From the NCBI RefSeq assembly GCF_044324785.1, contig NZ_CP172127.1: a stretch of DNA of 64,000 nucleotides. One strand, given 5' to 3'. Both the position numbers and the translations under genes were made by a program. The stretch is from Escherichia coli. Its GTDB lineage: Bacteria > Pseudomonadota > Gammaproteobacteria > Enterobacterales > Enterobacteriaceae. Numbering within the stretch: position 1 is the first letter of the stretch; every line of letters begins with the position of its first letter. This document shows, in pieces, positions 1-64,000 of this stretch. Below the pieces are notes generated by a model. It was not told the origin of the DNA. It saw only the letters and a list, made by a program, of their open reading frames with translations, and ran no database searches.

Positions 1-977
1 AGGGCGAAATCAGCCGTGAACAATTCAACGAACTGATCGCGCCACTGGTAAAACGAACCTTACTGGCTTGTCGCCGTGCGCTGAAAGACGCGGGCGTAGA
101 AGCTGATGAAGTGCTGGAAGTGGTGATGGTTGGCGGTTCTACTCGCGTGCCGCTGGTGCGTGAACGAGTAGGCGAATTTTTCGGTCGTCCACCGCTGACT
201 TCCATCGACCCGGATAAAGTCGTCGCTATTGGCGCGGCAATTCAGGCGGATATTCTGGTGGGTAACAAGCCAGACAGCGAAATGCTGCTGCTTGATGTGA
301 TCCCACTGTCGCTGGGCCTCGAAACGATGGGCGGCCTGGTGGAGAAAGTGATTCCGCGTAATACCACTATTCCGGTGGCCCGCGCTCAGGATTTCACCAC
401 CTTTAAAGATGGTCAGACGGCGATGTCTATCCATGTAATGCAGGGTGAGCGTGAACTGGTGCAGGACTGCCGCTCGCTGGCGCGTTTTGCGCTGCGTGGT
501 ATCCCGGCGCTACCGGCTGGCGGCGCGCATATTCGCGTGACGTTCCAGGTCGATGCCGACGGTCTTTTGAGCGTGACGGCGATGGAGAAATCCACCGGCG
601 TTGAGGCGTCTATTCAGGTCAAACCGTCTTACGGTCTGACCGACAGCGAAATCGCCTCGATGATCAAAGACTCAATGAGCTATGCCGAGCAGGACGTAAA
701 AGCCCGTATGCTGGCAGAACAAAAAGTAGAAGCGGCGCGTGTGCTGGAAAGTTTGCACGGCGCGCTGGCTGCTGATGCCGCGCTGTTAAGCGCCGCAGAG
801 CGTCAGGTCATCGACGATGCTGCCGCTCACCTGAATGAAGTGGCTCAGGGCGATGATGTTGACGCCATCGAACAAGCGATTAAAAACGTAGACAAACAAA
901 CCCAGGATTTCGCCGCTCGCCGCATGGACCAGTCGGTTCGTCGTGCGCTGAAAGGCCATTCCGTGGACGAGGTTTAA
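1..977 (+). CDS. hscA: Fe-S cluster chaperone HscA, C-terminal part (5' end outside window)
   Basis: Frame open from window edge (phase of nt 3) to stop at 977. Hsp70-type sequence ([33 protein letters not shown]). Lies directly upstream of fdx-iscX as in the isc operon. Confidence 0.95.
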
Positions 978-978
978 T

Positions 979-1314
979 ATGCCAAAGATTGTTATTTTGC
1001 CTCATCAGGATCTCTGCCCTGATGGCGCTGTTCTGGAAGCGAATAGCGGTGAAACCATTCTCGACGTTGCGCTGCGTAACGGTATCGAGATTGAACACGC
1101 CTGTGAAAAATCCTGTGCTTGCACCACCTGCCACTGCATCGTTCGCGAAGGTTTTGACTCGCTGCCGGAAAGCTCAGAGCAGGAAGACGACATGCTGGAC
1201 AAAGCCTGGGGACTGGAGCCGGAAAGCCGTTTAAGCTGCCAGGCGCGCGTTACCGACGAAGATTTAGTGGTCGAAATCCCGCGTTACACTATCAACCATG
1301 CGCGTGAGCATTAA
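979..1314 (+). CDS. fdx: [2Fe-2S] ferredoxin of the isc operon
   Basis: 111 aa, [21 protein letters not shown]..., Cys cluster [12 protein letters not shown]; start 2 nt after hscA stop. Confidence 0.95.
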
Positions 1315-1325
1315 CAGAGGTTAGT

Positions 1326-1526
1326 ATGGGACTTAAGTGGACCGATAGCCGCGAAATTGGCGAAGCACTGTACGATGCGTATCCCGATCTTGATCCGAAA
1401 ACGGTTCGATTCACCGATATGCATCAGTGGATTTGCGATCTGGAAGATTTCGACGACGACCCGCAGGCATCCAACGAGAAAATCCTCGAAGCGATTTTGT
1501 TAGTCTGGCTGGACGAAGCCGAATAA
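1326..1526 (+). CDS. iscX: IscX (YfhJ), small acidic Fe-S assembly protein
   Basis: 66 aa, [24 protein letters not shown]...; last gene of the isc cluster by synteny. Confidence 0.9.
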
Positions 1527-1539
1527 TTTCCGCGTCATG

Positions 1540-1650
1540 CTTCACGCCGCAGATGCGTTGGCTGCGCTCGTTCACCCCAGTCACATAGTTATCTATGCTC
1601 CTGGGGCTTCACTCACTTGCCGCCTTACTGCAACGCGAATCATTTAGCGG
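1540..1650. repeat. ERIC/IRU intergenic repeat
   Basis: tgcgttggctgcgctcgttcaccccagtcac...gctcctggggcttcactcacttgccgcc matches the remembered ERIC consensus (reverse orientation), including both ERIC primer regions. Confidence 0.75.
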
Positions 1651-1703
1651 AAAAATCCTGGGGCTGCCAACTGGCGGCCCTTTTACAAATAAGGATAACT
1701 AAA

Positions 1704-2987
1704 ATGACAGAAGCGATGAAAATTACCCTCTCTACCCAACCTGCCGACGCGCGCTGGGGAGAAAAAGCGACTTACAGCATTAATAATGATGGCATTACCC
1801 TGCATTTGAACGGGGTGGACGATCTGGGGCTGATCCAGCGTGCGGCGCGCAAGATTGACGGTCTGGGCATCAAGCATGTTCAGTTAAGCGGTGAAGGCTG
1901 GGATGCGGATCGTTGCTGGGCATTCTGGCAAGGTTACAAAGCCCCGAAAGGCACGCGTAAAATGGAGTGGCCGGATCTGGACGATGCCCAGCGCCAGGAA
2001 CTGGATAACCGCCTGATGATCATCGACTGGGTGCGTGACACCATCAACGCACCGGCGGAAGAACTGGGGCCATCGCAACTGGCACAGCGTGCTGTTGATC
2101 TGATCAGCAACGTCGCAGGCGATCGTGTGACTTATCGGATCACCAAAGGTGAAGATCTGCGTGAGCAAGGTTATATGGGGCTGCACACTGTCGGACGCGG
2201 TTCAGAACGTTCCCCGGTATTGCTGGCGCTGGATTACAACCCAACTGGCGATAAAGAAGCGCCAGTGTACGCGTGCCTGGTTGGTAAAGGCATCACCTTT
2301 GATTCCGGCGGCTACAGCATCAAACAGACCGCATTTATGGACTCGATGAAGTCGGACATGGGCGGCGCGGCAACGGTTACCGGGGCGCTGGCGTTTGCCA
2401 TTACGCGCGGACTGAACAAGCGCGTGAAGCTGTTCCTCTGCTGTGCGGATAACCTGATCAGCGGCAACGCGTTCAAACTGGGCGATATTATTACCTATCG
2501 CAACGGTAAAAAAGTTGAAGTGATGAACACTGATGCCGAAGGGCGTCTGGTGCTGGCTGATGGCCTGATTGATGCCAGTGCGCAGAAACCGGAACTGATC
2601 ATTGATGCGGCGACCCTCACCGGGGCGGCGAAAACCGCGCTGGGTAATGATTATCACGCGCTGTTCAGTTTTGACGATGCGCTTGCCGGTCGCTTGCTGG
2701 CGAGTGCCTCACAAGAGAATGAACCGTTCTGGCGTCTGCCGCTGGCGGAGTTCCACCGCAGCCAGCTGCCGTCTAACTTTGCGGAACTGAACAATACCGG
2801 AAGCGCGGCGTACCCGGCAGGCGCGAGCACGGCGGCGGGCTTCCTGTCGCACTTTGTTGAGAACTATCAGCAAGGCTGGCTGCATATCGACTGCTCGGCG
2901 ACTTACCGTAAAGCGCCGGTTGAACAGTGGTCTGCGGGTGCTACGGGACTTGGTGTGCGCACGATTGCTAATCTGTTAACGGCGTAA
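1704..2987 (+). CDS. pepB: Aminopeptidase B (M17 family)
   Basis: Track ORF 1617-2987. Start placed at ATG 1704 ([20 protein letters not shown]) preceded by aaggataa. M17 motif [12 protein letters not shown] present. Confidence 0.93.
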
Positions 2988-3040
2988 ACGTCTTATTTGG
3001 CCTACAAAATTGCGAAAATCCAATAGATTGAGATTCTCTT

Positions 3041-3070
3041 GTAGGCCTGATAAGCGTGGCGCATCAGGCA
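3041..3070. repeat. REP (repetitive extragenic palindrome) unit
   Basis: gtaggcctgataagcgtggcgcatcaggc is the canonical REP sequence; a partner arm ggcctaca lies at ~2999. Confidence 0.75.
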
Positions 3071-3105
3071 CTTGTGCCCCGAACGTTGAATGAATTGTGG
3101 TTCTT

Positions 3106-3882
3106 ATGTCCGAAACAAAAAACGAACTTGAAGATCTGCTGGAAAAAGCAGCAACCGAACCGGCGCACCGCCCGGCCTTTTTCCGTACGCTACTGGGATC
3201 CACCGTCTGGGTGCCTGGTACGGCGGCGCAGGGCGAGGCTGTGGTTGAAGATAGCGCACTTGATTTACAGCACTGGGAAAAAGAAGACGGCACCAGTGTC
3301 ATTCCTTTTTTCACCTCGTTAGAAGCACTTCAACAGGTGGTTGAAGACGAACAGGCATTTGTCGTAATGCCCGTTCGCACATTGTTTGAGATGACCCTTG
3401 GCGAAACGCTCTTCCTTAATGCCAAACTGCCAACCGGTAAAGAATTTATGCCGCGTGAAATCAGTTTGCTGATTGGTGAAGAAGGAAATCTGCTGAGCAG
3501 CCAGGAAGTACTGGAAGGCGGTGAATCGCTGATATTATCGGAAGTTGCAGAGCCACCAGCACAAATGATTGATTCACTCACCACCTTATTTAAAACCATT
3601 AAGCCAGTGAAGCGTGCTTTTCTTTGTTCAATTAAAGAGAACGAAGAGGCACAGCCTAATTTACTTATTGGCATTGAAGCCGATGGTGATATCGAAGAAA
3701 TTATTCAGGCGGCGGGAAGTGTAGCGACCGATACATTACCTGGCGATGAACCCATCGATATTTGTCAGGTGAAAAAAGGGGAAAAAGGAATTAGCCACTT
3801 TATTACCGAACATATTGTGCCATTCTATGAACGTCGCTGGGGTGGTTTTTTGCGTGACTTTAAACAGAACCGGATAATCTAA
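3106..3882 (+). CDS. sseB: SseB (enhanced serine sensitivity protein)
   Basis: MSETKNELEDLLEKAATEPAHRPAFF...; start at ATG 3106 inside track ORF 3097-3882; synteny pepB-sseB-sseA. Confidence 0.9.
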   Translation: MSETKNELEDLLEKAATEPAHRPAFFRTLLGSTVWVPGTAAQGEAVVEDSALDLQHWEKEDGTSVIPFFTSLEALQQVVEDEQAFVVMPVRTLFEMTLGETLFLNAKLPTGKEFMPREISLLIGEEGNLLSSQEVLEGGESLILSEVAEPPAQMIDSLTTLFKTIKPVKRAFLCSIKENEEAQPNLLIGIEADGDIEEIIQAAGSVATDTLPGDEPIDICQVKKGEKGISHFITEHIVPFYERRWGGFLRDFKQNRII

Positions 3883-3885
3883 AAT

Positions 3886-3907
3886 ATGCCGCCCCAAAGG
3901 GCGGCAT
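3886..3907. terminator. Bidirectional stem-loop ending sseB (+) and the ryfA transcript (-)
   Basis: atgccgccc-caaa-gggcggcat, 9-bp GC-rich stem; the T-rich run is on the minus-strand side (atttta). Confidence 0.6.
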
Positions 3908-3913
3908 TCGGGC

Positions 3914-4039
3914 TTACCTGCTGTTCTGAAGGTTGTTAACCACCAATAAATTGTTGCCGGAGAGACTCCGGTTATTATTTACCTCGGTTAACAGCGCACC
4001 AGAAACAATAAGTACGATACAAAAGCACCGTATCTTCAT
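3914..4039 (-). CDS. 41-aa hydrophobic peptide inside ryfA (TimP-like type I toxin candidate)
   Basis: Hand translation gives MKIRCFCIVLIVSGALLTEVNNNRSLSGNNLLVVNNLQNSR. Below the ORF-track cutoff. Hydrophobic N-terminal segment. Confidence 0.45.
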   Translation of the reverse strand: MKIRCFCIVLIVSGALLTEVNNNRSLSGNNLLVVNNLQNSR

Positions 4040-4262
4040 TGTGCGGTCCATGCGAAGACCGCATCACGACAGCACCACTGGCGATATTGCCGCGATAGCA
4101 AGCGCTGAGACGCGCTTGCCCTAACGGTCGCGGAACATCCTTTCCTTAAGCCAGCGCCCGCTTGCGAGACGGCGGAAAGGTCCGCAGTGGATAACACACT
4201 AACAGAACAATAATAACTCTCTTTTACTTGACAAAAAGAGAGTTACTGGCGAGTATTGTGTC

Positions 4263-4359
4263 CGCTGAGACGCGCTTGCATTACTACGGTTATACAATCT
4301 GCTGGAAAGGCCGCGAACCAAACCAGCAACAAATAACCGCCTGATTTTGGCGGTTTTTT
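4263..4359 (+). ncRNA. RyfB/TimR-like antisense sRNA, copy 1
   Basis: Promoter TTGACA(4228)-17-GAGTAT; terminator accgcc-N7-ggcggt+T6 (4336-4359). Its first 17 nt (4263-4279) equal the plus-strand sequence at 4103-4119, so they are perfectly complementary to the ryfA leader. Confidence 0.5.
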
Positions 4360-4538
4360 GTTGTTTAAAGAAAGTGAAATTACACGTTTAAGTAATATCT
4401 TTTACCAGTTAGTATATTTTAATATTAAGCGGGATTTGTTTATATTTGTCTGAATTCGGACTGATAAGCCAAATGAATTCAAAATCTATCCTTTTTTATC
4501 TACTTGACATCGTTGATGCATAAAGCGAGTATTGAGTA

Positions 4539-4627
4539 GACGAGATACACTTGCAGTAATACAACCTGCTGGAAAGGCCGCGAATCAGACCAGCAATAAA
4601 AAAACCGCCAAATTCGGCGGTTTTTTA
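4539..4627 (+). ncRNA. Paralogous sRNA, copy 2 (divergent 5' seed)
   Basis: Same promoter design (TTGACA 4504-4509, 17 nt, GAGTATTG). Same 3' half (ctgctggaaaggccgcgaa...accgcc hairpin+T6). The 5' region differs from copy 1. Confidence 0.45.
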
Positions 4628-4642
4628 TTGCCTGTAAAAAGC

Positions 4643-5488
4643 TTATTTCAATGGCTCAACCGGTAAATCTGCCCGTGCGCCCCATTCACTCCATGCGCCG
4701 TCGTACAGTTTCACGTTTGGCACATCCAGCGTCGCGAGTGCCAACAAAACCACGGCTGCCGTTACACCAGAACCGCAACTGACGATAATAGGTTTGTCAT
4801 AACTTACGCCGCGACCAAAAAATATCGCATCCAGTTCATCGGTCGTTTTTAGTTCGCCTTCGCGCACCAGTTCCGTCCACGGAACATTCAGTGCTCCGGG
4901 AATATGTCCGCGACGTAAACCTGGGCGAGGTTCATCAACTTCTGCGTTAAAACGTGCAGCCGGGCGGGCATCGATAATTTGCGCCGTATTTTCATGGCTT
5001 GCCAATAACACATCGGTTACTTTCACCACGGCTTCAGGATTAAACGCGGCGTTAAACTCTCCTTCCGGCAGCTCTACTGCGCCTTCTTCTAATAGCAGAT
5101 CATCACGCTGCCAGCCTGCAAGTCCACCACCCAGAATCGACACTTTCTCTACACCAAAGGTGCGCAGCATCCACCATGCTCGTGGGGCTGAGAAAAGATT
5201 ACCTTCGTCATAGACAATCAGGTGCTTATCCTGGTTAACGCCTAATTCACGCATCGCCACGGCGAACGTTTCCGGGCGCGGCAGCATGTGCGGAAGCGGG
5301 GAAGTGTGATCAGAAAGCGCTTCGATATCAAAAAACACTGCGCCGGGAATATGTCCATTCAGATACTCCTGAGCAACGTTACGATCTTCCTGTCCAGGCG
5401 ACGCCATGCGGGCATCGATAATCTGAATTTCCGGGTCATCAATATGTTCGGCGAGCCAGTCGGCTCCTACAAACCATGTCGTGGACAT
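4643..5488 (-). CDS. sseA: 3-mercaptopyruvate sulfurtransferase (rhodanese family)
   Basis: 281 aa from MSTTWFVGADWLAEHIDDPEIQIIDAR; active-site CGSGVTA. The upstream 53 codons of the track ORF are judged non-coding. Confidence 0.93.
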   Translation of the reverse strand: MSTTWFVGADWLAEHIDDPEIQIIDARMASPGQEDRNVAQEYLNGHIPGAVFFDIEALSDHTSPLPHMLPRPETFAVAMRELGVNQDKHLIVYDEGNLFSAPRAWWMLRTFGVEKVSILGGGLAGWQRDDLLLEEGAVELPEGEFNAAFNPEAVVKVTDVLLASHENTAQIIDARPAARFNAEVDEPRPGLRRGHIPGALNVPWTELVREGELKTTDELDAIFFGRGVSYDKPIIVSCGSGVTAAVVLLALATLDVPNVKLYDGAWSEWGARADLPVEPLK

Positions 5489-5694
5489 AGGCATCTCCAT
5501 TTTTGCCGGGGTTAGGCTAAATTGTCGGATGTTTAGTGAAAGGCGACAAGCAAAAGAGGCTGATTTGGCTGTCTGAGCCACAATTCTCACTAAAATTCGG
5601 ATTGTATGGGCGTGATACTGAATTACATAACGTAAATTCTCACGCATAATAATTATTCGACGTTGCTAACGGGCCATTGTGGCAGGGATGAAAA

Positions 5695-8600
5695 ATGAAA
5701 AAGTTACGCGTAGCCGCCTGCATGCTAATGCTGGCGCTGGCAGGGTGCGACAACAACGATAACGCGCCAACAGCGGTGAAAAAAGATGCGCCTTCTGAAG
5801 TTACTAAAGCGGCCTCTTCAGAAAACGTGAGTTCAGCAAAACTCTCCGCGCCGGAGCGACAAAAACTGGCCCAACAGAGTGCCGGTAAGGCGCTGACATT
5901 GCTGGATCTCTCTGAAGTTCAACTTGATGGCGCAGCCACGCTGGTGCTGACGTTCTCCATCCCTCTCGACCCGGATCAGGATTTCTCACGCGTTATCCAT
6001 GTCGTCGATAAGAAAAGCGGCAAAGTGGATGGTGCCTGGGAGCTGTCAGATAATCTTAAAGAGTTGCGTTTACGCCACCTCGAACCGAAACGTGATTTGA
6101 TCGTCACTATTGGCAAGGAGGTCAAAGCACTCAACAACGCAACCTTCAGTAAAGATTACGAAAAAACTATAACTACCCGCGATATCCAACCCAGCGTCGG
6201 TTTTGCCAGCCGTGGCTCGTTGTTACCTGGTAAAGTTATTGAAGGGCTGCCGGTAATGGCGCTCAACGTTAACAATGTCGATGTTAACTTCTTCCGTGTT
6301 AAGCCAGAATCTCTGCCTGCATTCATTAGCCAATGGGAATACCGCAATTCGCTGGCGAACTGGCAGTCTGACAAACTGCTGCAGATGGCGGATCTGGTCT
6401 ACACCGGACGGTTTGATCTCAATCCTGCGCGTAATACCCGTGAAAAATTATTGCTGCCGCTGGGCGATATCAAACCGCTTCAGCAGGCAGGCGTGTATCT
6501 GGCTGTGATGAATCAGGCTGGACGTTACGATTACAGTAATCCCGCGACGCTGTTTACGTTAAGTGATATCGGCGTTTCAGCTCACCGTTATCACAATCGT
6601 CTGGATATCTTTACCCAAAGTCTGGAAAACGGCGCGGCCCAGCAAGGAATTGAAGTCTCTTTATTAAATGAGAAAGGGCAGACTCTGACTCAGGCAACCA
6701 GTGACGCTCAGGGGCATGTGCAGCTGGAAAATGATAAAAACGCCGCATTATTGCTGGCACGTAAAGACGGTCAGACAACGCTACTCGATTTAAAACTTCC
6801 GGCGCTGGACTTAGCAGAATTTAACATTGCTGGCGCGCCAGGCTATAGCAAACAGTTTTTCATGTTTGGCCCGCGCGATCTTTATCGCCCGGGTGAAACG
6901 GTAATCCTCAATGGTTTGCTGCGTGATGCAGACGGTAAAGCGTTGCCCAATCAACCCATCAAGTTAGACGTGATTAAACCCGATGGGCAGGTACTCAGGA
7001 GCGTCGTTAGTCAGCCGGAAAATGGCCTCTACCACTTTACCTGGCCACTCGATAGCAATGCGGCAACCGGTATGTGGCATATTCGCGCTAACACGGGCGA
7101 TAACCAGTATCGGATGTGGGATTTCCACGTCGAAGATTTTATGCCAGAGCGCATGGCGCTGAATCTGACCGGTGAGAAAACCCCGCTAACGCCGAAAGAT
7201 GAAGTGAAATTCTCCGTGGTGGGGTACTACCTGTATGGTGCGCCTGCTAATGGTAATACTTTGCAAGGGCAACTTTTCCTGCGCCCACTGCGTGAAGCTG
7301 TGTCAGCCTTACCTGGTTTCGAATTCGGCGATATAGCTGCCGAAAATCTTTCCCGCACGCTGGATGAAGTTCAGTTGACGCTGGATGATAAAGGGCGTGG
7401 CGAAGTTTCTACAGAAAGCCAGTGGAAGGAAACGCATTCCCCATTGCAGGTTATTTTCCTGGGTAGTTTGCTGGAATCGGGCGGTCGCCCAGTGACGCGC
7501 CGCGCTGAGCAGGCTATCTGGCCTGCCGATGCATTGCCGGGGATCCGTCCGCAATTCGCCTCGAAATCGGTTTACGATTATCGCACTGACAGCACGGTGA
7601 AACAGCCCATTGTTGATGAAGGCAGTAACGCCGCTTTTGACATCGTTTATAGCGATGCGCAAGGCGTAAAAAAAGCCGTGTCGGGCTTGCAGGTGCGCCT
7701 GATTCGCGAACGCCGCGATTACTACTGGAACTGGTCAGAAGATGAAGGCTGGCAGTCACAGTTTGATCAAAAAGATCTGATTGAAAATGAACAAACTCTG
7801 GATCTTCAGGCGGATGAAACCGGTAAGGTCAGTTTCCCGGTAGAGTGGGGCGCTTATCGTCTGGAAGTCAAAGCGCCGAATGAAGCGGTCAGTAGTGTGC
7901 GTTTCTGGGCTGGCTATAGCTGGCAGGACAACAGCGACGGGAGCGGTGCCGTGCGACCCGACCGTGTCACGCTGAAACTGGATAAAGCCAGTTATCGCCC
8001 TGGCGATACCATTAAGTTGCATATTGCCGCGCCAACGGCGGGTAAAGGTTATGCGATGGTCGAGTCCAATGAAGGGCCGCTGTGGTGGCAAGAGATTGAT
8101 GTTCCGGCTCAAGGGCTGGATCTGACGATTCCGGTCGATAAAACCTGGAATCGTCATGATCTGTATTTAAGTACGCTGGTGGTACGTCCTGGCGATAAAT
8201 CTCGCTCCGCGACGCCAAAACGTGCGGTTGGGGTGTTGCATTTGCCGCTTGGTGATGAAAACCGTCGCCTCGATCTGGCGCTGGAAACCCCCACCCAAAT
8301 GCGCCCCAATCAGCCATTAACCGTGAAAATTAAAGCCAGCAATAAAAACGGTGAGATGCCAAAACAGGTGAATGTGCTGGTGTCTGCCGTTGATAGCGGT
8401 GTGCTGAATATTACTGATTACGTTACCCCCGATCCGTGGCAGGCGTTCTTTGGTCAGAAACGCTATGGTGCAGACATTTACGATATTTACGGTCAGGTCA
8501 TTGAAGGTCAGGGGCGTCTGGCAGCTCTGCGTTTTGGTGGCGATGGTGATGAGCTGAAACGTGGTGGTAAACCGCCGGTCAATCACGTCAATATTGTCGC

Positions 8601-10656
8601 GCAGCAGGCGCTGCCGGTAACGCTCAACGAACAGGGTGAAGGCTCGGTTACACTGCCGATTGGTGATTTTAACGGTGAATTGCGCGTCATGGCGCAAGCC
8701 TGGACGGCAGATGACTTCGGTAGCAACGAAAGCAAAGTGATAGTTGCCGCACCGGTGATTGCTGAACTGAACATGCCGCGCTTTATGGCGAGTGGCGATA
8801 CCTCGCGTCTGACGCTGGATATCACTAATCTTACCGATAAACCGCAAAAACTGAACGTTGCCCTGACCGCCAGTGGTTTGCTTGAACTGGTCAGCGATTC
8901 ACCCGCAGCCGTTGAATTAGCGCCAGGCGTACGTACTACGCTGTTTATCCCGGTGCGAGCATTGCAAGGTTATGGCGATGGAGAAATTCAGGCCACCATT
9001 AGCGGGTTAGCGTTACCGGGTGAAACCGTTGCCGATCAGCATAAGCAGTGGAAAATCGGCGTCCGTCCGGCGTTCCCGGCACAAACGGTTAATTACGGTA
9101 CGACGTTGCAGCCTGGTGAGACATGGGCGATTCCGGCGGATGGATTGCAAAACTTCTCGCCTGTTACGCTGGAAGGGCAATTGTTGTTGAGCGGCAAACC
9201 ACCGCTGAACATCGCACGTTATATCAAAGAGTTAAAAGCGTATCCGTACGGCTGTCTTGAGCAAACCGCCAGCGGCCTGTTCCCGTCACTTTATACCAAC
9301 GCAGCCCAACTGCAGGCGTTGGGCATCAAAGGCGACAGTGATGAGAAACGCCGTGCATCGGTCGATATCGGCATTTCCCGTTTGCTGCAAATGCAACGTG
9401 ATAACGGCGGCTTTGCGCTGTGGGATAAAAACGGTGACGAAGAGTACTGGCTGACGGCTTACGTGATGGATTTCCTGGTCCGCGCAGGTGAGCAGGGTTA
9501 CAGCGTGCCGACGGACGCCATTAACCGGGGAAATGAGCGTCTGCTGCGCTATTTACAAGATCCGGGCATGATGTCGATCCCGTACGCGGATAATCTCAAA
9601 GCCAGTAAATTCGCCGTACAGTCTTACGCTGCGCTGGTGCTGGCCCGTCAGCAAAAAGCTCCACTGGGTGCGCTGCGTGAAATCTGGGAGCATCGTGCAG
9701 ATGCCGCTTCTGGTTTACCGCTGCTGCAACTTGGCGTTGCGCTGAAAACCATGGGTGATGCGACGCGTGGTGAAGAAGCAATTGCGTTGGCGCTGAAAAC
9801 GCCGCGTAATAGTGATGAGCGGATATGGCTGGGTGATTACGGTAGTCCACTGCGCGACAACGCGTTGATGCTCTCCTTGCTGGAAGAAAATAAACTGCTA
9901 CCCGATGAGCAGAACACTTTGCTGAACACGCTTTCGCAGCAGGCATTTGGTGAACGCTGGCTATCGACCCAGGAAAGCAACGCGTTGTTCCTGGCTGCCC
10001 GTACGATTCAGGATTTACCGGGTAAATGGCAGGCGCAAACCTCTTTCTCAGCTGAGCCGCTGACAGGCGAGAAAACGCTAAACAGCAATCTGAATAGCGA
10101 TCAACTTGCCACCTTGCAGGTGACCAACAGTGGCGATCAGCCGTTATGGCTGCGTGTGGATGCCAGCGGTTATCCGCAATCCGCACCTTTACCGGCGAAC
10201 AATGTGCTGCAAATCGAGCGTCATATTCTTGGTACTGATGGTAAGAGCAAATCGCTGGACTCGTTACGTAGCGGCGATCTGGTGCTGGTCTGGTTGCAGG
10301 TAAAAGCCAGTAACAGCGTGCCGGATGCGTTAGTCGTGGATCTGCTGCCTGCGGGTCTGGAACTGGAAAACCAGAATCTGGCGAACGGTAGCGCCAGCCT
10401 GGAGCAAAGTGGTGGCGAAGTGCAGAACTTACTGAACCAGATGCAGCAGGCGAGTATTAAGCACATTGAGTTCCGTGACGATCGCTTTGTGGCGGCGGTT
10501 GCCGTTGATGAATACCAACCGGTAACGCTGGTGTATCTGGCGCGGGCGGTGACGCCGGGAACGTATCAGGTGCCGCAGCCTATGGTGGAATCGATGTATG
10601 TTCCCCAATGGCGGGCGACCGGCGCGGCTGAAGATTTGCTGATTGTCAGACCGTAA
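5695..10656 (+). CDS. yfhM: Bacterial alpha-2-macroglobulin lipoprotein
   Basis: 1653 aa; lipobox LALAGC; thioester motif GCLEQ (nt ~9251-9265); followed by pbpC as in the known pairing. Confidence 0.95.
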   Translation: MKKLRVAACMLMLALAGCDNNDNAPTAVKKDAPSEVTKAASSENVSSAKLSAPERQKLAQQSAGKALTLLDLSEVQLDGAATLVLTFSIPLDPDQDFSRVIHVVDKKSGKVDGAWELSDNLKELRLRHLEPKRDLIVTIGKEVKALNNATFSKDYEKTITTRDIQPSVGFASRGSLLPGKVIEGLPVMALNVNNVDVNFFRVKPESLPAFISQWEYRNSLANWQSDKLLQMADLVYTGRFDLNPARNTREKLLLPLGDIKPLQQAGVYLAVMNQAGRYDYSNPATLFTLSDIGVSAHRYHNRLDIFTQSLENGAAQQGIEVSLLNEKGQTLTQATSDAQGHVQLENDKNAALLLARKDGQTTLLDLKLPALDLAEFNIAGAPGYSKQFFMFGPRDLYRPGETVILNGLLRDADGKALPNQPIKLDVIKPDGQVLRSVVSQPENGLYHFTWPLDSNAATGMWHIRANTGDNQYRMWDFHVEDFMPERMALNLTGEKTPLTPKDEVKFSVVGYYLYGAPANGNTLQGQLFLRPLREAVSALPGFEFGDIAAENLSRTLDEVQLTLDDKGRGEVSTESQWKETHSPLQVIFLGSLLESGGRPVTRRAEQAIWPADALPGIRPQFASKSVYDYRTDSTVKQPIVDEGSNAAFDIVYSDAQGVKKAVSGLQVRLIRERRDYYWNWSEDEGWQSQFDQKDLIENEQTLDLQADETGKVSFPVEWGAYRLEVKAPNEAVSSVRFWAGYSWQDNSDGSGAVRPDRVTLKLDKASYRPGDTIKLHIAAPTAGKGYAMVESNEGPLWWQEIDVPAQGLDLTIPVDKTWNRHDLYLSTLVVRPGDKSRSATPKRAVGVLHLPLGDENRRLDLALETPTQMRPNQPLTVKIKASNKNGEMPKQVNVLVSAVDSGVLNITDYVTPDPWQAFFGQKRYGADIYDIYGQVIEGQGRLAALRFGGDGDELKRGGKPPVNHVNIVAQQALPVTLNEQGEGSVTLPIGDFNGELRVMAQAWTADDFGSNESKVIVAAPVIAELNMPRFMASGDTSRLTLDITNLTDKPQKLNVALTASGLLELVSDSPAAVELAPGVRTTLFIPVRALQGYGDGEIQATISGLALPGETVADQHKQWKIGVRPAFPAQTVNYGTTLQPGETWAIPADGLQNFSPVTLEGQLLLSGKPPLNIARYIKELKAYPYGCLEQTASGLFPSLYTNAAQLQALGIKGDSDEKRRASVDIGISRLLQMQRDNGGFALWDKNGDEEYWLTAYVMDFLVRAGEQGYSVPTDAINRGNERLLRYLQDPGMMSIPYADNLKASKFAVQSYAALVLARQQKAPLGALREIWEHRADAASGLPLLQLGVALKTMGDATRGEEAIALALKTPRNSDERIWLGDYGSPLRDNALMLSLLEENKLLPDEQNTLLNTLSQQAFGERWLSTQESNALFLAARTIQDLPGKWQAQTSFSAEPLTGEKTLNSNLNSDQLATLQVTNSGDQPLWLRVDASGYPQSAPLPANNVLQIERHILGTDGKSKSLDSLRSGDLVLVWLQVKASNSVPDALVVDLLPAGLELENQNLANGSASLEQSGGEVQNLLNQMQQASIKHIEFRDDRFVAAVAVDEYQPVTLVYLARAVTPGTYQVPQPMVESMYVPQWRATGAAEDLLIVRP

Positions 10657-12969
10657 ATGCCTCGCCAGTTAACAAAACGCGGCTGCTGGATAATGCTGGC
10701 AGCTGCGCCCTTTCTCCTTTTTCTTGCAGCGTGGGGAGCTGATAAACTCTGGCCTCTACCGCTGCATGAAGTCAATCCCGCACGCGTGGTTGTGGCTCAG
10801 GATGGGACGCCGCTCTGGCGCTTTGCCGATGCGGACGGCATCTGGCGTTATCCGGTAACAATCGAAGATGTTTCTCCACGTTACCTTGAAGCGCTGATCA
10901 ATTATGAAGATCGCTGGTTCTGGAAGCATCCGGGGGTGAATCCATTCTCGGTGGCGCGCGCAGCATGGCAAGATCTCACTTCGGGAAGAGTTATTTCCGG
11001 TGGCAGCACGCTCACTATGCAGGTTGCTCGTCTGCTTGATCCTCACCCCAAAACATTTGGCGGCAAAATTCGCCAGCTCTGGCGCGCGTTGCAACTGGAG
11101 TGGCATCTGTCTAAGCGTGAAATTCTGACCTTGTATCTTGACCGCGCCCCGTTTGGCGGTACGTTACAGGGGATCGGTGCGGCAAGCTGGGCTTATCTCG
11201 GGAAGTCGCCTGCAAATTTGAGCTATTCCGAGGCGGCAATGCTGGCGGTTTTGCCGCAAGCGCCCAGCCGACTACGCCCGGATCGCTGGCCGGAACGTGC
11301 CGAAGCCGCGCGTAATAAAGTGCTCGAACGGATGGCTGCGCAAGGTGTGTGGTCCCGTGAGCAGGTAAAAGAATCAAGGGAAGAACCCATCTGGCTGGCA
11401 CCCCGACAAATGCCGCAACTGGCACCGCTGTTTTCGCGCATGATGCTCGGTAAAAGCAAAAGCGACAAAATCGTTACTACGCTGGATGCCGGTCTTCAAC
11501 GACGTCTGGAAGAACTGGCGCAAAACTGGAAAGGACGATTACCACCGCGCAGCTCACTGGCGATGATCGTGGTTGATCATACCGATATGCGTGTTCGCGG
11601 CTGGGTGGGTTCGGTTGATCTCAACGATGATTCACGCTTTGGTCATGTTGATATGGTCAATGCGATCCGATCGCCAGGATCGGTGCTCAAACCGTTTGTT
11701 TATGGTCTGGCGCTGGATGAAGGCTTGATCCACCCGGCATCACTGCTGCAAGACGTTCCCCGGCGTACCGGTGATTACCGACCTGGCAACTTTGACAGCG
11801 GTTTTCATGGCCCGATCAGCATGAGCGAGGCGCTGGTGCGCTCGCTGAATTTACCTGCTGTGCAGGTGCTGGAAGCCTATGGGCCGAAACGGTTTGCTGC
11901 AAAGTTACGCAATGTTGGATTGCCGTTATATTTGCCCAACGGTGCTGCACCGAATCTTTCGCTCATTCTCGGCGGCGCTGGTGCAAAACTGGGGGATATG
12001 GCGGCGGCCTATACCGCGTTTGCTCGCCACGGCAAGGCAGGTAAATTGCGCTTACAGCCTGACGATCCGCTGCTTGAACGGCCTTTAATGTCGTCGGGGG
12101 CGGCGTGGATCATTCGCCGGATTATGGCTGATGAAGCGCAACCCTTGCCGGATGGTGCCTTGCCGCGCGTTGCCCCACTGGCATGGAAAACGGGCACCAG
12201 CTATGGCTATCGTGATGCCTGGGCGATTGGGGTTAACGCTCGCTATGTTATTGGGATCTGGACTGGCAGACCGGACGGCACGCCCGTTGTTGGTCAGTTT
12301 GGCTTTGCCAGTGCCGTACCATTGTTGAATCAGGTCAATAATATCTTACTGTCGCGCAGTGCGAATCTGCCGGAAGACCCGCGCCCGAACTCAGTCACTC
12401 GTGGCGTTATCTGCTGGCCAGGCGGACAGTCTTTGCCGGAAGGTGACGGTAACTGTCGCCGCCGCCTGGCAACCTGGCTGCTGGACGGGAGTCAGCCGCC
12501 AACTCTATTACTGCCGGAGCAGGAAGGCATTAATGGCATTCGTTTCCCCATCTGGCTGGATGAAAACGGTAAACGTGTTGCCGCTGATTGCCCTCAGGCG
12601 CGACAAGAAATGATAAATGTCTGGCCGCTACCGCTGGAACCCTGGTTGCCCGCATCAGAACGCCGCGCTGTGCGCTTACCACCGGCCTCGACAATTTGCC
12701 CGCCATACGGTCACGATGCACAACTCCCACTGCAGCTGACAGGTGTTCGCGATGGCGCGATTATTAAACGTTTACCGGGCGCAGCGGAAGCGACTTTGCC
12801 GTTGCAATCAAGTGGAGGGGCAGGTGAACGCTGGTGGTTTCTGAATGGCGAACCGTTAACTGAACGCGGGCGCAACGTGACCCTGCATTTGATGGATAAA
12901 GGCGATTATCAATTGCTGGTGATGGATGAGGTGGGGCAAATCGCGACAGTGAAATTTGTCATGCAATAG
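10657..12969 (+). CDS. pbpC: Penicillin-binding protein 1C
   Basis: 770 aa, MPRQLTKRGCWIMLAAAPFLLFLAAWGADKLW; glycosyltransferase motif EDRWFWKHPGVN. ATG directly follows the yfhM TAA (taaatg). Confidence 0.95.
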   Translation: MPRQLTKRGCWIMLAAAPFLLFLAAWGADKLWPLPLHEVNPARVVVAQDGTPLWRFADADGIWRYPVTIEDVSPRYLEALINYEDRWFWKHPGVNPFSVARAAWQDLTSGRVISGGSTLTMQVARLLDPHPKTFGGKIRQLWRALQLEWHLSKREILTLYLDRAPFGGTLQGIGAASWAYLGKSPANLSYSEAAMLAVLPQAPSRLRPDRWPERAEAARNKVLERMAAQGVWSREQVKESREEPIWLAPRQMPQLAPLFSRMMLGKSKSDKIVTTLDAGLQRRLEELAQNWKGRLPPRSSLAMIVVDHTDMRVRGWVGSVDLNDDSRFGHVDMVNAIRSPGSVLKPFVYGLALDEGLIHPASLLQDVPRRTGDYRPGNFDSGFHGPISMSEALVRSLNLPAVQVLEAYGPKRFAAKLRNVGLPLYLPNGAAPNLSLILGGAGAKLGDMAAAYTAFARHGKAGKLRLQPDDPLLERPLMSSGAAWIIRRIMADEAQPLPDGALPRVAPLAWKTGTSYGYRDAWAIGVNARYVIGIWTGRPDGTPVVGQFGFASAVPLLNQVNNILLSRSANLPEDPRPNSVTRGVICWPGGQSLPEGDGNCRRRLATWLLDGSQPPTLLLPEQEGINGIRFPIWLDENGKRVAADCPQARQEMINVWPLPLEPWLPASERRAVRLPPASTICPPYGHDAQLPLQLTGVRDGAIIKRLPGAAEATLPLQSSGGAGERWWFLNGEPLTERGRNVTLHLMDKGDYQLLVMDEVGQIATVKFVMQ

Positions 12970-13117
12970 TCTATTTTGTCCCTGATTGTTGCTTAAACTG
13001 GGTTTATTTTAAAAAAATGTTACCTTCATCAATAGTCAACGGCTCTGTTGCTCATTATAATCCGCGCCATCTCGTACGCTGGTACAGACAACAACAGAAC
13101 AATTTACAGAGGTAAAA

Positions 13118-13549
13118 ATGGCTATTGAACGTACTTTTTCCATCATCAAACCGAACGCGGTAGCAAAAAACGTGATTGGTAGTATCTTTGCGCGCTTTGA
13201 AGCTGCAGGGTTCAAAATTGTCGGCACCAAAATGCTGCACCTGACCGTTGAACAGGCTCGTGGCTTTTATGCTGAACACGATGGAAAACCGTTCTTTGAT
13301 GGTCTGGTTGAATTCATGACTTCTGGCCCGATCGTGGTTTCCGTGCTGGAAGGTGAAAATGCTGTTCAGCGTCACCGCGATCTGCTGGGCGCGACCAATC
13401 CGGCAAACGCACTGGCCGGTACTCTGCGTGCTGATTACGCTGACAGCCTGACCGAAAATGGTACCCACGGTTCTGATTCCGTCGAATCTGCCGCTCGCGA
13501 AATCGCTTATTTCTTCGGCGAAGGCGAAGTGTGCCCGCGCACCCGTTAA
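13118..13549 (+). CDS. ndk: Nucleoside diphosphate kinase
   Basis: 143 aa, [21 protein letters not shown]...; active-site NGTHGSDS. Confidence 0.97.
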
Positions 13550-13698
13550 TAATTTCGTAAATGCCGCGTGCAAACGTGGCATCCGTGCGCCAGAATTTGT
13601 ACAATGCAGCGCCCCCGGACGAGCAGCCGCTCACCGGGGCGTTTCTTTTTTCAACCCTCCAGGGGCCATAACGTGTAATAACGAGGCCGGAATAGCAT

Positions 13699-14853
13699 AT
13701 GTCTGAACAATTAGTCACACCTGAAAACGTCACCACGAAAGATGGAAAAATCAACCTGCTGGATCTCAACCGTCAGCAGATGCGGGAGTTTTTTAAAGAT
13801 TTAGGTGAAAAACCCTTCCGCGCCGATCAGGTGATGAAGTGGATGTATCACTATTGCTGCGACAACTTTGATGAGATGACCGACATCAACAAAGTGTTGC
13901 GCGGCAAGCTGAAAGAGGTGGCGGAAATCCGTGCACCGGAAGTGGTTGAAGAACAGCGTTCATCTGACGGCACCATTAAATGGGCGATCGCCGTTGGCGA
14001 TCAGCGCGTTGAAACGGTGTATATCCCGGAAGACGACCGTGCCACGCTCTGCGTCTCTTCGCAGGTGGGGTGTGCGCTGGAGTGTAAATTCTGTTCCACC
14101 GCCCAGCAGGGCTTTAACCGCAACCTGCGGGTATCGGAAATTATCGGCCAGGTGTGGCGTGCAGCGAAAATCGTCGGCGCAGCAAAAGTCACCGGTCAGC
14201 GTCCAATCACTAACGTAGTGATGATGGGCATGGGCGAGCCGCTGCTCAACCTGAACAACGTCGTTCCGGCGATGGAAATCATGCTTGATGATTTCGGTTT
14301 TGGCCTGTCAAAACGTCGCGTCACGCTTTCCACTTCCGGTGTGGTTCCGGCGCTGGATAAACTGGGCGATATGATCGACGTTGCGCTGGCTATCTCCCTG
14401 CACGCGCCGAACGACGAAATTCGTGACGAAATTGTGCCGATCAACAAAAAGTACAATATCGAAACGTTCCTTGCGGCGGTGCGCCGTTATCTGGAGAAAT
14501 CCAACGCCAATCAGGGCCGAGTCACTATTGAATACGTGATGCTTGACCACGTTAACGACGGCACTGAACACGCGCACCAACTGGCGGAGCTACTGAAAGA
14601 TACGCCGTGTAAGATCAACCTGATCCCGTGGAACCCGTTCCCTGGCGCGCCGTATGGACGCAGTTCGAACAGCCGTATCGACCGTTTCTCAAAAGTGCTG
14701 ATGAGCTACGGTTTCACCACTATTGTGCGTAAAACTCGTGGTGATGATATCGATGCTGCCTGTGGTCAGTTGGCGGGCGATGTTATCGACCGTACGAAAC
14801 GTACCCTGCGTAAACGGATGCAGGGTGAAGCCATCGATATTAAAGCGGTCTGA
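13699..14853 (+). CDS. rlmN: Radical-SAM 23S rRNA/tRNA A-C2 methyltransferase
   Basis: 384 aa; CxxxCxxC motif ([10 protein letters not shown]); N-terminus [23 protein letters not shown]. Confidence 0.96.
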
Positions 14854-14858
14854 TAGCC

Positions 14859-14900
14859 ATTACGCCACGGTTACTTTATGTACCGTGGCGTAATCTTTTA
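14859..14900 (+). terminator. Intrinsic terminator after rlmN
   Basis: 13-bp perfect stem attacgccacggt / accgtggcgtaat followed by ctttta. Confidence 0.65.
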
Positions 14901-15137
14901 TGAATGAAGTATTAAGTTGCAATTGTCTGGTCAATATTAACGGTGCGTTTTTGCTGACTTTAAGGCAGTATGTAACGATGCAACAGTAAGTTAGCCTTAG
15001 TGAATGTGGGCTTTGTCACGAGCACACAGACGGTCTTATACTGTATGATAACGGTTAACTTAACGGATGTTTCGCGGTGTGGGTGAGCATGATGGTTCAC
15101 CGGCATCTCAATTCTCATTTAAACGTACCTGCAGCGA

Positions 15138-16151
15138 ATGAATACTGAAGCCACGCACGACCAAAATGAAGCACTTACTACCGGCGCTCGCCTGCGTAAT
15201 GCTCGCGAACAACTAGGACTTAGTCAGCAGGCCGTTGCCGAGCGACTTTGCCTGAAGGTTTCCACGGTACGCGACATTGAAGAAGATAAGGCACCCGCCG
15301 ATCTTGCTTCAACATTCCTGCGCGGATATATCCGCTCTTATGCGCGTCTGGTACATATTCCAGAAGAAGAACTGCTGCCAGGGCTGGAAAAGCAGGCTCC
15401 ACTGCGGGCTGCAAAAGTTGCGCCGATGCAGAGTTTTTCCCTTGGTAAACGCCGCAAAAAACGTGACGGCTGGCTGATGACCTTCACCTGGCTGGTGTTG
15501 TTTGTGGTTATTGGTCTGAGCGGTGCCTGGTGGTGGCAAGACCACAAGGCTCAGCAGGAAGAGATCACCACTATGGCCGATCAATCTTCGGCAGAACTGA
15601 GCAGTAATAGCGAGCAGGGGCAGAGTGTTCCGTTAAATACGTCGACAACTACAGACCCGGCTGCAACGTCCACGCCGCCAGCGTCTGTGGATACTACCGC
15701 AACCAACACGCAAACACCTGCCGTAACTGCGCCAGCACCAGCTGTTGATCCGCAACAGAATGCGGTTGTTTCGCCTTCGCAGGCAAATGTTGATACCGCC
15801 GCGACCCCGGCACCAACGGCAACAACAACGCCAGATGGTGCTGCGCCGTTGCCAACCGATCAGGCTGGCGTGACCACGCCGGTGGCTGATCCGAATGCGC
15901 TGGTGATGAACTTTACTGCCGATTGTTGGCTGGAGGTCACTGATGCTACCGGTAAAAAACTGTTTAGCGGTATGCAGCGTAAAGACGGTAATTTGAACTT
16001 AACCGGCCAGGCACCGTACAAACTGAAAATTGGTGCGCCAGCCGCAGTACAGATCCAGTATCAAGGGAAACCTGTCGATCTGAGTCGTTTTATCAGAACT
16101 AACCAGGTTGCGCGTCTGACCCTCAATGCCGAACAATCACCGGCGCAGTAA
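15138..16151 (+). CDS. rodZ: Cytoskeleton protein RodZ
   Basis: 337 aa; N-terminal HTH ([22 protein letters not shown]), TM segment, Pro/Thr-rich linker; synteny rlmN-rodZ-ispG. Confidence 0.95.
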
Positions 16152-16177
16152 CAGACGGGTAACGCGGGAGATTTTTC

Positions 16178-17296
16178 ATGCATAACCAGGCTCCAATTCA
16201 ACGTAGAAAATCAACACGTATTTACGTTGGGAATGTGCCGATTGGCGATGGTGCTCCCATCGCCGTACAGTCCATGACCAATACGCGTACGACAGACGTC
16301 GAAGCAACGGTCAATCAAATCAAGGCGCTGGAACGCGTTGGCGCTGATATCGTCCGTGTCTCCGTACCGACGATGGACGCGGCAGAAGCGTTCAAACTCA
16401 TCAAACAGCAGGTTAACGTGCCGCTGGTGGCTGACATCCACTTCGACTATCGCATTGCGCTGAAAGTAGCGGAATACGGCGTCGATTGTCTGCGTATTAA
16501 CCCTGGCAATATCGGTAATGAAGAGCGTATTCGCATGGTGGTTGACTGTGCGCGCGATAAAAACATTCCGATCCGTATTGGCGTTAACGCCGGATCGCTG
16601 GAAAAAGATCTGCAAGAAAAGTATGGCGAACCGACGCCGCAGGCGTTGCTGGAATCCGCCATGCGTCATGTTGATCATCTCGATCGCCTGAACTTCGATC
16701 AGTTCAAAGTCAGCGTGAAAGCGTCAGACGTCTTCCTCGCTGTTGAGTCTTATCGTTTGCTGGCAAAACAGATCGATCAGCCGCTGCATCTGGGGATCAC
16801 CGAAGCGGGTGGTGCGCGCAGCGGGGCGGTTAAATCCGCCATTGGTTTAGGTCTGCTGCTGTCTGAAGGCATCGGCGACACGCTGCGCGTATCGCTGGCG
16901 GCCGATCCGGTTGAAGAGATCAAAGTCGGTTTCGATATTTTGAAATCGCTGCGTATCCGTTCGCGAGGGATCAACTTCATCGCCTGCCCGACCTGTTCGC
17001 GTCAGGAATTTGATGTTATCGGTACGGTTAACGCGCTGGAGCAACGCCTGGAAGATATCATCACTCCGATGGACGTTTCGATTATCGGCTGCGTGGTGAA
17101 TGGCCCAGGTGAGGCGCTGGTTTCTACACTCGGCGTCACCGGCGGCAACAAGAAAAGCGGCCTCTATGAAGATGGCGTGCGCAAAGACCGTCTGGACAAC
17201 AACGATATGATCGACCAGCTGGAAGCACGCATTCGTGCGAAAGCCAGTCAGCTGGACGAAGCGCGTCGAATTGACGTTCAGCAGGTTGAAAAATAA
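16178..17296 (+). CDS. ispG: HMBPP synthase
   Basis: 372 aa, [36 protein letters not shown]. Confidence 0.97.
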
Positions 17297-17305
17297 TAAC
17301 GTGAT

Positions 17306-17324
17306 GGGAAGCGCCTCGCTTCCC
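17306..17324 (+). other. Stem-loop in ispG-hisS spacer (region where sRNA SroE is described in K-12)
   Basis: gggaagcg-cct-cgcttccc, 8-bp stem, no T-run. The SroE assignment is from memory of the locus only. Confidence 0.35.
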
Positions 17325-17406
17325 GTGTATGATTGAACCCGCATGGCTCCCGAAACATTGAGGGAAGCGTTGAGGGTTCATTTTTATATTCAGAAAGAGA
17401 ATAAAC

Positions 17407-18681
17407 GTGGCAAAAAACATTCAAGCCATTCGCGGCATGAACGATTACCTGCCTGGCGAAACGGCCATCTGGCAGCGCATTGAAGGCACACTGAAAAACG
17501 TGCTCGGCAGCTACGGTTACAGTGAAATCCGCTTGCCGATTGTAGAGCAGACCCCGCTATTCAAACGTGCGATTGGTGAAGTCACCGACGTGGTTGAAAA
17601 AGAGATGTACACCTTTGAGGATCGCAATGGCGACAGCCTTACTCTGCGCCCTGAAGGGACGGCGGGCTGTGTACGCGCCGGCATCGAGCATGGTCTTCTG
17701 TACAATCAGGAACAGCGTCTGTGGTATATCGGGCCGATGTTCCGTCACGAGCGTCCGCAGAAAGGGCGTTATCGTCAGTTCCATCAGTTGGGCTGCGAAG
17801 TTTTCGGTCTGCAAGGTCCGGATATCGACGCTGAACTGATTATGCTCACTGCCCGCTGGTGGCGCGCGCTGGGTATTTCCGAGCACGTAACTCTTGAGCT
17901 GAACTCTATCGGTTCGCTGGAAGCACGCGCCAATTACCGCGATGCGCTGGTGGCATTCCTTGAGCAGCATAAAGAAAAGCTGGACGAAGACTGCAAACGC
18001 CGCATGTACACTAACCCGCTGCGCGTGCTGGATTCAAAAAATCCAGAAGTGCAGGCGCTTCTCAACGACGCTCCGGCATTAGGCGATTATCTGGACGAGG
18101 AATCTCGTGAGCATTTTGCCGGTCTGTGCAAACTGCTTGAGAGCGCGGGGATCGCTTACACCGTAAACCAGCGTCTGGTGCGTGGTCTGGATTACTATAA
18201 CCGTACCGTTTTCGAGTGGGTGACTAACAGCCTCGGTTCCCAGGGCACCGTGTGTGCAGGCGGTCGTTATGACGGTCTGGTGGAACAACTGGGTGGTCGT
18301 GCAACACCGGCAGTCGGTTTTGCGATGGGCCTCGAACGTCTTGTATTGTTAGTACAGGCCGTTAATCCGGAATTTAAAGCCGATCCTGTTGTCGATATAT
18401 ACCTGGTGGCTTCAGGTGCTGATACACAATCTGCGGCTATGGCATTAGCTGAGCGTCTGCGTGATGAATTACCGGGCGTGAAACTGATGACCAACCACGG
18501 CGGCGGCAACTTTAAGAAACAGTTTGCCCGTGCTGATAAATGGGGTGCCCGCGTTGCTGTGGTGCTGGGTGAGTCTGAAGTGGCTAACGGCACAGCAGTA
18601 GTGAAGGATTTGCGCTCTGGTGAGCAAACGGCAGTTGCGCAGGATAGCGTAGCCGCGCATTTGCGCACGTTACTGGGTTAA
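17407..18681 (+). CDS. hisS: Histidyl-tRNA synthetase
   Basis: 424 aa, GTG start, [26 protein letters not shown]. Confidence 0.97.
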
Positions 18682-18698
18682 GGAAGGAGAAGGACAGC

Positions 18699-19319
18699 GT
18701 GGAAATTTACGAGAACGAAAACGACCAGGTAGAAGCGGTTAAACGCTTTTTTGCTGAAAATGGCAAAGCACTGGCTGTTGGGGTGATTTTGGGCGTTGGC
18801 GCACTGATTGGCTGGCGCTACTGGAACAGCCATCAGGTTGATTCTGCACGCTCCGCTTCTCTTGCCTATCAAAATGCGGTTACCGCAGTGAGCGAAGGCA
18901 AACCGGATAGCATCCCGGCGGCGGAAAAATTTGCTGCTGAAAATAAAAATACTTATGGTGCGCTGGCTTCTTTGGAACTTGCGCAGCAATTTGTTGACAA
19001 AAATGAACTAGAGAAAGCTGCCGCCCAGTTACAACAGGGGCTGGCAGACACGAGCGATGAAAATCTCAAAGCCGTGATAAATCTGCGTCTTGCTCGCGTT
19101 CAGGTACAGCTCAAGCAGGCTGATGCCGCGCTGAAAACCCTTGATACCATCAAAGGTGAAGGGTGGGCTGCCATTGTTGCCGACCTGCGTGGTGAAGCAT
19201 TGCTGAGCAAAGGTGATAAGCAAGGTGCGCGTAGTGCATGGGAAGCAGGCGTGAAAAGCGATGTTACTCCGGCACTGAGCGAAATGATGCAGATGAAAAT
19301 TAATAATTTGTCCATCTGA
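18699..19319 (+). CDS. yfgM: YfgM, TPR-like membrane-anchored chaperone
   Basis: 206 aa, GTG start, MEIYENENDQVEAVKRFFAENGKA; synteny hisS-yfgM-bamB. Confidence 0.93.
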   Translation: MEIYENENDQVEAVKRFFAENGKALAVGVILGVGALIGWRYWNSHQVDSARSASLAYQNAVTAVSEGKPDSIPAAEKFAAENKNTYGALASLELAQQFVDKNELEKAAAQLQQGLADTSDENLKAVINLRLARVQVQLKQADAALKTLDTIKGEGWAAIVADLRGEALLSKGDKQGARSAWEAGVKSDVTPALSEMMQMKINNLSI

Positions 19320-19329
19320 GAGGGACCCG

Positions 19330-20508
19330 ATGCAATTGCGTAAATTACTGCTGCCAGGACTGCTTTCCGTTACCCTTTTAAGCGGCTGTTCGCTGTTTAA
19401 CAGCGAAGAAGATGTGGTAAAGATGTCCCCATTGCCAACCGTTGAAAACCAGTTTACGCCGACCACGGCGTGGAGCACTTCCGTTGGTAGCGGCATTGGC
19501 AACTTCTATTCCAATCTTCATCCGGCACTGGCGGACAACGTTGTCTATGCAGCGGACCGCGCTGGTTTAGTAAAAGCGCTGAATGCGGATGATGGCAAAG
19601 AAATCTGGTCTGTCAGCCTGGCCGAGAAAGATGGCTGGTTCTCTAAAGAGCCTGCATTACTTTCTGGCGGTGTGACCGTGTCTGGTGGGCATGTCTACAT
19701 TGGCAGCGAAAAGGCGCAGGTTTACGCGCTGAATACCAGCGATGGTACTGTGGCATGGCAAACTAAAGTCGCGGGTGAAGCACTTTCGCGCCCGGTGGTC
19801 AGCGACGGTCTGGTGTTAATCCACACCAGTAACGGTCAGTTACAAGCGCTGAACGAAGTTGACGGCGCTGTCAAATGGACAGTTAACCTCGATATGCCTT
19901 CGCTCTCTTTGCGTGGCGAGTCTGCGCCGGCAACGGCTTTTGGTGCGGCCGTCGTGGGGGGCGATAATGGTCGCGTCAGCGCAGTGCTGATGGAACAGGG
20001 CCAGATGATTTGGCAGCAGCGTATTTCCCAGGCGACCGGTTCTACCGAAATTGACCGTCTGAGCGATGTTGACACGACTCCCGTCGTTGTTAACGGCGTT
20101 GTTTTCGCGCTGGCCTATAATGGTAACCTGACGGCGCTTGATCTGCGCAGTGGTCAGATTATGTGGAAACGCGAACTGGGTTCGGTGAATGATTTCATCG
20201 TCGATGGCAATCGCATCTATCTGGTCGATCAAAATGACCGGGTGATGGCGTTGACCATTGATGGCGGCGTTACGCTGTGGACACAAAGCGATCTGCTGCA
20301 TCGCCTGCTGACTTCTCCGGTGCTGTATAATGGCAACCTGGTGGTAGGTGACAGCGAAGGTTATCTGCACTGGATTAACGTCGAAGATGGTCGTTTCGTT
20401 GCCCAGCAAAAAGTTGATAGTTCCGGTTTCCAGACTGAACCGGTTGCCGCTGACGGCAAACTGCTGATCCAGGCAAAAGACGGAACCGTGTACTCTATTA
20501 CACGTTAA
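19330..20508 (+). CDS. bamB: BAM complex lipoprotein BamB
   Basis: 392 aa; lipobox LLSGC; beta-propeller (PQQ-like) repeats. Confidence 0.96.
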   Translation: MQLRKLLLPGLLSVTLLSGCSLFNSEEDVVKMSPLPTVENQFTPTTAWSTSVGSGIGNFYSNLHPALADNVVYAADRAGLVKALNADDGKEIWSVSLAEKDGWFSKEPALLSGGVTVSGGHVYIGSEKAQVYALNTSDGTVAWQTKVAGEALSRPVVSDGLVLIHTSNGQLQALNEVDGAVKWTVNLDMPSLSLRGESAPATAFGAAVVGGDNGRVSAVLMEQGQMIWQQRISQATGSTEIDRLSDVDTTPVVVNGVVFALAYNGNLTALDLRSGQIMWKRELGSVNDFIVDGNRIYLVDQNDRVMALTIDGGVTLWTQSDLLHRLLTSPVLYNGNLVVGDSEGYLHWINVEDGRFVAQQKVDSSGFQTEPVAADGKLLIQAKDGTVYSITR

Positions 20509-20625
20509 TCGTCTCTGTCGTTCACTTTGAAAACGGCTCCTGGACAGGGGCCGTTTTCCTGTTTTTAACAACGACACGAATATAGCGTGCGTTGTCTGAT
20601 GATTTATAAAAATGAGGCTTTAAAC

Positions 20626-22098
20626 ATGGTACCTGTGGTCGCGCTTGTCGGGCGCCCTAACGTAGGAAAATCCACGTTATTTAACCGTCTAACTCGCACC
20701 CGAGATGCGCTGGTTGCGGATTTCCCGGGTCTGACTCGTGACCGTAAGTACGGTCGTGCAGAAATTGAAGGCCGTGAGTTTATCTGCATTGATACCGGCG
20801 GGATTGATGGTACAGAAGACGGTGTAGAAACCCGTATGGCGGAACAGTCGCTGCTGGCGATTGAAGAAGCGGACGTCGTACTGTTTATGGTGGATGCGCG
20901 CGCGGGCCTGATGCCGGCGGATGAAGCGATTGCCAAACATCTGCGCTCCCGTGAAAAACCGACCTTCCTGGTGGCAAACAAAACTGACGGTCTGGATCCC
21001 GATCAGGCAGTGGTTGATTTCTACTCGCTTGGTTTAGGGGAAATCTACCCGATCGCCGCGTCTCACGGTCGTGGCGTATTAAGTCTGCTGGAGCATGTGC
21101 TGCTGCCGTGGATGGAAGATCTCGCACCGCAAGAGGAAGTCGACGAAGACGCTGAATACTGGGCGCAATTTGAAGCAGAAGAAAACGGCGAAGAAGAAGA
21201 GGAAGATGACTTCGACCCGCAAAGTCTGCCAATCAAACTGGCGATTGTGGGTCGTCCGAACGTAGGTAAGTCTACACTCACGAACCGTATTCTTGGTGAA
21301 GAGCGCGTTGTTGTTTACGACATGCCTGGCACGACGCGTGACAGCATCTACATTCCAATGGAACGCGACGGACGTGAGTATGTACTCATTGACACCGCTG
21401 GCGTACGTAAACGCGGCAAAATCACCGATGCTGTAGAGAAGTTCTCGGTAATCAAAACGTTGCAGGCCATTGAAGATGCCAACGTGGTGATGTTGGTGAT
21501 TGATGCGCGCGAAGGTATTTCCGATCAGGATCTCTCCCTGCTGGGCTTTATTCTCAATAGTGGGCGCTCACTTGTCATTGTGGTGAATAAGTGGGATGGC
21601 CTGAGCCAGGAAGTGAAAGAGCAGGTGAAAGAAACGCTGGACTTCCGTCTGGGCTTTATCGATTTTGCTCGTGTGCACTTTATCTCTGCCTTGCACGGCA
21701 GTGGTGTTGGTAATCTGTTTGAATCAGTACGTGAAGCGTATGACAGCTCCACCCGTCGTGTGGGGACCTCTATGCTGACGCGCATCATGACGATGGCTGT
21801 TGAAGATCACCAGCCGCCGCTGGTACGTGGTCGTCGTGTGAAGCTGAAATATGCCCACGCTGGTGGTTATAACCCGCCGATTGTGGTGATTCACGGTAAC
21901 CAGGTGAAAGACCTGCCGGATTCCTACAAGCGTTACTTGATGAACTACTTCCGCAAATCGCTGGACGTAATGGGATCGCCGATTCGTATTCAGTTCAAAG
22001 AAGGGGAAAACCCGTATGCGAACAAGCGTAACACCCTGACGCCAACCCAGATGCGTAAACGTAAGCGCCTGATGAAGCATATCAAGAAAAGTAAGTAA
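20626..22098 (+). CDS. der: Ribosome-associated GTPase Der (EngA)
   Basis: Start at ATG 20626 ([20 protein letters not shown]); two GxxxxGKS G-domains; basic C-terminal tail. Confidence 0.95.
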
Positions 22099-22109
22099 TC
22101 ACTTATCTG

Positions 22110-22139
22110 GTTTCCCTTTCCACACGGAGAGGGAAACCG
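22110..22139 (+). terminator. Stem-loop after der
   Basis: ggtttccct-N12-agggaaacc inverted repeat just after the der stop. Confidence 0.5.
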
Positions 22140-22160
22140 AATAACACGCGAGGAGTATTT

Positions 22161-22376
22161 ATGGCACTCAACTGTCCAACCTGCAAAATCCCTCTCGAAC
22201 GCAATGGCGAGACTGCCCACTGTGCAACTTGCGACAAAGACTTTACCGTCCAGGCACTTTGCCCTGAGTGTCATCAGCCGTTACAAGTGTTAAAAGCTTG
22301 TGGTGCTGTGGATTATTTCTGCCAACATGGGCACGGTTTAATATCTAAAAAACGCGTTGAATTTGTTATTGCTTAA
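22161..22376 (+). CDS. yfgJ: YfgJ zinc-ribbon protein
   Basis: 71 aa with CPTC...CATC and CPEC...CQHGH pairs; position after der. Confidence 0.85.
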   Translation: MALNCPTCKIPLERNGETAHCATCDKDFTVQALCPECHQPLQVLKACGAVDYFCQHGHGLISKKRVEFVIA

Positions 22377-22585
22377 TATCATGTGAATATATTGTTTTAT
22401 CATTTATATTTAATATGTGAATGGTAAAACAATCTGTTATTAGTGGAATAACTAATGTAATTGAGTGAAATCACTAATTTAAATAATTAAGAATATATTT
22501 ATTCTTTATGACATGCCTTTCTGAATAATCAGGGATACAATATTAAAGCTTATTTTTGACTGTATCATTGTCACAGGGAAAGTGC

Positions 22586-24763
22586 ATGCTGCGATGGAAA
22601 CGCTGTATTATTCTAACATTTATCTCTGGTGCTGCTTTCGCGGCACCAGAGATAAATGTTAAGCAAAACGAATCGTTACCTGATTTAGGTAGCCAGGCAG
22701 CACAGCAGGATGAACAAACCAACAAGGGTAAATCGCTGAAAGAGCGCGGAGCCGATTACGTCATCAACTCCGCCACGCAAGGGTTTGAAAACTTGACCCC
22801 TGAGGCGCTGGAATCTCAGGCCAAAAGCTATCTGCAAAGTCAAATCACCTCAACCGCACAATCTTATATTGAAGACACACTCTCTCCCTACGGTAAGGTC
22901 CGTTCGAACCTCTCCATTGGCCAGGGCGGCGATCTGGATGGCAGTTCCATCGATTATTTTGTTCCCTGGTACGATAATCAAACCACTGTTTATTTCAGTC
23001 AATTTTCTGCGCAACGAAAAGAAGATCGTACAATCGGGAATATTGGTCTTGGAGTAAGACATAATTTTGATGAATGGTTATTGGGTGGAAATATATTTTA
23101 TGATTATGATTTTACCCGAGGACATCGCCGTTTAGGTTTAGGCGGCGAAGCGTGGACTGATTATTTAAAATTCTCTGGCAACTATTATCATCCGCTTTCT
23201 GACTGGAAAGACTCTGAAGATTTCGACTTTTATGAAGAACGCCCTGCGCGCGGCTGGGATATTCGTGCCGAAGCCTGGTTACCTTCTTATCCGCAACTGG
23301 GGGGCAAAGTTGTCTTCGAGCAATATTACGGCGATGAAGTCGCCCTTTTTGGTACGGATAATTTGGAGAAAGATCCCTACGCGGTAACGCTTGGACTGAA
23401 TTATCAACCGGTGCCATTACTGACCGTTGGGACGGATTATAAAGCAGGGACCGGAGATAACAGCGATGTCAGCATTAATGCCACTCTTAATTATCAGTTC
23501 GGCGTTCCGCTAAAAGATCAATTGGATAGCGATAAAGTGAAAGCGGCTCACTCGTTGATGGGCAGTCGTCATGATTTTGTTGAGCGTAATAACTTTATTG
23601 TTCTGGAATACAAAGAAAAAGATCCGCTTGATGTCACCCTGTGGTTAAAAGCGGATGCCACCAACGAGCACCCTGAGTGCGTCATTAAGGACACTCCCGA
23701 AGCGGCCGTCGGGCTGGAAAAATGTAAATGGACCATTAACGCGCTTATCAACCACCACTACAAAATTGTCGCTGCGTCATGGCAGGCGAAAAACAATGCT
23801 GCCCGCACGCTGGTTATGCCGGTTATCAAAGAGAATACCCTGACAGAGGGTAACAATAACCACTGGAACCTGGTGCTGCCCGCCTGGCAGTACAGCTCTG
23901 ACAAAGCCGAACAAGAAAAACTCAATACCTGGCGAGTACGTCTGGCACTGGAAGATGAAAAGGGCAACCGACAGAACTCTGGCATGGTGGAAATCACCGT
24001 TCAGCAGGACCGTAAAATTGAGTTGATTGTTAATAACATCGCGAACGTGCCGGAAGAGAACAACCACAGCCATGAAGCCAGCGCCCAGGCAGATGGCGTT
24101 GATGGTGTGGTGATGGATCTCGATGTAACCGACAGCTTTGGCGATAACACCGACCGCAACGGCGATGCGCTGCCGGAAGATAACCTCACGCCGCAGCTTT
24201 ACGACGCGCAGGACAAACGAGTGACGTTAACCAACAAGCCTTGCTCGACCGACAACCCCTGCGTTTTTATCGCTAAACAAGATAAAGAAAAGGGCACTGT
24301 CACCCTCTCCAGTACCTTACCCGGCACCTATCGCTGGAAAGCAAAAGCCGCGCCCTACGACGACAGTAACTATGTGGATGTCACTTTCCTCGGGACAGAA
24401 ATTGGTGGGCTAAATGCATTTATCTATCGTGTGGGGGCAGCTAAACCCAGCAACCTGATAGGTAAAGATAAAGAACCGCTGCCGCTCAACAACACTTATC
24501 GATTTGTTTTGTGGCGTGACAGCAATAAAGACGGTGTCTTCCAGCAGGTCGAAAAACTGACTGACGAAGAGATGGCGCAGTACGACTACAAGTGGGAATT
24601 TACCGGCAAGAGCATCAATGGTGAAGTGGGTGCACAGGCGAACACATCCAATGAGGACATTGTGATTCCGGCCACTAACCGCGAAGCGGCGCAAACCTAT
24701 GGCGCACAAGCGGGAGATGGCTTGCAGGGATACGGTTTACGCGTGCTGTATACCAAAAAATAA
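22586..24763 (+). CDS. sinH: Inverse autotransporter (intimin/invasin family) adhesin, SinH-like
   Basis: Signal peptide MLRWKRCIILTFISGAAFA. Intimin-type beta-barrel region (DYFVPWYDNQTTVYFSQFSAQRKEDRTIGNIGLGVR...ERPARGWDIRAEAWLP). Short passenger. Confidence 0.8.
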   Translation: MLRWKRCIILTFISGAAFAAPEINVKQNESLPDLGSQAAQQDEQTNKGKSLKERGADYVINSATQGFENLTPEALESQAKSYLQSQITSTAQSYIEDTLSPYGKVRSNLSIGQGGDLDGSSIDYFVPWYDNQTTVYFSQFSAQRKEDRTIGNIGLGVRHNFDEWLLGGNIFYDYDFTRGHRRLGLGGEAWTDYLKFSGNYYHPLSDWKDSEDFDFYEERPARGWDIRAEAWLPSYPQLGGKVVFEQYYGDEVALFGTDNLEKDPYAVTLGLNYQPVPLLTVGTDYKAGTGDNSDVSINATLNYQFGVPLKDQLDSDKVKAAHSLMGSRHDFVERNNFIVLEYKEKDPLDVTLWLKADATNEHPECVIKDTPEAAVGLEKCKWTINALINHHYKIVAASWQAKNNAARTLVMPVIKENTLTEGNNNHWNLVLPAWQYSSDKAEQEKLNTWRVRLALEDEKGNRQNSGMVEITVQQDRKIELIVNNIANVPEENNHSHEASAQADGVDGVVMDLDVTDSFGDNTDRNGDALPEDNLTPQLYDAQDKRVTLTNKPCSTDNPCVFIAKQDKEKGTVTLSSTLPGTYRWKAKAAPYDDSNYVDVTFLGTEIGGLNAFIYRVGAAKPSNLIGKDKEPLPLNNTYRFVLWRDSNKDGVFQQVEKLTDEEMAQYDYKWEFTGKSINGEVGAQANTSNEDIVIPATNREAAQTYGAQAGDGLQGYGLRVLYTKK

Positions 24764-24817
24764 GATTGGCGTAAGGCCAGTCGGCCAGTCGCTGAAGGTT
24801 CATTAAGGAGAGCATCA

Positions 24818-25795
24818 ATGAAGCAGGATAAAAGACGCGGTCTGACCCGGATCGCATTGGCGCTGGCATTGGCAGGTTATTGTGTGGCACCTGTGGCGCT
24901 GGCGGAAGACAGCGCATGGATAGATAGCGGAGAAACCAATATTTTCCAGGGGACCATTCCGTGGCTCTATTCGGAAGGGGGAAACGCTACGACAGATGCC
25001 GACCATGTAACGTTGACTTCTGATCTAAAAGGCGCTCGCCCGACAGGCAGTGAAACGGACAAGCGTCTTTACTCGGGTGATAAATTAACCGTAAGTTGGG
25101 AAATTGGTGATACCGAAGGCGACGTGGATCTTGGGGTATTGGGCGATAACGCAAAGACTATCGATACTATCCGCTGGATGAGCTACAAGGACGCTCAGGG
25201 TGGCGATCCGAAAGCGCTGGCAACGAAGGTGACCAGTTACACTCTTACCGATGACGACCGTGGTCGTTATATCGGTATTGAAATTACGCCAACCACGCAG
25301 ACCGGTACGCCAAACGTCGGGAATGCGCTGCATCTTTATGACGTTTCCACTGCCAGCGGCGGAGGAAGCGACAGTGACAACGTTGCGCCAGGGCCGGTAG
25401 TTAACCAGAACCTGAAAGTCGCCATCTTTGTTGATGGTACCAGTATCAACCTTATCAACGGCAGCACGCCAATCGAACTTGGCAAAACCTACGTGGCCAA
25501 ACTGTACTCGGATGAGAACAAAAACGGGAAGTTTGATGCGGGTACCGATGCTGACGTTACCGCCAATTATGACTTCCGTTGGGTACTTTCTGGCAGCAGC
25601 CAACAGCTCGGCACCTCGGCTGGTATCGTTAACTCAAGCTTCGATAATAACAATCTGGTCATCCCGAAAACCAACGACGAAGCCAGAACCAACCTTAACG
25701 GCCCTGCGCGCGATGGTAAAGAGGCTCTTACCATCCCGACAAACGGCGACGGGGTACAGGGGTACAAACTTCACATTATTTACAAACACAAATAA
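24818..25795 (+). CDS. sinI: Secreted SinI-like protein; C-terminus paralogous to the SinH passenger tip
   Basis: 325 aa, signal peptide ...VAPVALA/EDSAW. The C-terminal ~100 aa align by eye with the SinH C-terminus (TY..L..D.NK.G.F...YD..W..G.S...VIP.TN.EA...GDG.QGY.L..Y..K). Confidence 0.65.
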   Translation: MKQDKRRGLTRIALALALAGYCVAPVALAEDSAWIDSGETNIFQGTIPWLYSEGGNATTDADHVTLTSDLKGARPTGSETDKRLYSGDKLTVSWEIGDTEGDVDLGVLGDNAKTIDTIRWMSYKDAQGGDPKALATKVTSYTLTDDDRGRYIGIEITPTTQTGTPNVGNALHLYDVSTASGGGSDSDNVAPGPVVNQNLKVAIFVDGTSINLINGSTPIELGKTYVAKLYSDENKNGKFDAGTDADVTANYDFRWVLSGSSQQLGTSAGIVNSSFDNNNLVIPKTNDEARTNLNGPARDGKEALTIPTNGDGVQGYKLHIIYKHK

Positions 25796-25806
25796 CGCGT
25801 ACTCAG

Positions 25807-25833
25807 CAGCATTCCCGCAAGGGAATGCTGTTT
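25807..25833 (+). terminator. Intrinsic terminator after sinI
   Basis: 10-bp stem cagcattccc-gcaa-gggaatgctg followed by tttcc. Confidence 0.55.
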
Positions 25834-25836
25834 CCG

Positions 25837-25871
25837 CATATTTTGCTTAATCCCGAATTAAGCAAAATATG
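25837..25871. promoter_or_regulatory. Perfect 15-bp inverted repeat upstream of ratA
   Basis: catattttgcttaat-cccga-attaagcaaaatatg, 45 nt upstream of the ratA ATG. Confidence 0.4.
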
Positions 25872-25915
25872 TTGATGCGACAAGCGTCCGTTTAACAACC
25901 GGTGGAGTTTCTGTC

Positions 25916-28900
25916 ATGTCCCTGACCCTGAATAAAATCCTTGTGTTATGCGCATTGCTGATAAGCGCAATGCTGCCTGGGTGGTCATGGGCAGAATCTG
26001 CATGGCAAGACTCTTCAGATACCGTAGGTGAATTTAACGGTACCGTGCCCACCGCCGACAGTGCCAGCATACCCGTCTACCAGGGCAGTGTTTTTCTGGA
26101 TCCTGCAAAGACGCATGAGGTAGCGTTTACCGCTAAACCGAGTGAATTTAGCGCGGATGTTAGCGTCTCTAAATTGCTCGTCACCAATCCGCAAGACAGA
26201 GAAGGCGATATCATTGCCACCCCACGTTGGGAAAACCAAACGCCACCGACAGTATCTTTAGTTTGGGCGGATGCAGCGACGCCGGACACCTTACTGGACC
26301 CACAGCCAGTCGCAGATCGCTCGTTTTGCGCTCAGGGACTTGCCGGGCGTTCGTTGATCGCCTGGGCGCAGCCAGACTCCCAGCAGACCATGCCTCTGTT
26401 ATATCTACTTACCTCGACGGGCTATCCCTATGAAAGTGTTCTGACGCTCGCCGATCAGAAAGTGACGCTGAAGATTGCGCCCGCGCAGGGTGACCTTATT
26501 TCCGTCAGCGCCGCGGGCTATGACGAATCCTCCGGTGCGGCGAAAACGACGGTTGGCGGCAGTATCACGTTAACGGTCACTACCAAAGATTGCGTCGGTA
26601 ATGTTGTGGGGAATATTCCTTTTGTTATCAAACGCAAAGATGCTGAAAACCGCCAGGGTGTGGTGAACAATACTGCGCCTGTAAAACTGGGCACGACCGA
26701 ATTAACCACCACCGCGACGGAATATCGTGGTACTACCGATGCGAATGGTGTTGCCACGGTTACGGTCACCCAGGCCAACGGCCCTGGTGTAAAAACGCCG
26801 TTGGTCGCGAGCCTCGCGGGTATTGCTCAGACCAGTGAAACGGCAGTGATCTTTACCGTCCTCACCAGCCCGGATGTCCCGCAGGCTACAATGTGGGGTC
26901 ATATGCCCGATACGCTGAAGGCCCGTGATTACACTTTTAGTCGACCAAAACTGGCGACGGAAGTCGATAATGAAGACGGTACGGTTAACGATCACAATGA
27001 AACCTGGTCCACCTTTACCTGGAGCGGCGCGGATAAACATTGCGACATTTTGCCCGGAATGCGTCAGTTCGGTGCGCTGGCGACGGTGGTGCCAACGTCA
27101 GTGCAGGATGTGGCTGGTTGGCCGATTCAGGGTAACTACTACTGGTCATCACTGGCGGGAATGACCGGACAACACCACGCGACAGATGTTTCCAACCGTA
27201 GCGAAGCGCAAAAACCGGACGATACGACGTTTATTGTGAGCTGTGTCGATAAAGAAGCGCCCGATGTTGAACCGAAGCTGGTACTGACGCCGGGCAGTTA
27301 TGATTCGACGATAAAAGCGATGAAAGTAAAGGTGGGGGAAGAGGCTTCTTTACGCCTGACGATTACCGATAGCAAGAACAACGATCAGCCGCTGGCGTAC
27401 TACTACTTTTCGCTGCATCTGGATGACGGCATTAACCGTAAGAATCAAACTGACGCCGCGTGGGAGACGCACCCGGTACAAATTGATGGCGGCAGTAACG
27501 TTCGCAAAGTTGACGCCCATACCTATGAAGGGATCACTGATGCTAACGGAGAGGCCTCTCTGACGCTGACCCAGCCAGGCGGCGTGGGGGTGAAAACTCA
27601 CATCACCGCGAAAATGCGCAGCGATTTTACCGCCTCGGATGAGAAAGACGTTATTTTTACGGTGATCACCAGCCCTGATTCCGACAAAGCGCGGATGTGG
27701 GGACATATGTTAGGCATTATTGAAGCGAACAATATCTTTAAACGCCCACGGCTGGCGGATGAAACCGACAACGAACTGGGAGCAGTGCGGGAAAATAACG
27801 AAGACTGGGCGCTGTTTGATCAGAATAGCAGTATGCAGGCTGAGTGTGGTTTAGGTCATATTCCGAGCCAAAGCTCATTGCACAGTTTGTTTGCCGCACA
27901 TCCAGGCAATGTCATCGGCACCGAATATGGCTGGCCAACGTTGCAAAAAGCGTATCTTAGTGCGGTGGAAGAGACGTCGCACGCGTCGGTGAACCTGGCC
28001 ACGGGCAATATCGACACCTATTCCGGCTTTAAGCAAAACTACCTTTCCTGTTCGGGCAATGAGATGGTTGCCCAGATTGCCGCGACCACCGATCGCGATG
28101 TTTCCACAGGCAGCAGAGCGCAGGCGAAAGTGGGTGAAACGATTACCATGACGGTACGCACCTTTAATGCCTTGAATAATGCGCCCGTGCCGTATACCGC
28201 GTTCACCATCACGAAAGATATGGGGAAAAATCGTCAGGGGCAGACCACGGGTTTCGATGATCCAACCCGCGGCGCAATCGAGATGAATGGCTCGCTCTAC
28301 GGAACATCGCAACCGTCTTTAGTCTATGCAGGTACTACGGATGCGCAGGGTTTTGCTACTGTGGAAATTAAGCAACCGCAAGGTGTGGGCTTAGCGACGC
28401 CGCTGAATATTGCGCCTGTAAACTCCTATATTCCCAATACTGTTAATTACAATGTGATTTTCACTACGCTCACCAGTCCGGATGCGGTTGGCGCGCAGAT
28501 GTGGGGGCATATGGATGAGACGATTACCGTCGATGCATTAACCTTTGCCCGACCCCGGCTGGCTGCGGAAGTGTCCAGCCCGGACGGCACATTAACGGAA
28601 AATAACGAAGTGTGGTCGCGCGTTAGCCAGGCCAACACTTCCAGCACCAGTAAAGGTGGCTGTGGTGCCAATATGCTCCCACGCCGTTCCCAGCTTAACG
28701 CGCTCTATGATGCTAACAGCGGTAACGCCGTTCAAACGGTACACGGTTGGCCAACGCAGCGTCAGCCCTACTGGAGCAGTTCGCCCGCAGATCAGGTGCC
28801 GCATTACTACACCATAGCCCTCAACGATGGCGCGCGGACCGTTGGCGGTAGCACGGCGGTTTATGTCAGTTGCCTGACGACGGCTAACAATCCTGCCAGC

Positions 28901-31900
28901 AGCATTACGCTGGAAGTGGTGGACCCGGCGCAGTGGAACGCTGCAGCAAATGCGGCGAAGCTGAAAAAAGGCGAAACGCTACAGGTGAAGGTGACGGTAA
29001 AAGATGCTCAGGGCAATCCATTGGGTGATATGCCTTTTACCCTGAAGCGTGGCGATGGTTATACCCGATCAAACGAAAAACACATTGCCGGTAGCGGTGA
29101 TGCGCTGGTTGCGCCGGTTGTGATCAATAGTGGCCTGGCGGATGAAACTTCGCTCAATGATACCGCCGCAGCATACAGCGCGATGACCGGCAGCGATGGC
29201 ACTAAAATTCTCACTATTACCCGCCCGGATACCCATGGCACGAAAACGTCGCTGACCGCCGCGCTCTATTCAGACACAACGAAAAAAGCGACTCTCGATA
29301 CCATTTTTACCGTTGTCACCAGCCCGGACAGCAATAAAGCGAAAATGTGGGGGCATATGCCGGAAACGGTGACGGCTGCGGATGGAACGGTCTTTAAACG
29401 CCCATTATTGTTGAAAGAGTTATCCAGTACGTCGGGTCGAACAGCGATTGCAGAAGAGAATGAGGACTGGGCGCAATTTACCCAAACTCAGGCGACAAGC
29501 ACATCCTCTAATGGTTGCGGTAGTGAATATGTTCCCTCTCAGGCCGGGCTGGGGTCATTGTATGAAGCCAACCGCGGCAATGCGATGAAAACGGTTCAGG
29601 GCTGGCCCGTAGTCTCAAGTTACCTTTCCAGCACGACAGGCAGCAGTAGTCTGGAACAGCGTGACTTCAAGGCCGTCAATCTCAGTTCAGGCACCAGTTC
29701 GATAATTCCATCGGCCACAAAAGAACTGCTTACCTGCCAGACGACGCCGATCGTTAAGGCAAGCCAAATCGTTCTTGAGGCTGCGGACCCTACAAAATTT
29801 GACAGTACGAATAATGTTGTCAAAGCGAAAAAAGGGGAAGAAGTCGTGGTTCGCGTGACCACTAAAGATTCGCAGGGTAACCCGGTGGGAAATACCGCGT
29901 TTACGCTTAAACGTAACCTTAGCGTCAATCGGGCAAATGCGTCTACAACGGTGACAGCAGGCGCGCTCATCGTGACGGATGCCTGGGGTAACACGCAGAG
30001 TAATTTTTCCTCAACAACAGCACTGATTTATGGCGTTACCGGCGCAGATGGTACGACAACACTTGCACTGAAACAGGACAATACCACGGGTTTAAAAACC
30101 GAACTGACCGCCATGCTGGATACAGATAATAACGTAAAATCAATGCTTCCGGTGGTCTTTACGGTGATAACCAGCCCCGATACCCCTAAAGCAAAATTCT
30201 GGGGGCATATGGCCGAAACGATGACCGGTGCAGGCGGGCTTATTTATAAAAGACCGTTATTGCAAGATGAGCTTTCCGTTACAACCAGTCGAAGCTCTTT
30301 TCAGGAAGATGGAGAGAGCTGGTCACTGTTCTCGCCGGACCAGTCGAACAACACATCTGTAAATGGTTGCGGTGCAGGATATGTCCCGGTTGAAAGTGAG
30401 CTGGAGTCACTGTATGCCGATGAAGGTTACGTGCCAATACATGACGTTACGGGATGGCCTGTATCACGCGCCTATATCTCCAGTACGGTTGTTGCCTATT
30501 ACACTCAAACATTTAATTTTAAAGCGGTTTCGTTGAAGACTGGTTATAAATCGGAGGTCATGTCAAGCAGTATAGGACTGCTAAGTTGTCGGGCTACCCC
30601 AGTGGCGGTGACCAGCCACATTATTGTTGAAGCGAACGATGCGACACAATTTGTCAAAGTTGACGAAACCCTCAGCGCACTAAAACAGAAAAAAGGTGAC
30701 GACGCGGTGATTCGCGTGGTGACCAAAGATGCGCAGGGAAATGTCGTACCAAATGTTCCGTTTATTCTCAAACGTGAAGGATCGACAAATCGCCAGAATG
30801 TACAGTTGTCGAACAGAACTATCACTGTAATCAACGCTGCGGGAACGTCGGCAAGAGTGGATACTCCATCAATCTCCCTTTATGCGGTGACAGGTGCAGA
30901 CGGGACAGCCACGTTTACGGTAAAGCAGGATGATTCTATAGGCCTGGTAACCAATGTGTACGCTCAGGCCTATCAGTCGAGCCTGGAATCCAACAAATTA
31001 CCCGTGATGTTTACCGTGATAACCAGCCCGGATACCCCCCTGGCAAGTTACTGGGGGCATATGGCGGAAACGTTCACTACGCGTTCCGGGATTGCCTTCA
31101 AACGCCCCTTACTCTCTGCTGAAAGATCGTCGGGCCAGTCGTTTATAGAAGACAATGAAGAGTGGGCCGTGTTGAAATCGGCAACAAAGGGGGATGCAGA
31201 TAAAAGCGGGTGCGATGTACATTATCAACCGCTGTTAAGCGAACTCCAGGCATTGTACGACGAACACCCAAGTCGTGCGATAAAGACCGATCTGGGTATT
31301 CCAGTGAATAGCTACTGGTGGGCTTACGACATGGTGGCATATGCGGGTAAGTGGTACGATCAATATATTTCTCTGTTAAATGGATCAAGTGGAAGAGCGT
31401 CTTCAACCACCTCGGCATTAATGCTGTGCCTGGTAAACCCTCATCCAGAGGCGGCTTCTATTGAGATGACCTCAACGGCAGAGGATGCAACGAAAACGGC
31501 GAGCAATGATGGCAGGCCCAGCGCAACGGCGAAGAAGGGAGAGGTTATCCCGATGATGGTTACGGTGCGGGATAGCGCAGGCAATCCACTGCCAGGTGCC
31601 AGCTTTAACCTTAAACGTGGGACTGCGCTGAATCGCGCTAAAGCTGCGTACGATGCCTCTGCAGATGATCTTACCATCGTGCCTTTGGAGCCTACCGGGG
31701 TAACGTCAATCTTGTATGAGGATGGGACGCAGGCTCTTCTGAAGACAGGAAGCGATGGTAAAGCTACTTTTGAGGTCAGCCAAAACGGCAGTTATGGGTT
31801 CGCAATCCCGCTCACTGCAACATTGATGCGCGACACCTCAAAAAGCGCCACGCTGGATGTCATTTTCACGGTGATAACCAGCCCGGATTCGCCAAAAGCG

Positions 31901-33955
31901 AAATACTGGGGCCATATGCCGGAAACGTTTACCAGCTCGGCAGGCGTGACCTTCAAGCGCCCATTACTGGCAGCGGAAGCGACTACGGGGAGCTCGGTAA
32001 ACGGTAATAATGAGACATGGTCATATATATATAGTACTCAAAAAGCGACGGCAGATTGTTCGCTGGAATATCAACCGCGCCTCAGCGAGTTGCAGGGGCT
32101 TTATAACGATCACCCTAACGGGGCGATAACGACAGATCTGGGGGTGCCGACAACAGCCGGAAACTGGTGGACTTATGAGCTTACTCTTAGTGGCACGTCC
32201 TGGTATTATCAGGTCATTAACCTGAAAACAGGACAACCTTCGTCTTCTTTCACTGCGTCTGCTCAGATGCTTTGTCTGACGCAGCCTCACGCTTTATCAT
32301 CAAGCGTGACCCTCACGTCAGCCGCATTTGATGAGACGAAAACCGCCAGTAACGGCGGCACACCTTCGGCATCGGCGAAAAAGGGCGAGACAATCCCGTT
32401 AGTCGTGACAGTAAAAGACCAAAATGGCAACCTGGTGAGTGGTGAGGGCGTGACGCTTCAGCGGGCGCAGGCGAAAAGTCGTTCAGGAATTAGGCCCTCA
32501 TCGTCGGCAGATGATCTTATTGTAGATGTCGTCACACCGACAGCAGCCCGTATTTCCTTTGCTCAGGATACGGCAAAATGGCTTGGTTTTACCGGCAGTG
32601 ATGGCACAGTAACATTCAATGTAACGCAAAACGCCACCACCGGCCTGGCAACGCCGTTTACGGTCTCGCTTGCACAAGATCCGCAGCTCACGTCAAACCT
32701 GGACCTGATATTTACCGTGGTCACCAGCCCTGACTCCCTGGATGCCAACTACTGGGGCCATATGCCAGAAACGGTGACAGCGGCAAATGGAACCGTCTTT
32801 GAACGATCGAAATTGTGGAAGGAGCTGCCATCGACCTCCGGGGTAAATAAAACCAATAACAATAATGAGGACTGGCCCTATTTTTCGTCAACCACTAAAG
32901 CAAATTCCAGCCTCAGCCCTTGTGAGGAAGCCCGGCAACCGTTGCTCAGCGATATGAAGTCACTGTATCAACGTTATCCCAATAACACCCTTACGACGGA
33001 AACTGGCTGGTCAGTTTATTATTACTGGTGGGCGCAGGATAAGACTACAGATGGTAAAAATCAGTCACTCAATATGAAAGATGGCACAACGACATTGAAT
33101 GGTAATGCCGCTTATCAGGCGTGTCTGGTGTCTGCACGCGCGACGGTTTCCAGCGTCACACTGACCTCAACAGCGTTTGATGCTGACAGCCAGGCGGCGA
33201 AAGTGAAAAAAGGCGAAGCCATGCCCGTTACCGTGACGGTGAAAGACAGCGCCGGGAATACGGTGCCGAATGTGGAATTTACTTTGAAACGCGGTGAGGC
33301 ATCGCCGCGTAACGCTGGGGCAACGTTGTATGGTGATGTGGTGGCGATGGACGATCTCATCGTTCAGCCGTTATCTGGTTCGGCTGTTACGCTGAGTGAA
33401 AGCGGTAATACCATTAGTGGCATGACAGGCGCGGATGGGACGGCAAGTTTTACGCTCCGCCAGGATAATACCCCTGGTTATAAAACGCCACTGACGGTTA
33501 CTCTGGCTAATTACGCTTCCGCGACAGACACGCTGGACGCTATTTTTACGGTACCAACCAGCCCGAATGTTTCCTCGGCGCACTTTTGGGGACATATGGC
33601 AGACACTGCAGTGGTGAATGGTAAATCGCTACATCGACCGTTGTTAACGACAGAATTGCCGTCCGGGGCTAATCCCGTATCCTCACCGATTATTAACTAC
33701 GAAAACTGGGCTTCTGCACATATCATTGATGCCAGTAAATGGGATATTGCAAGACAGTGTGGCAGCATAGAAAATGCACCGACATACAATGAATTAGAGT
33801 TGTTGCACACTGTTTTTAATTCACTGGGATGGCCGTCTTCACCAAGTTTTCCTTATTTGTCCTCTCAACAGTGTGGGATGGACGAAGGCACTGGAGCACA
33901 GGATTGTAGTATCACGCTAATGAATAAACCGGGTCTGGTGACCTGCTTCCAGTAA
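25916..33955 (+). CDS. ratA: Giant repetitive surface protein, RatA-like (Ig-like plus lectin-like module repeats)
   Basis: 2679 aa; signal peptide ...[11 protein letters not shown]; nine repeats marked by FT(V/T)xTSP(D/N)...WGHM. Follows sinH-sinI as in CS54. Confidence 0.75.
26500..33600 (+). repeat. Nine in-frame ~800-855-bp tandem repeat units within ratA
   Basis: The accagcccggat (TSPD) landmark recurs near 26865, 27667, 28472, 29318, 30170, 31022, 31876, 32723 and 33556. Confidence 0.8.
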
Positions 33956-33993
33956 CCAGCATGGCGCATCTGGCGTGGCCTGGGAGCTACGAA

Positions 33994-35394
<1,401 letters not shown>

Positions 35395-35476
35395 TTATTC
35401 AGTCGATAGTAACCCGCCCTTCGGGGATAGCAAGCATTTTTTGCAAAAAGGGGTAGATGCAATCGGTTACGCTCTG

Positions 35477-35482
35477 TATAAT
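35477..35482 (+). promoter_or_regulatory. guaBA promoter -10 hexamer (TATAAT) with GC-rich discriminator
   Basis: ctctgTATAATgccgcgg lies 44 nt upstream of the guaB ATG. Consensus hexamer followed by gccgcgg. Confidence 0.5.
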
Positions 35483-35525
35483 GCCGCGGCAATATTTATT
35501 AACCACTCTGGTCGAGATATTGCCC

Positions 35526-36992
35526 ATGCTACGTATCGCTAAAGAAGCTCTGACGTTTGACGACGTTCTCCTCGTTCCTGCTCATTCTACCGTTCTGCCG
35601 AATACTGCTGACCTCAGCACCCAGCTGACGAAAACTATTCGTCTGAATATCCCTATGCTTTCCGCAGCAATGGATACCGTAACGGAAGCGCGCCTGGCTA
35701 TTGCTCTGGCTCAGGAAGGCGGTATCGGCTTTATCCACAAAAATATGTCCATTGAACGCCAGGCGGAAGAAGTTCGCCGTGTGAAAAAACACGAATCTGG
35801 CGTGGTGACTGACCCGCAGACTGTTCTGCCAACCACGACGCTGCGCGAAGTGAAAGAACTGACCGAGCGTAACGGCTTTGCGGGCTACCCGGTCGTTACC
35901 GAAGAAAACGAACTGGTGGGTATTATCACCGGTCGTGACGTACGTTTTGTTACCGACCTGAGCCAGCCGGTTAGCGTTTACATGACGCCGAAAGAACGTC
36001 TGGTCACCGTGCGTGAAGGTGAAGCCCGTGAAGTTGTGCTGGCAAAAATGCACGAAAAACGCGTTGAAAAAGCGCTGGTGGTTGATGACGAATTCCACCT
36101 GATCGGCATGATCACCGTGAAAGACTTCCAGAAAGCGGAACGTAAACCGAACGCCTGTAAAGACGAGCAAGGCCGTCTGCGTGTTGGTGCAGCGGTTGGC
36201 GCAGGTGCGGGTAACGAAGAGCGTGTCGACGCGCTGGTTGCCGCAGGCGTTGACGTTCTGCTGATCGACTCCTCTCACGGTCACTCTGAAGGCGTTCTGC
36301 AGCGTATCCGTGAAACTCGTGCTAAATATCCGGATCTGCAAATCATCGGCGGCAACGTGGCAACAGCTGCGGGGGCACGCGCTCTGGCAGAAGCTGGTTG
36401 CAGCGCGGTTAAAGTCGGTATCGGCCCTGGCTCTATCTGTACGACTCGTATCGTGACTGGCGTAGGTGTTCCGCAGATCACCGCCGTTGCTGATGCAGTA
36501 GAAGCCCTGGAAGGCACCGGTATTCCGGTTATCGCTGACGGCGGTATCCGTTTCTCAGGCGACATCGCCAAAGCTATCGCCGCTGGCGCAAGCGCGGTAA
36601 TGGTGGGTTCCATGCTGGCAGGTACTGAAGAATCTCCGGGTGAAATTGAACTCTACCAGGGCCGTTCTTACAAATCTTACCGTGGTATGGGTTCCCTGGG
36701 CGCGATGTCCAAAGGTTCTTCTGACCGTTACTTCCAGAGCGACAACGCTGCCGACAAACTGGTGCCGGAAGGTATCGAAGGTCGCGTGGCCTATAAAGGT
36801 CGCCTGAAAGAGATCATTCACCAGCAGATGGGCGGCCTGCGCTCCTGTATGGGCCTGACCGGCTGTGGTACTATCGACGAACTGCGTACTAAAGCGGAGT
36901 TTGTACGTATCAGCGGTGCGGGCATTCAGGAAAGCCACGTTCACGACGTGACCATTACTAAAGAGTCCCCGAACTACCGTCTGGGCTCCTGA
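35526..36992 (+). CDS. guaB: IMP dehydrogenase
   Basis: 488 aa from [21 protein letters not shown]; catalytic [11 protein letters not shown] loop. The upstream 23 codons of the track ORF are discarded. Confidence 0.97.
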
Positions 36993-37060
36993 TTCTCTTC
37001 GCCCGACTTCATGTCGGGCGATTTATATTATCTGTTTCACTTGCCTCGGAATAAGCGTCA

Positions 37061-38638
37061 ATGACGGAAAACATTCATAAGCATCGCATCCTCATTCTGG
37101 ACTTCGGTTCTCAGTACACTCAACTGGTTGCGCGCCGCGTGCGTGAACTGGGTGTTTACTGCGAACTGTGGGCGTGGGATGTGACAGAAGCACAAATTCG
37201 TGACTTCAACCCAAGCGGCATTATTCTTTCCGGCGGCCCGGAAAGCACCACCGAAGAAAACAGCCCGCGTGCGCCGCAGTATGTTTTTGAAGCAGGCGTA
37301 CCGGTATTCGGCGTTTGCTATGGCATGCAGACCATGGCAATGCAGTTGGGCGGTCACGTTGAAGCCTCTAACGAACGTGAATTTGGCTACGCGCAGGTTG
37401 AAGTCGTAAACGACAGCGCACTGGTTCGCGGTATTGAAGATGCTCTGACCGCAGACGGTAAACCTCTGCTCGATGTCTGGATGAGCCACGGCGATAAAGT
37501 TACCGCTATCCCGTCCGACTTCGTCACCGTAGCCAGCACCGAAAGCTGCCCGTTTGCCATTATGGCTAACGAAGAAAAACGCTTCTATGGCGTACAGTTC
37601 CACCCGGAAGTGACTCACACCCGCCAGGGTATGCGCATGCTGGAGCGTTTTGTGCGTGATATCTGCCAGTGTGAAGCCCTGTGGACGCCAGCGAAAATTA
37701 TCGACGATGCTGTAGCTCGCATCCGCGAGCAGGTAGGCGACGATAAAGTCATCCTCGGCCTCTCTGGTGGTGTGGATTCCTCCGTAACCGCAATGCTGCT
37801 GCACCGCGCTATCGGTAAAAACCTGACTTGCGTATTCGTCGATAACGGCCTGCTGCGTCTCAACGAAGCAGAGCAGGTTCTGGATATGTTTGGCGATCAC
37901 TTTGGTCTCAATATTGTTCACGTTCCGGCAGAAGATCGCTTCCTGTCAGCGCTGGCTGGCGAAAACGATCCGGAAGCAAAACGTAAAATCATCGGGCGCG
38001 TTTTCGTTGAAGTATTCGATGAAGAAGCGCTGAAACTGGAAGACGTGAAGTGGCTGGCGCAGGGCACTATCTACCCTGACGTTATCGAATCTGCGGCGTC
38101 TGCAACCGGTAAAGCGCACGTCATCAAATCTCACCACAACGTGGGCGGCCTGCCGAAAGAGATGAAGATGGGCCTGGTTGAACCGCTGAAAGAGCTGTTC
38201 AAAGACGAAGTGCGTAAGATTGGTCTGGAGCTGGGCCTGCCGTACGACATGCTGTACCGTCACCCGTTCCCGGGACCAGGCCTTGGCGTTCGTGTTCTGG
38301 GTGAAGTGAAGAAAGAGTACTGCGACCTGCTGCGCCGTGCTGACGCCATCTTCATTGAAGAACTGCGTAAAGCGGACCTGTACGACAAAGTCAGCCAGGC
38401 GTTCACCGTCTTCCTGCCAGTACGTTCTGTTGGTGTAATGGGCGATGGTCGTAAGTATGACTGGGTTGTTTCTCTGCGTGCTGTCGAAACCATCGACTTT
38501 ATGACTGCACACTGGGCGCATCTGCCGTACGATTTCCTCGGTCGCGTTTCCAACCGCATTATCAATGAAGTGAACGGTATTTCCCGCGTGGTGTATGACA
38601 TCAGCGGCAAGCCACCAGCTACCATTGAGTGGGAATGA
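37061..38638 (+). CDS. guaA: GMP synthase (glutamine-hydrolysing)
   Basis: 525 aa, [33 protein letters not shown]; ends PPATIEWE. Confidence 0.97.
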
Positions 38639-38684
38639 TTAACAGCTAACTCATAGCAACTCATTCCTATTCAGATACTAATTT

Positions 38685-38711
38685 AACCCTCTGTTTTTAC
38701 AGAGGGTTTTT
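38685..38711 (+). terminator. guaA intrinsic terminator
   Basis: aaccctctg-ttttta-cagagggtt followed by ttttt. Confidence 0.75.
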
Positions 38712-38773
38712 GTTTTTATGTATTCATTTCTATTCACTCTACACCATATTTTTCGGCGGTACAGGTGACGGTA

Positions 38774-38788
38774 TTACCTTAAAGGTAT
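38774..38788. promoter_or_regulatory. TTACC-N5-GGTAA-type palindrome, one mismatch (TTACCttaaaGGTAT), upstream of int
   Basis: Read directly. Nested inside an 8-bp inverted repeat gacggtat (38767-38774) / ataccgtc (38795-38802). Confidence 0.45.
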
Positions 38789-38830
38789 ACTCTCATACCG
38801 TCATGAAAATGGTTTCTATACGGGTGAATT

Positions 38831-40081
38831 GTGCTTACCGATACAAAATTAAAAAACCTCAAGCCGCAGGACAAACTGTACAAGGTCTCCGATCGTGACG
38901 GGCTGTATGTAGCTGTGCTTACGTCAGGCACGGTCTCGTTTCGCTATGACTACCGTATCAACGGTCGCCGCGAAACACTGGTAATTGGGCAGTATGGGCG
39001 TGACGGTATCAGCCTGGCAGAAGCGCGAGAAGAACTGATTGCTGCAAAGAAGCTGCTTAAAGCAGGCCAGTCACCGGCTGCGGCTAAACGTGACGGTATT
39101 AAAAAGATTCGTGGTGCCGAGACGTTTGCGGTACATACCGACAGTTATATGAAACACGTCATCCTGGCTGACAGTACCCGCGCAATGAAGCAGGCGGTGA
39201 TCGACCGTGACATACTTCCGGTTCTTGGCAACAAAATGATGGCTGAAATTACCACATCAATGGTTCGTGATTTGTGTGACCGGATTGTCGAACGCGGTGG
39301 TCGGGCAACAGCAGTACAGGCCAGGGAGATCATCAGCAGCGTATACCGTCACGCCAATGACCGTGGTCATGGTTTGTTTAATCCTGCGGCTGACATTAAA
39401 CCTTCGTCTATCGCCATATTTAAACCACGAGAGCGAACACTGACACCAGAAGAAATTGGCCTGTTCTTCCGCACGCTGGATGCCATTGGTGCTATGGGCA
39501 CTATGAAAATGGCTTTAAAGCTGGTGCTTATCACCATGGTTCGTAAGGGAGAATTCACCAATGCAACGTGGGATGAAATAGATTTTAAAAAATGGACATG
39601 GACAATTCCTTCAGACCGCATGAAGGGAAGTCGGGCGCACGTTATTTACCTGCCTAAACAGGCACAGGATATATTAGTCGGGTTGCAGATGTGCGCTGGT
39701 GGAAGTGAATATCTGGTTCCTGGTCGTTACAATTTCCGGAAGCCATTATCTAATGCCGCGCTGAACTCTCTGATCGACAGAACGGTGAAAATAATAAATG
39801 AAGATGGTGAGCATATTCAGGACTTCACTGTACATGATATGCGCCGTACAGCCAGTACGTTGTTGCATGAGGCTGGTTATCCTTCAGACTGGATTGAAAA
39901 GGCTCTGGCACATGAGCAGAAAGGTGTGCGCGCCGTATATAACAAAGCGGAATACGCCAGACAGCGCGCCTACATGTTGCAGCAGTGGGCCGATATGATT
40001 GATTCCTGGATTAACGGGGAGCATACAGATCTGATTCCGTTCTCCCCGTCGAAGTTTGAGAAGTGGATAGCGGGGGAATAA
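38831..40081 (+). CDS. int: Tyrosine integrase, P4-type (DUF4102 arm-binding N-terminus)
   Basis: 416 aa, GTG start, MLTDTKLKNLKPQDKLYKVSDRDGLYVAV...; C-terminal HDMRRT...ALAHE...Y catalytic signature. Confidence 0.9.
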   Translation: MLTDTKLKNLKPQDKLYKVSDRDGLYVAVLTSGTVSFRYDYRINGRRETLVIGQYGRDGISLAEAREELIAAKKLLKAGQSPAAAKRDGIKKIRGAETFAVHTDSYMKHVILADSTRAMKQAVIDRDILPVLGNKMMAEITTSMVRDLCDRIVERGGRATAVQAREIISSVYRHANDRGHGLFNPAADIKPSSIAIFKPRERTLTPEEIGLFFRTLDAIGAMGTMKMALKLVLITMVRKGEFTNATWDEIDFKKWTWTIPSDRMKGSRAHVIYLPKQAQDILVGLQMCAGGSEYLVPGRYNFRKPLSNAALNSLIDRTVKIINEDGEHIQDFTVHDMRRTASTLLHEAGYPSDWIEKALAHEQKGVRAVYNKAEYARQRAYMLQQWADMIDSWINGEHTDLIPFSPSKFEKWIAGE

Positions 40082-40114
40082 TTTTGCCCGACACATCCCT
40101 GTGCCGCCGTTCTG

Positions 40115-40765
40115 TCAGAAGAACCCTGCCTTGTCGTTGATGTACTCCGCGTGAGTCTGGATATCACGCAGGCATTTGCTCACACCGACGATGTAGCAGA
40201 ACATGGTGGTCAGCTCCGCCGCCGCGCCCGATACGTCGTGCCCGTCGTCCTGTAACTGGTTCAGCAGATTCATCAGCAGTGAGTGCTCCGTCAGGCCGAG
40301 AACACCAGACGGCGAGTGAATCAGGCTGCGGTAGCCGGGCTTCAGTGGGGCACTGTATTCTTTTTTGTCTTCCAGCTTGATCGCCTCCATAATGGCGGGC
40401 ATGAAGCCTGACAAGACCTTCTCCACTTTTGTTTCTTGTTGTCTTAAACGTTTCTCGCATTCAATGAAGTAGCGTCGTACCTGACGACCTTTTTCATTAC
40501 GCTCGACCATCGCCAGCTCTTTGGCTGTATCGAGGGTGAGGTGGTAGTCTTTTGCAGGACGGCCTCTGCCTATTTTTTCCCGAACTTGGGAAATAATCAT
40601 AAAGTCTTGATTTTCAACGAAACCATATTCAGCAATTCGTTCGACAATCCACGAAGCAAATCGCTTACCCACATCGAGGAAAGTGTGTAAATCACGGGCA
40701 TTAACGAGAAGAGCGGTTTCGTTGGATAGAGTGCCGTTGAATACGGGGATGAGTTGACTGGTCAT
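40115..40765 (-). CDS. AntA-domain phage antirepressor-like protein
   Basis: 216 aa; the N-terminus LVNARDLHTFLDVGKRFASWIVERIAEYGFVENQDFMI is typical of AntA/AntB antirepressors; strong SD caggagg. Confidence 0.7.
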   Translation of the reverse strand: MTSQLIPVFNGTLSNETALLVNARDLHTFLDVGKRFASWIVERIAEYGFVENQDFMIISQVREKIGRGRPAKDYHLTLDTAKELAMVERNEKGRQVRRYFIECEKRLRQQETKVEKVLSGFMPAIMEAIKLEDKKEYSAPLKPGYRSLIHSPSGVLGLTEHSLLMNLLNQLQDDGHDVSGAAAELTTMFCYIVGVSKCLRDIQTHAEYINDKAGFF

Positions 40766-40937
40766 GATGACCTCCTGTTTGTTTTTAGTTACGAAAACCA
40801 GTTAGTAGCTGGTGATCGGGTGTCAACTAGAGCACAAACAGTAGCTCCGGGCATATTCCCCTTTCGGGTGTTGTATTACGCCTCTCCACCCGACCTTTGT
40901 ACGGATGTGACTATGCCAGATTGCAGGCATAAAAAAG

Positions 40938-40958
40938 CCGCAAAGCTATCGGGTGCGG
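40938..40958 (-). terminator. Weak intrinsic terminator candidate in the ant leader
   Basis: Minus strand ccgca-N11-tgcgg followed by cttttttat (T-run = plus 40931-40936). Only a 5-bp stem. Confidence 0.3.
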
Positions 40959-41089
40959 ATGACCGCTGTTTGTTTTCTAGTGCGGTCAGTATGCGATAGC
41001 TCTGGCGGCATTGTCAAATCATGCGCCATTGAGTCCAGCAATCTCTGCAATACCAATAGCGAGATAATCGCGATTCGTCAGGCGTGATT

Positions 41090-41338
41090 TTATTGCATAT
41101 GTCTTAGCTCCACTGAAGTTTTGATTTTATATGGGTTGCCTTTTACCTCAATAACACGATGAGGATCATTTTTTAGTTCTTCCGCAATCTTCCGTAATTT
41201 TCTAACAGCTGAACTGCGGTGTTTATAACGGTAAGTTACAGTTTCTTTTCTGTGCAATACCTCATCATTGTGGAACTTAGTCAAAACCATGACGACTTCA
41301 AACCTGACGCCGTTGTGTGCAACCATAATCTGCTTCAT
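41090..41338 (-). CDS. Hypothetical 82-aa protein, translationally coupled to the methylase
   Basis: ATG at 41338 overlaps the methylase TGA (ATGA). MKQIMVAHNGVRFEVVMVLTKFHNDEV... The longer 122-aa track ORF would overlap the methylase. Confidence 0.55.
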   Translation of the reverse strand: MKQIMVAHNGVRFEVVMVLTKFHNDEVLHRKETVTYRYKHRSSAVRKLRKIAEELKNDPHRVIEVKGNPYKIKTSVELRHMQ

Positions 41339-41985
41339 GCTGCACGCTCCCGTCCCTGGTTGTCTGTTGGTGACAGCGGAGCATTGCTGAATGCATTTGT
41401 TAATCCGCCAATATCCAACGCGTATCCGGGGTGTAGTTGCACTGCCGGGTCTTCGCACTGATTACCCCAAACATCGAAGCCATGAGACGTCTGGCGGGCG
41501 AACAGTTCAATGCGAGAAACATCGCCTAACAATTGCACAAGTTTTTCACGAACGACATCTGGTTTTCTTGAATGCTCAAGCCGCGGTGCGGTAAATGACT
41601 GAACGATCCCTGCATTAATGCGCGGAGGTAGTTTTCCCTTAACTGCAAACAGGCAATCTTCACTATTGGCGCGAGTCATGTGTCCCATACCCATAACCAG
41701 TTTATCTGGTTGTCGACTACCACATTTTATCCACGTGAAGCCCTTCATGGTCATCAGACGGAACCCCCAGGCTTCAACAACTTTTAGTGCTTCGAGTGGT
41801 TGTGTTGGCACCCACCACATGGCCAACAGACAGTTTTCATCGGCCAAATCCCACACAGGAAGGCGGCAGATATCCATCACACTCATAACCGGATATTTAA
41901 AACCGGCACCGCGATTACCATCTGCGGCTTTGTCCCGGTATACCCAGGGTGGATCTGCATAGATTAGTGTGTATTTCTTAGTCAT
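41335..41985 (-). CDS. MT-A70-family N6-adenine DNA methyltransferase (orphan)
   Basis: 216 aa with catalytic DPPW (LIYADPPWVY). No adjacent restriction endonuclease gene. Confidence 0.85.
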   Translation of the reverse strand: MTKKYTLIYADPPWVYRDKAADGNRGAGFKYPVMSVMDICRLPVWDLADENCLLAMWWVPTQPLEALKVVEAWGFRLMTMKGFTWIKCGSRQPDKLVMGMGHMTRANSEDCLFAVKGKLPPRINAGIVQSFTAPRLEHSRKPDVVREKLVQLLGDVSRIELFARQTSHGFDVWGNQCEDPAVQLHPGYALDIGGLTNAFSNAPLSPTDNQGRERAA

Positions 41986-42277
41986 AAACCACCCCGCAAC
42001 ATCCTATACCGCTATAGTCTCCACGGCGAAGGCCGTTACCTTTTGTGATACATTGGTCCCTGCGAACCGCGATCCTTGCACGCTCAACATCACCAGAAGC
42101 AACATCCATACACTGAAGCCAAAGGTGAGCGGCAATGCGGAACTGCCCTTTTTTCTCTCTTTCAATCGCGCGTTTTTCGATCTCTATCGCCGCAGGAGTA
42201 ACGGCGACAATCTTTGACGGACTGCGCATTGAAACCTTATTCATGTGATATTTTTCAAGTCGGCTTAACTTTCTCAC
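41978..42277 (-). CDS. Small regulator-like protein (ANR/PerC-like by eye)
   Basis: 99 aa; the segment EREKKGQFRIAAHLWLQCMDVASGDVERARIAVRRDQC resembles PerC/ANR-family helices. Overlaps the methylase start by 8 nt. Confidence 0.4.
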   Translation of the reverse strand: MRKLSRLEKYHMNKVSMRSPSKIVAVTPAAIEIEKRAIEREKKGQFRIAAHLWLQCMDVASGDVERARIAVRRDQCITKGNGLRRGDYSGIGCCGVVYD

Positions 42278-42361
42278 TTAATCCAACCCTCTCTGAAAAT
42301 TAATGCCAGCAGATAAAGCCATGCTGAAACAGAGGCCAGGAATAAGTACCATCCTGACCAT
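42278..42361 (-). CDS. 27-aa hydrophobic peptide candidate
   Basis: Hand translation MVRMVLIPGLCFSMALSAGINFQRGLD. Its TAA abuts the GTG of the next gene. Weak SD. Below the track cutoff. Confidence 0.3.
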   Translation of the reverse strand: MVRMVLIPGLCFSMALSAGINFQRGLD

Positions 42362-42386
42362 TTGATCCAGTGCCTTAGCAGCGCAC

Positions 42387-42635
42387 TCATGCAGCGTTGC
42401 TCACGGGACGATATACACGTTGCTGAACAGGAGGTTTTTTACCCTGGAACTCTGCCGGGCTTGCTGCCTGACGTTCATCAAGCCAACGCTCAACTTCATC
42501 ACGGTTCCATGCGCAGCGTTTATCGGTGATATACCAGCGTTTAGGAAATTCCCCTGCGCGCTCCATACGGTCGATAGTGCTCCATGACAGTGGCACCACC
42601 GCCAGGAGTTCTTTCTTACCTAATGCACCTTTCAT
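42387..42635 (-). CDS. AlpA-family regulator / excisionase-like protein
   Basis: 82 aa; LLAVVPLSWSTIDRMERAGEFPKRWYITDKRCAWNRDEVERWL is the AlpA/Xis winged-helix pattern. Confidence 0.8.
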   Translation of the reverse strand: MKGALGKKELLAVVPLSWSTIDRMERAGEFPKRWYITDKRCAWNRDEVERWLDERQAASPAEFQGKKPPVQQRVYRPVSNAA

Positions 42636-42654
42636 GAATACCTCTCTTGGTTGC

Positions 42655-42673
42655 AGTGCGGCGCACGTGGCGC
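42655..42673. other. GC-rich stem-loop between recT-like and alpA-like genes
   Basis: gcggcgc-acgtg-gcgccgc, 7-bp GC stem, no T-run. Confidence 0.4.
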
Positions 42674-42684
42674 CGCGGTGGTGG

Positions 42685-43566
42685 TTACATAGATGTTTCG
42701 TTTAATTCTTCCCGACGAACGCTGTAAACGTCGGTTGCTTTTGCCAGCAGTTCGTCATCATCTGAAAGTTTTTGTGCAATGTATTTGTAAGCCTTATCCA
42801 GTTCGGAGACAGTGCTGTAATTCATCGCTGCGCTGGTAAAGGCCATCAGCATTTCTTCTGGATCACGGCTATCCTCTTTACGCGTTTGCTCATCAGGCTT
42901 TTTCATTGGTTTAGCGTTGATCAGACTGTTCATTCCCGCAGCAGTAGTTGTTTGCGGAGTAATGTCTCGTTCAACGCGCGGTGCCGTTTCCTGTAATTCG
43001 TCAGGGGTGTAAACACCGAGAAGTACATCAGGAGCGTGCAGGCGAGCCCATCGTTTCGTGCAAAGATAGGCAAGCTGCTGGCGCGGATCCTGTTCCCACA
43101 ATGGAGAGTTACGCACTCCGGCTTGCGCCATACTGATGGTAAGCTCACGTGGTTCTGCTTCTCCTTTAAGAACTGCTGACACAGTTACCGTCAGATTCGG
43201 TGATTTATCTGTTTTGCCGTTAACATTCGACCAGTCACCGCTCCAGCGATAATTCAGGCGTGTCGCCAGCAGGCTGGAAGAGGATACGACCGCGTTTACC
43301 AACTGTGCTTCGTAGCCTAACGTTCCGTTTACCACATGCGTTTTCTGCGCCACGGCGAAAGGGTTCATTCCCCACTGTGCCGCCTGCATGGTCACCGCCA
43401 GGCAATCGGCAGGTTTGCCTTCAAGATGTTTCGGTACAGTCGCTTTGCTTTGTGACATCAACTCAGCGAAACGCACCAGTTGATTCATGCCCTCGGGGCT
43501 GAAGATTGCCGCAGCAGTGCCTACAGTTGCGCCTGGTTGTGATGTGATTGCGATATCATTGCTCAT
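42685..43566 (-). CDS. recT: RecT-family single-strand annealing protein
   Basis: 293 aa; QLVRFAELMSQSKATVPKHLEGKPADCLAVTMQAAQWGMNPFAVAQKTHVVNG is RecT-like; coupled to the upstream exonuclease gene. Confidence 0.85.
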   Translation of the reverse strand: MSNDIAITSQPGATVGTAAAIFSPEGMNQLVRFAELMSQSKATVPKHLEGKPADCLAVTMQAAQWGMNPFAVAQKTHVVNGTLGYEAQLVNAVVSSSSLLATRLNYRWSGDWSNVNGKTDKSPNLTVTVSAVLKGEAEPRELTISMAQAGVRNSPLWEQDPRQQLAYLCTKRWARLHAPDVLLGVYTPDELQETAPRVERDITPQTTTAAGMNSLINAKPMKKPDEQTRKEDSRDPEEMLMAFTSAAMNYSTVSELDKAYKYIAQKLSDDDELLAKATDVYSVRREELNETSM

Positions 43567-44384
43567 ACGTACATATCCTGTTTACGTGCCCAGTCAGGGC
43601 GTTTAATAATTTCCACTCCGCCCCACTCATCGTTGATGCGGCATTCGTGATAGGTATTCAGATCCCGGCGGAACAGAGCGTGCCCGGCATCGACATCCGG
43701 CGCATCCAGCTCGAACACGCGTACCGGATACCGACCACAATCAATGCTTTCGCTCACGGCAAGAAAGAAAAAACCATGCGGCTGACCAGTAACCCTCATT
43801 GCGCCTTCGCGGTACATTGCGTCCTGCACGTGGTAGCGGAATTCCTCGATGTGACGTGCAAAACGGTCCATATCTGCAACCTTTTTCACGTCGATGATCA
43901 CGTTGTGCTCGTTCAGCCATTTGTCTGGACGAATTCGGCACAACTCACCCGTCTCTTCATCGTTCCAGTACATTGACGCTTCGCAGTAACCAGGTGCTTC
44001 CAACATCCAGCGTGCCGCCGGGTGAGCCATTGCGCTATCACGCATCAGCTCCAGTTTCCGCCACTGCTCTTCATCAAGTACCGAAATACCCATATCCGCC
44101 ACATCACGAAGAAATGCCTCTTCGTCAGCTTTACCTTGTTTCGTCCGACGATCGAATTTCGGTGAAACAATGAAGCGTTTGTCGAACTCTCCAGGCTCCA
44201 GAAGCAGACAGTGCAATGCGGTTCCCATATCCAGTGCAGACTTTTTCTCTTCGTCTTCTGGTGCTGCCTGAATCCATTTAAGAAGCGCCGGATTCTTGGC
44301 AACCATGTCCAGTTGCGACTTACTCACGCCGTCACCGGCGTGGTAGTCTTCGTTGCTGATGTCGAAATAAATTCCCGGTTTCAT
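43563..44384 (-). CDS. RecE-type (PD-(D/E)XK, DUF3799-like) exonuclease
   Basis: 273 aa, MKPGIYFDISNEDYHAGDGVSKSQL...; 4-nt overlap with the recT-like start. Confidence 0.75.
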   Translation of the reverse strand: MKPGIYFDISNEDYHAGDGVSKSQLDMVAKNPALLKWIQAAPEDEEKKSALDMGTALHCLLLEPGEFDKRFIVSPKFDRRTKQGKADEEAFLRDVADMGISVLDEEQWRKLELMRDSAMAHPAARWMLEAPGYCEASMYWNDEETGELCRIRPDKWLNEHNVIIDVKKVADMDRFARHIEEFRYHVQDAMYREGAMRVTGQPHGFFFLAVSESIDCGRYPVRVFELDAPDVDAGHALFRRDLNTYHECRINDEWGGVEIIKRPDWARKQDMYV

Positions 44385-44680
44385 GCCGCGTCCCTCTGTC
44401 CATCAAGCTGATCAGCCAGATCCCAGCGGGCGATAATTGCCATTGCCTCTCGCCGATAGGCATCCATCAGTTCTTCGAACTCAGGGCTGTCTTTAGCAGC
44501 CTCCAGTACTTCCTGACGAACGCCTTTGCCTGTTACAACGTCGAAAGTTGAGGACAGTTGATGAAGCCGGATACTCTCAATCAGTTCTACTTGTCGGTCA
44601 TATAGCTGTTCTGACAGTCGGTAGTCCTTGTCGAATGCCTGCATGATTTTTTGAAGATTTTTCTGCTGATTAACGTTCAT
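44381..44680 (-). CDS. Hypothetical helical protein (99 aa)
   Basis: Start at ATG 44680 (MNVNQQKNLQKIM) behind SD gggaggg; 4-nt overlap with the exonuclease start. Confidence 0.6.
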   Translation of the reverse strand: MNVNQQKNLQKIMQAFDKDYRLSEQLYDRQVELIESIRLHQLSSTFDVVTGKGVRQEVLEAAKDSPEFEELMDAYRREAMAIIARWDLADQLDGQRDAA

Positions 44681-44682
44681 TA

Positions 44683-44835
44683 TCAGCCCTCCCATATCTC
44701 GTTATCGTTGGCCACATCGCGAGCTTCTTTGCTGACGAAAGCCCACTTAATGCCTTCCTGTAAGGTGCGGAACTTCCAGCTCATGAATCCGCATGCAGTA
44801 ACGCAGTACCAACCGTTGATGATTTTCCACTGCAT
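44683..44835 (-). CDS. Hypothetical 50-aa Trp-rich protein, first gene of the early-left operon
   Basis: Hand translation MQWKIINGWYCVTACGFMSWKFRTLQEGIKWAFVSKEARDVANDNEIWEG; SD gaggt 8 nt upstream. Not in the ORF track (<60 aa). Confidence 0.5.
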   Translation of the reverse strand: MQWKIINGWYCVTACGFMSWKFRTLQEGIKWAFVSKEARDVANDNEIWEG

Positions 44836-44854
44836 AACTTGTTACCTCGGTCTG

Positions 44855-44869
44855 TTACCGTTGAGGTAA
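44855..44869. promoter_or_regulatory. Operator-like palindrome TTACCgttgaGGTAA (perfect), OL-proximal
   Basis: Read directly; immediately downstream of the early-left promoter -10. Confidence 0.6.
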
Positions 44870-44897
44870 TAATTATGCGTATATGGTTTGATGTCAA
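44869..44897 (-). promoter_or_regulatory. Early-left promoter candidate
   Basis: Minus strand TTGACA (44897-44892), 17 nt, AATTAT (44874-44869). Flanked by two palindromes. Confidence 0.45.
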
Positions 44898-44916
44898 TAG
44901 ATATGAGTTAAAAAAA

Positions 44917-44931
44917 TTACCCGTTAGGTAA
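44917..44931. promoter_or_regulatory. Operator-like palindrome TTACCcgttaGGTAA (perfect), OL-distal
   Basis: Read directly; upstream of the -35 of the early-left promoter. Confidence 0.6.
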
Positions 44932-44942
44932 TCGAATAGGCA

Positions 44943-44968
44943 ATAAAAAAGCCGCCATAAGGCGGCTT
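44943..44968 (-). terminator. Intrinsic terminator after the repressor gene
   Basis: Minus strand aagccgcc-ttat-ggcggctt followed by tttttatt. Confidence 0.7.
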
Positions 44969-44988
44969 ACTTACTGAAAAATATGATT

Positions 44989-45573
44989 TTATTGTTTGTT
45001 TTTTTCGTTCTGGTTGATGACAAATTCAATGTAACTTTCGATCTTTGCTTTCTCGGTTTCGGGTAACAAAGCGTAGCGCGAGCGGTCATAGTTGATAGTC
45101 GCAGGGTCGTGCGGGTGAATCAGTAATTCATAGCCGTGACGCCCGAATGCGGATGCAACATTCTCCAGGGTGGAAATGGAAACGCTGACCTCATTGTTTA
45201 ACAGGCGGCTGATTGTCACCTGGGCGACGCCGGATGCGCGGTGAAGTTTTCCCTGCGTTGAAAGGTCGCGGCTTTCGCTCATCCAGCGTTCCAGGTTGTG
45301 AGCCGCCAGTTGACCAATGTCGCTTGGTCCGACAGGCTGAAAACCTTCCTGAGAAAGCGAGCGATCGATATCAAGCCAGTTACGGGGTTTATTGGCGGCA
45401 GCTTCAATTTTTCGCGCAACCTGGTCGCCGATAACCTTCTTGCCAAGAGCCCAGCGGTTTACCAGATTTGCCTGAGTTCCAAGTTTTTCAGCCATCCGCG
45501 TCTGAACACCATTGAATTCACGGTCGATCAAGTCGTTGAGATTTTGCCTGCGGACGTCCTGGATACTTTTCAT
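44989..45573 (-). CDS. Prophage repressor candidate with two HTH segments and no S24 peptidase domain
   Basis: 194 aa. HTH-like stretches GVQTRMAEKLGTQANLVNRWALGK and STQGKLHRASGVAQVTISRLLNNE. Divergent from the cro-like gene across the palindrome pair. Confidence 0.7.
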   Translation of the reverse strand: MKSIQDVRRQNLNDLIDREFNGVQTRMAEKLGTQANLVNRWALGKKVIGDQVARKIEAAANKPRNWLDIDRSLSQEGFQPVGPSDIGQLAAHNLERWMSESRDLSTQGKLHRASGVAQVTISRLLNNEVSVSISTLENVASAFGRHGYELLIHPHDPATINYDRSRYALLPETEKAKIESYIEFVINQNEKNKQ

Positions 45574-45627
45574 TTTCTGGAAAATCGCCTCATATCTGAA
45601 TCAGAAGATGATTCAATTTAAAGCAAT

Positions 45628-45642
45628 ATTACCCAACAGGTA
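45628..45642. promoter_or_regulatory. Operator-like palindrome TTACCcaacaGGTAA (perfect), OR region
   Basis: Read directly; between the divergent repressor and cro-like genes. Confidence 0.6.
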
Positions 45643-45666
45643 AATGCACCTCATGGGTAACTATCC

Positions 45667-45695
45667 TTGATTTTTGTTACCTTATAGGTGAATAT
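45667..45695 (+). promoter_or_regulatory. Early-right promoter candidate
   Basis: TTGATT (45667-45672), 17 nt, GAATAT (45690-45695). The spacer contains the palindrome at 45677-45691. Confidence 0.45.
45677..45691. promoter_or_regulatory. Operator-like palindrome, one mismatch (TTACCttataGGTGA), OR region
   Basis: Read directly; lies in the spacer of the early-right promoter. Confidence 0.5.
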
Positions 45696-45727
45696 TTATT
45701 ATCTGAAATAAATATCAGGCAATAGCT

Positions 45728-45958
45728 ATGAGCGATAACGGACATTTCGATTTCAAAAAGCACTGGCTTGCACTTACTCCGGATGAGCGTGAAGCCTTCG
45801 CACAGGAAGCCGGAACGACGAGTCACTATATCCAGACTCACTTAACAGGTAAGCGCAAAATGCCAGGTAAGGTATTGATGGATGGGCTTTTTAAAGCCTG
45901 TAAATCAAGACAATGGCTGCGCTCAAAAGCAGAACTGGCATACTTCTTCTACTCATGA
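45728..45958 (+). CDS. Cro-like small DNA-binding protein
   Basis: 76 aa; first rightward gene opposite the repressor; possible HTH EAFAQEAGTTSHYIQTHLTGKRK. Confidence 0.55.
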   Translation: MSDNGHFDFKKHWLALTPDEREAFAQEAGTTSHYIQTHLTGKRKMPGKVLMDGLFKACKSRQWLRSKAELAYFFYS

Positions 45959-45979
45959 TATCCAGCCACAACCCTCTGT

Positions 45980-46003
45980 AGACCGCCATCCGGCGGTCTT
46001 TTC
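45980..46003 (+). terminator. Intrinsic terminator directly after the cro-like gene
   Basis: agaccgcc-atcc-ggcggtct followed by tttt. Confidence 0.65.
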
Positions 46004-46013
46004 ATATCTATTC

Positions 46014-46028
46014 GTACCTCAAAGGTAA
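46014..46028. promoter_or_regulatory. Operator-like palindrome, one mismatch (GTACCtcaaaGGTAA)
   Basis: Read directly; 10 nt after the terminator, followed by TAAAAAA. Confidence 0.45.
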
Positions 46029-46108
46029 TAAAAAACCAAATATGGTTGATCTTTTTTTTGTGTCAGCACAAAATAACCGTAATCCCAATACTAATAACAG
46101 GGCTTACC

Positions 46109-46309
46109 ATGGAAATCATTACACGTATTGATGCCGCAAAGCGCGGACTTAAACGCTACTACACCGGAAAAACATGTAAGCACGGACATGACAGTGAACG
46201 CTGGGTTTACAACGGACACTGTGTTGAGTGCACCATGGAATCAAACCGTCGTATCAGGGCAGAGATTAAGCAGATCATGATTAATTCCTCCCCACAACAT
46301 TCAAGCTGA
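46109..46309 (+). CDS. Small Cys/His zinc-finger-like protein
   Basis: 66 aa from MEIITRIDAAKRGLKRYYTGKTCKHGHDSERWVYNGHCVECT. The upstream part of the track ORF is hydrophobic junk over the operator region. Confidence 0.5.
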   Translation: MEIITRIDAAKRGLKRYYTGKTCKHGHDSERWVYNGHCVECTMESNRRIRAEIKQIMINSSPQHSS

Positions 46310-46324
46310 TAGCGGAGATTAATC

Positions 46325-47140
46325 ATGAGCAGACATGCAACAGATTGGGCCTGGGAGACAGATCCAGGTAGCTCGTCATTAAAGCTCATACTGCTCTCGA
46401 TGGCTGACAGAGCCGATGAATATAACCTCTGCTACCCCAGCATAGAACGCCTCGTTAAAGACACTTGCCTGAATAAAAAAACCGTGCAGGCCGGACTTAT
46501 ATCGCTCATGAAAATGGGGCTTATTTCAGATACCGGGGAGAGAAAGGGAGCGACAAAAAGAGTGCGGGTTTTCTCTCTTAATATAACCAAAAACGGGAAC
46601 ATTAAAGGCAACCGAGAGGGGGGCAATGAACCCGAAAACGGTAATGTTACCGAAAACGGGAATATACCCAAAAACGGGATGTTGAATGATCCCAAAAACG
46701 GGATGTTGAATGATCCCAAAAACGGGATCCAGAACCAGTCATATAACCAGTCATTTAACCAAGAGAGGGAGAGCAGGACAAAAAACGGGGATTCTGTGCA
46801 TCATGACCCCGGCGCAAACAACGCCGTGATGAATAACTTTGTTCCTCCTGGTGGGCCAGGGCAATTAGGCAAATTTGTCATGCATGAACAATGGCAGCCA
46901 TCAGATGACTTTCTTCGGAAAAGCTCATTGCAGGGGATCTACCTGGACAGTCTGCCAACGGCACAGGAACTTGCAGAGTTCAGAATTTACTGGATGGCTG
47001 AGGGTAAGGCATACCATCAGGCACAGTGGGAGCAGAAGCTGGCAAGGCGGCTGCAGATTAGCAGACAGAAGCAATCAACATTACCTGATAACAACGTTCC
47101 GCACTGGAACAGCCCTGAAGCGTGGGAGGATTTCTTGTGA
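46325..47140 (+). CDS. Replication initiator, lambda O-like role (N-terminal winged-HTH; iterons inside gene)
   Basis: 271 aa; SSLKLILLSMADRADEYNLCYPSIERLVKDTCLNKKTVQAGLISLMKMGLI; internal iterons; followed by a lambda-P homologue. Confidence 0.7.
   Translation: MSRHATDWAWETDPGSSSLKLILLSMADRADEYNLCYPSIERLVKDTCLNKKTVQAGLISLMKMGLISDTGERKGATKRVRVFSLNITKNGNIKGNREGGNEPENGNVTENGNIPKNGMLNDPKNGMLNDPKNGIQNQSYNQSFNQERESRTKNGDSVHHDPGANNAVMNNFVPPGGPGQLGKFVMHEQWQPSDDFLRKSSLQGIYLDSLPTAQELAEFRIYWMAEGKAYHQAQWEQKLARRLQISRQKQSTLPDNNVPHWNSPEAWEDFL
46587..46791. repeat. Iteron array (probable phage ori): seven CC(A/G)AAAACGGGA repeats
   Basis: Copies at 46587, 46632, 46650, 46667, 46691, 46715 and 46779. The three at 46667/46691/46715 sit on an exact 24-bp register (cccaaaaacgggatgttgaatgat). 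Confidence 0.65.
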
Positions 47141-47922
47141 ACAACGTTTTTACCGCAATACAAAACCGTGACGGAGAAGCCCTTTCTCGCATGTCAGGTT
47201 ATGAGCATCAGTACACCAACAATGACAACGTAGTGAACATGTCAGCAGAGAGGCTTGTTGATGCCCTTTTCAAACAGCTGAAACAACTGTTTCCGGCGGC
47301 AGTGGTAACCAACCTGAAGACGCCAGAGCAGGAAGTTGCTGCAAAACAGCAGTGGATTGCTGCGTTTGCCGAAGGGGGGATCCGAACCCGTGAACAGGTT
47401 TCTGCTGGTATGCGCCACGCCCGCGCCAGTGATTCTCCGTTCTGGCCGTCGCCAGGGCAATTCATCAAGTGGTGTAAAGACAGCAAGATGGTTCTTGGCG
47501 TCACCATTGACGATGTGATGGCGGAGTTTCACCGGTACAGCAAGGAAAAAAGTTTATATCCTGGTGGTCCCGAAAGATTCCCGTGGCGACATCAGGTTAT
47601 GTACTGGGTCGTATGTGATACCCGCCGTGCAATGTATCAGCGCCAGCTTAGCGAGATTGAGGTTGAGAAACACGCGCGCAGGCTGCTCGATGATTGGGCG
47701 AAAAAGGTGGCTTCCGGACAGCAGATACCCGATCCGGTGATCAGCATACAGGCAAAGCCAGAACCCATGAGTACGCCTCCGGACACAGGGAGAGACGTTT
47801 ACCATCCACCAGGGCGAAGTTTCGGGTGCATGCCTAACGCCGCCACCCTTGGGGGAATAACACCGGCGCAGTGGCTGATGGAGGAATACAGGCGGGGAAA
47901 GGCGTCAGGATTTATCAAGTAA
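47137..47922 (+). CDS. Lambda P-like replication protein (helicase loader)
   Basis: The by-eye alignment to lambda P is strong (FP...WIAAFAEGGIRTREQVSAGMRHARASDSPFWPSPGQFIKWC). GTG 47137 overlaps the O-like TGA; SD gggagga. Confidence 0.8.
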   Translation: MNNVFTAIQNRDGEALSRMSGYEHQYTNNDNVVNMSAERLVDALFKQLKQLFPAAVVTNLKTPEQEVAAKQQWIAAFAEGGIRTREQVSAGMRHARASDSPFWPSPGQFIKWCKDSKMVLGVTIDDVMAEFHRYSKEKSLYPGGPERFPWRHQVMYWVVCDTRRAMYQRQLSEIEVEKHARRLLDDWAKKVASGQQIPDPVISIQAKPEPMSTPPDTGRDVYHPPGRSFGCMPNAATLGGITPAQWLMEEYRRGKASGFIK

Positions 47923-47927
47923 TACCA

Positions 47928-47948
47928 GCGCGATAGCGCATTTTTTTA
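47928..47948 (+). terminator. Weak terminator after the P-like gene
   Basis: gcgc-gata-gcgc followed by attttttt. Only a 4-bp stem. Confidence 0.3.
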
Positions 47949-47959
47949 CGTCTCGATAA

Positions 47960-47974
47960 TTACCTTAGAGGTAA
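47960..47974. promoter_or_regulatory. Operator-like palindrome TTACCttagaGGTAA (perfect)
   Basis: Read directly; intergenic between the P-like and DUF1064 genes. Confidence 0.55.
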
Positions 47975-47993
47975 TAAAATATTCTAAAATCTA

Positions 47994-48022
47994 TTGATTT
48001 CGTGTCTTATGTGGTTTTTAAT
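47994..48022 (+). promoter_or_regulatory. Promoter candidate for the accessory (DUF1064...) module
   Basis: TTGATT (47994-47999), 17 nt, TTTAAT (48017-48022). The -10 overlaps the next palindrome. Confidence 0.4.
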
Positions 48023-48036
48023 TACCTAAGGGGTAA
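48022..48036. promoter_or_regulatory. Operator-like palindrome TTACCtaaggGGTAA (perfect)
   Basis: Read directly; ends 3 nt before ATG 48040 and contains its SD. Confidence 0.55.
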
Positions 48037-48039
48037 ATC

Positions 48040-48387
48040 ATGAGAAAACAGATGCAGGCTCTTGGTCGACTCAAAACAGGCCAGATGAACAAAACAGAAT
48101 CTGCGTATTGCCAGCACCTTGAGCTGCGTAAACGTGCAGGAGAAATCGTCTGGTATCGATTTGAGGGTATCAAGCTGCGGTTAGCTGACAACACGTTCTA
48201 TACGCCAGATTTTGCTGTGATGCTCGCCACCGGCGAGATGGAACTGCACGAAGTGAAAGGGGGATTCTGGACCGATGACGCCAGAGTGAAAACCAAAGTC
48301 GCCGCAGATCAGTATCCGTTCCGAATCATCGGGGTAACGGTTAAGCCAAAGAAAGCAGGTGGTGGCTGGAACATCGAAGAGTTCTGA
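48040..48387 (+). CDS. DUF1064-family (PD-(D/E)XK-like) phage protein
   Basis: 115 aa; NKTESAYCQHLELRKRAGEIVWYRFEGIKLRLADNTFYTPDFAV...ELHEVKG pattern. Confidence 0.65.
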   Translation: MRKQMQALGRLKTGQMNKTESAYCQHLELRKRAGEIVWYRFEGIKLRLADNTFYTPDFAVMLATGEMELHEVKGGFWTDDARVKTKVAADQYPFRIIGVTVKPKKAGGGWNIEEF

Positions 48388-48448
48388 ATCGACGATCTTT
48401 TTAGTTATCAATGTAATCAATAAGTTATGTGGATAAGCGAGGGTAAAG

Positions 48449-49000
48449 ATGGAAAGTAATATCAAAGGGTTAGTTGCCGCCGGGCATGAGATGGCTTCGG
48501 AACTGAAAGCAGAATGTGGTGCCGTTGATATGCGCAGTGTGGCAAAGCTGATCAGCGATTTGGCAACGCAACTGGAAGTGCAACTGGTGCGTGCTAATGC
48601 GCTGGCCGAAGACCAGCAGAAAGCGATTGAGTCAATTAAGCAGGCTGATTCGGCTGTTAAGTTGGCACACGAGAAGTTTTCGGAGCTGGCAGCGGAGAAT
48701 GCGAGACTGAAATCTGCGCACCCTCAACCATTCGGACCTGAGATGATGAAGGCTATTGATGCGTATGAGAAGTATCAGGATGAAGTGCCGGAGACTGGGA
48801 TGCTCAATGCATTTTTCATCTTGCGCGACAGTATCCGTGTTGACACCCCAGCCACCGAAGCATTCCTGGCTGAAGTACGGGCGCAGGGCGTGGAGATGGC
48901 TATGGAGCATATGCAGTCGAGCGGTTCGTTAACATTTGGAGATTGCTACATATCACTTAACGAGTTCGCCGCAGAGCTTCGCAAAGGAGGTAACCAGTGA
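48449..49000 (+). CDS. Hypothetical coiled-coil phage protein
   Basis: 183 aa; SD gaggg; 4-nt overlap with the next ORF. Confidence 0.6.
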   Translation: MESNIKGLVAAGHEMASELKAECGAVDMRSVAKLISDLATQLEVQLVRANALAEDQQKAIESIKQADSAVKLAHEKFSELAAENARLKSAHPQPFGPEMMKAIDAYEKYQDEVPETGMLNAFFILRDSIRVDTPATEAFLAEVRAQGVEMAMEHMQSSGSLTFGDCYISLNEFAAELRKGGNQ

Positions 49001-49296
49001 GTGTATATCTCATTGATAAACGCCGGCGTGGGCAACAAATACCATCTGTTGAAATGCCGAATCACACATGGTTTTGCGTACTTGATATCGATGGTATGGA
49101 TGCGTTGGTTAACACTCGTCATTACTGCGATACCGCAACAGCTACTCCGGCGAAAGCAAAGAAAATGGCTGCTCTGATAGAAAACTGGACTCCACCTGAT
49201 GGTTGGTGCAATGGGAATGATCGAGATTGGCACGAAAAAATGAAGGGCTATATCTGCGATTTTTTACGTAAATGCAACGGCTTCAGGGTGATGTGA
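48997..49296 (+). CDS. Hypothetical phage protein
   Basis: 99 aa; GTG start overlapping the previous stop; tight packing. Confidence 0.55.
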   Translation: MSVYLIDKRRRGQQIPSVEMPNHTWFCVLDIDGMDALVNTRHYCDTATATPAKAKKMAALIENWTPPDGWCNGNDRDWHEKMKGYICDFLRKCNGFRVM

Positions 49297-49297
49297 T

Positions 49298-49984
49298 ATG
49301 ACCAAAATTAACTATCAGGCACTGCGTGAGGCGGCAGAACGTGCAATTCCGGCAATGGAACGCCTGTTAATGTTGCCAGTTGATGATGATCTGATAAGCG
49401 AACAGGAACTTAAAGATTACGGTGTGGATATTGATGCGCTCAACGCCTTCAAATTTCTGGCCGGACCAGAAACCGTGCTGGCACTGCTGGATGAACGGGA
49501 AAGAAACCAGCAATACATAAAACGCCGCGACCAGGAGAACGAGGATATTGCGCTAACGGTAGGGAGGCTTCGCGTTGAGCTGGAAGGCAAAGACAGCAAA
49601 ATAGCCAATCTTACCGCCGAACGCGATGCTCTTCGTGAAGGTGAGATGGGCGACGCTAGGCATAGCAACACACGGGCCGCAGCTGATATCTACTTCCAAC
49701 TGGTCGAGGAGTGCGAAATTCCTGCTGGCGGATCTCTGGTCGAGTACGTTGACGATATGCGCGAGAAGCTGGAAGCCGCAGAGAAGCGCATTGCAGAGTT
49801 AGAAAGTGGTTCTCAGGCACAAAAGTTAGTTGAAGCAATCATTGTTGCGATAGAAAACGAACAGGAAAGGCTTTTTGATGAAGATTACCTAATGGATTCG
49901 AAAGAATGCATTGACGTAATTCGTGAAGAAGTAAAGCGATGGAATGATTCCCGTGCCGCTGGCATTCGCATCAAAGGAGAGTGA
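49298..49984 (+). CDS. Ead/Ea22-like coiled-coil protein
   Basis: 228 aa, MTKINYQALREAAERAIPAMERL...; heptad-rich centre as in lambdoid Ea22 proteins. Confidence 0.6.
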   Translation: MTKINYQALREAAERAIPAMERLLMLPVDDDLISEQELKDYGVDIDALNAFKFLAGPETVLALLDERERNQQYIKRRDQENEDIALTVGRLRVELEGKDSKIANLTAERDALREGEMGDARHSNTRAAADIYFQLVEECEIPAGGSLVEYVDDMREKLEAAEKRIAELESGSQAQKLVEAIIVAIENEQERLFDEDYLMDSKECIDVIREEVKRWNDSRAAGIRIKGE

Positions 49985-49985
49985 G

Positions 49986-50177
49986 ATGGACGGACAAATA
50001 TCAATCGTTAGACCAGGAGCATGTGACGATCGCGAAATACGAATAATTATTCGTCTGGCAATGGGGAAAGCAATAACTGCTCTCATTACCCCAGAAAATC
50101 TCGCATTAGCATTAACAGGAAAGTCAGACCTGCCAGTAGAGCTAAAGCTGCGAAATGTTGAGATTAAGGTGAAATAG
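49986..50177 (+). CDS. Hypothetical 63-aa protein
   Basis: ATG 49986 lies 2 nt after the previous stop (MDGQISIVRPGACDDREIR...). Confidence 0.5.
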   Translation: MDGQISIVRPGACDDREIRIIIRLAMGKAITALITPENLALALTGKSDLPVELKLRNVEIKVK

Positions 50178-50179
50178 CT

Positions 50180-50620
50180 ATGACCACTATTACCAAAGAA
50201 CGTATCGAATTATTCATTAAAAATCCTCTTGATAACGGGCTTACCCGTGGCGAACAAATGGAAGTGGCACGGATTGCACTGGCATCGCTGGAAGCAGAGC
50301 CAGTTATGTTCTGTATATCAGGACAAAATGTAGATTCAGAAGAACATGTATCAACCAGCAAAGCGGTTGTTGATGCCTGGGTTGAAGAATGGAATCAGGT
50401 TGACGGAAGTCCTGGCGAACCACTGTACAAAACTATGCCACTCTACTGTCACGCTACCTTGCCAGCGCCGGTAGTGCCTGAAGGACTGGTTAAAGCGGTG
50501 CGTTTTTATGAGCAGGTAAAAAATGAGAATCCGCCAGTTGGGACTGGTGCGTGGAAAGACGCTGTTGACTGGGTGCTCGAAGAGGCTTGCCAGGCTGTAA
50601 ATACAGACATCAAAGGATGA
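50180..50620 (+). CDS. Hypothetical protein sharing an N-terminal module with ORF 51031
   Basis: 146 aa; IALASLEAEPV motif also seen as ISLASLGAEPV in 51031-51594. Confidence 0.6.
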   Translation: MTTITKERIELFIKNPLDNGLTRGEQMEVARIALASLEAEPVMFCISGQNVDSEEHVSTSKAVVDAWVEEWNQVDGSPGEPLYKTMPLYCHATLPAPVVPEGLVKAVRFYEQVKNENPPVGTGAWKDAVDWVLEEACQAVNTDIKG

Positions 50621-50823
50621 ACGATATGGCAACCAACAATCGTAAAGCCAAGATGCTAATTTCCCGTGTATACAGACTTTGCTACCCCAGCCAGTGGTTG
50701 AGAGTTAGCAATCGCCGTGTGGTGTTGTTCTCATTTTCTGGAATTGCCAGAGAGGGAATCAAAGATAAGCGCAGCGCGGCGCAAAACCGCTGGAAAAACA
50801 ACTTGCGCACTAAAGGAGCCTAA
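50617..50823 (+). CDS. Hypothetical basic 68-aa protein
   Basis: ATGA overlap with the previous gene; stop 1 nt before the next ATG. Fills the only gap, but composition is unusual. Confidence 0.4.
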   Translation: MNDMATNNRKAKMLISRVYRLCYPSQWLRVSNRRVVLFSFSGIAREGIKDKRSAAQNRWKNNLRTKGA

Positions 50824-50824
50824 T

Positions 50825-51034
50825 ATGGCTATTGCCGCAAGTTACACCATGCATCTCTACTGTGATTGTCGCCAGTGTACAAATGGTAAATATCAGTCGC
50901 CAGACTTCGGTGAGTATATCGGTACGTCATGGGCTGGCTGTGCAAAAGAAGCACGTAAAGATGGATGGCGAATAAGCGCCGACAAAACACGTGCTTTTGC
51001 GCCCGGACATAAAGTTTTGAGGATTAACAAATGA
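50825..51034 (+). CDS. Hypothetical Cys-rich 69-aa protein
   Basis: MAIAASYTMHLYCDCRQCTNGKYQSPDFGEY...; ATGA-type overlap with the next gene. Confidence 0.5.
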   Translation: MAIAASYTMHLYCDCRQCTNGKYQSPDFGEYIGTSWAGCAKEARKDGWRISADKTRAFAPGHKVLRINK

Positions 51035-51594
51035 CAACATTTACCGACGACGACAAGAAACTAATTAAAGAAATCAGGGAGCGAATCGGCAGCCTGGACG
51101 TGCGAGACAATATTGAGCGCCGGGCTTATGAAATTTCTCTGGCATCACTGGGAGCAGAACCTGTAAGCCAAACTTACAACTTGCCAGAATTAATCGAAGG
51201 CATGGAGGTTTCCATTGATGTAAGCACTTGTGATGCGGATTTAGGTAATCGCTATTTCGGTACCGTCACCGAGGCGTTAGAACTTGATACTGCCAAGAAT
51301 GGTTACATCCTCCTGGTTCAGGACGCAGAGCCAAACTTCGATGTAAATGGCAACTCTCCGGTAACTCCGGATGGTTGGATAAGCTGTAGTGAGCTAATGC
51401 CGGAAAAGAACCAGAACGTGCTTATTTCGGTGAATTTCGATAGCTCTCTGGTTGAACCGCTAATATGCTCCGCACGCTATACAGGAAGCACATTCCGGCG
51501 AGGAGAAGCAACGATTAAGCCGGGCAATGGTATTGAGCAAGCAACTCACTGGATGCCGCTACCGGAACCACCGCAGGAGGTTAACCGTGGCTAA
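51031..51594 (+). CDS. DUF551-type phage protein
   Basis: 187 aa; C-terminal DGWISCSELMPEKNQNVLI...ATHWMPLPEPP is the DUF551 pattern. Confidence 0.65.
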   Translation: MTTFTDDDKKLIKEIRERIGSLDVRDNIERRAYEISLASLGAEPVSQTYNLPELIEGMEVSIDVSTCDADLGNRYFGTVTEALELDTAKNGYILLVQDAEPNFDVNGNSPVTPDGWISCSELMPEKNQNVLISVNFDSSLVEPLICSARYTGSTFRRGEATIKPGNGIEQATHWMPLPEPPQEVNRG

Positions 51595-51868
51595 CCTGCA
51601 ACTTGCCGTCAAAGGTGAATACTTCGATGCCATGATTCGCGGAGAGAAAACGGAAGAGTATCGCCTGTGTAATGACTACTGGAATAAGCGAATCATGTTC
51701 CGGGAATATGACCGCCTGATTATCACAAAGGGATATCCGAAGCGCGACGACTTCAGTCGCAGAATTGACGTCCCGTATGACGGATATGAAATCAAGACAA
51801 TCACACATCCGCACTTCGGTGATAAACCGGTAAAGGTGTTCGCGATAAAGGTAAATATTGATGGCTAA
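51587..51868 (+). CDS. ASCH-domain protein
   Basis: GTG 51587 behind SD aggagg; VKGEYFDAMIRGEKTEEYRL...ITKGYP resembles ASCH domains. Confidence 0.65.
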   Translation: MANLQLAVKGEYFDAMIRGEKTEEYRLCNDYWNKRIMFREYDRLIITKGYPKRDDFSRRIDVPYDGYEIKTITHPHFGDKPVKVFAIKVNIDG

Positions 51869-52199
51869 ATCAGCAGCAGAGCGCAAAGCCGCTCAGAGAG
51901 CCAGACAAGCTGCATCTGGTGTGCGTAAGCTGGAGATTGTGCTTGATGCTCAGGAAATTGAAATGCTGGAGCGTAACTGTGCCACGCGTCGCCCCGGGCG
52001 TGCGCCTTACGAATTTGGTGAGTATATAGCGTTACTGATCCGCCAGGATGATGCACGCGTGCACGGGCGTATAAAATCGATCAGCAGAAAACGTTGCGGT
52101 AAGTGCGGCGAGAGAGTTCCTGTAAATTCATGCCCGTGTAATGGTGACTCGCAATGCTGGGTGACTAAAGGCTGGCATGAAACGAAATTAATAGTGTGA
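51858..52199 (+). CDS. Ribbon-helix-helix-like N-terminus plus Cys-rich C-terminus; last gene before the late operon
   Basis: 113 aa; RKLEIVLDAQEIEMLERN (RHH-like) and CGKCGERVPVNSCPCNGDSQC. Confidence 0.5.
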   Translation: MMAKSAAERKAAQRARQAASGVRKLEIVLDAQEIEMLERNCATRRPGRAPYEFGEYIALLIRQDDARVHGRIKSISRKRCGKCGERVPVNSCPCNGDSQCWVTKGWHETKLIV

Positions 52200-52207
52200 C
52201 ATGTCAC
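52196..52207. promoter_or_regulatory. 12-bp perfect palindrome GTGACATGTCAC, copy 1
   Basis: Overlaps the stop codon of ORF 51858-52199. A 14-nt identity (tgtgacatgtcacg) is shared with the copy at 54470-54483. Confidence 0.4.
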
Positions 52208-52248
52208 GAGTAGATTATGCATGATGAATTTGATGGGTTTTGAATACT

Positions 52249-52274
52249 GCCGCCAACTATGGCGGCTTTATTTT
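52249..52274 (+). terminator. Intrinsic terminator upstream of the terminase operon
   Basis: gccgcc-aactat-ggcggc followed by tttatttt. Confidence 0.6.
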
Positions 52275-52285
52275 GCATGGTACTA

Positions 52286-52300
52286 TTACCACAACGGTAA
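52286..52300. promoter_or_regulatory. Operator-like palindrome TTACCacaacGGTAA (perfect)
   Basis: Read directly; 18 nt upstream of the terS start. Confidence 0.55.
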
Positions 52301-52303
52301 CTA

Positions 52304-52318
52304 TTACCACGGTGGTTA
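52304..52318. promoter_or_regulatory. Operator-like palindrome, one mismatch (TTACCacggtGGTTA)
   Basis: Read directly; its last base is the A of the terS ATG. Confidence 0.45.
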
Positions 52319-52914
52319 TGATGCCTGCTGAACCTAAAACCTATAAACGCAAATCAACGCAATTTAAGCCGCTCACAGCAATGCAGGAGGCTTATTGCCA
52401 GTCATACATCAAAACGCCTGAAAACCAGACTCAGGCAGCGATTAACGCAGGATTCTCCCCAAATACAGCGGCAGTTAAAGCCAGTGTCATGATGCGCGAT
52501 GAACGCATTCAAAAACGGATTGCCGAGTTGATGGAGGAGCGCAACAAACGAATGCGCGTCAGTGCTGATTACGTTCTCATGCGCTTGGTGGAGATCGACC
52601 AGATGGACGTGATCGATATCCTCAACGACGATGGGAGCCTTAAACCAATCCGTGAGTGGCCGAAAATCTGGCGCACTACGCTTAGTGGCTTTGATCTGTC
52701 ATCGACCATCATGAACATGAACGAGGATTCGATAGAGACAATCCTCAAAAAAATTAAATGGCCTGACAAGGTGAAGAACCTAGAACTGATTGGTAAGCAC
52801 GTCGACGTCAACGCATTCAAAGAACGCCTGGATGTTAATGTGAATGTGACAATTGCTGATCGCATAGCGGCAGCCAGGAAACGACTCAAAGAACGTCAGG
52901 ATGGTAATCAGTGA
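52318..52914 (+). CDS. terS: Terminase small subunit
   Basis: Start at ATG 52318 (MMPAEPKTYKRK). KPLTAMQEAYCQSYIKTPENQTQAAINAGFSPNTAAVKAS is the Terminase_2-type HTH. Overlaps terL by 4 nt. Confidence 0.8.
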   Translation: MMPAEPKTYKRKSTQFKPLTAMQEAYCQSYIKTPENQTQAAINAGFSPNTAAVKASVMMRDERIQKRIAELMEERNKRMRVSADYVLMRLVEIDQMDVIDILNDDGSLKPIREWPKIWRTTLSGFDLSSTIMNMNEDSIETILKKIKWPDKVKNLELIGKHVDVNAFKERLDVNVNVTIADRIAAARKRLKERQDGNQ

Positions 52915-54386
52915 CAGATGCAGCGTTATCTCCTGAAGAGCAGTTGATCGAGGATATTGCAGGGTTCACTCACGATCCGCTTGGCTATGCCCTCTATGCG
53001 TTCCCGTGGGGGGAAGAGGGGACTGAACTGGCACATGCCACCGGTCCACGTCAGTGGCAGGCTGATGCGTTCCGAGAGATACGTGATCACCTGCAGAATC
53101 CAGAGACGCGCTATCAGCCGCTTATGCTGGCACGCGCTTCTGGTCACGGTATTGGTAAATCCGCATTCATCTCAATGCTGATCAACTGGGGCATGTCCAC
53201 TTGCGAGGATTGTAAGGTCGTGGTGACCGCCAACACCGACAACCAGCTACGAACGAAGACCTGGCCGGAAATTATCAAGTGGTCGAACCTTGCTATCACG
53301 AAAGACTGGTTTACCTGTACCGCTACCGCGATGTACAGCAATGATCCTGGACACGACAAGCGGTGGCGAGCTGACGCAATCCCCTGGTCTGAGCACAACA
53401 CTGAGGCATTCGCCGGACTACACAACGAGCGCAAACGCATCATCGTGGTATTCGATGAAGCGTCGAACATTGCGGATCTGGTGTGGGAGGTAGCAGAGGG
53501 TGCGCTGACGGACGAAGACACCGAAATCATCTGGGTGGCGTTCGGGAACCCGACGCGTAATACCGGACGTTTCCGCGAATGTTTCCGCAAATATAAACAC
53601 CGCTGGAAAACTGCGCAGATTGACAGCCGGACGGTGGAAGGCACTAACAAACAGCAGTTGCAGAAATGGGTTGATGACTACGGGGAAGACAGCGACTTCG
53701 TTAAAATCCGTGTGCGTGGCATATTCCCTGATGCATCTGAATTGCAGTTTATCCCTACCGGTCTTACTGACGAGGCAATGAAACGGGTGGTAACCGCTGC
53801 GCAGGTTGCACATGCTCCGGTGATAATCGGCGTTGACCCGGCATACTCCGGCGTTGATGACGCTGTGATATACCTGCGGCAGGGGCTGCACAGTAAGGTG
53901 CTATGGACTGGTAACAAGACCACCGACGATCTGATTATGGCGAAGCGTATCGCTGACTTTGAAGACCAGTATCAGGCTGACGCAGTGTTCATCGACTTTG
54001 GTTACGGTACCGGTCTGAAGTCAATCGGTGACGGCTGGGGTCGTACATGGCAACTTGTTCCGTTCGGCGGTGCGTCTACTGACCCGCAGATGCTCAATAA
54101 GCGCGGGGAGATGTTCAATGCATGCAAGACATGGCTGAGGCTGGGCGGCATGCTGGATGACCAGGAAACAGCGGACGACCTGTCGGCGGCAGAGTACAAA
54201 GTTCGAGTGGACGGTAAAATCGTTATCGAACCGAAGGAAGATATCAAAGAGCGGCTTGGGCGTTCTCCTGGTAAAGGCGATGCGCTACTGCTGACGTTTG
54301 CGTTCCCTGTGTCGAAGCGTCTGCGAATTCCCGGGCAGCAGAACCAGCAAGGCAAGGCCATCACAGATTACGATCCCTATGCTTAA
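52911..54386 (+). CDS. terL: Terminase large subunit
   Basis: 491 aa; Walker A ARASGHGIGKSAF; Walker B-like IIVVFDEAS; position after terS. Confidence 0.9.
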   Translation: MTDAALSPEEQLIEDIAGFTHDPLGYALYAFPWGEEGTELAHATGPRQWQADAFREIRDHLQNPETRYQPLMLARASGHGIGKSAFISMLINWGMSTCEDCKVVVTANTDNQLRTKTWPEIIKWSNLAITKDWFTCTATAMYSNDPGHDKRWRADAIPWSEHNTEAFAGLHNERKRIIVVFDEASNIADLVWEVAEGALTDEDTEIIWVAFGNPTRNTGRFRECFRKYKHRWKTAQIDSRTVEGTNKQQLQKWVDDYGEDSDFVKIRVRGIFPDASELQFIPTGLTDEAMKRVVTAAQVAHAPVIIGVDPAYSGVDDAVIYLRQGLHSKVLWTGNKTTDDLIMAKRIADFEDQYQADAVFIDFGYGTGLKSIGDGWGRTWQLVPFGGASTDPQMLNKRGEMFNACKTWLRLGGMLDDQETADDLSAAEYKVRVDGKIVIEPKEDIKERLGRSPGKGDALLLTFAFPVSKRLRIPGQQNQQGKAITDYDPYA

Positions 54387-54431
54387 TCCTCTGGTGGGGA
54401 TAATGTCGTTGATATCCTCTGGTGAGGATAA
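54386..54431. repeat. Two 18-nt direct repeats ATCCTCTGGTG(G/A)GGATAA, each a small hairpin
   Basis: Copies at 54386-54403 and 54414-54431 (17/18 identical). The second folds as tatcctc-tggt-gaggata. Confidence 0.6.
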
Positions 54432-54436
54432 AACAA

Positions 54437-54456
54437 AGCCAGCTCATAGGCTGGCT
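54437..54456. terminator. Bidirectional terminator between terL (+) and the gp49-like gene (-)
   Basis: agccagc-tcatag-gctggct; T-rich on the minus side (ttgtttt), gttt on the plus side. Confidence 0.6.
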
Positions 54457-54470
54457 GTTTGTGACATGTC

Positions 54471-54482
54471 ACGGTGTTATTG
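54471..54482. promoter_or_regulatory. 12-bp perfect palindrome GTGACATGTCAC, copy 2
   Basis: Identical to 52196-52207; overlaps the stop of the gp49-like gene. Confidence 0.4.
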
Positions 54483-54833
54483 CTCGCTTAACTTCTGCTT
54501 CAGCAAGTAACCTTCAAGCATCCAGATTTTGTTTACAGCATTCTGCCGGGCAATCTTCCGACCAATTTCTGCATCAAAGTTTTCCGGGCTTGCACAGGCA
54601 CTCTCTCCGGTAACGGTGAAGCCATTCTTCAGTACCAATACGCAGAAAGTCAGGAGGTCTGTAGATTTATGCGCTACCCATGAATCGCCAACGCCCATAT
54701 TGGCAGCACGAATGCCGTCATAAGCAGTAAAGAAATGCTCTTCAAGAATGATGCTTTCGATATATTGAGGCGTAACTCGCGGAGCGGTTTTGCCTTTCTC
54801 AACGATTTCTTTTTCGATTTGCTGGTCGTTCAT
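54477..54833 (-). CDS. N4 gp49 / Sf6 gp66-family phage protein
   Basis: 118 aa; LTFCVLVLKNGFTVTGESACASPENFDAEIGRKIARQNAVNKIW matches my memory of that family. Opposite strand to the flanking late genes. Confidence 0.65.
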   Translation of the reverse strand: MNDQQIEKEIVEKGKTAPRVTPQYIESIILEEHFFTAYDGIRAANMGVGDSWVAHKSTDLLTFCVLVLKNGFTVTGESACASPENFDAEIGRKIARQNAVNKIWMLEGYLLKQKLSEQ

Positions 54834-54844
54834 AATCTCACCTT

Positions 54845-54868
54845 AAAAAAATGCCCGGCGAACCGGGC
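54845..54868 (-). terminator. Intrinsic terminator abutting the gp49-like RBS
   Basis: Minus strand gcccgg-ttcg-ccgggc + attttttt, then AAGGTGAG-att-ATG. Confidence 0.6.
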
Positions 54869-54944
54869 GAACTGGAAGCAATGAGTTATGCCTTCCGTGG
54901 CTGTACTGGTTTACAGCATGAAGTCATCGCAATGGCGTCGTGCT

Positions 54945-54988
54945 GTAAAAAGGGCGGTGATAGTCCTTCAAGGGAAACCATCACCGCC
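54945..54988 (-). terminator. Intrinsic terminator downstream of the tRNA
   Basis: Minus strand ggcggtgat-N18-atcaccgcc followed by cttttta. Confidence 0.6.
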
Positions 54989-55031
54989 AAGCCCCTGGAA
55001 CTTCTGGCATCACGGTCCTTAGGCGTGATTC

Positions 55032-55108
55032 TGGCGTGGCATGCAGGATTCGAACCTGCGACCAACCGCTTAGAAGGCGGTTGCTCTGTCCGACTGAGCT
55101 AATGCCAC
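55032..55108 (-). tRNA. tRNA-Arg (anticodon UCU), phage-encoded, CCA encoded
   Basis: Hand-folded cloverleaf: GTGGCAT/ATGCCAC acceptor, GCTC/GAGC D stem, ACCGC-CTTCTAA-GCGGT anticodon arm, GCAGG-TTCGAAT-CCTGC T arm, G-CCA. Confidence 0.9.
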
Positions 55109-55430
55109 AACGCTGAGAGCACTTAGCCTGTTAAGGCGCCACACTTTGTCGCGGCTCCATAAATGCTCTCATCGTTGTACCCTCGTCTCTTCCGAGGCGT
55201 CACACCGAATCGCCGGGATGGTGAATCCCCGTGCGCGGAATAAAACCGCTCGACTTGCACATTCCGGCTACCTGGTTCGTTTGCCCGAGCAAGGGAGGGT
55301 GCCCCTTAAACGTATCCAGACCGCTATCGGCGCATGTGCCATACGCCGTACTGCTCAAAATAAAAGCTCACTCCACCTGTTTAATTTAACGACAAGCCAG
55401 TCAGGTTAGTAACCAGAATGAGCTCTTTAG
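55109..55430 (-). ncRNA. Unassigned ~320-nt GC-rich leader between promoter and tRNA (candidate structured RNA)
   Basis: No convincing ORF. Contains an 11-bp helix gagagcattta/taagtgctctc (55118-55128 / 55163-55173) and several local hairpins. Bounded by a sigma70-like promoter and the tRNA. Confidence 0.3.
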
Positions 55431-55445
55431 TTACCCGAAAGGTAA
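55431..55445. promoter_or_regulatory. Operator-like palindrome TTACCcgaaaGGTAA (perfect)
   Basis: Read directly; overlaps the -10 of the minus-strand tRNA-cassette promoter. Confidence 0.55.
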
Positions 55446-55467
55446 TAATTCACGCGTTAAATGTCAA
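55439..55467 (-). promoter_or_regulatory. Promoter candidate for the leader-tRNA unit
   Basis: Minus strand TTGACA (55467-55462), 17 nt, TACCTT (55444-55439). Confidence 0.4.
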
Positions 55468-55535
55468 CCTTCTACGATAAATAAATCATATGTGGTTAAA
55501 TTGGTAATAATTTAATTGCGTACGGAGTCATTGAT

Positions 55536-55742
55536 ATGTGCATGGGTAGCTCACCATCAGTGCCTGCAACACCAGAAGTTCAGGCAGCACCACAGGAGCA
55601 GGATGCCGCCGTTGTTGATGCCCGCGACGAAGAAACACGTCGCCGTCGCGCTGCTGCTGGTCGTAGTTCTACGCTGCTTACCGGTTCTCAGGGCGACACA
55701 TCAACCGCTAATACCAGCGGTAAAACGCTGCTTGGTCAGTAA
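55536..55742 (+). CDS. Small hypothetical protein preceding the portal gene
   Basis: 68 aa, low complexity (MCMGSSPSVPATPEVQAAPQ...). Its RBS context cggagtcattgatATG is nearly identical to that of the portal gene. Confidence 0.45.
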   Translation: MCMGSSPSVPATPEVQAAPQEQDAAVVDARDEETRRRRAAAGRSSTLLTGSQGDTSTANTSGKTLLGQ

Positions 55743-55756
55743 CCGGAGTCATTGAA

Positions 55757-57436
55757 ATGGCGGAAACAACTAAAGAGCGATTGAACAAACAGTTCGCACA
55801 ACTTGAAAGCGAGCGTCAGTCGTTCGAGCCGCACTGGCGCGAGTTGAGTGATTACATCAACCCGCGTGGTTCCCGCTTTCTGACTTCTGAGGTCAACCGT
55901 AACGATCGACGCAATACACGTATTATTGATTCGACCGGGACTATGGCGGCGCGCACTCTCGCCAGCGGCATGATGTCAGGCATCACAAGCCCCGCGCGTC
56001 CGTGGTTTCGCCTGGCTACGCCAGATCCTGAAATGATGGATTATGGCCCTGTTAAGTTGTGGCTTGAGGCGGTGCAGAACCGCATGAACGATATGTTCAA
56101 TAAGTCGAATCTCTACCAGTCTCTTCCGCAGTTATACGGAAGCCTCGGCACATACAGCACCGGTGCAATGGCGGTACTGGAGGATGACGAGGACATCATT
56201 CGCACAATGCCATTCCCGATAGGCAGTTACTACCTGGCTAACTCACCTCGTGGCAGTGTTGACACCTGTTTTCGCAAGTTCTCTATGACTGTTCGTCAGC
56301 TTGTTCAGGAGTTCGGGCTAAATAACGTCAGCGAATCCGTAAAAAGCATGTGGGAAAGCGGCACCTACGAGAAGTGGATCGAAGTGATGCATTCGGTTTA
56401 CCCGAACATTGACCGCGATACATCGAAGCTGGATAGCAAGAACAAGCCATTCAAATCGGTTTATTACGAGGTTGGTGGCGATAACGACAAGTTGTTGCGT
56501 GAGTCCGGATTCGATGAGTTTCCAATTATGGCTCCGCGCTGGGAAGTTAATGGCGAAGATGTTTATGGATCATCATGCCCGGGTATGCTGGCGCTTGGAC
56601 CTGTTAAGGCATTGCAGCTTCTCCAGAAGCGCAAGTCGCAGTTGATTGATAAAGCCACCAATCCGCCGATGGTTGCTCCGACTTCCCTCAAGAATCAGCG
56701 TGCCTCCCTTCTTCCTGGCGACATCACGTATATCGATCAGATTACTGGTCAGGATGGCTTCAGGCCTGCTTATCTGGTTAACCCCAGTACAGCAGATTTG
56801 GTGGCAGACATTCAGGACACTCGTCAAATCATTAACAGCGCCTACTTCGTCGATCTGTTCATGATGTTGCAGAACATCAATACCCGCTCAATGCCTGTTG
56901 AAGCGGTGATCGAAATGAAAGAAGAAAAGCTTCTGATGTTGGGGCCGGTTCTGGAGCGTCTGAACGACGAATGTCTTAATCCTCTCATTGACCGCGCTTT
57001 CTCGATGATGGTGCGTAAAAACATGCTGCCGCCACCGCCTGACGCGATGGAAGGCATGCCCCTGAAGGTCGAATACATTTCCGTCATGGCTCAGGCGCAG
57101 AAGTCTATCGGCCTGTCCAGTCTGGCGTCCACGGTTAACTTCATTGGTCAACTTGCGCAAGCGAAACCAGAAGCTCTCGACAAACTCAACGTTGATCAGG
57201 CGATCGATGCATTCGCTGATATGTCCGGAGTGTCTCCAACCGTCATTGTTCCGCAGGAACAGGTTGAGCAGGCTCGCCAGCAACGGGCACAGCAGCAACA
57301 GCAGCAACAAATGATGGCGATGGGGATGGCGGCGGCACAGGGTGCCAAGACGCTAAGCGAAGCTAAAACTTCGGATCCGAGTGTTTTGTCAGCTATGGCG
57401 AATGCAGTTAGTGGTCAGGGTGGGCAATCACAATGA
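55757..57436 (+). CDS. Portal (head-to-tail connector) protein, podovirus type
   Basis: 559 aa; the N-terminus ERLNKQFAQLESERQSFEPHWRELSDYINPRGSRF resembles T7/BPP-1-type connectors; Gln-rich tail; position before scaffold and capsid. Confidence 0.8.
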   Translation: MAETTKERLNKQFAQLESERQSFEPHWRELSDYINPRGSRFLTSEVNRNDRRNTRIIDSTGTMAARTLASGMMSGITSPARPWFRLATPDPEMMDYGPVKLWLEAVQNRMNDMFNKSNLYQSLPQLYGSLGTYSTGAMAVLEDDEDIIRTMPFPIGSYYLANSPRGSVDTCFRKFSMTVRQLVQEFGLNNVSESVKSMWESGTYEKWIEVMHSVYPNIDRDTSKLDSKNKPFKSVYYEVGGDNDKLLRESGFDEFPIMAPRWEVNGEDVYGSSCPGMLALGPVKALQLLQKRKSQLIDKATNPPMVAPTSLKNQRASLLPGDITYIDQITGQDGFRPAYLVNPSTADLVADIQDTRQIINSAYFVDLFMMLQNINTRSMPVEAVIEMKEEKLLMLGPVLERLNDECLNPLIDRAFSMMVRKNMLPPPPDAMEGMPLKVEYISVMAQAQKSIGLSSLASTVNFIGQLAQAKPEALDKLNVDQAIDAFADMSGVSPTVIVPQEQVEQARQQRAQQQQQQQMMAMGMAAAQGAKTLSEAKTSDPSVLSAMANAVSGQGGQSQ

Positions 57437-57729
57437 CAGATTACGAAGACGATCAACTGAAAGAAGAAAACGCCCGTAAGCAACGTGACATGGCACAGCG
57501 TGAAATTGATGACATTCGCTTTGTCATGAGCAGTGAACAGGGGCGTCGCGTTGTCTGGTCGGTGCTGGAGAAAGGCCGTGTGTTTTCCGCTATCTCACCG
57601 ATGGACGCTATGGCAATGGCATTTAATGAGGGGCAACGCAATCTGGCGCTGGAACTGTTTCAGCGCGTTATGGCGCATTGCCCTGAACAGTATTTGAAGA
57701 TGGCCAAAGAGGCCAGTGAACAGGAGTGA
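57433..57729 (+). CDS. Small head-module protein (Bbp19-like by eye)
   Basis: 98 aa; 4-nt overlap with the portal gene; GRRVVWSVLEKGRVF...NEGQRNLALELF. Confidence 0.5.
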   Translation: MTDYEDDQLKEENARKQRDMAQREIDDIRFVMSSEQGRRVVWSVLEKGRVFSAISPMDAMAMAFNEGQRNLALELFQRVMAHCPEQYLKMAKEASEQE

Positions 57730-57731
57730 TC

Positions 57732-58427
57732 ATGAATTTATTTGAGCGTTTGCTGTATAGCCGTCTTTGCAATGAGCAACCAGTCGATGGTGGAGCAGCT
57801 CCGGCTGCGTCAGAACCGTCAGCGCCTGCAGGTGATAACCCTGCTCCAGTTGGTGATCCATCACAACAGGAAGGTGATAAGCCACAACCTGTTGCTGATG
57901 GCGATAAACCTGCTGATGACAAAAAGCCTGAAAACGATAAGCAGGATGAAAAAAAGGACGGCGATAAACCAGAGGGTGCGCCTGAGAAGTACGAGTTTCA
58001 GGCTGCCGAAGGCGTAGAGCTGGATACAGAAGCGTTGAAGGAATTCGAGCCGGTGGCGCGAGAACTTAACCTGACCAACGAGCAAGCGCAAAAGCTGGTT
58101 GATGCTTATCCGAAGATTCTGGCAGGTGTTCAGCAGCGCCAGGCAGAAGCCTGGCAGAAAACAACCGAGCAGTGGGCTGCGGATGTAAAAGCTGACAAAG
58201 AAATCGGTGGCGACAAGTTGATTTCTAACCTTAGCGCCGCACAGCGTGCGCTTGACCAGTTCGGGACACCTGAACTCAAAGAATATCTGAACACCACCGG
58301 GCTGGGTAATCACCCTGATCTGGTCAAAACGTTCGTGAAAATCGGAAAGGCGATGTCTGAAGATGGCATGGTCACCGGTGGTAATGAAGGCCAGCGTAGT
58401 GCGGCCGAAGTGCTCTATGGCAAATAA
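57732..58427 (+). CDS. Scaffolding protein candidate
   Basis: Acidic, Pro/Asp/Lys-rich then helical; between portal and major capsid; ATG 57732 behind SD aggag. Confidence 0.6.
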   Translation: MNLFERLLYSRLCNEQPVDGGAAPAASEPSAPAGDNPAPVGDPSQQEGDKPQPVADGDKPADDKKPENDKQDEKKDGDKPEGAPEKYEFQAAEGVELDTEALKEFEPVARELNLTNEQAQKLVDAYPKILAGVQQRQAEAWQKTTEQWAADVKADKEIGGDKLISNLSAAQRALDQFGTPELKEYLNTTGLGNHPDLVKTFVKIGKAMSEDGMVTGGNEGQRSAAEVLYGK

Positions 58428-58435
58428 GAGAGGAA

Positions 58436-59428
58436 ATGACAATGTCTGTTAAAGGCTTAACTGCGCTAACGCTGGCTGACTGGGGTAAGCGCGTCGATCC
58501 AAACGGGAAAGTCGATAAGATTATCGAGCTTCTCGGTCAAACTAACCCGATCCTTCAGGATATGCCTTTTGTCGAAGGGAACCTTCCTACCGGACACCGA
58601 ACCACCATTCGTTCTGGTTTACCTTCAGCTACCTGGCGTTTGCTGAACTATGGCGTACAGCCAAGCAAATCAACCACAGTGCAGGTAACCGATTCCGTTG
58701 GCATGCTGGAAACCTATGCTGAAGTCGATAAGTCACTGGCTGATCTGAACGGCAATACCGCCGAATTCCGCCTGTCTGAAGACCGCGCATTTATTGAAGC
58801 GATGAATCAGCAGATGGCGCAGACGCTGTTTTATGGTGATTCCAGCGTTAACCCTCAGCAGTTTATGGGACTGTCCTCCCGCTATTCCAGCCTGTCTGCG
58901 GGTAATGCTCAGAACATCATTGATGCTGGTGGCACGGGTACAGATAACACCTCAATCTGGTTAGTGGTGTGGGGCGAAAACACCGTGCATGGCATCTTCC
59001 CGAAAGGGCAGAAGGCTGGCATCCAGATGGAAGATAAAGGCCAGGTGACACTGGAAGATGCTAATGGCGGCAAGTACGAAGGCTATCGCACCCATTACAA
59101 ATGGGACAACGGACTTGTTCTGCGTGACTGGCGTTATGTTGTTCGCATTGCAAATATCGATGTCAGCAATCTTTCAGAACCTTCCTCTGCCGCAAATATT
59201 GCGAAGTTGATGGTTAAAGCACTACATCGCATTCCAAACCGTGGCATGGGCCGCCCGGTGTTCTACATGAACCGCACTGTAGGCCAGGATCTTGATCTGC
59301 AGTCTCTGGAGAAAACATCTCTGGCTATCAGCGTAAAAGAGACTGAAGGCGAGTGGTGGACTTCATTCCGTGGTGTACCAATCCGTGAAACTGATGCGCT
59401 TCTGGAAACAGAAGCCCGCGTGGTGTAA
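58436..59428 (+). CDS. Major capsid protein
   Basis: 330 aa; position after the scaffold; followed by a stem-loop (59445-59464); sequence type recalled from BPP-1/epsilon15-like capsids. Confidence 0.8.
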   Translation: MTMSVKGLTALTLADWGKRVDPNGKVDKIIELLGQTNPILQDMPFVEGNLPTGHRTTIRSGLPSATWRLLNYGVQPSKSTTVQVTDSVGMLETYAEVDKSLADLNGNTAEFRLSEDRAFIEAMNQQMAQTLFYGDSSVNPQQFMGLSSRYSSLSAGNAQNIIDAGGTGTDNTSIWLVVWGENTVHGIFPKGQKAGIQMEDKGQVTLEDANGGKYEGYRTHYKWDNGLVLRDWRYVVRIANIDVSNLSEPSSAANIAKLMVKALHRIPNRGMGRPVFYMNRTVGQDLDLQSLEKTSLAISVKETEGEWWTSFRGVPIRETDALLETEARVV

Positions 59429-59479
59429 CGCCTGTTATTAACCTGTGGGTCGTAACAGACCCACTAATGGAGAAAGAAG

Positions 59480-59917
59480 ATGATCACCGACAAACTGTTG
59501 ATGTTCTCCGAAGCTCAGGCGGTTACGAATACCGCGGCTTCTACTGACGTAATCGATCTCGGTCCAATTGACGGAAAACGTCGTGATATCGGCGTGGGTT
59601 ACCCGCTTGAGTTTTGGGTGCTGGTTAACGAAGCCGCCACGGCAAGTGGTGAGGCAACTGTAAACATCCAGTTGCAGACGAGTGAGAATAACAGCTCATG
59701 GACCACTATTTATGATAGTGGTGCACTGGCAAAGACCGCCCTGACAGCAGGTAAACGAGTTGTTTCTGCAAAGGTGCCTGCCGGTGTTCAGCGATATCTG
59801 CGTGTTAACTACTCCGTCGCAACTGGCCCACTAACGGCTGGCGAATTCACTGCGGGTATCAGTCTTGATGTTGATGCCAATACGCCGTATCCGATCCGTT
59901 CAAAAGTAACTGGTTAA
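59480..59917 (+). CDS. Capsid decoration/cement protein candidate (Bbp16-like)
   Basis: 145 aa immediately after the capsid gene; assignment from size, position and a vague family memory. Confidence 0.45.
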   Translation: MITDKLLMFSEAQAVTNTAASTDVIDLGPIDGKRRDIGVGYPLEFWVLVNEAATASGEATVNIQLQTSENNSSWTTIYDSGALAKTALTAGKRVVSAKVPAGVQRYLRVNYSVATGPLTAGEFTAGISLDVDANTPYPIRSKVTG

Positions 59918-59927
59918 GGTGATATCG

Positions 59928-60263
59928 ATGTCAGGTGAGAAACCAAGATACCGCGTTCTGCGCCTCTCTCATATCCATAACACTCTGTGGCCGGAGGGGG
60001 CAGAAATCGAATACGAAGGTGAGCCTGGTAGCGCACTGGAACCTGTTAACGATGCAGCCAGACAGGCAAAAGCAAAAGTTGCAGGAAAGGTGTCAATGGC
60101 AGCAACCAGCACCAAAATCATCAACGATGTGTCAGATGATGGTGAACTGGATAAGCTCCGTGAAGAGTACGAATTGCTCTTTAACGAGAAGCCACACCAT
60201 AACGCCAAAGCCGAAACGCTCCGCGAGAAGATCGCAGATAAGCGTAAAGAACTGGGCGTGTAA
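59928..60263 (+). CDS. Hypothetical head-module protein
   Basis: ATG 59928 behind SD aaggtga; followed by hairpin aggggc-ttcg-gcccct+ttatt (60281-60301). Confidence 0.55.
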   Translation: MSGEKPRYRVLRLSHIHNTLWPEGAEIEYEGEPGSALEPVNDAARQAKAKVAGKVSMAATSTKIINDVSDDGELDKLREEYELLFNEKPHHNAKAETLREKIADKRKELGV

Positions 60264-60313
60264 GCCTCGCGGATCAGACAAGGGGCTTCGGCCCCTTTAT
60301 TGCAGGAGTGTAT

Positions 60314-60637
60314 ATGGAACTCGTAAACCTCAAAACCGGCACTGACAGCTACCAGGATGAGAGCGGAGAAACCAGAACTCGCGATGAATACCCGTGGGGG
60401 CTGTGCATCACTCTTAATAACGACACATTGAATAAGCTGAAGGCGCAACCTAAGGGCGTCGGAACGGAAGTGATGATAACTGCAAAGGCTGTTATTCGAG
60501 GCCTGTCTGCCAGAGAAACTAACGATGGCGTTAATCGCAGCGCCGATCTGCAGATCACTGATATGGCGATCGCTCCTGTTTCCGGGGATGTAGAAAAATC
60601 AGCGGCTGAAACTCTGTACGGTAACGGAGGTGAGTGA
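60314..60637 (+). CDS. Hypothetical head/neck protein
   Basis: ATG 60314 behind SD caggag; 4-nt overlap with the next gene. Confidence 0.55.
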   Translation: MELVNLKTGTDSYQDESGETRTRDEYPWGLCITLNNDTLNKLKAQPKGVGTEVMITAKAVIRGLSARETNDGVNRSADLQITDMAIAPVSGDVEKSAAETLYGNGGE

Positions 60638-61242
60638 TGGCCTCTGTAGTAGAGATCTGTAATCGTGCGCTGTCCAATATTGGCAACAGCCGCAGCATTA
60701 ACAGCCTGACGGAAGCCAGCAAGGAAGCGGGGGAATGTTCGCTGCACTTTGAGGCCTGTCGTGATGCTGTGCTTTCTGATTTTGACTGGAACTTTGCTAC
60801 CAAACGCGTGGCGCTTGCAGATACGAGCAATCCACCGCCTGACTGGGAATATGCGTACCAGTACCCGTCAGATTGTCTGCGCATTACTGAAATTATGCTT
60901 CCTGGTGTACGCAATCCAACAGCAGCAATGCGCGTTCAGTACGAAGTTGGTGCAGACACCAACGGAACAGGAAAGTTGATCTACACAGACCAGCCTCAGG
61001 CATGGCTCAAGTATGTCTCTCGCGTTACAGATGTGAACATGTTTGATGCCATTTTTATGGAGGCGTTGGCCTGGCGTCTTGCGGCAGCTATTAACATGGC
61101 GCTGACTGGGAATGCAGACCTCGGTACGTTTGCCCTCAATATGTACAATCGCGTGATTCTTAGTGCTGGCTCGCATAGCCAGAATGAATCACAGGAACCA
61201 CAGCCACCGGTTGATGAGTTTACCATTGCGAGGTTGTCCTGA
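60634..61242 (+). CDS. Tail tubular protein A-like (T7 gp11-like size and position)
   Basis: 202 aa directly before an 823-aa protein, the gp11/gp12 size pattern of podoviruses. No motif-level proof. Confidence 0.45.
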   Translation: MMASVVEICNRALSNIGNSRSINSLTEASKEAGECSLHFEACRDAVLSDFDWNFATKRVALADTSNPPPDWEYAYQYPSDCLRITEIMLPGVRNPTAAMRVQYEVGADTNGTGKLIYTDQPQAWLKYVSRVTDVNMFDAIFMEALAWRLAAAINMALTGNADLGTFALNMYNRVILSAGSHSQNESQEPQPPVDEFTIARLS

Positions 61243-63713
61243 TGGCTATCAGTTGGATCCAGCCCAGCTTTGCCGGTGGTGAGATTGGACCGTCGTTGTA
61301 CGGGCGTATTGACATGGCGAAGTACCAGGTAGCATTGCGCAAGTGCGATAACTTTATCGTGCGGCAGTATGGCGGCGTTGAGAATCGACCTGGTACGCGT
61401 TTTGTCGGTGCCGCCAAATACCCAAATCGGAAATGCCGCCTGATCCCGTTCCAATTCTCGACGGTTCAGACTTATGCTCTGGAGTTCGGACACCAGTACA
61501 TGCGCGTTATCAAAGATGGTGCGTTGGTGCTGAACAGCAGCAATGTTATTTATGAAATTGCCACGCCATATACTGAAGCCGATCTGTTCCGAATTAAATT
61601 CACGCAAAGCGCCGACGTGCTTACGCTGGTTCACCCGGCATACCCGCCGAAAGAGCTGCGCCGCTATGCGCATGACAACTGGCAACTGGTTGATGTGGTA
61701 ACGAAGAACGGGCCATTTGAAGATATCAATATTGATGAGTCAGTGACGGTTTATGCCAGCGCCAGCACCGGGACAATTACGTTAACGGCAAGCGCCTCTA
61801 TTTTTGGCGCGGAGCAGGTAGGCAAATTGTTCTATCTGGAACAGCCTGCAGTGGATTCTGTGCCGGTATGGGAAACCAGTAAGAGTACGTCGATTGGCGA
61901 TATTCGCCGTGCAGACAGTAACTACTATCGCGCCGTTACAGCAGGCAAAACAGGCACTTTGCGCCCTTCGCATACAGAAGGCACATCATGGGATGGCTGG
62001 GGCGGATCCGGTGATGATGATACTGGCATTGAGTGGGAGTATCTGCACAGTGGTTTTGGCATTGCCCGTATAACTGCTGTAAATGGCACTACTGCAACTG
62101 CTGAGGTGATTTCCTATATCCCTTCGCAGGTCGTTGGCGAGGATAATGCCAGCTATAAATGGGCTAAATATGCCTGGAACAGTGTTAACGGTTATCCTGG
62201 CACGGTTGTTTATTATCAACAACGTCTTTACTTCGCCGCATCGACAGCGTTCCCTCAGACTATCTGGGCCAGCCGTACTGGGGATTATAAGGATTTTGGC
62301 AAAAGCAATCCTACGCAGGATGACGACAGAATTATCTACACCTATGCCGGGCGTCAGGTTAATGAGATCCGCCACCTGATTGATGTCGGTTCGCTGGTGG
62401 CACTGACTTCCGGAGGTGAGTACGTCATCACCGGCGACCAGAACAAAGTATTATCTCCATCATCATTTGCATTCAGCTCTCAGGGATCAAATGGTTCGAG
62501 CAATGTCCCACCAATTGCCGTGGCGAATATTGCTCTGTTCGTCCAGGAGAAAGGCAGTGTTGTCCGTGATCTGGCCTACTCATTCGATGTTGACGGCTAT
62601 CAGGGGAACGACCTTACTATCCTTGCCAATCATCTTTTTCAGAAGCACAGCATTGTTGACTGGTGCTTCTCGATTGTCCCTTACTCCAGTGCCTTCTGCA
62701 TTCGTGATGACGGTAAATTACTGGTGATGACCTATTTGCGTGATCAGCAGGTTTTTGCATGGGCACCACAATCCAGTACCGGAAAATATGAAAGCACATG
62801 CAGTATCAGCGAAGGCAATGAAGATGCGGTGTATTTCGTCGTTAACAGAACCGTTAACGGGCAAACAGTGAGATACATCGAGAGACTGTCCAGCCGTTTA
62901 TTTACCAGCGATGAAGATGCTTTCTTTGTTGATTCTGGCCTTAGCTATGATGGAAGAAATACGTCTGACAGAACGATGACCATCACTGGTGGTTCTGGTG
63001 AATGGGATTACCACGCGGAATATACAATCAGTGTTTCTGGTGGTGCGTACTTCACCAGTAGTGATGTTGGTGCGCAACTACAGTTCCCTTATACCGGAGC
63101 TGATCCTGATACTGGCGATGAAGTGTCAAAAGAATTACGTTGCGACATTATTTCTGTAACCAGCAATACCGCAGTAGTGGTTCGTGCTAACAGGAACGTC
63201 CCGCCATCCCTCAGGAATGTGGCCACCACGAACTGGCAGATGGCGCGCCGGACATTTGGCGGCTTGTCTCATCTTGAAGGCCAGACCGTAAACATCCTCT
63301 CTGATGCGAACGTGGAACCACAAAAAGTGGTTTCCGGAGGTGCCGTCACGCTGGAATCACCGGGGGCTGTTGTGCACATCGGCCTGCCAATAACTGCTGA
63401 ATTCGAAACACTGGATATCAACATTAACGGACAGGAAACGCTGCTGGACAAAAAACAGGTGATCCCATCCGTTACTCTGGTTGTGAATGCCAGCCGCGGC
63501 ATCTGGGCGACTACGCCCGGCGGTAAATGGTACGAATATCCACAGCGTGAATTCGAGTTCTACGATGATCCTGTTGATGACGCTACCGGAAAAGTAGAAG
63601 TGAAACTGGACAGTAACTGGGGCAAAAACGGACGTGTAAGAATCCGTCAGCTTGACCCGTTGCCGCTGTCTGTTCTTGCCGTTATTCCTCGCCTTACTGT
63701 TGGGGGATTCTGA
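61242..63713 (+). CDS. Tail tubular protein B-like (T7 gp12-like size and position)
   Basis: 823 aa; ATGA-type overlaps at both ends; assignment by size and order only. Confidence 0.5.
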   Translation: MAISWIQPSFAGGEIGPSLYGRIDMAKYQVALRKCDNFIVRQYGGVENRPGTRFVGAAKYPNRKCRLIPFQFSTVQTYALEFGHQYMRVIKDGALVLNSSNVIYEIATPYTEADLFRIKFTQSADVLTLVHPAYPPKELRRYAHDNWQLVDVVTKNGPFEDINIDESVTVYASASTGTITLTASASIFGAEQVGKLFYLEQPAVDSVPVWETSKSTSIGDIRRADSNYYRAVTAGKTGTLRPSHTEGTSWDGWGGSGDDDTGIEWEYLHSGFGIARITAVNGTTATAEVISYIPSQVVGEDNASYKWAKYAWNSVNGYPGTVVYYQQRLYFAASTAFPQTIWASRTGDYKDFGKSNPTQDDDRIIYTYAGRQVNEIRHLIDVGSLVALTSGGEYVITGDQNKVLSPSSFAFSSQGSNGSSNVPPIAVANIALFVQEKGSVVRDLAYSFDVDGYQGNDLTILANHLFQKHSIVDWCFSIVPYSSAFCIRDDGKLLVMTYLRDQQVFAWAPQSSTGKYESTCSISEGNEDAVYFVVNRTVNGQTVRYIERLSSRLFTSDEDAFFVDSGLSYDGRNTSDRTMTITGGSGEWDYHAEYTISVSGGAYFTSSDVGAQLQFPYTGADPDTGDEVSKELRCDIISVTSNTAVVVRANRNVPPSLRNVATTNWQMARRTFGGLSHLEGQTVNILSDANVEPQKVVSGGAVTLESPGAVVHIGLPITAEFETLDININGQETLLDKKQVIPSVTLVVNASRGIWATTPGGKWYEYPQREFEFYDDPVDDATGKVEVKLDSNWGKNGRVRIRQLDPLPLSVLAVIPRLTVGGF

Positions 63714-64000
63714 TGATCGATGTTCGAATTGTTCCCGCTACCGAAGAGCATCTTCAGATGATTTTGCCGGATGTTCGTCAGGCTGATATTGACGAACTGT
63801 ATGCGGTATCGCTGATGACTACCGAAGATGCGCTGCGTGTTGGTCTTCGCACTGCGACTATGGCCTGGTCAGGATTTGCGAACGGAGAACTGGTAACCAT
63901 GTTTGGCGTATCTCCGGCGTCAATGATCGGTGGCAATGGTACGCCATGGCTGGTAGGAACCAGCCGTATTGAAAAATATCAGAAGACATTTCTTCGCCAC
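63713..64000 (+). CDS. Phage structural-module ORF, 5' part (runs off window)
   Basis: ATG 63713 overlaps the previous TGA. Hand translation MIDVRIVPATEEHLQMILPDVRQADIDELYAV... stays open to nt 64000. Confidence 0.55.
   Translation, partial: MIDVRIVPATEEHLQMILPDVRQADIDELYAVSLMTTEDALRVGLRTATMAWSGFANGELVTMFGVSPASMIGGNGTPWLVGTSRIEKYQKTFLRH

Follow-up and report, generated by a model that had tools for sequence, protein, structure and literature searches.

A conserved N-terminal tag in the barrel-less proteins of the sinH-sinI-ratA operon and its possible role in partner recognition by inverse autotransporters

Introduction

The locus analysed here raises the question of how SinI and RatA, two predicted secreted proteins with no β-barrel of their own, relate to SinH, the inverse autotransporter encoded in the same operon, and what a short sequence common to their mature N-termini may be doing. 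SinH is a vaccine candidate and a colonisation factor in extraintestinal E. coli and Salmonella. The three genes lie in a window of 64,000 nucleotides from Escherichia coli (contig NZ_CP172127.1), the window being the whole stretch of DNA that was analysed.

Heinz et al. (2016; PMC4943183) drew an analogy with ZirT/ZirS/ZirU and suggested that SinI and Rat-like proteins are translocated by inverse autotransporters of the SinH type. Goh et al. (2019; PMC6714894) made the same proposal for IatB, the E. coli orthologue; the name NCBI gives to SinI is “autotransporter-associated protein.” The original prediction, made from the sequence of this window, read the locus as a split intimin-type system, which holds for the architecture (a barrel protein, two barrel-less partners and a module common to SinI and SinH) and not for the novelty, since the split or two-partner reading is already a published hypothesis. 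What is new here is the N-terminal tag, of which we found no description in the searchable literature.

Results

Identity and organisation of the locus

The region is almost certainly the already described sinH-sinI-ratA adhesin operon, or island, of E. coli. Curated models recognise all three proteins above cutoff (nt 22586–33955), and the coordinates first assigned to sinH, sinI and RatA are correct, including the claimed mature starts of SinI and RatA.

22586–24763, + strand: sinH (iatB), intimin-like inverse autotransporter, 725 aa (NF033423, SinH equivalog)
24818–25795, + strand: sinI, SinI family autotransporter-associated protein, 325 aa (NF040711)
25916–33955, + strand: ratA-like gene, 2679 aa (NF011844, RatA-like equivalog)

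SinH scores 1486.9 bits against a cutoff of 999 (residues 1–725 on model positions 1–730), SinI 335.3 against 165, and RatA 5398.9 against 3870 with a model of DUF823/DUF824 repeat adhesins. The sinH start at ATG 22586 fits NF033423 end to end, the reading frame itself opening at TTG 22556, and sinI starts 54 nt past the sinH stop. A small zinc-ribbon gene lies on one side of the island and xseA on the other. The copy annotated sinH in E. coli N3 is 100% identical to the window sinH, and full-length copies occur in 934 of 5426 genomes, or about 17% of complete E. coli genomes. The order sinH-sinI-rat is kept in all 19 species-level loci compared, which come from Escherichia, Pseudocitrobacter, Citrobacter, Kluyvera, Superficieibacter, Leminorella and further Enterobacteriaceae.

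Domain architecture of SinH, SinI and RatA

22772–23593, + strand: SinH β-barrel translocator domain, aa 63–336 (PF11924 IAT_beta, E 1.1e-108)
23594–24760, + strand: SinH passenger, aa 337–725, about 390 aa, C-terminal to the barrel
24476–24760, + strand: SinH C-terminal module, aa 631–725, paralogue of the SinI C-terminus (BLASTP, E 6e-12)

With its N-terminal IAT β-barrel (PF11924), SinH is a type Ve (inverse) autotransporter, and the barrel also matches the structures of invasin (4e1t, E 6.6e-73) and intimin (4e1s, E 4.4e-65). A Pfam scan of SinH finds no domain past the barrel, with no Big_1, lectin or adhesion-domain match in the passenger. Residues 337–724 have been described as three Ig-like domains (PMC9937491), and the SinI module that is paralogous to the SinH C-terminus folds as a β-sandwich in the AF2 model.

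24818–24904, + strand: SinI signal peptide, aa 1–29, predicted cleavage between ALA and ED (A-x-A rule, by eye from sequence)
25004–25342, + strand: SinI Ig-like domain 1, aa ~63–175, with a D.EGD motif (AF2 strands 64–173)
25469–25792, + strand: SinI C-terminal module, aa 218–325, paralogue of the SinH tip (BLASTP; pLDDT 84–95 in AF2)

SinI, for which 136 homologues were found, is a barrel-less, predicted Sec-exported protein of two Ig/FnIII-like domains. The first gives weak matches to ZirU_fam (5e-7) and to IG_AIR9; its domain type is that of ZirU and of giant-adhesin repeats, and profile positions 90–180 recur as repeats in many long proteins. The second confirms the proposal that the SinI C-terminus is paralogous to the tip of the SinH passenger: SinH 631–725 and SinI 218–325 share 35% identity over 111 columns (BLASTP, E 6e-12), and the curated SinH and SinI models cross-match reciprocally, NF040711 matching SinH 619–722. 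This similarity is credited to Kingsley (2003) by Heinz et al. (2016; PMC4943183).

25916–25993, + strand: RatA signal peptide, aa 1–26, predicted cleavage between SWA and ES (by eye from sequence)
26555–33952, + strand: nine tandem units of BIg21 (Ig-like) plus InvE_AD adhesion domain (PF05688 ×9, PF05689 ×9)

The Sec signal peptides of both proteins were judged from sequence by a positive n-region, a hydrophobic core and the A-x-A rule. That of SinI is unusually conserved, its h-region (aa 9–23) ranking third in conservation among the 15-aa windows of alignment A1, and that of RatA shows no conservation among Rat orthologues. The SinI leader contains an invariant AGYC, and we rejected the reading of SinI as a lipoprotein because a lipobox needs a small residue at −1, where SinI has Tyr, and the Cys is missing in distant SinI-like proteins that retain “LAGY.” RatA is indeed the barrel-less protein of nine Ig-like and Cys-containing modules that had been anticipated, as Pfam and a map of its cysteines agree: the units repeat with a period of about 280 aa, each adhesion domain has a Cys pair about 70 aa apart, and the Pfam scan finds no barrel family. 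One unit matches the C-terminal part of a solved “putative invasin” fragment (PDB 5n40, E 3.9e-24). RatA and the SinH passenger have no detectable domain in common; RatA shares only the tag, and shares it with SinI.

A tag common to mature SinI and RatA

24905–24967, + strand: SinI N-terminal partner tag, aa 30–50, EDSAWIDSGETNIFQGTIPWL (conservation, cross-family profiles)
25994–26089, + strand: RatA N-terminal partner tag, aa 27–45, with a Rat-specific continuation to IPVYQGS (aa 58) (alignment A2, SinI-only profile)

Mature SinI starts at nt 24905 with EDSAWIDSGETNIFQGTIPW and mature RatA at nt 25994. In most genera the conserved form of the tag, directly after the predicted signal-peptidase site, is (N)LK[ST]G.WQ.....T..[IF][QN]GT[VIP]P, from which a minimal core of [ST]..Φ.G..P, i.e., [ST]-x(1-3)-hydrophobic-x-G-x-x-P, can be taken. 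In 29 SinI sequences, residues W34, T40, G45, T46, P48 and W49 vary little or not at all, and in the Rat proteins of alignment A2 residues W30, Q31, N41, G42, T43, P45 and P53–S58 are invariant.

The similarity between the two families is seen in both directions. When a 22-column profile made from SinI N-termini alone is searched against 1935 six-frame ORFs, its sole non-SinI matches are Rat N-termini (E 1.8e-6 to 0.02, with the window RatA at 0.0046 and unrelated ORFs beginning at about 0.3–3), and the reciprocal Rat-only profile finds SinI N-termini at E 2e-6 to 0.03. Within a genome, 22 residues align gap-free with 7–14 identities. The original prediction of a common mature N-terminal motif is upheld, but not its choice of “SAW-DS” as the conserved part, which is a variant restricted to one E. 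coli/Pseudocitrobacter clade; the part that is conserved is W...(S/T)..T..[IF][QN]GT.P. Conservation across sinI and rat homologues had been proposed as a check, and both SinI and Rat keep the tag in SinH loci that represent about 10 genera. The tag is conserved to the same degree as core strands. We regard the tag as very probably a real, functionally constrained element.

Distribution of the tag across inverse-autotransporter loci

We sought the core in residues 16–110 of 420 ORFs with a length of 200 aa or more, taken from 600 kb comprising the window and 30 further loci. The relaxed core occurs in 60 of these ORFs, which are all and only the secreted barrel-less proteins beside a PF11924 gene, and is absent from the other 360, in a sample whose loci were reached via SinI-like proteins and which is thus not independent of homology. 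In the loci sampled the association is strict, and the tag marks barrel-less proteins adjoining inverse-autotransporter genes in general.

The 60 tagged proteins include Rat-like, SinI-like, ZirU-family, ZirU-repeat and invasin-repeat types, as well as two (290 aa in locus L020 and 442 aa in L026) with no detectable SinI, Rat or ZirU-domain homology. One passes the ZirU family cutoff (112 vs. 100 bits) with an alignment that begins at the mature N-terminus, and in Aeromonas veronii both a “ZirU family protein” and the adjoining 992-aa Big_1/Invasin_D3 protein are tagged; the comparison with the ZirU family is made on the first of these and the Aeromonas protein, rather than on Salmonella ZirS and ZirU themselves. 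The range extends over Enterobacterales, Aeromonas and one locus with a gene for an MvaT DNA-binding domain. The distance from the cleavage site to the tag varies from 0 to 50 aa, and the spacing from the tag to the first strand is also variable.

Discussion

We propose that the tag could be the element by which the cognate inverse autotransporter recognises or docks its partner proteins. Recognition would result either in export across the outer membrane or in attachment to the passenger of the inverse autotransporter, and the product of the operon would be a composite adhesin in which SinH is the anchor or translocator and SinI and RatA are added parts. Since SinI combines the tag with a copy of the SinH tip domain, a chain of SinH, SinI and RatA is possible. 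The earlier suggestion of a shared signal for export or docking holds up, in that it appears compatible with all of the comparisons and structural models that were run. As an account of the whole, a known operon whose tag serves as the partner-recognition or docking element of a composite adhesin is the best explanation we have, and we consider it about evenly balanced between right and wrong. The targeting or docking function that we infer for the tag by itself is the likeliest of the readings considered, though at somewhat less than even odds. A bolder and rather doubtful generalisation is that the tag may serve as the address label for a two-partner pathway of type Ve, with any Sec-exported carrier exported through, or docked onto, the neighbouring inverse autotransporter.

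It is useful to set this arrangement beside known systems. ZirT/ZirS/ZirU of Salmonella enterica likewise has an inverse-autotransporter gene followed by those of Sec-exported, barrel-less proteins whose Ig-like domains resemble its passenger, a homology between partner and transporter that is found here in the SinI C-terminal module and SinH; SinI also has its weak ZirU-family match, and the ZirU-family proteins examined carry the core of the tag. The systems differ in that transporter-dependent secretion of the partners has been reported only for ZirS and ZirU with ZirT (PMC2270342; PMC4943183), the relation of SinH to SinI and RatA being known from sequence, and in that one SinH partner, RatA, is not a small Ig protein but a multi-repeat adhesin of 2679 aa. 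Type Vb systems (FhaC/FHA, TpsB/TpsA) also combine a separate outer-membrane transporter with a Sec-exported substrate whose conserved mature N-terminal element is a possible signal. SinH, however, has an IAT_beta barrel rather than Omp85/POTRA, the Rat, SinI and ZirU proteins are Ig-like rather than β-helical, and the tag spans some 10–22 residues compared with about 250 aa for a TPS domain, which has NPNL/NPNGI motifs. Classical two-partner secretion was accordingly rejected for the locus, as Pfam and NCBIfam give no Omp85/POTRA or TPS-domain match in SinH, SinI or RatA; TPS motifs of the NPNL/NPNGI type are likewise absent in ZirS (Gal-Mor et al., 2008; PMC2270342).

The SinH barrel and the match of a RatA unit to 5n40 recall intimin, invasin and the Yersinia invasin-like (PF05689) single-chain adhesins and indicate that the same parts exist fused in such adhesins, whereas here the adhesion modules are on a separate polypeptide and in nine repeats. 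In chaperone-usher systems, donor-strand complementation offers a further parallel: Ig-like subunits that begin, in the mature protein, with a short conserved stretch, unstructured by itself, could use it to dock onto a second Ig-like domain. That the tag might dock in a donor-strand-like manner is purely an idea: the operon has neither chaperone nor usher, there is no sign of a strand-lacking domain, and in the AF2 model of SinI the protein's own tag is not docked on its own C-terminal module.

It is also important to consider that the tag may have no targeting role. It could cap the N-terminus, or be the first strand, of an Ig-like “D.EGD” domain of ancestral origin, inherited by SinI-, Rat- and ZirU-like proteins, and be conserved for folding or stability, its link with these loci reflecting only where the domain family lives. 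With hhalign the SinI/Rat similarity stretches to about 77 columns, from the tag through D.EGD as a second common motif (probability 86.5%), so that a homologous N-terminal domain could simply begin with the tag, and this alignment suggests that the tag may be part of a homologous stretch of about 80 aa. In most partners the tag is followed by a SinI-like or ZirU-like first domain (NF040711 or NF040485), and the ZirU family model takes in the tag region as part of its profile. Yet the variable spacing between the tag, the cleavage site and the first strand does not suit a cap, two proteins are tagged with no SinI or ZirU domain detected, and in the giant adhesins and in P0274 the Ig-like domain repeats with no tag between repeats, meaning that the tag occurs once, at the N-terminus. 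The original prediction had itself raised the reading of the motif as merely the first strand of an ordinary domain; in the AF2 model of SinI the tag is not packed on domain 1, residues 1–62 having a pLDDT below 50 (which may reflect the 29-sequence alignment) where the domains reach 80–95. The model of the RatA N-terminus is uninformative, with a mean pLDDT of 41.7. On this evidence we consider a cap without a targeting role unlikely, though a serious contender.

The barrel-less adhesin InvL of Acinetobacter baumannii, described as an invasin-like protein that reaches the cell surface, is reportedly a type II secretion substrate, as the title of the paper on it states (PMC9245377), so another export route is possible for SinI and RatA. 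Non-SinH machinery (type II secretion, a periplasmic chaperone or periplasmic retention) might then read the tag, and co-location with sinH would mean co-regulation of adhesins only. Such a route would sit well with the biofilm formed by IatB, the E. coli SinH orthologue, independently of the downstream protein (Goh et al., 2019; PMC6714894), and with the difficulty that the inverse autotransporter's own linker blocks the barrel pore and leaves the translocation route for partners unclear, whether ZirT-type inverse autotransporters serve other proteins having been called a “Gordian knot” (Heinz et al., 2016; PMC4943183). The tag, however, tracks inverse-autotransporter neighbourhoods whatever the genome and stays out of the other ORFs surveyed, and the reported secretion of ZirS and ZirU depends on ZirT, which makes this route improbable.

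Chance, or recent gene conversion affecting sinI and ratA at their 5' ends, can practically be dismissed as the origin of the resemblance: just some 10 of 20 residues match within the window, and SinI and RatA of the window clade changed jointly (LK.G lost, I to F) in a way that could suggest exchange, but the reciprocal cross-family matches and the conservation over genera speak against both, and the two tag DNA segments differ at most synonymous positions, so that the similarity has been held at the protein level.

Being short, mutable and transplantable, and marking every partner protein sampled, the tag makes the question of partner export by inverse autotransporters experimentally simple, and it offers a rule at the sequence level by which such proteins can be picked out in genomes. 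Should it prove to be no more than a domain cap, the locus stays as databases already describe it.

The sinH-sinI-ratA Locus

The window matches the E. coli N3 chromosome exactly. The 12.5 kb surrounding sinH, sinI and ratA are carried in full by 934 of 5426 complete E. coli genomes (17%), where the annotation reads sinH, “SinI family autotransporter-associated protein” and “adhesion domain-containing protein”, with a zinc-ribbon gene and xseA as flanks. The region is filled by three ORFs in an operon-like, co-directional arrangement, and all three proteins exceed the curated NCBIfam cutoffs.

Genes of the locus
22586-24763, + strand: sinH, 725 aa from ATG; NCBIfam SinH score 1486.9 vs. a cutoff of 999
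24818-25795, + strand: sinI, 325 aa; NCBIfam SinI score 335.3 vs. a cutoff of 165
25916-33955, + strand: ratA-like, 2679 aa; NCBIfam RatA-like score 5398.9 vs. a cutoff of 3870

The order sinH-sinI-rat is invariant in 19 species-level loci. A promoter and terminator scan gave nothing above the shuffled expectation. The three gene starts (22586, 24818, and 25916) share one reading frame, all being 2 mod 3 with gaps of 54 and 120 nt, and one stop read-through per gene border would yield in-frame SinH/SinI/RatA fusions; this common frame is probably a coincidence. The GC content of 0.444 over positions 22001-24000 (the 5' half of sinH) vs. 0.52-0.55 in the flanks, taken with the presence of the full island in only 17% of complete genomes, is consistent with an island that was horizontally acquired or is often lost. 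Upstream of it, two large back-to-back ORFs of 1653 aa and 770 aa occupy positions 5695-12969.

Neither the locus nor its two-partner reading is a new kind of system, as both are already known and annotated. Heinz et al. 2016 (PMC4943183) described SinH/SinI and Rat-like proteins as probable translocator/substrate sets by analogy to ZirT/ZirS/ZirU and proposed a two-partner model, and Goh et al. 2019 (PMC6714894) made the same proposal for the E. coli SinH orthologue IatB. The “split intimin-type adhesin system” of the original prediction is thus a known hypothesis and not a discovery.

Domain Content and Module Sharing

The inverse-autotransporter barrel of SinH spans residues 63-336 (Pfam, E 1e-108) and matches the solved barrels of invasin and intimin, while no Pfam domain was found in the SinH passenger and no significant Pfam match in SinI. 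The description of RatA as nine Ig-like plus Cys-containing modules is borne out by Pfam, which gives nine BIg21 and nine InvE_AD stretches, and by the repeat map; a Cys pair is present in every adhesion domain, and 5n40, a solved “putative invasin” fragment, is matched by one RatA unit (E 4e-24). The predicted paralogy between the SinI C-terminus and the SinH tip was likewise correct, including its location (SinH 631-725 vs. SinI 218-325, 35% identity, E 6e-12), and the curated SinH and SinI models cross-match each other's C-termini. This similarity has been published already by Heinz et al. 2016 (PMC4943183), who credit Kingsley et al. 2003.

Three of the compared loci from other genomes (L021, L022, and L026) have transporter-tip and partner modules that are weakly alike. 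Transporter tips group with tips and partners with partners, so the idea that the tip and the partner C-terminal module evolve in concert was rejected. Two distant loci encode an inverse autotransporter with a LysM domain (L030:1954-5436, - strand, and L031:7112-9853). The passenger of the former consists of ZirU-like repeats (ZirU_fam, 4 stretches, 202 bits); paralogy between passenger and partner, as in SinH/SinI, thus recurs with another domain type.

Form and Conservation of the N-Terminal Tag

SinI and RatA had been predicted to share a “SAW-DS” motif directly after signal-peptide cleavage. The mature N-termini do start as predicted and reciprocal profiles show their similarity to be real, but “SAW-DS” itself is not kept in SinI homologues. 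What is conserved across those from Escherichia, Salmonella, Citrobacter, Kluyvera, Pseudocitrobacter, Superficieibacter and Leminorella is W34, T40, G45, T46, P48 and W49, within a segment (hereafter the tag) that typically reads NLKSGQWQxVTxxTGTIQGTVPW. Rat N-termini keep W30, Q31, N41, G42, T43 and P45. Their typical form is LKSGTWQELNxSTDAINGTVP, after which comes an IPVYQGS specific to Rat. Within a genome the two tags align gap-free and are identical at 7-14 of 22 positions (18 genomes with both extracted).

Chance and gene conversion are both rejected as sources of this resemblance. When a 22-column profile built from SinI N-termini only was run against 1935 six-frame ORFs (the window and 26 loci), its sole non-SinI matches lay in Rat N-termini, at the equivalent position (E 1.8e-6 to 0.02; E 0.0046 for RatA of the window), and a Rat-only profile recovered the SinI N-termini (E 2e-6 to 0.03), with unrelated ORFs entering only from E about 0.3-3. 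At the DNA level, the sinI and ratA tags of the window differ at most synonymous positions, and their similarity is therefore maintained at the protein level. In the clade of the window (with loci L001-L004), LK.G is lost and I is replaced by F in both SinI and Rat. The resulting co-variation within genomes (permutation p = 0.0007, or 0.68 without this clade) counts as one event rather than statistical evidence, since a single clade-level switch drives the p value.

In Leminorella grimontii, sinI is followed by two consecutive Rat-like genes (L014:11052-20078 and L014:20162-20959), like the Salmonella ratA/ratB arrangement, and both proteins begin with the tag (SGWQALDVSTSAINGTSP and DTWHEPHSSTGMINGTAP). 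Back-translated, G-T-V-P gives GGN ACN GTN CC, which is the same on both strands, so that the antisense strand of the tag also reads ...QGTVP...; this codon palindrome produced a spurious antisense-ORF match at L014:10060-10353 (- strand), an artefact for six-frame scans.

The Tag in Partners of Other Inverse Autotransporters

Distant loci came from contig look-ups and from searching 1.84 billion representatives with a profile. In each, where the contig reaches far enough, the tagged protein adjoins a gene with the PF11924 barrel, and all barrel-less signal-peptide proteins of at least 200 aa beside such a gene carry, near the mature N-terminus, a relaxed core of the form [ST]-x(1-3)-Φ-x-G-x-x-P. 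Examples are TGTIQGAAPVL, AGKLTGTVPVL, TGIIFGTPPVI, LGKITGTPPVI, TDPVHGRAPTV, SDTVKGRAPQ, TEPIQGRAPTL and SPPVKGREPV.

Kinds of tagged partner
SinI-like proteins
proteins in which a Big_2 domain is combined with an intimin-like C-terminus
proteins without any family match
a 216-aa protein scoring above the cutoff for the ZirU family, whose first mature residue is where the model alignment begins
a 1081-aa protein of nine ZirU-like repeats
an Aeromonas veronii “ZirU family protein”
a 992-aa Big_1/Invasin_D3 protein adjoining the Aeromonas veronii protein

Profile coordinates had suggested that ZirU leaves no room for a tag, a reading rejected since the ZirU model covers the protein from its mature N-terminus onwards. 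Over the window and 30 loci (600 kb), sampled via SinI-like or ZirU-like proteins, the core lies within residues 16-110 of 60 of the 420 ORFs of at least 200 aa; these are exactly the partner proteins, with 0 among the other 360 ORFs, and a few short untagged ORFs nearby (e.g., 127 aa and 154 aa at L030) could count as partners or not. The core is absent from the inverse autotransporters themselves in the same set. In the loci sampled, the redefined tag is a general signature of inverse-autotransporter partner proteins, of which we found no description in the searchable literature.

Structural Context of the Tag

SinI was modelled with AF2 from 29 sequences (mean pLDDT 70.7). The model contains two confident beta-sandwich domains at about residues 63-175 and 199-325, with pLDDT up to 95, and falls below 50 over residues 1-62, which include the tag; tag conservation nevertheless equals that of the core strands. 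An alternative, which we regard as rather unlikely, is that the tag serves to cap the first domain structurally. An hhalign alignment of SinI 31-107 to RatA 25-103 (probability 86.5%, E 4.5e-6) extends through a second motif, D.EGD, so a longer homologous N-terminal region is possible, in keeping with a cap. Against it stand the low confidence of the tag in the SinI model and the many repeats of the same Ig-like domain type in giant adhesins with no tag between them. The model of the RatA N-terminus (12 sequences, mean pLDDT 41.7) is too low in confidence to inform. A Foldseek comparison of the SinI model with the PDB gave nothing below E 1e-3 and generic Ig/FnIII folds only, and sequence and profile searches with SinI, the SinI family and ZirU-family proteins gave no solved relative there.

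The second motif, D-x-EGD, follows a beta-strand about 50 residues past the tag and recurs in distant-locus partners and in giant-adhesin repeats. It resembles an Ig-domain signature of the Ca-binding type.

Positions of the D-x-EGD motif
25079-25123, + strand: SinI residues 88-102, ...TVSWEIGDTEGD
26183-26209, + strand: RatA residues 90-98

Two further stretches of SinI are also well conserved. The inter-domain linker (residues 181-195, positions 25358-25402, GGGSDSDNVAPGPVV) is among the most conserved, and with pLDDT below 50 over residues 179-188 it is apparently a second conserved yet unstructured element of the model. The hydrophobic core of the signal peptide (residues 9-23, positions 24842-24886, LTRIALALALAGYCV) ranks third in conservation among the 15-aa windows of the protein, and its “LALAGY” is kept in distant SinI-like proteins (P0253, P0255, P0260, P0288-P0290, and P0294); Rat signal peptides of the same loci show no conservation. 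A lipoprotein reading of “AGYC” was rejected, there being no canonical lipobox.

Possible Role of the Tag in Partner Export

The specificity of the conserved tag for partner proteins leads us to suggest, tentatively, that it may be the element by which partners are recognised by, or attached to, their cognate inverse autotransporter. Secretion of ZirS was shown to depend on ZirT, and the lack of a TPS-type N-terminal domain was noted (Gal-Mor et al., 2008, PMC2270342). A difficulty raised by Heinz et al. 2016 (PMC4943183) is that the transporter plugs its barrel pore with its own linker, and IatB biofilm forms without the downstream protein (Goh et al., 2019, PMC6714894). That SinI and RatA would instead use another export or handling route, e.g., type II secretion, seems improbable. 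A more speculative variant of tag-mediated recognition would be head-to-tail docking of SinH, SinI and RatA, an idea that arises because SinI combines a tag with a copy of SinH's tip; in the SinI model its own tag is not docked on that module. The redefined tag makes the standing question of partner export testable, which gives the finding moderate interest.

Follow-up and report, generated by a model that had tools for sequence, protein, structure and literature searches.

A 15-bp palindrome, TTACC-N5-GGTAA, recurs at intergenic positions of an Escherichia coli prophage and is very probably bound by Rep, the repressor that the prophage itself encodes, at the promoters of several transcription units. 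The window analyzed here is a stretch of 64,000 nucleotides, in which the prophage is located at the 3' end of guaA. The prophage starts at the attL core attgagtgggaatgatt (positions 38624 to 38640), the sequence of which was taken from PMC9782041, and phage phiV10 (Uetakevirus, epsilon15-like) is ~97.6% identical to it. Close to this end, a tyrosine integrase is encoded on the plus strand (38831..40081; Pfam Phage_integrase, Arm-DNA-bind_3, and Phage_int_M).

A motif scan of the window revealed seven perfect TTACCNNNNNGGTAA sites, at positions 44855, 44917, 45629, 47960, 48022, 52286, and 55431, compared with a mean of 0.08 perfect copies in dinucleotide shuffles of the window, none of which (0/100) reached seven. 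Together with four one-mismatch copies (38774, 45677, 46014, and 52304), all perfect sites lie in the 25.4-kb prophage, where they span positions 38774 to 55445. In the host part of the window (38.6 kb), there is no perfect copy and there are three one-mismatch matches (11775, 28143, and 33228), which gives 14 observed versus 1.11 expected matches for the whole window, perfect and one-mismatch sites combined. Under a deliberately generous mask (any open reading frame [ORF] of ≥80 amino acids), which leaves 8.6% of the prophage free, six of the seven perfect sites fall into ORF-free DNA (binomial P = 2.7e-6). Sites scored as being in an ORF are located inside mechanical, TTG-started ORF extensions, e.g., 52240..52914, and all 11 copies are noncoding, for the terS pair given a terS start at ATG 52321. 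The repeated palindrome is thus real. The counts, rarity, and intergenic position given in a preliminary description of the sequence were recovered, with one correction: the site placed there at 45628-45642 is off by one base and lies at 45629-45643.

The same motif is also present in 11 other phages and prophages, whose hosts belong to seven genera; its positions and the dominant pair spacing of 62 bp recur there as well, and the sites are kept in every relative examined. They occur at orthologous positions in phiV10, Tyrion, epsilon15, SPC32H, and BUCT711 and also in prophages of Superficieibacter, Erwinia, Klebsiella, two Citrobacter species, and Scandinavium. In each locus of these last five genera, TTACC with a gap of 5 ranked first in an unbiased count of 5+5 palindromes. 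Among 77 distinct sites, the half-sites do not vary, in contrast to the N5 spacer and the flanks; the central base is A or T in 98%, and the symmetrized consensus is wATTACC-nnWnn-GGTAATw. Even the "mismatch" sites keep their own variant half-sites across genera (GGTAT at int, GGTGA at OR1, and GGTTA at the second terS site). Spacings between neighboring sites cluster at 61 to 63 bp (21/52) and, secondly, at 17 to 18 bp, and the promoter geometry at the sites is conserved in 5 to 6 genomes. In the GenBank record of epsilon15 (AY150271.2), seven ATTACC-N5-GGTAAT sites are annotated as "protein_bind / repressor / lysogeny", features that may be predictions. They are located at OL and in front of terS, of gp3 at the head operon, of the tailspike gene, and of the RuvC module, which lies downstream of the replication genes.

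The candidate binder is the 194-amino-acid repressor encoded by rep on the minus strand (44989..45573), identified by its match to SPC32H Rep (PDB 5d50), which is full length (residues 1 to 190; E = 4e-42). The same protein had been proposed as a binder before, and sequence comparison points to it as the right candidate. It is 100% identical to phiV10 p40. By homology, Rep is predicted to consist of an N-terminal helix-turn-helix (HTH) DNA-binding domain, a middle HTH_3-like dimerization domain, and a C-terminal tail for tetramerization and antirepressor binding; Pfam reports HTH_3 at residues 106 to 147 and a weak YdaS-type HTH at 21 to 61. The segment NLVNRW (N36 to W41) is invariant among five Rep types with 42 to 78% mutual identity. 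With respect to the phenylalanines of the SPC32H tetramer interface, F190 is kept and F187 is replaced by Tyr. Published work on SPC32H Rep reports a tetramer that binds palindromic DNA, in which the members of a DNA-binding pair come from different dimers, and its disassembly by Ant, a LexA-controlled antirepressor (PMC9638917, PMC9986798). No Peptidase_S24 domain was found in the Pfam scan of the window Rep. Unlike the repressor of a lambda-type switch, it therefore has no S24 cleavage domain and resembles SPC32H Rep, i.e., the noncleavable type that in SPC32H is removed by an antirepressor. The operator arrangement around rep, previously regarded as a normal OL/OR layout, is in this respect not of the lambda type.

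Two pairs of sites flank rep and overlap promoters, as had been noted before. OL1 (44855..44869, perfect; motif and promoter scans) begins at the final base of the -10 element of PL and spans the predicted transcription start. PL (44869..44897, minus strand) was found in the promoter scan with 10/12 matches and is conserved in the alignment. It comprises TTGACA (44897..44892), a 17-nt spacer, and AATTAT (44874..44869), and the layout TTGACA-17-(A/G)ATTAT-TACC is conserved in 5 genomes. This predicted promoter would drive the leftward early operon with recombination genes, an AlpA-like excisionase/regulator, and a PerC-like predicted activator. The spacing between OL1 and OL2 (44917..44931, perfect; motif scan) is 62 bp; OL2 is located upstream of PL, ~20 bp from its -35 element. 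On the other side, OR2 (45629..45643, perfect; motif scan and alignment) is located in the rep leader/promoter region, and OR1 (45677..45691, TTACC-N5-GGTGA; one-mismatch scan) lies in the -35/spacer region of PR. The GGTGA half-site of OR1 is conserved orthologously in Tyrion, epsilon15, and SPC32H and in Citrobacter, Scandinavium, Superficieibacter, and Erwinia prophages. PR itself can be read as TTGATT (45667-45672)-17-GAATAT (45690-45695), which is conserved in the alignment, or as TTGTTA-17-TATTAT, as given by the promoter scan. The first gene of the rightward operon (45728..45958, plus strand) encodes a cro-like protein of 76 amino acids (phrog_35 "transcriptional repressor", 8.7e-13). 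Its HTH aligns with that of Rep (27% over 41 amino acids), and as a member of the same HTH class it may share the operators.

The sites outside the immunity region mark, as the preliminary description had it, the starts of individual transcription units bounded by terminators, although its statement that every module boundary carries one was too broad (e.g., the terL/gp66-like junction has none). A perfect pair (47960..47974 and 48022..48036, 62 bp apart) precedes the DUF1064 module. The second site begins at the final base of the -10 element TTTAAT (48017-48022) and, as described previously, extends over the Shine-Dalgarno sequence that precedes the DUF1064 gene (ATG 48040); 5 genomes share the conserved promoter TTGAnn (47994-47999)-17-TTTAAT/TTAAAT/ATAAAT. 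The pair directly follows a weak terminator (47928-47947) that consists only of a 4-bp GCGC stem and T7; this element was below the threshold of our terminator scan, but it is conserved in 5 genomes and annotated in phiV10. Terminators were found ahead of the 46014 and 52286 sites (45980-45999 and 52249-52266), as claimed. At the late genes, the perfect site 52286..52300 (motif scan) begins at the final base of an extended -10 element, TGgTACTAT (52278-52286), which is conserved as TGnTAyTAT in 5/5 genomes; its epsilon15 orthologue (12-27) is annotated "protein_bind repressor". A second site 18 bp further on (52304..52318, TTACC-N5-GGTTA; one-mismatch scan) overlaps the Shine-Dalgarno sequence of terS, and its last base is 2 nt short of ATG 52321. 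Imperfect orthologues of this site are present in Tyrion and epsilon15 and in Klebsiella, Citrobacter, and Scandinavium prophages. The terminase small subunit gene terS (52321..52914, plus strand; Pfam Terminase_2, 1e-29) was assigned this short start because the epsilon15, Tyrion, and SPC32H annotations agree on it, the Terminase_2 match begins at residue 18 of the short version, and the terminator lies at 52249-52266. The phiV10 record uses a longer start, which would place both terS sites inside the coding sequence.

The perfect site 55431..55445 (motif scan) separates divergent units, the leftward tRNA-Arg/gp66-like unit and the rightward head operon, and its epsilon15 orthologue (2931-2947) is again annotated "protein_bind repressor". 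It contains the -10 element (TACCTT, 55444..55439) of a leftward promoter with the -35 element TTGACA (55467..55462), and TTGAC(A/C)-17-TACCYT is conserved in 5 genomes, as read from the alignment. The "tRNA cassette" of the preliminary description is a single tRNA-Arg(TCT) (55032-55108, minus strand) according to ARAGORN and Rfam. Two one-mismatch sites are probable weak operators. The first, GTACC-N5-GGTAA at 46014..46028, lies 15 bp past the cro terminator and upstream of a promoter-like element, TTGATC-16/17-(C/A)AAAAT; a degenerate orthologue of the site and the element are conserved in 6 genomes. The second, TTACC-N5-GGTAT at 38774..38788, is located 43 bp upstream of the int start in the attP arm region, within a larger inverted repeat. 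Its GGTAT variant is common to all relatives, and in a Klebsiella phage the half-sites are unchanged despite a different N5 spacer. Since the whole surrounding region is conserved, it is the least certain operator. Judged by geometry, direct repression is sterically convincing at PL, PR, and the DUF1064-module, terS, and tRNA-facing promoters. The earlier claim of direct gating included the late operon; for the rightward head operon, which is the main structural operon, direct repression is unsupported because the center of the 55431 site lies ~79 bp upstream of the likely start; the 55431, 46014, and 38774 sites occlude no strong rightward promoter.

Within the genus, the cro-like, PerC-like, and 113-amino-acid proteins all co-occur with the motif. 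The last of these, a predicted regulator with a Cys-rich C terminus (51858..52199, plus strand; phrog_536), had been proposed as a ribbon-helix-helix/Zn-type binder. It has no PDB sequence match, its AlphaFold models are poor (pLDDT of 45 and 60), and a fold search with them returned nothing. It is not supported as the binder: homologues encoded by N15 (gene 46) and by a P2-like Yersinia phage occur without a single perfect site, and since such phages, which have a different repressor, lack the motif, the motif follows Rep and not this protein. All 80 IMG/VR contigs returned with a 100%-identity Rep carry 3 to 8 perfect sites around rep, and five loci in which only the DNA-binding domain of Rep has distant counterparts do not contain the motif. 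This tracking is one of co-occurrence; no relative with altered Rep specificity and no compensatory protein/site change was found. It is unlikely that a different phage protein, namely the cro-like protein as a lytic shut-off or the 113-amino-acid protein, is the main binder, with Rep confined at most to OL and OR. The cro-like HTH is of the same type as that of Rep, operators are common to Cro and CI in lambdoid phages, and the gene of the phrog_536 regulator ends ~90 bp before the terS sites. However, the distal sites belong to the same sequence class as the OL/OR sites flanking rep, the epsilon15 annotators assigned them to the repressor, and a Cro protein sharing them would supplement Rep rather than displace it.

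A still smaller probability attaches to the sites being primarily recombination linkers for module exchange between related phages, with no regulatory role. They do coincide with mosaic joints, and the 47960/48022 pair is retained while the gene behind it varies (DUF1064 here, a RuvC-like resolvase in epsilon15 and Tyrion), but a 15-bp microhomology needs neither strict palindromy and an A/T center nor 62-bp phasing and a -10 register, and regulation more probably gives rise to module exchange at conserved operators as a side effect. That the palindromes act as RNA hairpins in processing, stability, or termination at unit ends is extremely improbable. Three sites come after terminators, the epsilon15 record puts RNase III sites near some intergenic regions, and the int-proximal copy lies within its longer inverted repeat; the 15-mer stems, however, are just 4 to 5 bp (-2.6 to -3.9 kcal/mol), several copies are found ahead of the inferred start or in the gap between divergent promoters, and Rfam gave no matches at the motif sites. 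Moreover, the half-site sequence is conserved and not mere complementarity, with 0 compensatory changes among the 77 sites, and the helical phasing of the 62-bp pairs has no RNA rationale. Equally hard to credit is a borrowed Enterobacterales host transcription factor. An identical motif does occur in phages whose hosts belong to seven genera, but the host DNA of the window lacks a perfect copy, the sites cluster around rep in OL/OR fashion, and the other temperate phages of these hosts included in the comparison, N15 and the Yersinia P2-like phage, do not have the motif. We know of no host factor with this half-site orientation.

Rep, as the probable reader of the palindrome, may not act alone. 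Two further conserved palindromes are present, which suggests additional regulators; together with two predicted regulators, the PerC-like activator and the phrog_536 protein, they argue against the earlier proposal that one protein gates everything. When the early genes were scanned against Pfam and PHROGs, no N or Q homologue was detected, in agreement with that proposal.

In the mechanism that we infer, each of the two DNA-binding-domain pairs of a Rep tetramer would read one palindrome, and in the lysogen Rep would occupy about a dozen operators on or beside core elements of separate sigma-70 promoters, each heading a unit insulated from the preceding one by a terminator. It would cover the +1 of PL from an operator with a partner 62 bp upstream, the -35/spacer region of PR, and the -10, +1, and Shine-Dalgarno sequence of the DUF1064 module through the downstream site of its 62-bp pair. 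Two tandem sites would cover the extended -10 terS-terL promoter from +1 through the Shine-Dalgarno sequence, the leftward tRNA-Arg-facing promoter would have its -10 inside the operator, and weaker conserved variants would act after the cro terminator and ahead of int. Since 62 bp corresponds to about six helical turns, one tetramer may clamp both sites of a pair and trap the promoter in a small loop; it is the spacing that suggests this, and the loop would be very tight. Induction could follow the SPC32H route: SOS would inactivate LexA, the small antirepressor Ant would be made, and Ant would take the Rep tetramer apart, so that all operators are vacated at once. The ant gene lies outside the window; in phiV10, a perfect LexA box, CTGTATAAATACACAG, adjoins the ant start, with a Rep operator alongside. 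Repressor operators scattered over several transcription units are a known kind of control, and the idea is not new, since the epsilon15 record already marks these sites as repressor binding.

An exact search of the window for the 15-bp palindrome TTACC-N5-GGTAA returned seven perfect copies, starting at positions 44855, 44917, 45629, 47960, 48022, 52286, and 55431, against a mean expectation of 0.08, and none of 100 dinucleotide shuffles reached seven. The copies listed in the preliminary description were thereby confirmed, except that one start had been placed a single base off (45628 instead of 45629). Allowing one mismatch added four prophage sites (38774, 45677, 46014, and 52304) and three others in the left, host-derived part, yielding a total of 14 sites compared with 1.1 expected. 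The left 38.6 kb is host chromosome, whose last features are guaA and the attachment core attgagtgggaatgatt (38624 to 38640), the sequence of which was taken from PMC9782041. With the host/prophage border at this core, the 25.4-kb prophage has seven perfect and four near-perfect sites, and the motif is not found at similar density in the host chromosome, where the 38.6 kb searched contained no perfect copy. All 11 prophage sites are noncoding, as had been claimed. When every open reading frame (ORF) of ≥80 amino acids was treated as coding, six of the seven perfect sites fell into the 8.6% left free (P = 2.7e-6); this crude mask understates the intergenic enrichment because mechanically TTG-extended ORFs were counted as coding.

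The prophage region shares 97.6% identity with Escherichia phage phiV10 and more distantly matches Salmonella phage epsilon15 and further Uetakevirus phages. In the epsilon15 record (AY150271.2), seven features are typed 'protein_bind, repressor, lysogeny' and have the sequence ATTACC-N5-GGTAAT. They are located before terS, the first head-operon gene, the tailspike gene, and the RuvC module, which is the counterpart of the DUF1064 module in the window, and three times at OL, the operators on the PL side of the repressor gene. Sites at OR, int, and the lysis cassette and the second DUF/RuvC site are not annotated in this record but were found in our analysis. The palindrome is thus a rediscovery, in a phiV10-type prophage, of a site family already assigned to a repressor. 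Kropinski et al. (2007) are reportedly the source of the epsilon15 sites, and the switch between the repressor Rep and the antirepressor Ant of the epsilon15-like phage SPC32H is said to have been described by Kim and Ryu (2013) and Kim et al. (2016), with PDB entries 5d50 and 5d4z. The core finding could already be read from the public annotation of the type phage; with the epsilon15 sites annotated and structures solved for the repressor family, there is little new in it. Full-text literature searches for the motif or for operators of Uetakevirus gave no specific result, and the ZX5 paper, which deals with repressor and antirepressor, does not name operators (PMC9782041). The strict 62-bp pairing of sites, the invariance of the operator in seven host genera despite deep divergence of Rep, and two extra palindromes look unexplored.

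The 194-amino-acid Rep of the prophage (44989 to 45573, minus strand) matched SPC32H Rep (5d50_A) in a phmmer search with E = 4e-42 over residues 1 to 190 of 194. This homology spans all three domains of SPC32H Rep, namely, the N-terminal DNA-binding, the middle dimerization, and the C-terminal tetramerization and Ant-binding domains, which PMC9986798 and PMC9638917 describe together with binding of palindromic DNA as a tetramer, formation of each DNA-binding pair across two dimers, and sufficiency of one tetramer for repression. In the alignment, F190 is kept and F187 is replaced by Tyr, two residues whose roles at the SPC32H interface are covered in PMC9986798. Pfam assigned only HTH families to Rep and detected no Peptidase_S24 or LexA-type autocleavage domain. 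For such phages, PMC7380047 describes induction via a LexA-controlled antirepressor in which repressor cleavage is not involved. The ant region lies beyond the window, which ends inside a tail gene at 64000. In phiV10, ant is p24, a perfect LexA box CTGTATAAATACACAG at 20824 to 20839 abuts its start, and a Rep operator is located at 20877, about 40 bp from this box; the order LexA box, CTATCCAGCA, operator, AWCCATATRTGGTT box, and GGTAATAGAAT is kept in five genomes.

The prophage is a member of the epsilon15/SPC32H Rep-Ant system. It shares the identical operator ATTACC-N5-GGTAAT and the absence of an S24 domain, and it has sites at positions orthologous to those of epsilon15 at terS, in the head-operon region, at OL, and as a pair before the DUF1064/RuvC module; judging from phiV10, it would also have an ant gene with a LexA box. 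On the other hand, its Rep is only ~42% identical overall to the epsilon15/SPC32H proteins (54% in the DNA-binding domain and, for epsilon15 Rep, 37% in the remainder), it has two OL sites instead of three, its OR spacing is 48 bp compared with 17 and 30 bp, and its post-cro site is better preserved. Judged by sequence, the TTACC-N5-GGTAA sites are predicted with high confidence to be operators of Rep. The cro-like protein encoded first in the rightward operon (76 amino acids; 45728 to 45958) possibly shares them, as its HTH is of the same class as that of Rep, and such sharing would be compatible with Rep as the explanation.

A 113-amino-acid protein encoded upstream of terS (51858 to 52199) had been put forward as an alternative binder. 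It belongs to phrog_536 ('transcriptional regulator') and is encoded at the Q position, and its relatives occur in phage N15 (gene 46) and P2-like Yersinia phages, which have other repressors; these homologue-carrying phages are without a perfect site, which speaks against this candidate. The protein had no Pfam family and no PDB sequence match. AlphaFold gave a pLDDT of 45 from the single sequence and of 60 with 32 close homologues, and a Foldseek comparison of these low-confidence models with the PDB gave no match below E = 4. Between its gene and terS lies a promoter-like site, GTGACA-18-CATGAT (52196 to 52225), followed by a terminator. The statement that no N or Q homologue is recognizable held in family scans of the early genes. 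The leftward early operon encodes a PerC-like predicted activator (41978 to 42277, minus strand; phrog_868, 5.7e-62) and an AlpA-like excisionase/regulator (42387 to 42635, minus strand; phrog_66). Either could be a second-tier regulator of the late promoters, and the PerC-like activator and the 113-amino-acid regulator could also make up such a tier together. An apparently gene-free part of the leftward early region harbors a match to sRNA-Xcc1 (Rfam RF02221; 40806 to 40895, minus strand; 64.8 bits compared with a gathering score of 53), downstream of a promoter-like site, TTGACA-18-CATACT (41017 to 40988).

At PL (TTGACA-17-AATTAT, minus strand), the 44855 site starts at the last base of the −10 element and its partner lies 62 bp off, an arrangement kept in five genomes, while at PR the 45677 site fills the −35/spacer region. 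After the replication genes, the DUF1064 module is preceded, in this order, by a weak terminator, operator 1 (47960), the conserved promoter TTGAnn-17-TTTAAT, and operator 2 (48022), the last of which reaches from the final −10 base across the Shine-Dalgarno sequence of the next gene. The two operators are again spaced by 62 bp, and the pair is retained even where the downstream gene is replaced. Ahead of terS, a terminator (52249 to 52266) is followed by a conserved extended −10, TGgTACTAT (52278 to 52286), and by two operators, 18 bp apart, which extend to the start codon. A leftward promoter that points at a single tRNA-Arg gene has its −10 (TACCTT) inside the 55431 site and a perfect −35, TTGACA, at a distance of exactly 17 bp in five of five genomes. 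In a recurrent design, the last T of the −10 is the first T of TTACC (PL, DUF1064-module, and terS promoters), and this register supports repression of initiation. Direct gating of every transcription unit, as originally proposed, therefore agrees with the geometry of PL, PR, and the DUF1064-module, terS, and leftward tRNA promoters; the geometry does not demonstrate it for the head operon, where the 55431 site lies ~80 bp upstream of the likely start. The sites at 46014 and 38774 are weaker candidate operators with less clear roles. A pure role of the sites as recombination linkers would leave their palindromy, their phasing, and their register with −10 elements unexplained.

At a distance of 62 bp downstream from the 55431 site, the sequence has only a right half-site, GGTAAT (55503 to 55508), instead of a second full operator. 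Ahead of the first gene of the head operon, a stretch of about 55 bp (55470 to 55530; AATAAATCATATGTGGTTAAATTGGTAATAATTTAATTGCGTACGGAG) is near-invariant in five genomes, whereas the flanking DNA is only ~78% identical, and this conservation exceeds the needs of a plain sigma-70 promoter. The phiV10 record begins terS at an upstream TTG (41 to 715; window 52240 to 52320), which would enclose the preceding terminator and both terS operators in the coding sequence; ATG 52321 is favored by the epsilon15, Tyrion, and SPC32H records and by the Pfam match, and the phiV10 start is probably misannotated.

Conservation in related prophages, on which the preliminary description had made its interpretation depend, was found in the relatives examined. 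The motif occurs at orthologous positions in phiV10, Tyrion (Enterobacter), epsilon15, SPC32H, and BUCT711 (Klebsiella), whose Rep proteins range from 78% to 42% identity to that of the window, next to the 100% identical one of phiV10. Six more prophages, from Superficieibacter, Erwinia, Klebsiella, two Citrobacter species, and Scandinavium, show the same pattern, and in each of them TTACC with a 5-bp gap came out on top when all 5+5 palindromes were tallied without bias. A set of 77 distinct perfect sites has invariant half-sites and variable spacers and flanks, with A or T as the center base in 98% and a preference for A/T in the flanks, resulting in the symmetrized consensus wATTACCnnWnnGGTAATw. 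Neighboring sites are spaced by 61 to 63 bp in 21 of 52 pairs and by 17 to 18 bp in 13 of 52. Variant half-sites are also kept across genera, namely, GGTAT (int), GGTGA (PR-proximal), and GGTTA (second terS site), and the post-cro site is imperfect everywhere, with a variant that differs by lineage; the four one-mismatch copies are not noise. A host transcription factor is an unlikely binder, given that the host DNA of the window has no perfect copy and that the other phages of these hosts examined, N15 and a P2-like Yersinia phage, also lack the motif. An RNA-hairpin role is improbable too, as the stems span no more than 4 to 5 bp (−2.6 to −3.9 kcal/mol) and conservation affects the sequence, not just the pairing, with no compensatory change.

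Rep, by comparison, travels with the motif. A scan of genome contigs yielded only six more loci with full-length Rep, each of which carries this motif, and five additional matches that encode only distant homologues of the DNA-binding domain and are motif free. All Rep loci among the 80 matches listed in an IMG/VR scan were 100% identical and thus added no diversity. Since these genome-contig and viral-contig scans found no Rep relative with altered specificity, the link between Rep and the motif is one of co-occurrence and position, not of compensatory change. Sodalis phiSG1, the nearest phage with a related portal protein yet outside the matches of the Rep protein search, was discarded as a comparator, being a degraded mosaic without a perfect motif copy.

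With Rep as the binder, the prophage would be silenced by a single tetrameric repressor at many separate, terminator-insulated promoters. The spacing and the published tetramer architecture suggest that one tetramer may hold both sites of a 62-bp pair and loop the promoter between them. Upon SOS induction, Ant would disassemble Rep and all units would be released at once. A single antirepressor-sensitive tetramer on a dozen promoters would account for the simultaneous release of early and packaging genes without an N/Q cascade, and the Rep-controlled promoters would offer a compact set for engineering.

Several known systems share parts of this logic. The C1 immunity repressor of phage P1 directly controls separate operons through many scattered operators without a cascade; its operators are asymmetric 17-bp sequences bound by a monomeric protein, with Coi and Bof as modulators. 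The likeness is one of logic only, as the prophage has palindromes and a putatively tetrameric HTH protein unrelated to C1. In mycobacteriophage L5, gp71 acts at about 30 stoperators scattered over short intergenic gaps to silence the lysogen genome-wide, and these sites are asymmetric and orientation dependent and block elongating polymerase. L5 and the prophage have in common one repressor and many dispersed targets, but gp71 is unrelated to Rep, and stoperators of this type were ruled out because the window sites are perfect palindromes with an A/T center on −35, −10, or +1; symmetric sites in this register point to control of initiation. The layout with operators on both sides of the repressor gene, at the divergent PL and PR, is shared with lambda. 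A cleavable repressor of the lambda CI/LexA type was rejected on the lack of Peptidase_S24 in Rep (Pfam), and unlike lambda, the prophage is without RecA-stimulated self-cleavage and has no N/Q cascade recognizable by family scans. The paired operators are phased on one helix face, as in looping repressors of the LacI/GalR type, although the proposed 62-bp loop would be shorter than the classic examples.

Two further palindromes were observed. The first, GTGACATGTCAC, is present at 52196 to 52207 and 54461 to 54472, with a one-mismatch copy at 57485 (three window matches compared with 0.17 expected), and also in phiV10 (2262 and 19493) and epsilon15 (2142, 19517, and 39612). In the checked Uetakevirus genomes covering the respective positions, it occupies up to three conserved places, each at the end of an operon, past the stop codon and ahead of the terminator. 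One separates the end of the 113-amino-acid protein gene from the terminator preceding terS, one lies between terL and the gp66-like gene by a bidirectional terminator, and one directly precedes the terminator of the long structural operon. The palindrome is absent from the epsilon15 annotation and from N15 and the Yersinia phage, which carry homologues of the 113-amino-acid protein. It may be a protein site that modulates termination, or it may supply the −35 of a short unit of promoter plus terminator (GTGACA-18-CATGAT). The second, the AWCCATATRTGGTT box, reads A(A/T)(C/T)CATAT(A/G)TGGTT, is found at promoters, and has its perfect form, AACCATATATGGTT, at the phiV10 lysis-cassette promoter. 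Copies at 46034 to 46047, 48007 to 48016, 55484 to 55497, and 44881 to 44890 in the window and at 20918, 24736, and 33132 in phiV10 are located a few to ~40 bp downstream of Rep operators and in or beside promoter spacers. Its places include the PL spacer, the −35 of the post-cro promoter, and the spacer of the DUF1064-module promoter, and at the head, tail-fiber, and lysis promoters it is located 7 bp upstream of TAATAA, TAATAG, or TATAAT. Its enrichment is modest (nine matches compared with ~1.5 expected in phiV10), and its positions are kept in four to six genomes. A second regulator, e.g., the cro-like, PerC-like, or phrog_536 protein, could bind to this box.

Of 5,426 complete E. coli genomes, 540 contain the immunity region (44830 to 46030; rep, operators, and the cro-like gene) at ≥95% identity, which makes this prophage type a common resident. 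Relatives of phiV10 serve as typing and reporter phages for O157. No Rep in the alignment departs from the segment NLVNRW, and phages of Escherichia, Salmonella, Klebsiella, Enterobacter, Citrobacter, Erwinia, and Superficieibacter share it together with the half-site TTACC despite Rep identities as low as ~42%. Retention of the half-site in seven host genera suggests a single, genus-wide immunity specificity. A joint reading, which we regard as tentative and rather doubtful, would combine an operator specificity frozen across the genus, small 62-bp promoter loops clamped by the Rep tetramer, and the AWCCATATRTGGTT and GTGACATGTCAC palindromes as further layers of the code. If it is true, a new immunity would require coordinated change at a dozen or more scattered operators, and the Uetakeviruses would, in contrast to lambdoid phages, form a single cross-immune and cross-inducible group.

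Follow-up and report, generated by a model that had tools for sequence, protein, structure and literature searches.

A conserved structured RNA, candidate antiterminator, in a leftward cassette at the terL-portal junction of a Uetakevirus-type prophage

The prophage studied here is of the phiV10/epsilon15 type (Uetakevirus) and harbors a minus-strand unit amid its plus-strand late genes, which raises the question of how such a unit is expressed and what it carries. In the window, by which we mean the whole 64-kb stretch of Escherichia coli DNA that was analyzed, the plus strand reads terS, terL, an ORF of 68 aa, and portal. The segment at 54387-55535 occupies exactly the space from the terL stop (54386) to the conserved 68-aa ORF, which starts at 55536, in agreement with the opposite-strand segment delimited in an initial annotation of this DNA. 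On the minus strand, the order is a promoter with a phage operator, a structured RNA of ~245 nt (the leader RNA), tRNA-Arg(UCU), the terminators T1 and T2, a Gp49 gene, and the terminator T3, and the region includes ~600 to 700 nt of untranslated RNA. We consider the segment to be best explained as an early leftward accessory transcription unit with an RNA that acts in cis, and we give this explanation, taken in full, a probability of about 0.5. The anatomy itself, of which we are confident, is as follows.

55461 to 55466, minus strand: -35 hexamer TTGACA, read directly from the sequence and conserved in related terL-portal loci
55438 to 55443, minus strand: -10 hexamer TACCTT, weak (3/6), read directly
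55431 to 55445, no strand assigned: operator-like palindrome TTACC-N5-GGTAA over the -10 hexamer, from motif clustering and the annotation of the epsilon15 counterpart
55353 to 55430, minus strand: 5' leader from the inferred transcription start to helix P1, partially conserved among uetakeviruses
55106 to 55352 (about), minus strand: structured RNA, from our own covariance model R1
55352 to 55169, minus strand: core of the structured RNA, helices P1-P5 and pseudoknot
55180 to 55162 paired with 55124 to 55106, minus strand: terminal helix P6
55032 to 55108, minus strand: tRNA-Arg, anticodon UCU (ARAGORN; Rfam tRNA, 73.3 bits)
54953 to 54988, minus strand: terminator T1, hairpin with a 14-bp stem, then CUUUUUAC
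54869 to 54952, minus strand: conserved noncoding T1-T2 spacer, from an alignment of 16 diverse loci
54853 to 54868, minus strand: terminator T2, GCCCGG-UUCG-CCGGGC followed by AUUUUUUU, directly 5' of the cargo ribosome-binding site
54477 to 54833, minus strand: acb4-family gene (Gp49, PF13876), 118 aa (Pfam E=1.4e-34)
54437 to 54456, minus strand: terminator T3, hairpin and U-run, at the cassette end beside the terL stop

The cassette had been proposed to carry its own promoter and operator at one end, and we found there the sequence TTGACA-17-TACCTT overlapped by a repressor-type palindrome. Among the related terL-portal loci, most have this sequence, or TTGACC-17-TACCTT, as their best promoter-like site. 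The -10 hexamer matches at three of six positions only, which places the cassette promoter below the threshold of a generic promoter scan; transcription probably starts near 55431. The palindrome TTACCTTTCGGGTAA at 55445-55431 overlaps the -10 hexamer. The window contains 14 copies of its pattern, TTACC-N5-GGTAA, compared with 1.1 expected (14 was reached in none of 100 shuffles), and they cluster around the gene for an HTH repressor at 44989-45573. The public record of epsilon15 labels the homologous site as one of repressor binding. Since the promoter bears the operator of the phage's own repressor, the unit is expected to stay off in the lysogen, and it would fire upon induction or infection.

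The tRNA-Arg(UCU) is called by ARAGORN as a cloverleaf and scores 73.3 bits with Rfam RF00005 (gathering score, 29). It is the single tRNA that ARAGORN and the Rfam tRNA model report, and neither finds a degenerate tRNA within the leader. AGA codons cluster in the early genes of the phage, which points to ordinary codon supply by a tRNA that would help decode AGA-rich early genes.

These features bear on the reading that goes back to the initial annotation, in which the whole block was acquired as a classical moron that is expressed autonomously from the prophage and carries its tRNA against tRNA-targeting nucleases. The reversed orientation, the possession of a promoter and terminators, cargo of the counter-defense type, and the incompleteness of the cassette in some relatives are all in keeping with a moron. 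A moron promoter, however, is active in the lysogen and free of phage control, whereas here the phage's own operator appears to overlap the -10 hexamer. In addition, the scaffold of promoter, RNA, T1, and T2 is conserved across related loci and the cargo after T2 alone is swapped, the anticodon loop of the tRNA, CUUCUAA, is of the standard type, and the AGA codons lie mainly in early genes. An independently acquired moron thus fits poorly, and we regard it as very improbable.

The protein encoded by the cassette had been placed in a family of unknown function, a description that no longer holds because PF13876 has been characterized as Acb4, a family of sponges for CBASS signals, and 8 of 8 homologs tested bound 3'3'-cGAMP (bioRxiv 10.1101/2024.12.30.630793). 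The Gp49 ORF matches PF13876 with 118.9 bits (cutoff, 27; E=1.4e-34) over profile positions 1-82 of 82, and phmmer connects the cargo protein to PDB 9e4w, which is Acb4 of phage SPO1, at E=0.006. An AlphaFold2 model of the 118-aa protein (pLDDT, 80.2) has strands at 29-36, 61-68, and 73-79 and a helix at 88-116. This predicted fold is that of the Acb4 protomer, in which three antiparallel strands are flanked by helices and followed by a long C-terminal helix, and the best 13 Foldseek matches are all chains of 9E4W (probability, 1.00; target-normalized TM, 0.65 to 0.75). The protein shares with SPO1 Acb4 the full PF13876 profile and the predicted fold and differs from it in sequence, the identity being 24%. 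The ligand contacts of SPO1 Acb4 that we compared are K36, F48, E49, V56, Y57, F62, N63, I66, T70, and K81. In an alignment at this level of identity, F48, F62, and I66 are kept (as F72, F86, and I90), and E49, Y57, and N63 are changed (to T73, A81, and D87). From profile and model together, the Gp49 protein is very probably a member of the Acb4 family, and it would sequester the cyclic-nucleotide signals of CBASS. The suggestion of a counter-defense cargo is therefore borne out for the protein, which belongs by its profile to an anti-CBASS family and whose predicted fold matches 9E4W.

Comparison of the cassette across relatives showed that the gene beside terL encodes Acb4/Gp49, a Tad2-like protein, or one of several unknown proteins, or is absent altogether, as expected of an accessory unit and not of a part of morphogenesis. 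The Tad2-like cargo follows T2 in Klebsiella and other relatives (Pfam, 3e-24 to 4e-26; PDB Tad2, 4e-16) and has no direct similarity to Gp49 by BLASTP. The counter-defense reading holds in view of the Tad2-like and other genes in the same slot. Cargo alternation in one slot, here with a relative of the Tad2 anti-Thoeris sponge (PF11195), is the pattern known from phage anti-defense hotspots; the difference from such hotspots is that the slot here stands behind a fixed platform of promoter, RNA, and double terminator in the late-gene region. Uetakeviruses would thus keep in their late region an early-expressed slot where genes for sponges that counter CBASS (Acb4) or Thoeris (Tad2) replace one another, and this slot is a good hunting place for new anti-defense genes.

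The position of the slot is informative about its expression. T1 (~-22 kcal/mol) is conserved in those related terL-portal loci that were aligned, the T1-T2 spacer contains a conserved hairpin, ACAGCA...UGCUGU, in the 16 diverse loci aligned, and swaps among related loci are confined to the gene after T2. The junction with the variable cargo falls exactly after the U-run of T2, leaving no space for a promoter. Because T1 and T2 are both conserved and each cargo gene starts directly after T2, transcription of the cargo must cross both terminators. At the other end of the cargo gene, a terminator is present as the initial annotation held, but the distal hairpin qualifies in the minus direction only, which does not bear out the bidirectionality proposed for it, although this T3 hairpin is listed in the phiV10 record as a terminator of the plus strand.

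What precedes the two terminators is the leader RNA, the presence of which had been noted but which was underrated. It belongs to a widespread and conserved structured RNA family and is of more interest than any other part of the segment. The RNA consists of five core helices (P1-P5), one covarying pseudoknot (PK1), and a terminal helix (P6), with a core of ~170 nt and a total length of ~245 nt; a second pseudoknot is possible. Model R1 finds one copy in the 64-kb window (146.5 bits, E=1.4e-39). Among 58 distinct sequences, 95.8% of the cells are paired, compared with 24 to 46% when the partners are slid, and 13 pairs have changed on both sides; the observed values were matched by none of 500 shuffles. 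Compensatory changes are found in P1, P2, P4, P5, and PK1 by a MAFFT alignment, a model-based alignment, and a blind mutual-information scan, and P6 shows compensation across 33 variants with a median duplex energy of -27.5 kcal/mol (control, -10.5 kcal/mol). On this covariation, the leader RNA is almost certainly a real structured RNA family.

Other explanations of the conserved leader were considered. A protein-coding leader is rejected, as the lengths fall into all three residues modulo 3 and no frame is open in every variant. A DNA-level element is unlikely given the many strand-specific G-U pairs in the helices. A riboswitch is rejected as well: the tRNA and a distance of more than 100 nt separate the RNA from the terminators, so no expression platform overlaps the fold. 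The family has not been described before: a search of Rfam 15 at E<=1 with the window and four other variants gave nothing overlapping the leader RNA, a search for its conserved words found no paper in the library covered, and the RNA is unannotated in every record inspected.

Among 5,426 complete genomes of E. coli, 1,839 (about one-third) carry this conserved, pseudoknotted leader RNA, which is also found in Stx2c-converting phages and in reference phages such as P1 and phiV10. It occurs in three phage groups and in each of them always follows an early promoter under repressor control: as the PL leader of lambdoid phages that lack N, after trnI in the ban operon of P1, and in the terL-portal cassette. 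In ~63 lambdoid loci, the RNA follows a cI-type repressor gene on the same strand, and these repressors represent many immunity types (31 to 100% identity to two references). In phage cdtI, the order is the cI terminator, TTGACA-16-CATAAT with the operator that is also present at OR, the RNA, a -19 kcal/mol terminator, a long noncoding gap, and the first ORF. This is the nutL/putL position. A -10 hexamer lies 7 nt before P1 in some lambdoid variants, so that the RNA is transcribed first. The RNA-bearing lambdoid phages have no annotated N gene, and the covariance model finds no second, putR-like copy in the cdtI genome. In P1, the RNA belongs to the C1-controlled ban operon and starts 2 nt after trnI, and the P1-like copies keep the core without P6 or a downstream tRNA. 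The K-12 prophage CPS-53, which has yfdP-yfdQ in common, lacks the leader RNA. Pattern matches outside the Enterobacterales (Dokdonella, actinobacteria, and others) all fall within coding sequence, fail the model, and were discarded.

Position and context suggest a function in cis, and it is possible, at somewhat short of even odds, that the leader RNA is a cis-acting antiterminator. The put RNA of phage HK022 binds the zinc-binding domain of the RNA polymerase β' subunit and suppresses termination without protein factors. By our proposal, the leader RNA would likewise act on the very polymerase that transcribed it, transcripts from the cassette promoter would thereby pass T1 and T2 into the cargo gene, and in N-less lambdoids the same RNA would carry PL transcripts past the terminator ahead of the early-left genes. 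The two have in common a noncoding, structured, cis-encoded RNA that follows a repressor-controlled PL and precedes terminators in an N-less lambdoid. They differ in that put has ~70 nt in two stem-loops and is found twice per genome, whereas the leader RNA has six helices and a pseudoknot and is found once. There is no homology either, as the covariance model has no match in HK022 and the only shared words are chance 9- to 11-mers in the HK022 immunity region. With respect to λ, the leader RNA occupies the nutL position and the N gene is absent. In Bacillus subtilis, the eps-associated RNA (EAR) is a pseudoknotted element of ~120 nt that lies within an operon and promotes read-through of distal terminators. 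Its host group is unrelated, and the search of Rfam (4,227 models, EAR if included) gave no match.

As a more tentative extension, the leader RNA may form a third class of protein-independent processive antiterminator RNAs, unrelated in structure to the first two, put and EAR. It would then be the missing early antitermination device of N-less lambdoids (cdtI, mEp460, 2H10, and Stx2c phages), recruited by P1-like phages and uetakeviruses as a platform for anti-defense expression. As Casjens and colleagues remarked in 2025, a put-like RNA "may" serve N-less lambdoids, and in LLS, a relative of these phages that has no N homolog, such a mechanism may operate (Genome Res 2025, PMC12315714). The leader RNA is a concrete candidate for this put-like RNA, and with its place behind repressor-controlled early promoters fixed, the question becomes one for a simple reporter experiment.

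Several observations count against the antiterminator. The cassette promoter has a weak -10 hexamer, the RNA occurs once per phage and not as a left-right pair, one locus has two tandem copies, and in P1-like phages the RNA is in mid-operon with no intrinsic terminator within 900 nt downstream. In phage epsilon15, deletion has removed the first terminator, the tRNA, and most of the RNA, yet T2 and acb4 remain, and two related loci (L066 and L102) keep the promoter, RNA, and terminators without a cargo gene and look like a stand-alone RNA gene. Moreover, the RNA abuts tRNAs at 0 to 2 nt in two contexts, suggesting its excision as a discrete stable molecule. In tRNA-bearing terL-portal loci the RNA ends at +1 of tRNA-Arg, the last bases of P6 being the first three of the tRNA.

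The cargo-less units, the tandem duplicate, and this abutment would also be expected if tRNA-processing enzymes released the leader RNA from the early transcript as a discrete, stable, trans-acting molecule, with RNase P cutting at the 5' end of tRNA-Arg here and the 3' maturation of tRNA-Ile freeing it in P1. Such an RNA could serve in counter-defense or in the takeover of the host as a decoy, sponge, or inhibitor of a conserved host component; T1 and T2 would end an RNA/tRNA gene, and acb4 would be expressed by leaky read-through. Single-stranded stretches of some length, GGUAGCCGGAAUGUGCAAG among them, stay invariant across phages that have little else in common, which on this account implies a conserved host partner, and the RNA is located together with anti-defense genes. 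There is precedent in the stable RNAs C and D (species 1 and 2) of phage T4, structured molecules of unknown function that are cotranscribed with tRNAs and freed by tRNA-processing enzymes, and in the RNA mimics of ToxI that phages can use against ToxIN. The likeness to RNAs C and D is the tRNA adjacency (tRNA-Arg at 0 nt here, tRNA-Ile at 2 nt in P1); there is no sequence relationship, and most copies of the leader RNA, the lambdoid ones, have no neighboring tRNA. The Rfam search showed no likeness to a known decoy class. In lambdoids, furthermore, a stand-alone RNA gene with a strong terminator after PL would block the sole early-left promoter unless antitermination took place. We consider a trans-acting role rather unlikely; should it apply, the leader RNA would be a new phage RNA effector.

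A processing or stability leader, which would direct cleavage by RNase III, E, or P, protect the tRNA and downstream mRNA, or block Rho loading with no direct action on RNA polymerase, is improbable. In the epsilon15 record, the stretch homologous to the 5' leader contains an annotated RNase III site, the long untranslated RNA would be an easy target for Rho, and variants without the tRNA retain a remnant resembling the tRNA acceptor strand and D-arm, all of which would suit such a leader. The near-invariant loops and junctions and the pseudoknot conserved in three phage groups nevertheless exceed what nuclease sites and stabilizers usually need, and the P1-like copies keep the core although they have neither P6 nor a downstream tRNA.

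The antiterminator reading also invites comparison with the boxA of rrn operons. The 3' strand of P6 begins with UGCUCU, which is boxA-like (core, GCUCUUUA) but is base paired within P6. In one variant, the RNA is followed by a hairpin and then by a perfect rrn boxA, TGCTCTTTAACAA, which was found in that variant only. The likeness is no more than suggestive and may be incidental, as the reverse complement in P6 gives the same word on both strands.

As a separate observation on the leader RNA, the word GGUAGCC resembles the RfaH ops element, with 8 of 12 positions matching by eye.

The prophage in the window is of the phiV10/epsilon15 type (Uetakevirus), and the interval 54387-55535 is exactly the gap that runs from terL to a conserved 68-aa ORF. 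The initial annotation saw here a reversed unit wedged between terminase and portal, and that unit is real: all recognisable features within the interval lie on the minus strand and the flanking genes on the plus strand, with a matching arrangement in E. coli prophages and phiV10 at 96-98% identity. The sole element of that observation not borne out is the "bidirectional" terminator, as the last hairpin (T3) is recorded for the minus strand. T1 to T3 are numbered in reading order, and R1 is the covariance model of the leader RNA built in this analysis.

Features of the cassette and its neighbours
52240-52914, plus: terS (PF03592)
52911-54386, plus: terL
54456-54437, minus: T3, terminator-like hairpin
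54833..54477, minus: 118-aa ORF (PF13876, E=1.4e-34)
54868-54853, minus: T2, terminator-like hairpin
54988-54953, minus: T1, terminator-like hairpin
55108..55032, minus: tRNA-Arg(UCU)
~55352-55106, minus: leader RNA (R1, 146.5 bits, one copy in the window)
55443-55438, minus: promoter -10, TACCTT, a weak hexamer
55466-55461, minus: promoter -35, TTGACA, 17 nt from the -10
55536-55742, plus: conserved 68-aa ORF (phrog_831; homolog of epsilon15 gp3)
55757-57436, plus: portal (PF12236)

The 68-aa ORF invariably lies between cassette and portal; its product starts with MCMGSS, has an Arg-rich centre and has no Pfam match. T1 and T2 are separated by an 84-nt stretch (54869-54952) that has a hairpin of its own and is kept in phages of E. 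coli, Salmonella, Klebsiella and Enterobacter.

The -35/-10 pair is kept in most related loci at the terL-portal junction, where Klebsiella phages have it in the form TTGACC-17-TACCTT, and its -10 hexamer is overlapped by a palindrome, TTACCTTTCGGGTAA. The window has 14 copies of the motif TTACC-N5-GGTAA where 1.1 would be expected, with sites at 44855, 44917, 45629, 45677, 46014, 47960, 48022, 52286, 52304 and 55431; some lie on either side of the HTH repressor gene (44989-45573), and others sit at the start of terS. The motif looks to mark every promoter of the prophage that is under repressor control, one at the terS start among them, and the epsilon15 RefSeq record labels the homologous positions as repressor-binding sites. 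Given that annotation and the palindrome on the -10, we infer that the cassette should be silent in the lysogen and fire early. The label "moron" is ill suited to such a repressor-controlled scaffold kept across related loci.

The leader of the cassette is a widespread RNA family, without annotation in any record inspected. It has no Rfam match, and counterparts that are 70-83% identical and likewise unannotated occur in unrelated phages. The region is non-coding, and numerous strand-specific G-U pairs suggest an RNA transcribed from this strand. When aligned, 34 non-redundant sequences support helices P1, P2, P4 and P5 and a pseudoknot in which CACC of the P4 loop pairs with GGUG further downstream (AACC with GGUU in some lambdoids); a second pseudoknot, GCAC/GUGC, is possible; it is invariant and so offers no covariation to judge by. 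In this alignment 95.9% of cells pair, compared with 24-46% when the partners are slid, and 12 pairs have two-sided changes; none of 500 shuffles reached the observed values. R1, built from these sequences, yielded a 61-sequence alignment that agrees (95.8% paired; two-sided changes in 13 pairs, 139 cells), and the pairs came up again in a blind scan for mutual information. The terminal helix P6 surrounds a variable insert and is maintained by compensation in 33 variants (median duplex energy, -27.5 versus -10.5 kcal/mol in the shuffled control), and its final bases are the initial bases of tRNA-Arg. A lambdoid variant (L087) has, after P5, a hairpin in place of P6 and then TGCTCTTTAACAA, a perfect rrn boxA consensus; two other loci (L031 and L044) have AGCTCTTTAA-type versions of this boxA-like sequence.

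Counterparts occur in lambdoids (cdtI, mEp460, 2H10, Ayreon, Stx2c and some Stx2a phages), in P1, P7 and other P1-like phage-plasmids, and in uetakeviruses of Salmonella, Klebsiella and Enterobacter. A 17-mer scan of IMG/VR gave at least 120 loci with 111 distinct sequences of the core (P1-P5 with the pseudoknot). Of 5,426 complete E. coli genomes, 1,839 have the core; the sites number 2,473, of which 554 are plasmid-borne, and no RNA annotation is present among the copies listed. Across species-representative genomes, true copies were confined to Enterobacterales, with genera including Escherichia, Klebsiella, Citrobacter, Enterobacter, Kosakonia, Phytobacter, Kluyvera and Erwinia; the one exception, a 1.7-kb contig assigned to Bacillota, is probably misbinned.

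Among 129 loci tallied by context, about 63 are lambdoid, about 42 are the uetakevirus terL-portal gap and about 18 are P1-like; the remaining loci appear to keep to the same pattern, and in L040, the one examined among them, a divergent HTH repressor precedes the RNA. At lambdoid loci the RNA is always downstream of a cI-type repressor on the same strand, and these repressors share 31-100% identity with two references and therefore represent many immunity types. The order in cdtI is cI, the cI terminator, TTGACA-16-CATAAT with the operator of OR, the RNA, a terminator of -19 kcal/mol, about 250 nt of non-coding sequence and then yfdP-yfdQ-type genes, so that the RNA occupies the nutL/putL position. 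No N is annotated in these lambdoid phages; the related phage LLS has no N homolog, and a put-like RNA "may" act there (Genome Res 2025, PMC12315714). Downstream of the RNA, at +240 to +660, lambdoid and uetakevirus loci have strong intrinsic terminators; P1-like loci have none. In phage P1 (NC_005856) the RNA (71010-71194) lies within the C1-controlled ban operon, in the 286 nt between trnI and ban; it starts 2 nt beyond trnI, and none of the record's 535 features falls in that gap. That operon also has a "dicF-like region". One lambdoid IMG/VR contig (L025) has two tandem minus-strand copies about 800 nt apart (3988-4156 and 4795-4961), each followed by an opposite-strand membrane-protein ORF. 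The PR operons of cdtI (L005, 277-465) and mEp460 (L175, 1206-1394) carry C4 antisense RNA and isrK, a P1/Gifsy-type antirepressor control module. In E. coli K-12, CPS-53 (L177, 7240-7610) retains yfdP-yfdQ-yfdR of the early-left operon type, but repressor, PL and RNA are gone, and the gap has short GATTTTGACG-type direct repeats in their place.

The best-supported reading, to which we give a probability of roughly 40%, is that the leader RNA is an antiterminator. It would act in cis, as an antitermination or anti-pausing element, and let transcripts that start at the early promoter under operator control read through T1 and T2 in the cassette and, in lambdoids, through the terminator next to PL. 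The position of the RNA, the lack of N, the conserved pair of terminators ahead of a cargo gene that has no promoter of its own, and the perfect rrn boxA after the RNA in one variant all point this way. The leader is a concrete candidate, open to testing, for the device that N-less lambdoid phages use in early antitermination. Membership of the HK022-type put family is ruled out, as put RNA differs in size, fold, copy number and sequence. Cargo-less units, the tandem duplication, the P1 context lacking a terminator, and epsilon15, which keeps T2 and acb4 without the RNA, weigh against antitermination, as does the exact abutment of the RNA to tRNAs; the last suggests excision as a discrete RNA, and a processed trans-acting RNA is a rival that we consider unlikely, though to be taken seriously. 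A processing/stability or anti-Rho leader seems improbable, and some other role takes up the remainder.

The accessory counter-defence unit guessed initially is supported by the cargo. PF13876 ("N4 Gp49 / Sf6 gene 66") was uncharacterised before a report that its SPO1 member Acb4, a tetramer, acts as a sponge that takes up cyclic dinucleotides of CBASS, and that 8 of 8 Acb4 homologs tested bind 3'3'-cGAMP (bioRxiv 10.1101/2024.12.30.630793); the family, earlier taken to be of unknown function, now has one. The 118-aa protein matches 9E4W (phmmer, E=0.006), and with its AlphaFold2 model (pLDDT 80) the top 13 Foldseek matches are 9E4W chains only (probability 1.00, TM 0.65-0.75); the Acb4 ligand-contact residues are partly kept and partly changed. 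Comparison of 34 related loci that include terL found between T2 and terL an Acb4, a Tad2-like protein (PF11195; PDB Tad2 matches at 4e-16), unknown proteins of 89-306 aa, or nothing. The junction lies exactly 3' of the T2 U-run, each cargo bringing its own ribosome-binding site, and a deletion in epsilon15 has taken T1, the tRNA and the greater part of the leader RNA. Because of this variation and the deletion, we conclude that the cassette is an accessory unit, and the slot after T2 behaves as an anti-defence hotspot.

Across 20 prophage genes, 17 of 19 AGA codons fall in the early and replication genes (46325-52199; about 10 per 1,000 codons), 6 of them, with 3 AGG, in the gene at 46325 alone; no AGA codon occurs in the late genes, terS through 59917 (52240-59917). 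Because of this concentration, tRNA-Arg(UCU) fits the part of an early-expressed supplier of a rare codon. Six loci without the tRNA (L004, L007, L014, L023, L056 and L115) keep GUGGUGAA and the hairpin GCGCAGGCUGAUGCGC directly after P6, probably a tRNA remnant by its likeness to the acceptor 5' strand and D-arm. In phage Tyrion (L004), an Rfam int-alpA RNA match (1637-1701, minus strand; 44 bits versus a gathering score of 35.8) sits between the cassette's two cargo genes.

Follow-up and report, generated by a model that had tools for sequence, protein, structure and literature searches.

A structured RNA in early leaders of temperate enterobacterial phages and its possible role in antitermination

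The window analysed here, a stretch of 64,000 nucleotides from Escherichia coli, contains a prophage of the phiV10/epsilon15 type (Uetakevirus) in which a small minus-strand unit lies between the large terminase and portal genes and runs antisense into terL. Read along its own strand, this unit consists of an operator-covered promoter, a leader of ~320 nt, a tRNA-Arg(UCU) and terminators (Table 1), and the question that it raises is what the leader encodes. The segment as a whole (54850-55560) is 98% identical by BLAST to phiV10 and to the O157 typing phages 9 and 10, and the GC content, 0.35-0.36 just upstream, rises to 0.56-0.59 over 55100-55350. A sequence-only reading had described a TTGACA-17-TACCTT promoter overlapped by a palindrome and followed by a GC-rich leader of ~320 nt, the tRNA and a terminator, all of which are present in the sequence; it had also proposed that the leader is an uncharacterised structured RNA linked to the tRNA.

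The leader promoter was not called by a consensus scan because its -10 hexamer is weak, the -35 hexamer and the spacing being perfect, and the start of transcription is inferred to lie near 55432. The palindrome that covers it, TTACC-N5-GGTAA, occurs in eight exact copies in the window versus 1.1 expected, with clusters near 44.9-46.0 kb, 48.0 kb and 52.3 kb, and the homologous palindrome is annotated as a repressor binding site in the GenBank record of epsilon15. On the strength of this enrichment and of the epsilon15 annotation, the leader promoter is predicted to be, very likely, under repressor control.

Table 1. Features of the small minus-strand unit and of its flanking genes, in window coordinates.
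Feature	Position	Strand	Details
Large terminase gene (terL)	52911-54386	+	
Intrinsic terminator 3	54437-54456	-	Closes the small minus-strand unit
118-aa ORF, Phage_gp49_66 family (PF13876)	54477-54833	-	Pfam E = 1.4e-34; 3' of terminators 1 and 2
Intrinsic terminator 2	54853-54868	-	GCCCGG-UUCG-CCGGGC, then AUUUUUUU; immediately before the ribosome binding site of the next ORF
Intrinsic terminator 1	54953-54988	-	14-bp stem, then CUUUUU
tRNA-Arg(UCU)	55032-55108	-	Directly 3' of the element; ARAGORN (TCT); Rfam tRNA, 73.3 bits
Optional 3' domain	55107-55178	-	ACAACG/CGUUGU and GAGAGCAUUUA/UAAGUGCUCUC close inner hairpin GCCGCG-ACAAAG-UGUGGC
Conserved core, ~170 nt	55181-55351	-	Model R1: 149.7 bits, E = 1.6e-42
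Helix 5	55181-55197	-	Hairpin CCUCG-GAAGAGA-CGAGG; 4 of 5 pairs change on both sides
Pseudoknot	55203-55206 (GGUG)	-	With CACC of the helix 4 loop; pair C-G (36) / A-U (3) in A2
Helix 6	55265-55268 with 55212-55215	-	GCCG/CGGC; 99% paired
Helix 4	55216-55228	-	GGA/UCC, loop UUCACCA; 100% paired; 2 of 3 pairs change on both sides
Helix 3	55235-55249	-	Variable hairpin GCGG-UUUUAUU-CCGC; length and sequence differ among homologues
19-nt stretch	55254-55272	-	GGUAGCCGGAAUGUGCAAG; the GCCG within it is one strand of helix 6
Helix 2	55271-55320	-	UCUG/CAGG closing a hairpin insert of variable length
Helix 1	55328-55348	-	Hairpin CGGCGUAUG-GCA-CAUGCGCCG; one pair G-C (16 sequences) / A-U (22); 8-20 among the top mutual-information pairs
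5' leader hairpin	55362-55428	-	AAAGAGCUCA ... UGAGCUUUU; MFE fold; specific to the phiV10/epsilon15 group
Operator palindrome	55431-55445		TTACC-N5-GGTAA; overlaps the -10 hexamer and transcription start; epsilon15 record annotation and motif count
-10 hexamer	55439-55444	-	TACCTT; 17-nt spacer; 3 of 6 consensus matches; hexamer identical in epsilon15
-35 hexamer	55462-55467	-	TTGACA; read directly; identical hexamer in epsilon15
Portal gene	55757-57436	+	

Fold and covariation of the leader RNA

The leader encodes a structured RNA, which is a minus-strand transcript without a conserved open reading frame. This element measures ~170-250 nt, with a core of ~170 nt that reaches ~245 nt when the 3' domain is included, and comprises six helices plus one pseudoknot or more. 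Ten homologues obtained by BLAST, once aligned, showed invariant blocks, hairpins of variable length and paired substitutions, and the structure was derived on an alignment of 39 representative diverged sequences (A2), in which 97.4% of the cells hold standard pairs and 11 of the 29 pairs have changes on both sides. Neither the pairing nor the covariation score observed in A2 was reached in any of 500 shuffles, while sliding the partners by 1-3 columns lowered the pairing to 27-54%. A structure-blind ranking by mutual information over 95 sequences placed the same pairs on top, that of the pseudoknot included, and the MFE z-score of the leader is -2.5. The alignment also holds fixed G-U pairs (U-G in 39 of 39 sequences and G-U in 35 of 39) and, since these become A-C mismatches on the opposite strand, the folded molecule is the minus-strand transcript. 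Compensatory substitutions, strand-specificity and the lack of a conserved reading frame together satisfy the criteria for a structured non-coding RNA. The covariation set has its caveats: the family spans a narrow phylogenetic range, an exact 19-mer served as the seed by which most of the sequences were collected, and the shuffle counts should not be taken for probabilities.

All four helices that the sequence-only reading had drawn by hand exist, and compensatory changes in homologues keep them. In helix 2, one pair is C-G in 31 sequences and U-A in 8, another is G-C in 37 and A-U in 2, and the inner pairs 41-73 and 42-72 covary, while the pseudoknot pair is C-G in 75 and A-U in 20 of the larger set of 95 sequences. 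The 19-mer GGTAGCCGGAATGTGCAAG is invariant in the 10 BLAST homologues, which were not selected on it. An alternative fold from RNAalifold pairs the GCACAU in the loop of helix 1 with the AUGUGC of the 19-mer; this modelled second pseudoknot, in which every base is invariant, remains possible and untested.

The regions that flank the core are less constant. The closing helix of the 3' domain, GAGAGCA/UGCUCUC, has compensatory variants (AAGAGCA/UGCUCUU, GAGCGCAC/GUGCGCUC and AAAGGCG/CGCCGUUU), and the last pairs of the domain use the first nucleotides of the tRNA. The P1 and PAT1-type copies lack the domain; unrelated inserts, some of them with T-arm-like hairpins, are present in others. On the 5' side, the two arms of the leader hairpin change together in relatives (e.g., AAAGCGCGCU/AGCGCGCUUU and GAAAGCGCAC/GUGCGCUUC), and the epsilon15 record annotates this stretch as an RNase III site.

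The element matches no catalogued family. Scanning 54300-56000 with cmscan against Rfam 15 at an E-value threshold of 10, a check that the sequence-only reading had suggested, returned only the tRNA, and scans at the gathering threshold of the whole window and of the mEp460, SfIV, phiNP and HK639 loci gave nothing on the element. The known RNA families considered (tRNA, tmRNA, RNase P, 6S, GOLLD, ROOL, C4, isrK, riboswitches and small ribozymes) were set aside for want of an Rfam 15 match, and resemblances to a group I intron, hammerhead, RNase P, SRP and Y RNA, noticed by eye only, were dropped as lacking Rfam support. A full-text search of the literature for the 19-mer, combined with topic searches, gave no description of the element, and a prior description is not fully excluded; a 2011 article by King et al. 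in J Bacteriol reportedly bears the title 'Newly discovered antiterminator RNAs in bacteriophage'. As far as can be determined, we judge the element to be a new, undescribed RNA family. The suggestion of an uncharacterised structured RNA is accordingly upheld, by the covariation found once BLAST homologues had been collected, by the absence of a conserved reading frame and by the lack of an Rfam match.

Distribution and phage contexts of the element

The element extends well beyond the phiV10 group. By BLAST, ~240 nt (55109-55349) are 82% identical to the lambdoid phages mEp460, cdtI, 2H10 and PhiR40_1 and to Stx2c-converting phages, and a segment of P1, P7, D6, SJ46 and RCS47 matches the first 165 nt at ~80% identity. 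Matches occur in 1839 of 5426 complete E. coli genomes, 554 of the places being on plasmids, and the exact 19-mer is present in at least 120 IMG/VR contigs, which yielded 111 unique sequences in 41 clusters below 88% identity. Scanning genome contigs with the pattern TGGCACATG-N6-8-AGCGGTC proved too unspecific, as most of its 120 loci were chance matches; model R1 confirmed nine true matches, and the seven of these that are named are all from Enterobacteriaceae (Kosakonia, Phytobacter, Superficieibacter, Escherichia whittamii and Enterobacter), a range that is sampled rather than established. Escherichia coli K-12 lacks the element, its prophage CPS-53 keeping only the downstream yfdP-yfdT genes.

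Classification of 134 dereplicated loci revealed three main contexts. At ~68 loci, spanning at least three immunity types, the element comes immediately after a cI gene and the cI terminator and has the orientation of that gene; at ~42 it occupies the portal-terminase gap of phiV10/epsilon15-like phages, and at ~13 it sits in a P1-type ban operon, between tRNA-Ile and ban (the remaining 11 are in other contexts). The lambdoid order is cI, the cI terminator, a sigma-70 promoter with operators and, 40-120 nt later, the element. Since this promoter carries the same operators as the region between cI and cro (OR), it is PL/OL, and the element is therefore the earliest feature to be transcribed in the early-left operon. 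In the mEp460 record Q is annotated and N is not, and the first PL ORF of this phage (YfdP-like) has no arginine-rich motif. The ban operon of P1 is under the control of the C1 repressor, and all three contexts are repressor-controlled early units.

The tRNA link put forward by the sequence-only reading survives only in part: a tRNA is adjacent at 44 of the 134 loci, with tRNA-Arg(UCU) directly 3' of the element at 28 and tRNA-Ile(CAU) directly 5' at 16, but at 90 there is no tRNA within 400 nt, so that this association does not define the family. What is informative instead is the placement of the element at the head of early operons under repressor control, most of all in the PL leader of lambdoid phages that lack N.

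A single copy of the element was found per phage, on the PL side, and the copy in P1 lies 2.3 kb into its operon, with no predicted terminator before ban. In SfIV the cI/PL region and the first gene are as in cdtI, an inserted gene replaces the core and only the 3' end AGCGTTGTGGTGAATGCGG is kept; at least one isolated phage can therefore do without the element. In epsilon15 only ~45 nt of the core persist, and the tRNA is gone. The small gene downstream of the element is variable, encoding PF13876 in the window and DUF2829 in a Klebsiella phage.

Possible modes of action

The PL leader is also the site of a known RNA. The put RNA of HK022, ~70 nt long, binds the beta' zinc-binding domain of RNA polymerase and makes the enzyme terminator-resistant without any phage protein (PMC9378689). 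We located putL and putR in HK022, where putL occupies the same PL-leader slot as the element, and in HK639 a feature annotated 'putL-like antiterminator RNA' lies in that slot behind a 'putative pL'; the latter is a put homologue, distinct from the element. A scan with a put 14-mer gave 73 put loci. When an element locus (L029) is compared with a put locus (L352), cI and PL are 75% identical until ~110 nt before the RNA and then diverge. Downstream, element and put leaders share modules (GUGGUGAA plus a hairpin, and AAGCCGGAGAUCAGCACCGG), and some leaders of either type contain the canonical boxA GCTCTTTAACAATCTGG. A strong sense-strand intrinsic terminator is found within 900 nt downstream, before the first ORF, at 34 of 60 lambdoid element loci versus 32 of 64 put loci, and the upstream peak due to the cI terminator is alike in both. 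The common slot, the common modules and the similar terminator frequencies support the functional equivalence of element and put, by position only.

These observations (an RNA family with a defined fold and orientation, placed behind operator-covered early promoters, sharing the slot of put and followed by terminators) lead us to propose, tentatively and with something short of an even chance of being right, that the element is an early-leader RNA acting in cis to give RNA polymerase resistance to terminators and pauses. The proposal is an analogy based on position, and the function is untested. The element would be transcribed first from a repressor-controlled early operon, and the nascent RNA would act in cis on the polymerase that has just made it, as HK022 put does, converting the elongation complex to a terminator-resistant, pause-resistant form. 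Transcription could then pass the intrinsic terminators that separate the promoter from the downstream early genes: in the window, the two between tRNA-Arg and the PF13876 ORF and, in the lambdoids, the one before the yfdP-to-xis/int operon. Binding to RNA polymerase, read-through and action in cis are all inferred, and there is no experimental evidence for any of them.

In favor of cis antitermination are the location of the element behind PL, the absence of an N gene, a slot common to put, the terminators and the repressor control. For N-less lambdoid phages related to 2H10, which itself carries the element, a put-like mechanism has been guessed (PMC12315714). Against it stand the lack of homology to put, the single copy per phage on the PL side, the loss of the core in SfIV and the mid-operon position of the P1 copy without a terminator before ban, as well as the nature of the phiV10-group unit, which comprises a tRNA and one small gene and runs antisense into terL. 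The broader claim, namely that the element represents a new class of protein-independent, polymerase-reprogramming antitermination RNA, structurally unrelated to put, about three times larger and spread over P1-like, phiV10/epsilon15-like and N-less lambdoid phages (including Stx2c-converting ones) and a third of complete E. coli genomes, we regard as a real possibility on the doubtful side. A bolder variant, in which an aptamer-like core would also sense a host signal and gate early lytic transcription, is not excluded.

The main rival, which we consider somewhat less likely, is that the element is a discrete, stable early non-coding RNA acting in trans, the product of an accessory 'moron' gene. 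Such an RNA would be freed by RNase P cutting at the 5' end of the tRNA, by RNase III cutting in the 5' hairpin or through a terminator of its own, and its target would be a protein of the host or the phage, on which it might act as a sponge, an inhibitor or an anti-defence decoy. Its patchy, mosaic spread over three unrelated phage groups and its loss in SfIV and epsilon15 are typical of accessory cargo, and so are its neighbors: rare-codon tRNAs, the tci genes and dicF-like region of P1, and the variable small gene. RNase P cleavage at 55108 would set an exact 3' end in the window, the RNase III site annotated in epsilon15 falls in the 5' hairpin, and long invariant stretches such as the 19-mer suit contact with a protein or ligand. 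The terminators are ambiguous in this respect: one lying 150-200 nt beyond the element is just as compatible with a discrete gene for a non-coding RNA, and the terminator within ~200 nt at 34 of 60 lambdoid loci would delimit an RNA of ~400 nt. However, no partner gene co-occurs with the element across contexts, and most classified loci have it in sense orientation inside a repressor-controlled early unit, as the first product of PL in the lambdoids, a placement that a free-standing RNA gene would not need. Moreover, a PL that served only an RNA gene and its terminator would leave the early-left operon without a promoter.

Less probable still is a riboswitch-like sensor, in which the pseudoknotted core would bind a small molecule or ion and couple host physiology to elongation in the early operon, with the 3' helix, or a boxA-like UGCUCU(C/U) within it, as the expression platform. 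The core is aptamer-like, with invariant junction nucleotides, variable peripheral hairpins and a pseudoknot, and it is placed in a 5' leader; in addition, the 3' strand of the closing helix (UGCUCUC or UGCUCUUU) resembles the boxA consensus, and true boxA strings are present in related leaders. What is missing is a consistent expression platform: the 3' domain is lost in P1/PAT1-type copies and replaced by unrelated domains elsewhere, the feature downstream varies with the context (a tRNA, the start of a gene or a distant terminator), and no Rfam riboswitch family matches.

We attach very little weight to the notion that the element is a tRNA-associated RNA, serving as a leader for the maturation or function of the adjacent phage tRNA or resembling GOLLD/ROOL. 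The tRNA genes flanking it at some loci, a closing helix that overlaps the first nucleotides of the tRNA and T-arm-like hairpins with GGTTCGATTCC in some 3' domains speak for it. Nevertheless, the adjacency is not consistent, the tRNA lies on opposite sides of the element in the two linked groups, and there is no match to GOLLD or ROOL, of which the element has a third of the size; the lambdoid loci largely refute this explanation. ARAGORN finds no hidden tRNA or tRNA-like gene in the variants whose 3' domain contains a T-arm.

Finally, there is next to no chance that the locus codes for a small protein (whether from the 87-codon ORF on the plus strand or from those annotated over homologues, mEp460_037/UTI89_C5094 and Tyrion gp54). 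The window does contain ORFs of 45-87 codons, and hypothetical proteins have been annotated across the element in some database records, but comparative data refute a coding role: none of the six frames stays open across 41 representatives (the shortest stop-free stretch is 18-30 codons per frame), the variable hairpins carry insertions and deletions of arbitrary length, the 19-nt stretch is wholly invariant without third-position variation, and the substitutions are paired and compensatory. The conservation of the 87-codon frame that the sequence-only reading had named as its own refutation is thus not seen, and several of the annotated 'hypothetical proteins' are probably spurious.

Relation to put and other known RNAs

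Cis-acting antitermination would make the element an analog of put, and we asked how far the two are related. A put model (R2) built from 27 put sequences had no match in 12 element loci at E <= 10 with filters off, and the element model R1 had none in HK022 and HK639. With nhmmer, the best score between element and put was 1.7 bits, versus 5.2 in shuffles. Homology is therefore rejected by covariance models and HMMs, in both directions. The short strings that the two have in common (ACGGCG...CAUGCGUCG around the critical U28, GGCG, a GGAAGAG loop and GCAA) were picked out post hoc and are not significant. Among the criteria for a put RNA, that of location (an early promoter of an N-less lambdoid phage) is met by the lambdoid members, the copy in the window belonging to a phiV10-like phage, and that of size and sequence (~70 nt, two stem-loops, GAACGGCGCG...CCAUGCGUCGG...GGCG...CAAU) is not met by the element.

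To our knowledge, few RNAs reprogramme RNA polymerase alone, and for thirty years put has stood alone among those of phages. How N-less lambdoid phages transcribe through their early terminators is recognized as unexplained (PMC12315714), and the element offers a concrete, mutable candidate with a defined fold and invariant nucleotides. Its hosts include tractable phages (P1, mEp460 and phiV10) and medically relevant Stx2c-converting prophages, and its absence from K-12 may explain why it went unnoticed. We regard it as a phage early-leader regulatory RNA that may be analogous to put, a function inferred from position only, and there is a substantial chance that it belongs to a structurally new class of polymerase-modifying RNA. 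Should it turn out to act in trans instead, it would still be among the most widespread unannotated structured RNAs in E. coli.

Several other systems invite comparison. GOLLD and ROOL, RNAs of 600-800 nt found mostly in other phyla, likewise occur in prophages, sometimes beside tRNA genes, and the sequence-only reading had invoked them; the analogy is weak, since the element has only 170-250 nt, matches neither model and adjoins a tRNA at only a third of its loci. The nut site of lambda, which acts with N, occupies the same PL-leader slot, and boxA strings of the kind used in the rrn boxA/Nus system occur in related leaders as well as, in approximate form, in the 3' strand of the element's own closing helix. 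However, mEp460 has neither an annotated N nor an arginine-rich motif in its first ORF, the criteria for nut are not met, and the boxA-like string is predicted to be base-paired and covaries with its partner. In Bacillus, the eps-associated RNA (EAR), a structured, pseudoknotted RNA of ~120 nt inside an operon, directs processive antitermination past distal terminators; it provides a precedent for a mid-operon position such as that of the P1 copy, but its hosts and sequence are unrelated, and the element has no Rfam match.

The closest counterpart remains put. The element is larger (170-245 versus ~70 nt) and more elaborate, with six helices and a pseudoknot in place of the two-stem 'V' of put; it is present in a single copy per phage and extends to P1-like and phiV10/epsilon15-like phages. 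Nonetheless, both RNAs lie directly downstream of the early promoter PL in N-less lambdoid phages, and phages with homologous cI/PL regions carry either put or the element.

Partial copies of the element in epsilon15 and SfIV

Two of the compared phages carry the leader element only in part. In epsilon15, the promoter and the 5' hairpin are retained together with just ~45 nt of the core; a deletion has taken out everything else in the element, along with the tRNA and terminator 1. The Shigella phage SfIV has the same cI/PL region and first early gene as cdtI, an element-bearing lambdoid phage; in place of the element core lie ~800 nt with ORFs in the opposite orientation, and the only remnant is the 3' end of the element. 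A canonical boxA (GCTCTTTAACAATCTGG) is present in the SfIV leader.

Coordinates of features in the window and in the compared loci and records (L-numbers)
Feature	Locus	Position	Strand	Remark
Region with partial element	L001 (epsilon15)	1840-1900
Region with partial element	L258 (SfIV)	1320-2300
TTACC-N5-GGTAA clusters	window	44855-46028; 47960-48036; 52286-52318		motif identical to leader-promoter palindrome
mEp460_037 (similar to UTI89_C5094), hypothetical protein	L002 (mEp460)	2443-2811		public record, overlies element
Tyrion gp54, hypothetical protein	L007	1411-1572		public record, overlies element
ryfA, IS128, sroE matches	window	3881-4495; 17296-17387	-; +	Rfam gathering score
sRNA-Xcc1 match	window	40806-40895	-	Rfam gathering score
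C4 antisense RNA and isrK matches	L002 (mEp460)	206-394	-	near Rha antirepressor gene
'M3-like RNA'	L255 (HK639)	13911-13970		record annotation; downstream of cII, PR side
PF13876 (N4 gp49/Sf6 gp66) protein	window	54477-54833	-	slot after tRNA
DUF2829 protein	L009 (Klebsiella phage ST512-KPC3phi13.3)	1711-2232		corresponding slot
T-arm-like hairpins	L010 (SPN1S)	~1380-1480
T-arm-like hairpins	L006; L106; L079 and L166
Shared-module leaders	L002 (mEp460)	2740-2880
Shared-module leaders	L011; L018
Shared-module leaders, put-type	L272; L336; L347

Annotations around the element

The hypothetical proteins annotated over the element in mEp460 and Tyrion are probably spurious. Elsewhere in the window, the clustered TTACC-N5-GGTAA palindromes are probably the other operator sites of the prophage repressor, and would mark additional repressor-controlled promoters. 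The ryfA, IS128 and sroE matches correspond to chromosomal small RNAs of E. coli, so the window's left part is host chromosome; the other RNA matches and annotations are tabulated.

T-arm-like hairpins (GGTTCGATTCC or CTGGTTCAATTCCAG) occur in certain 3'-domain or 3'-flank variants, although ARAGORN called no tRNA at these places. The gene content of the slot 3' of the tRNA differs between phages. DUF2829, found there in the Klebsiella phage, is the family to which the anti-Thoeris protein Tad2 belongs, so the position may represent a hotspot for accessory or anti-defence genes.

Modules shared with put-type leaders

Leaders of the put type, which hold the HK022-type antiterminator RNA in the same slot, and those of the element type have two downstream modules in common: a conserved segment, GUGGUGAAU, accompanied by a short hairpin, and a second, AAGCCGGAGAUCAGCACCGGYCACCACAAC. 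A 5' module, AACAGGCAGGAYGCCCACGAAGUAGCCGCC, is likewise common to SfIV, the put-type locus L352 and two further compared loci (L094 and L128).
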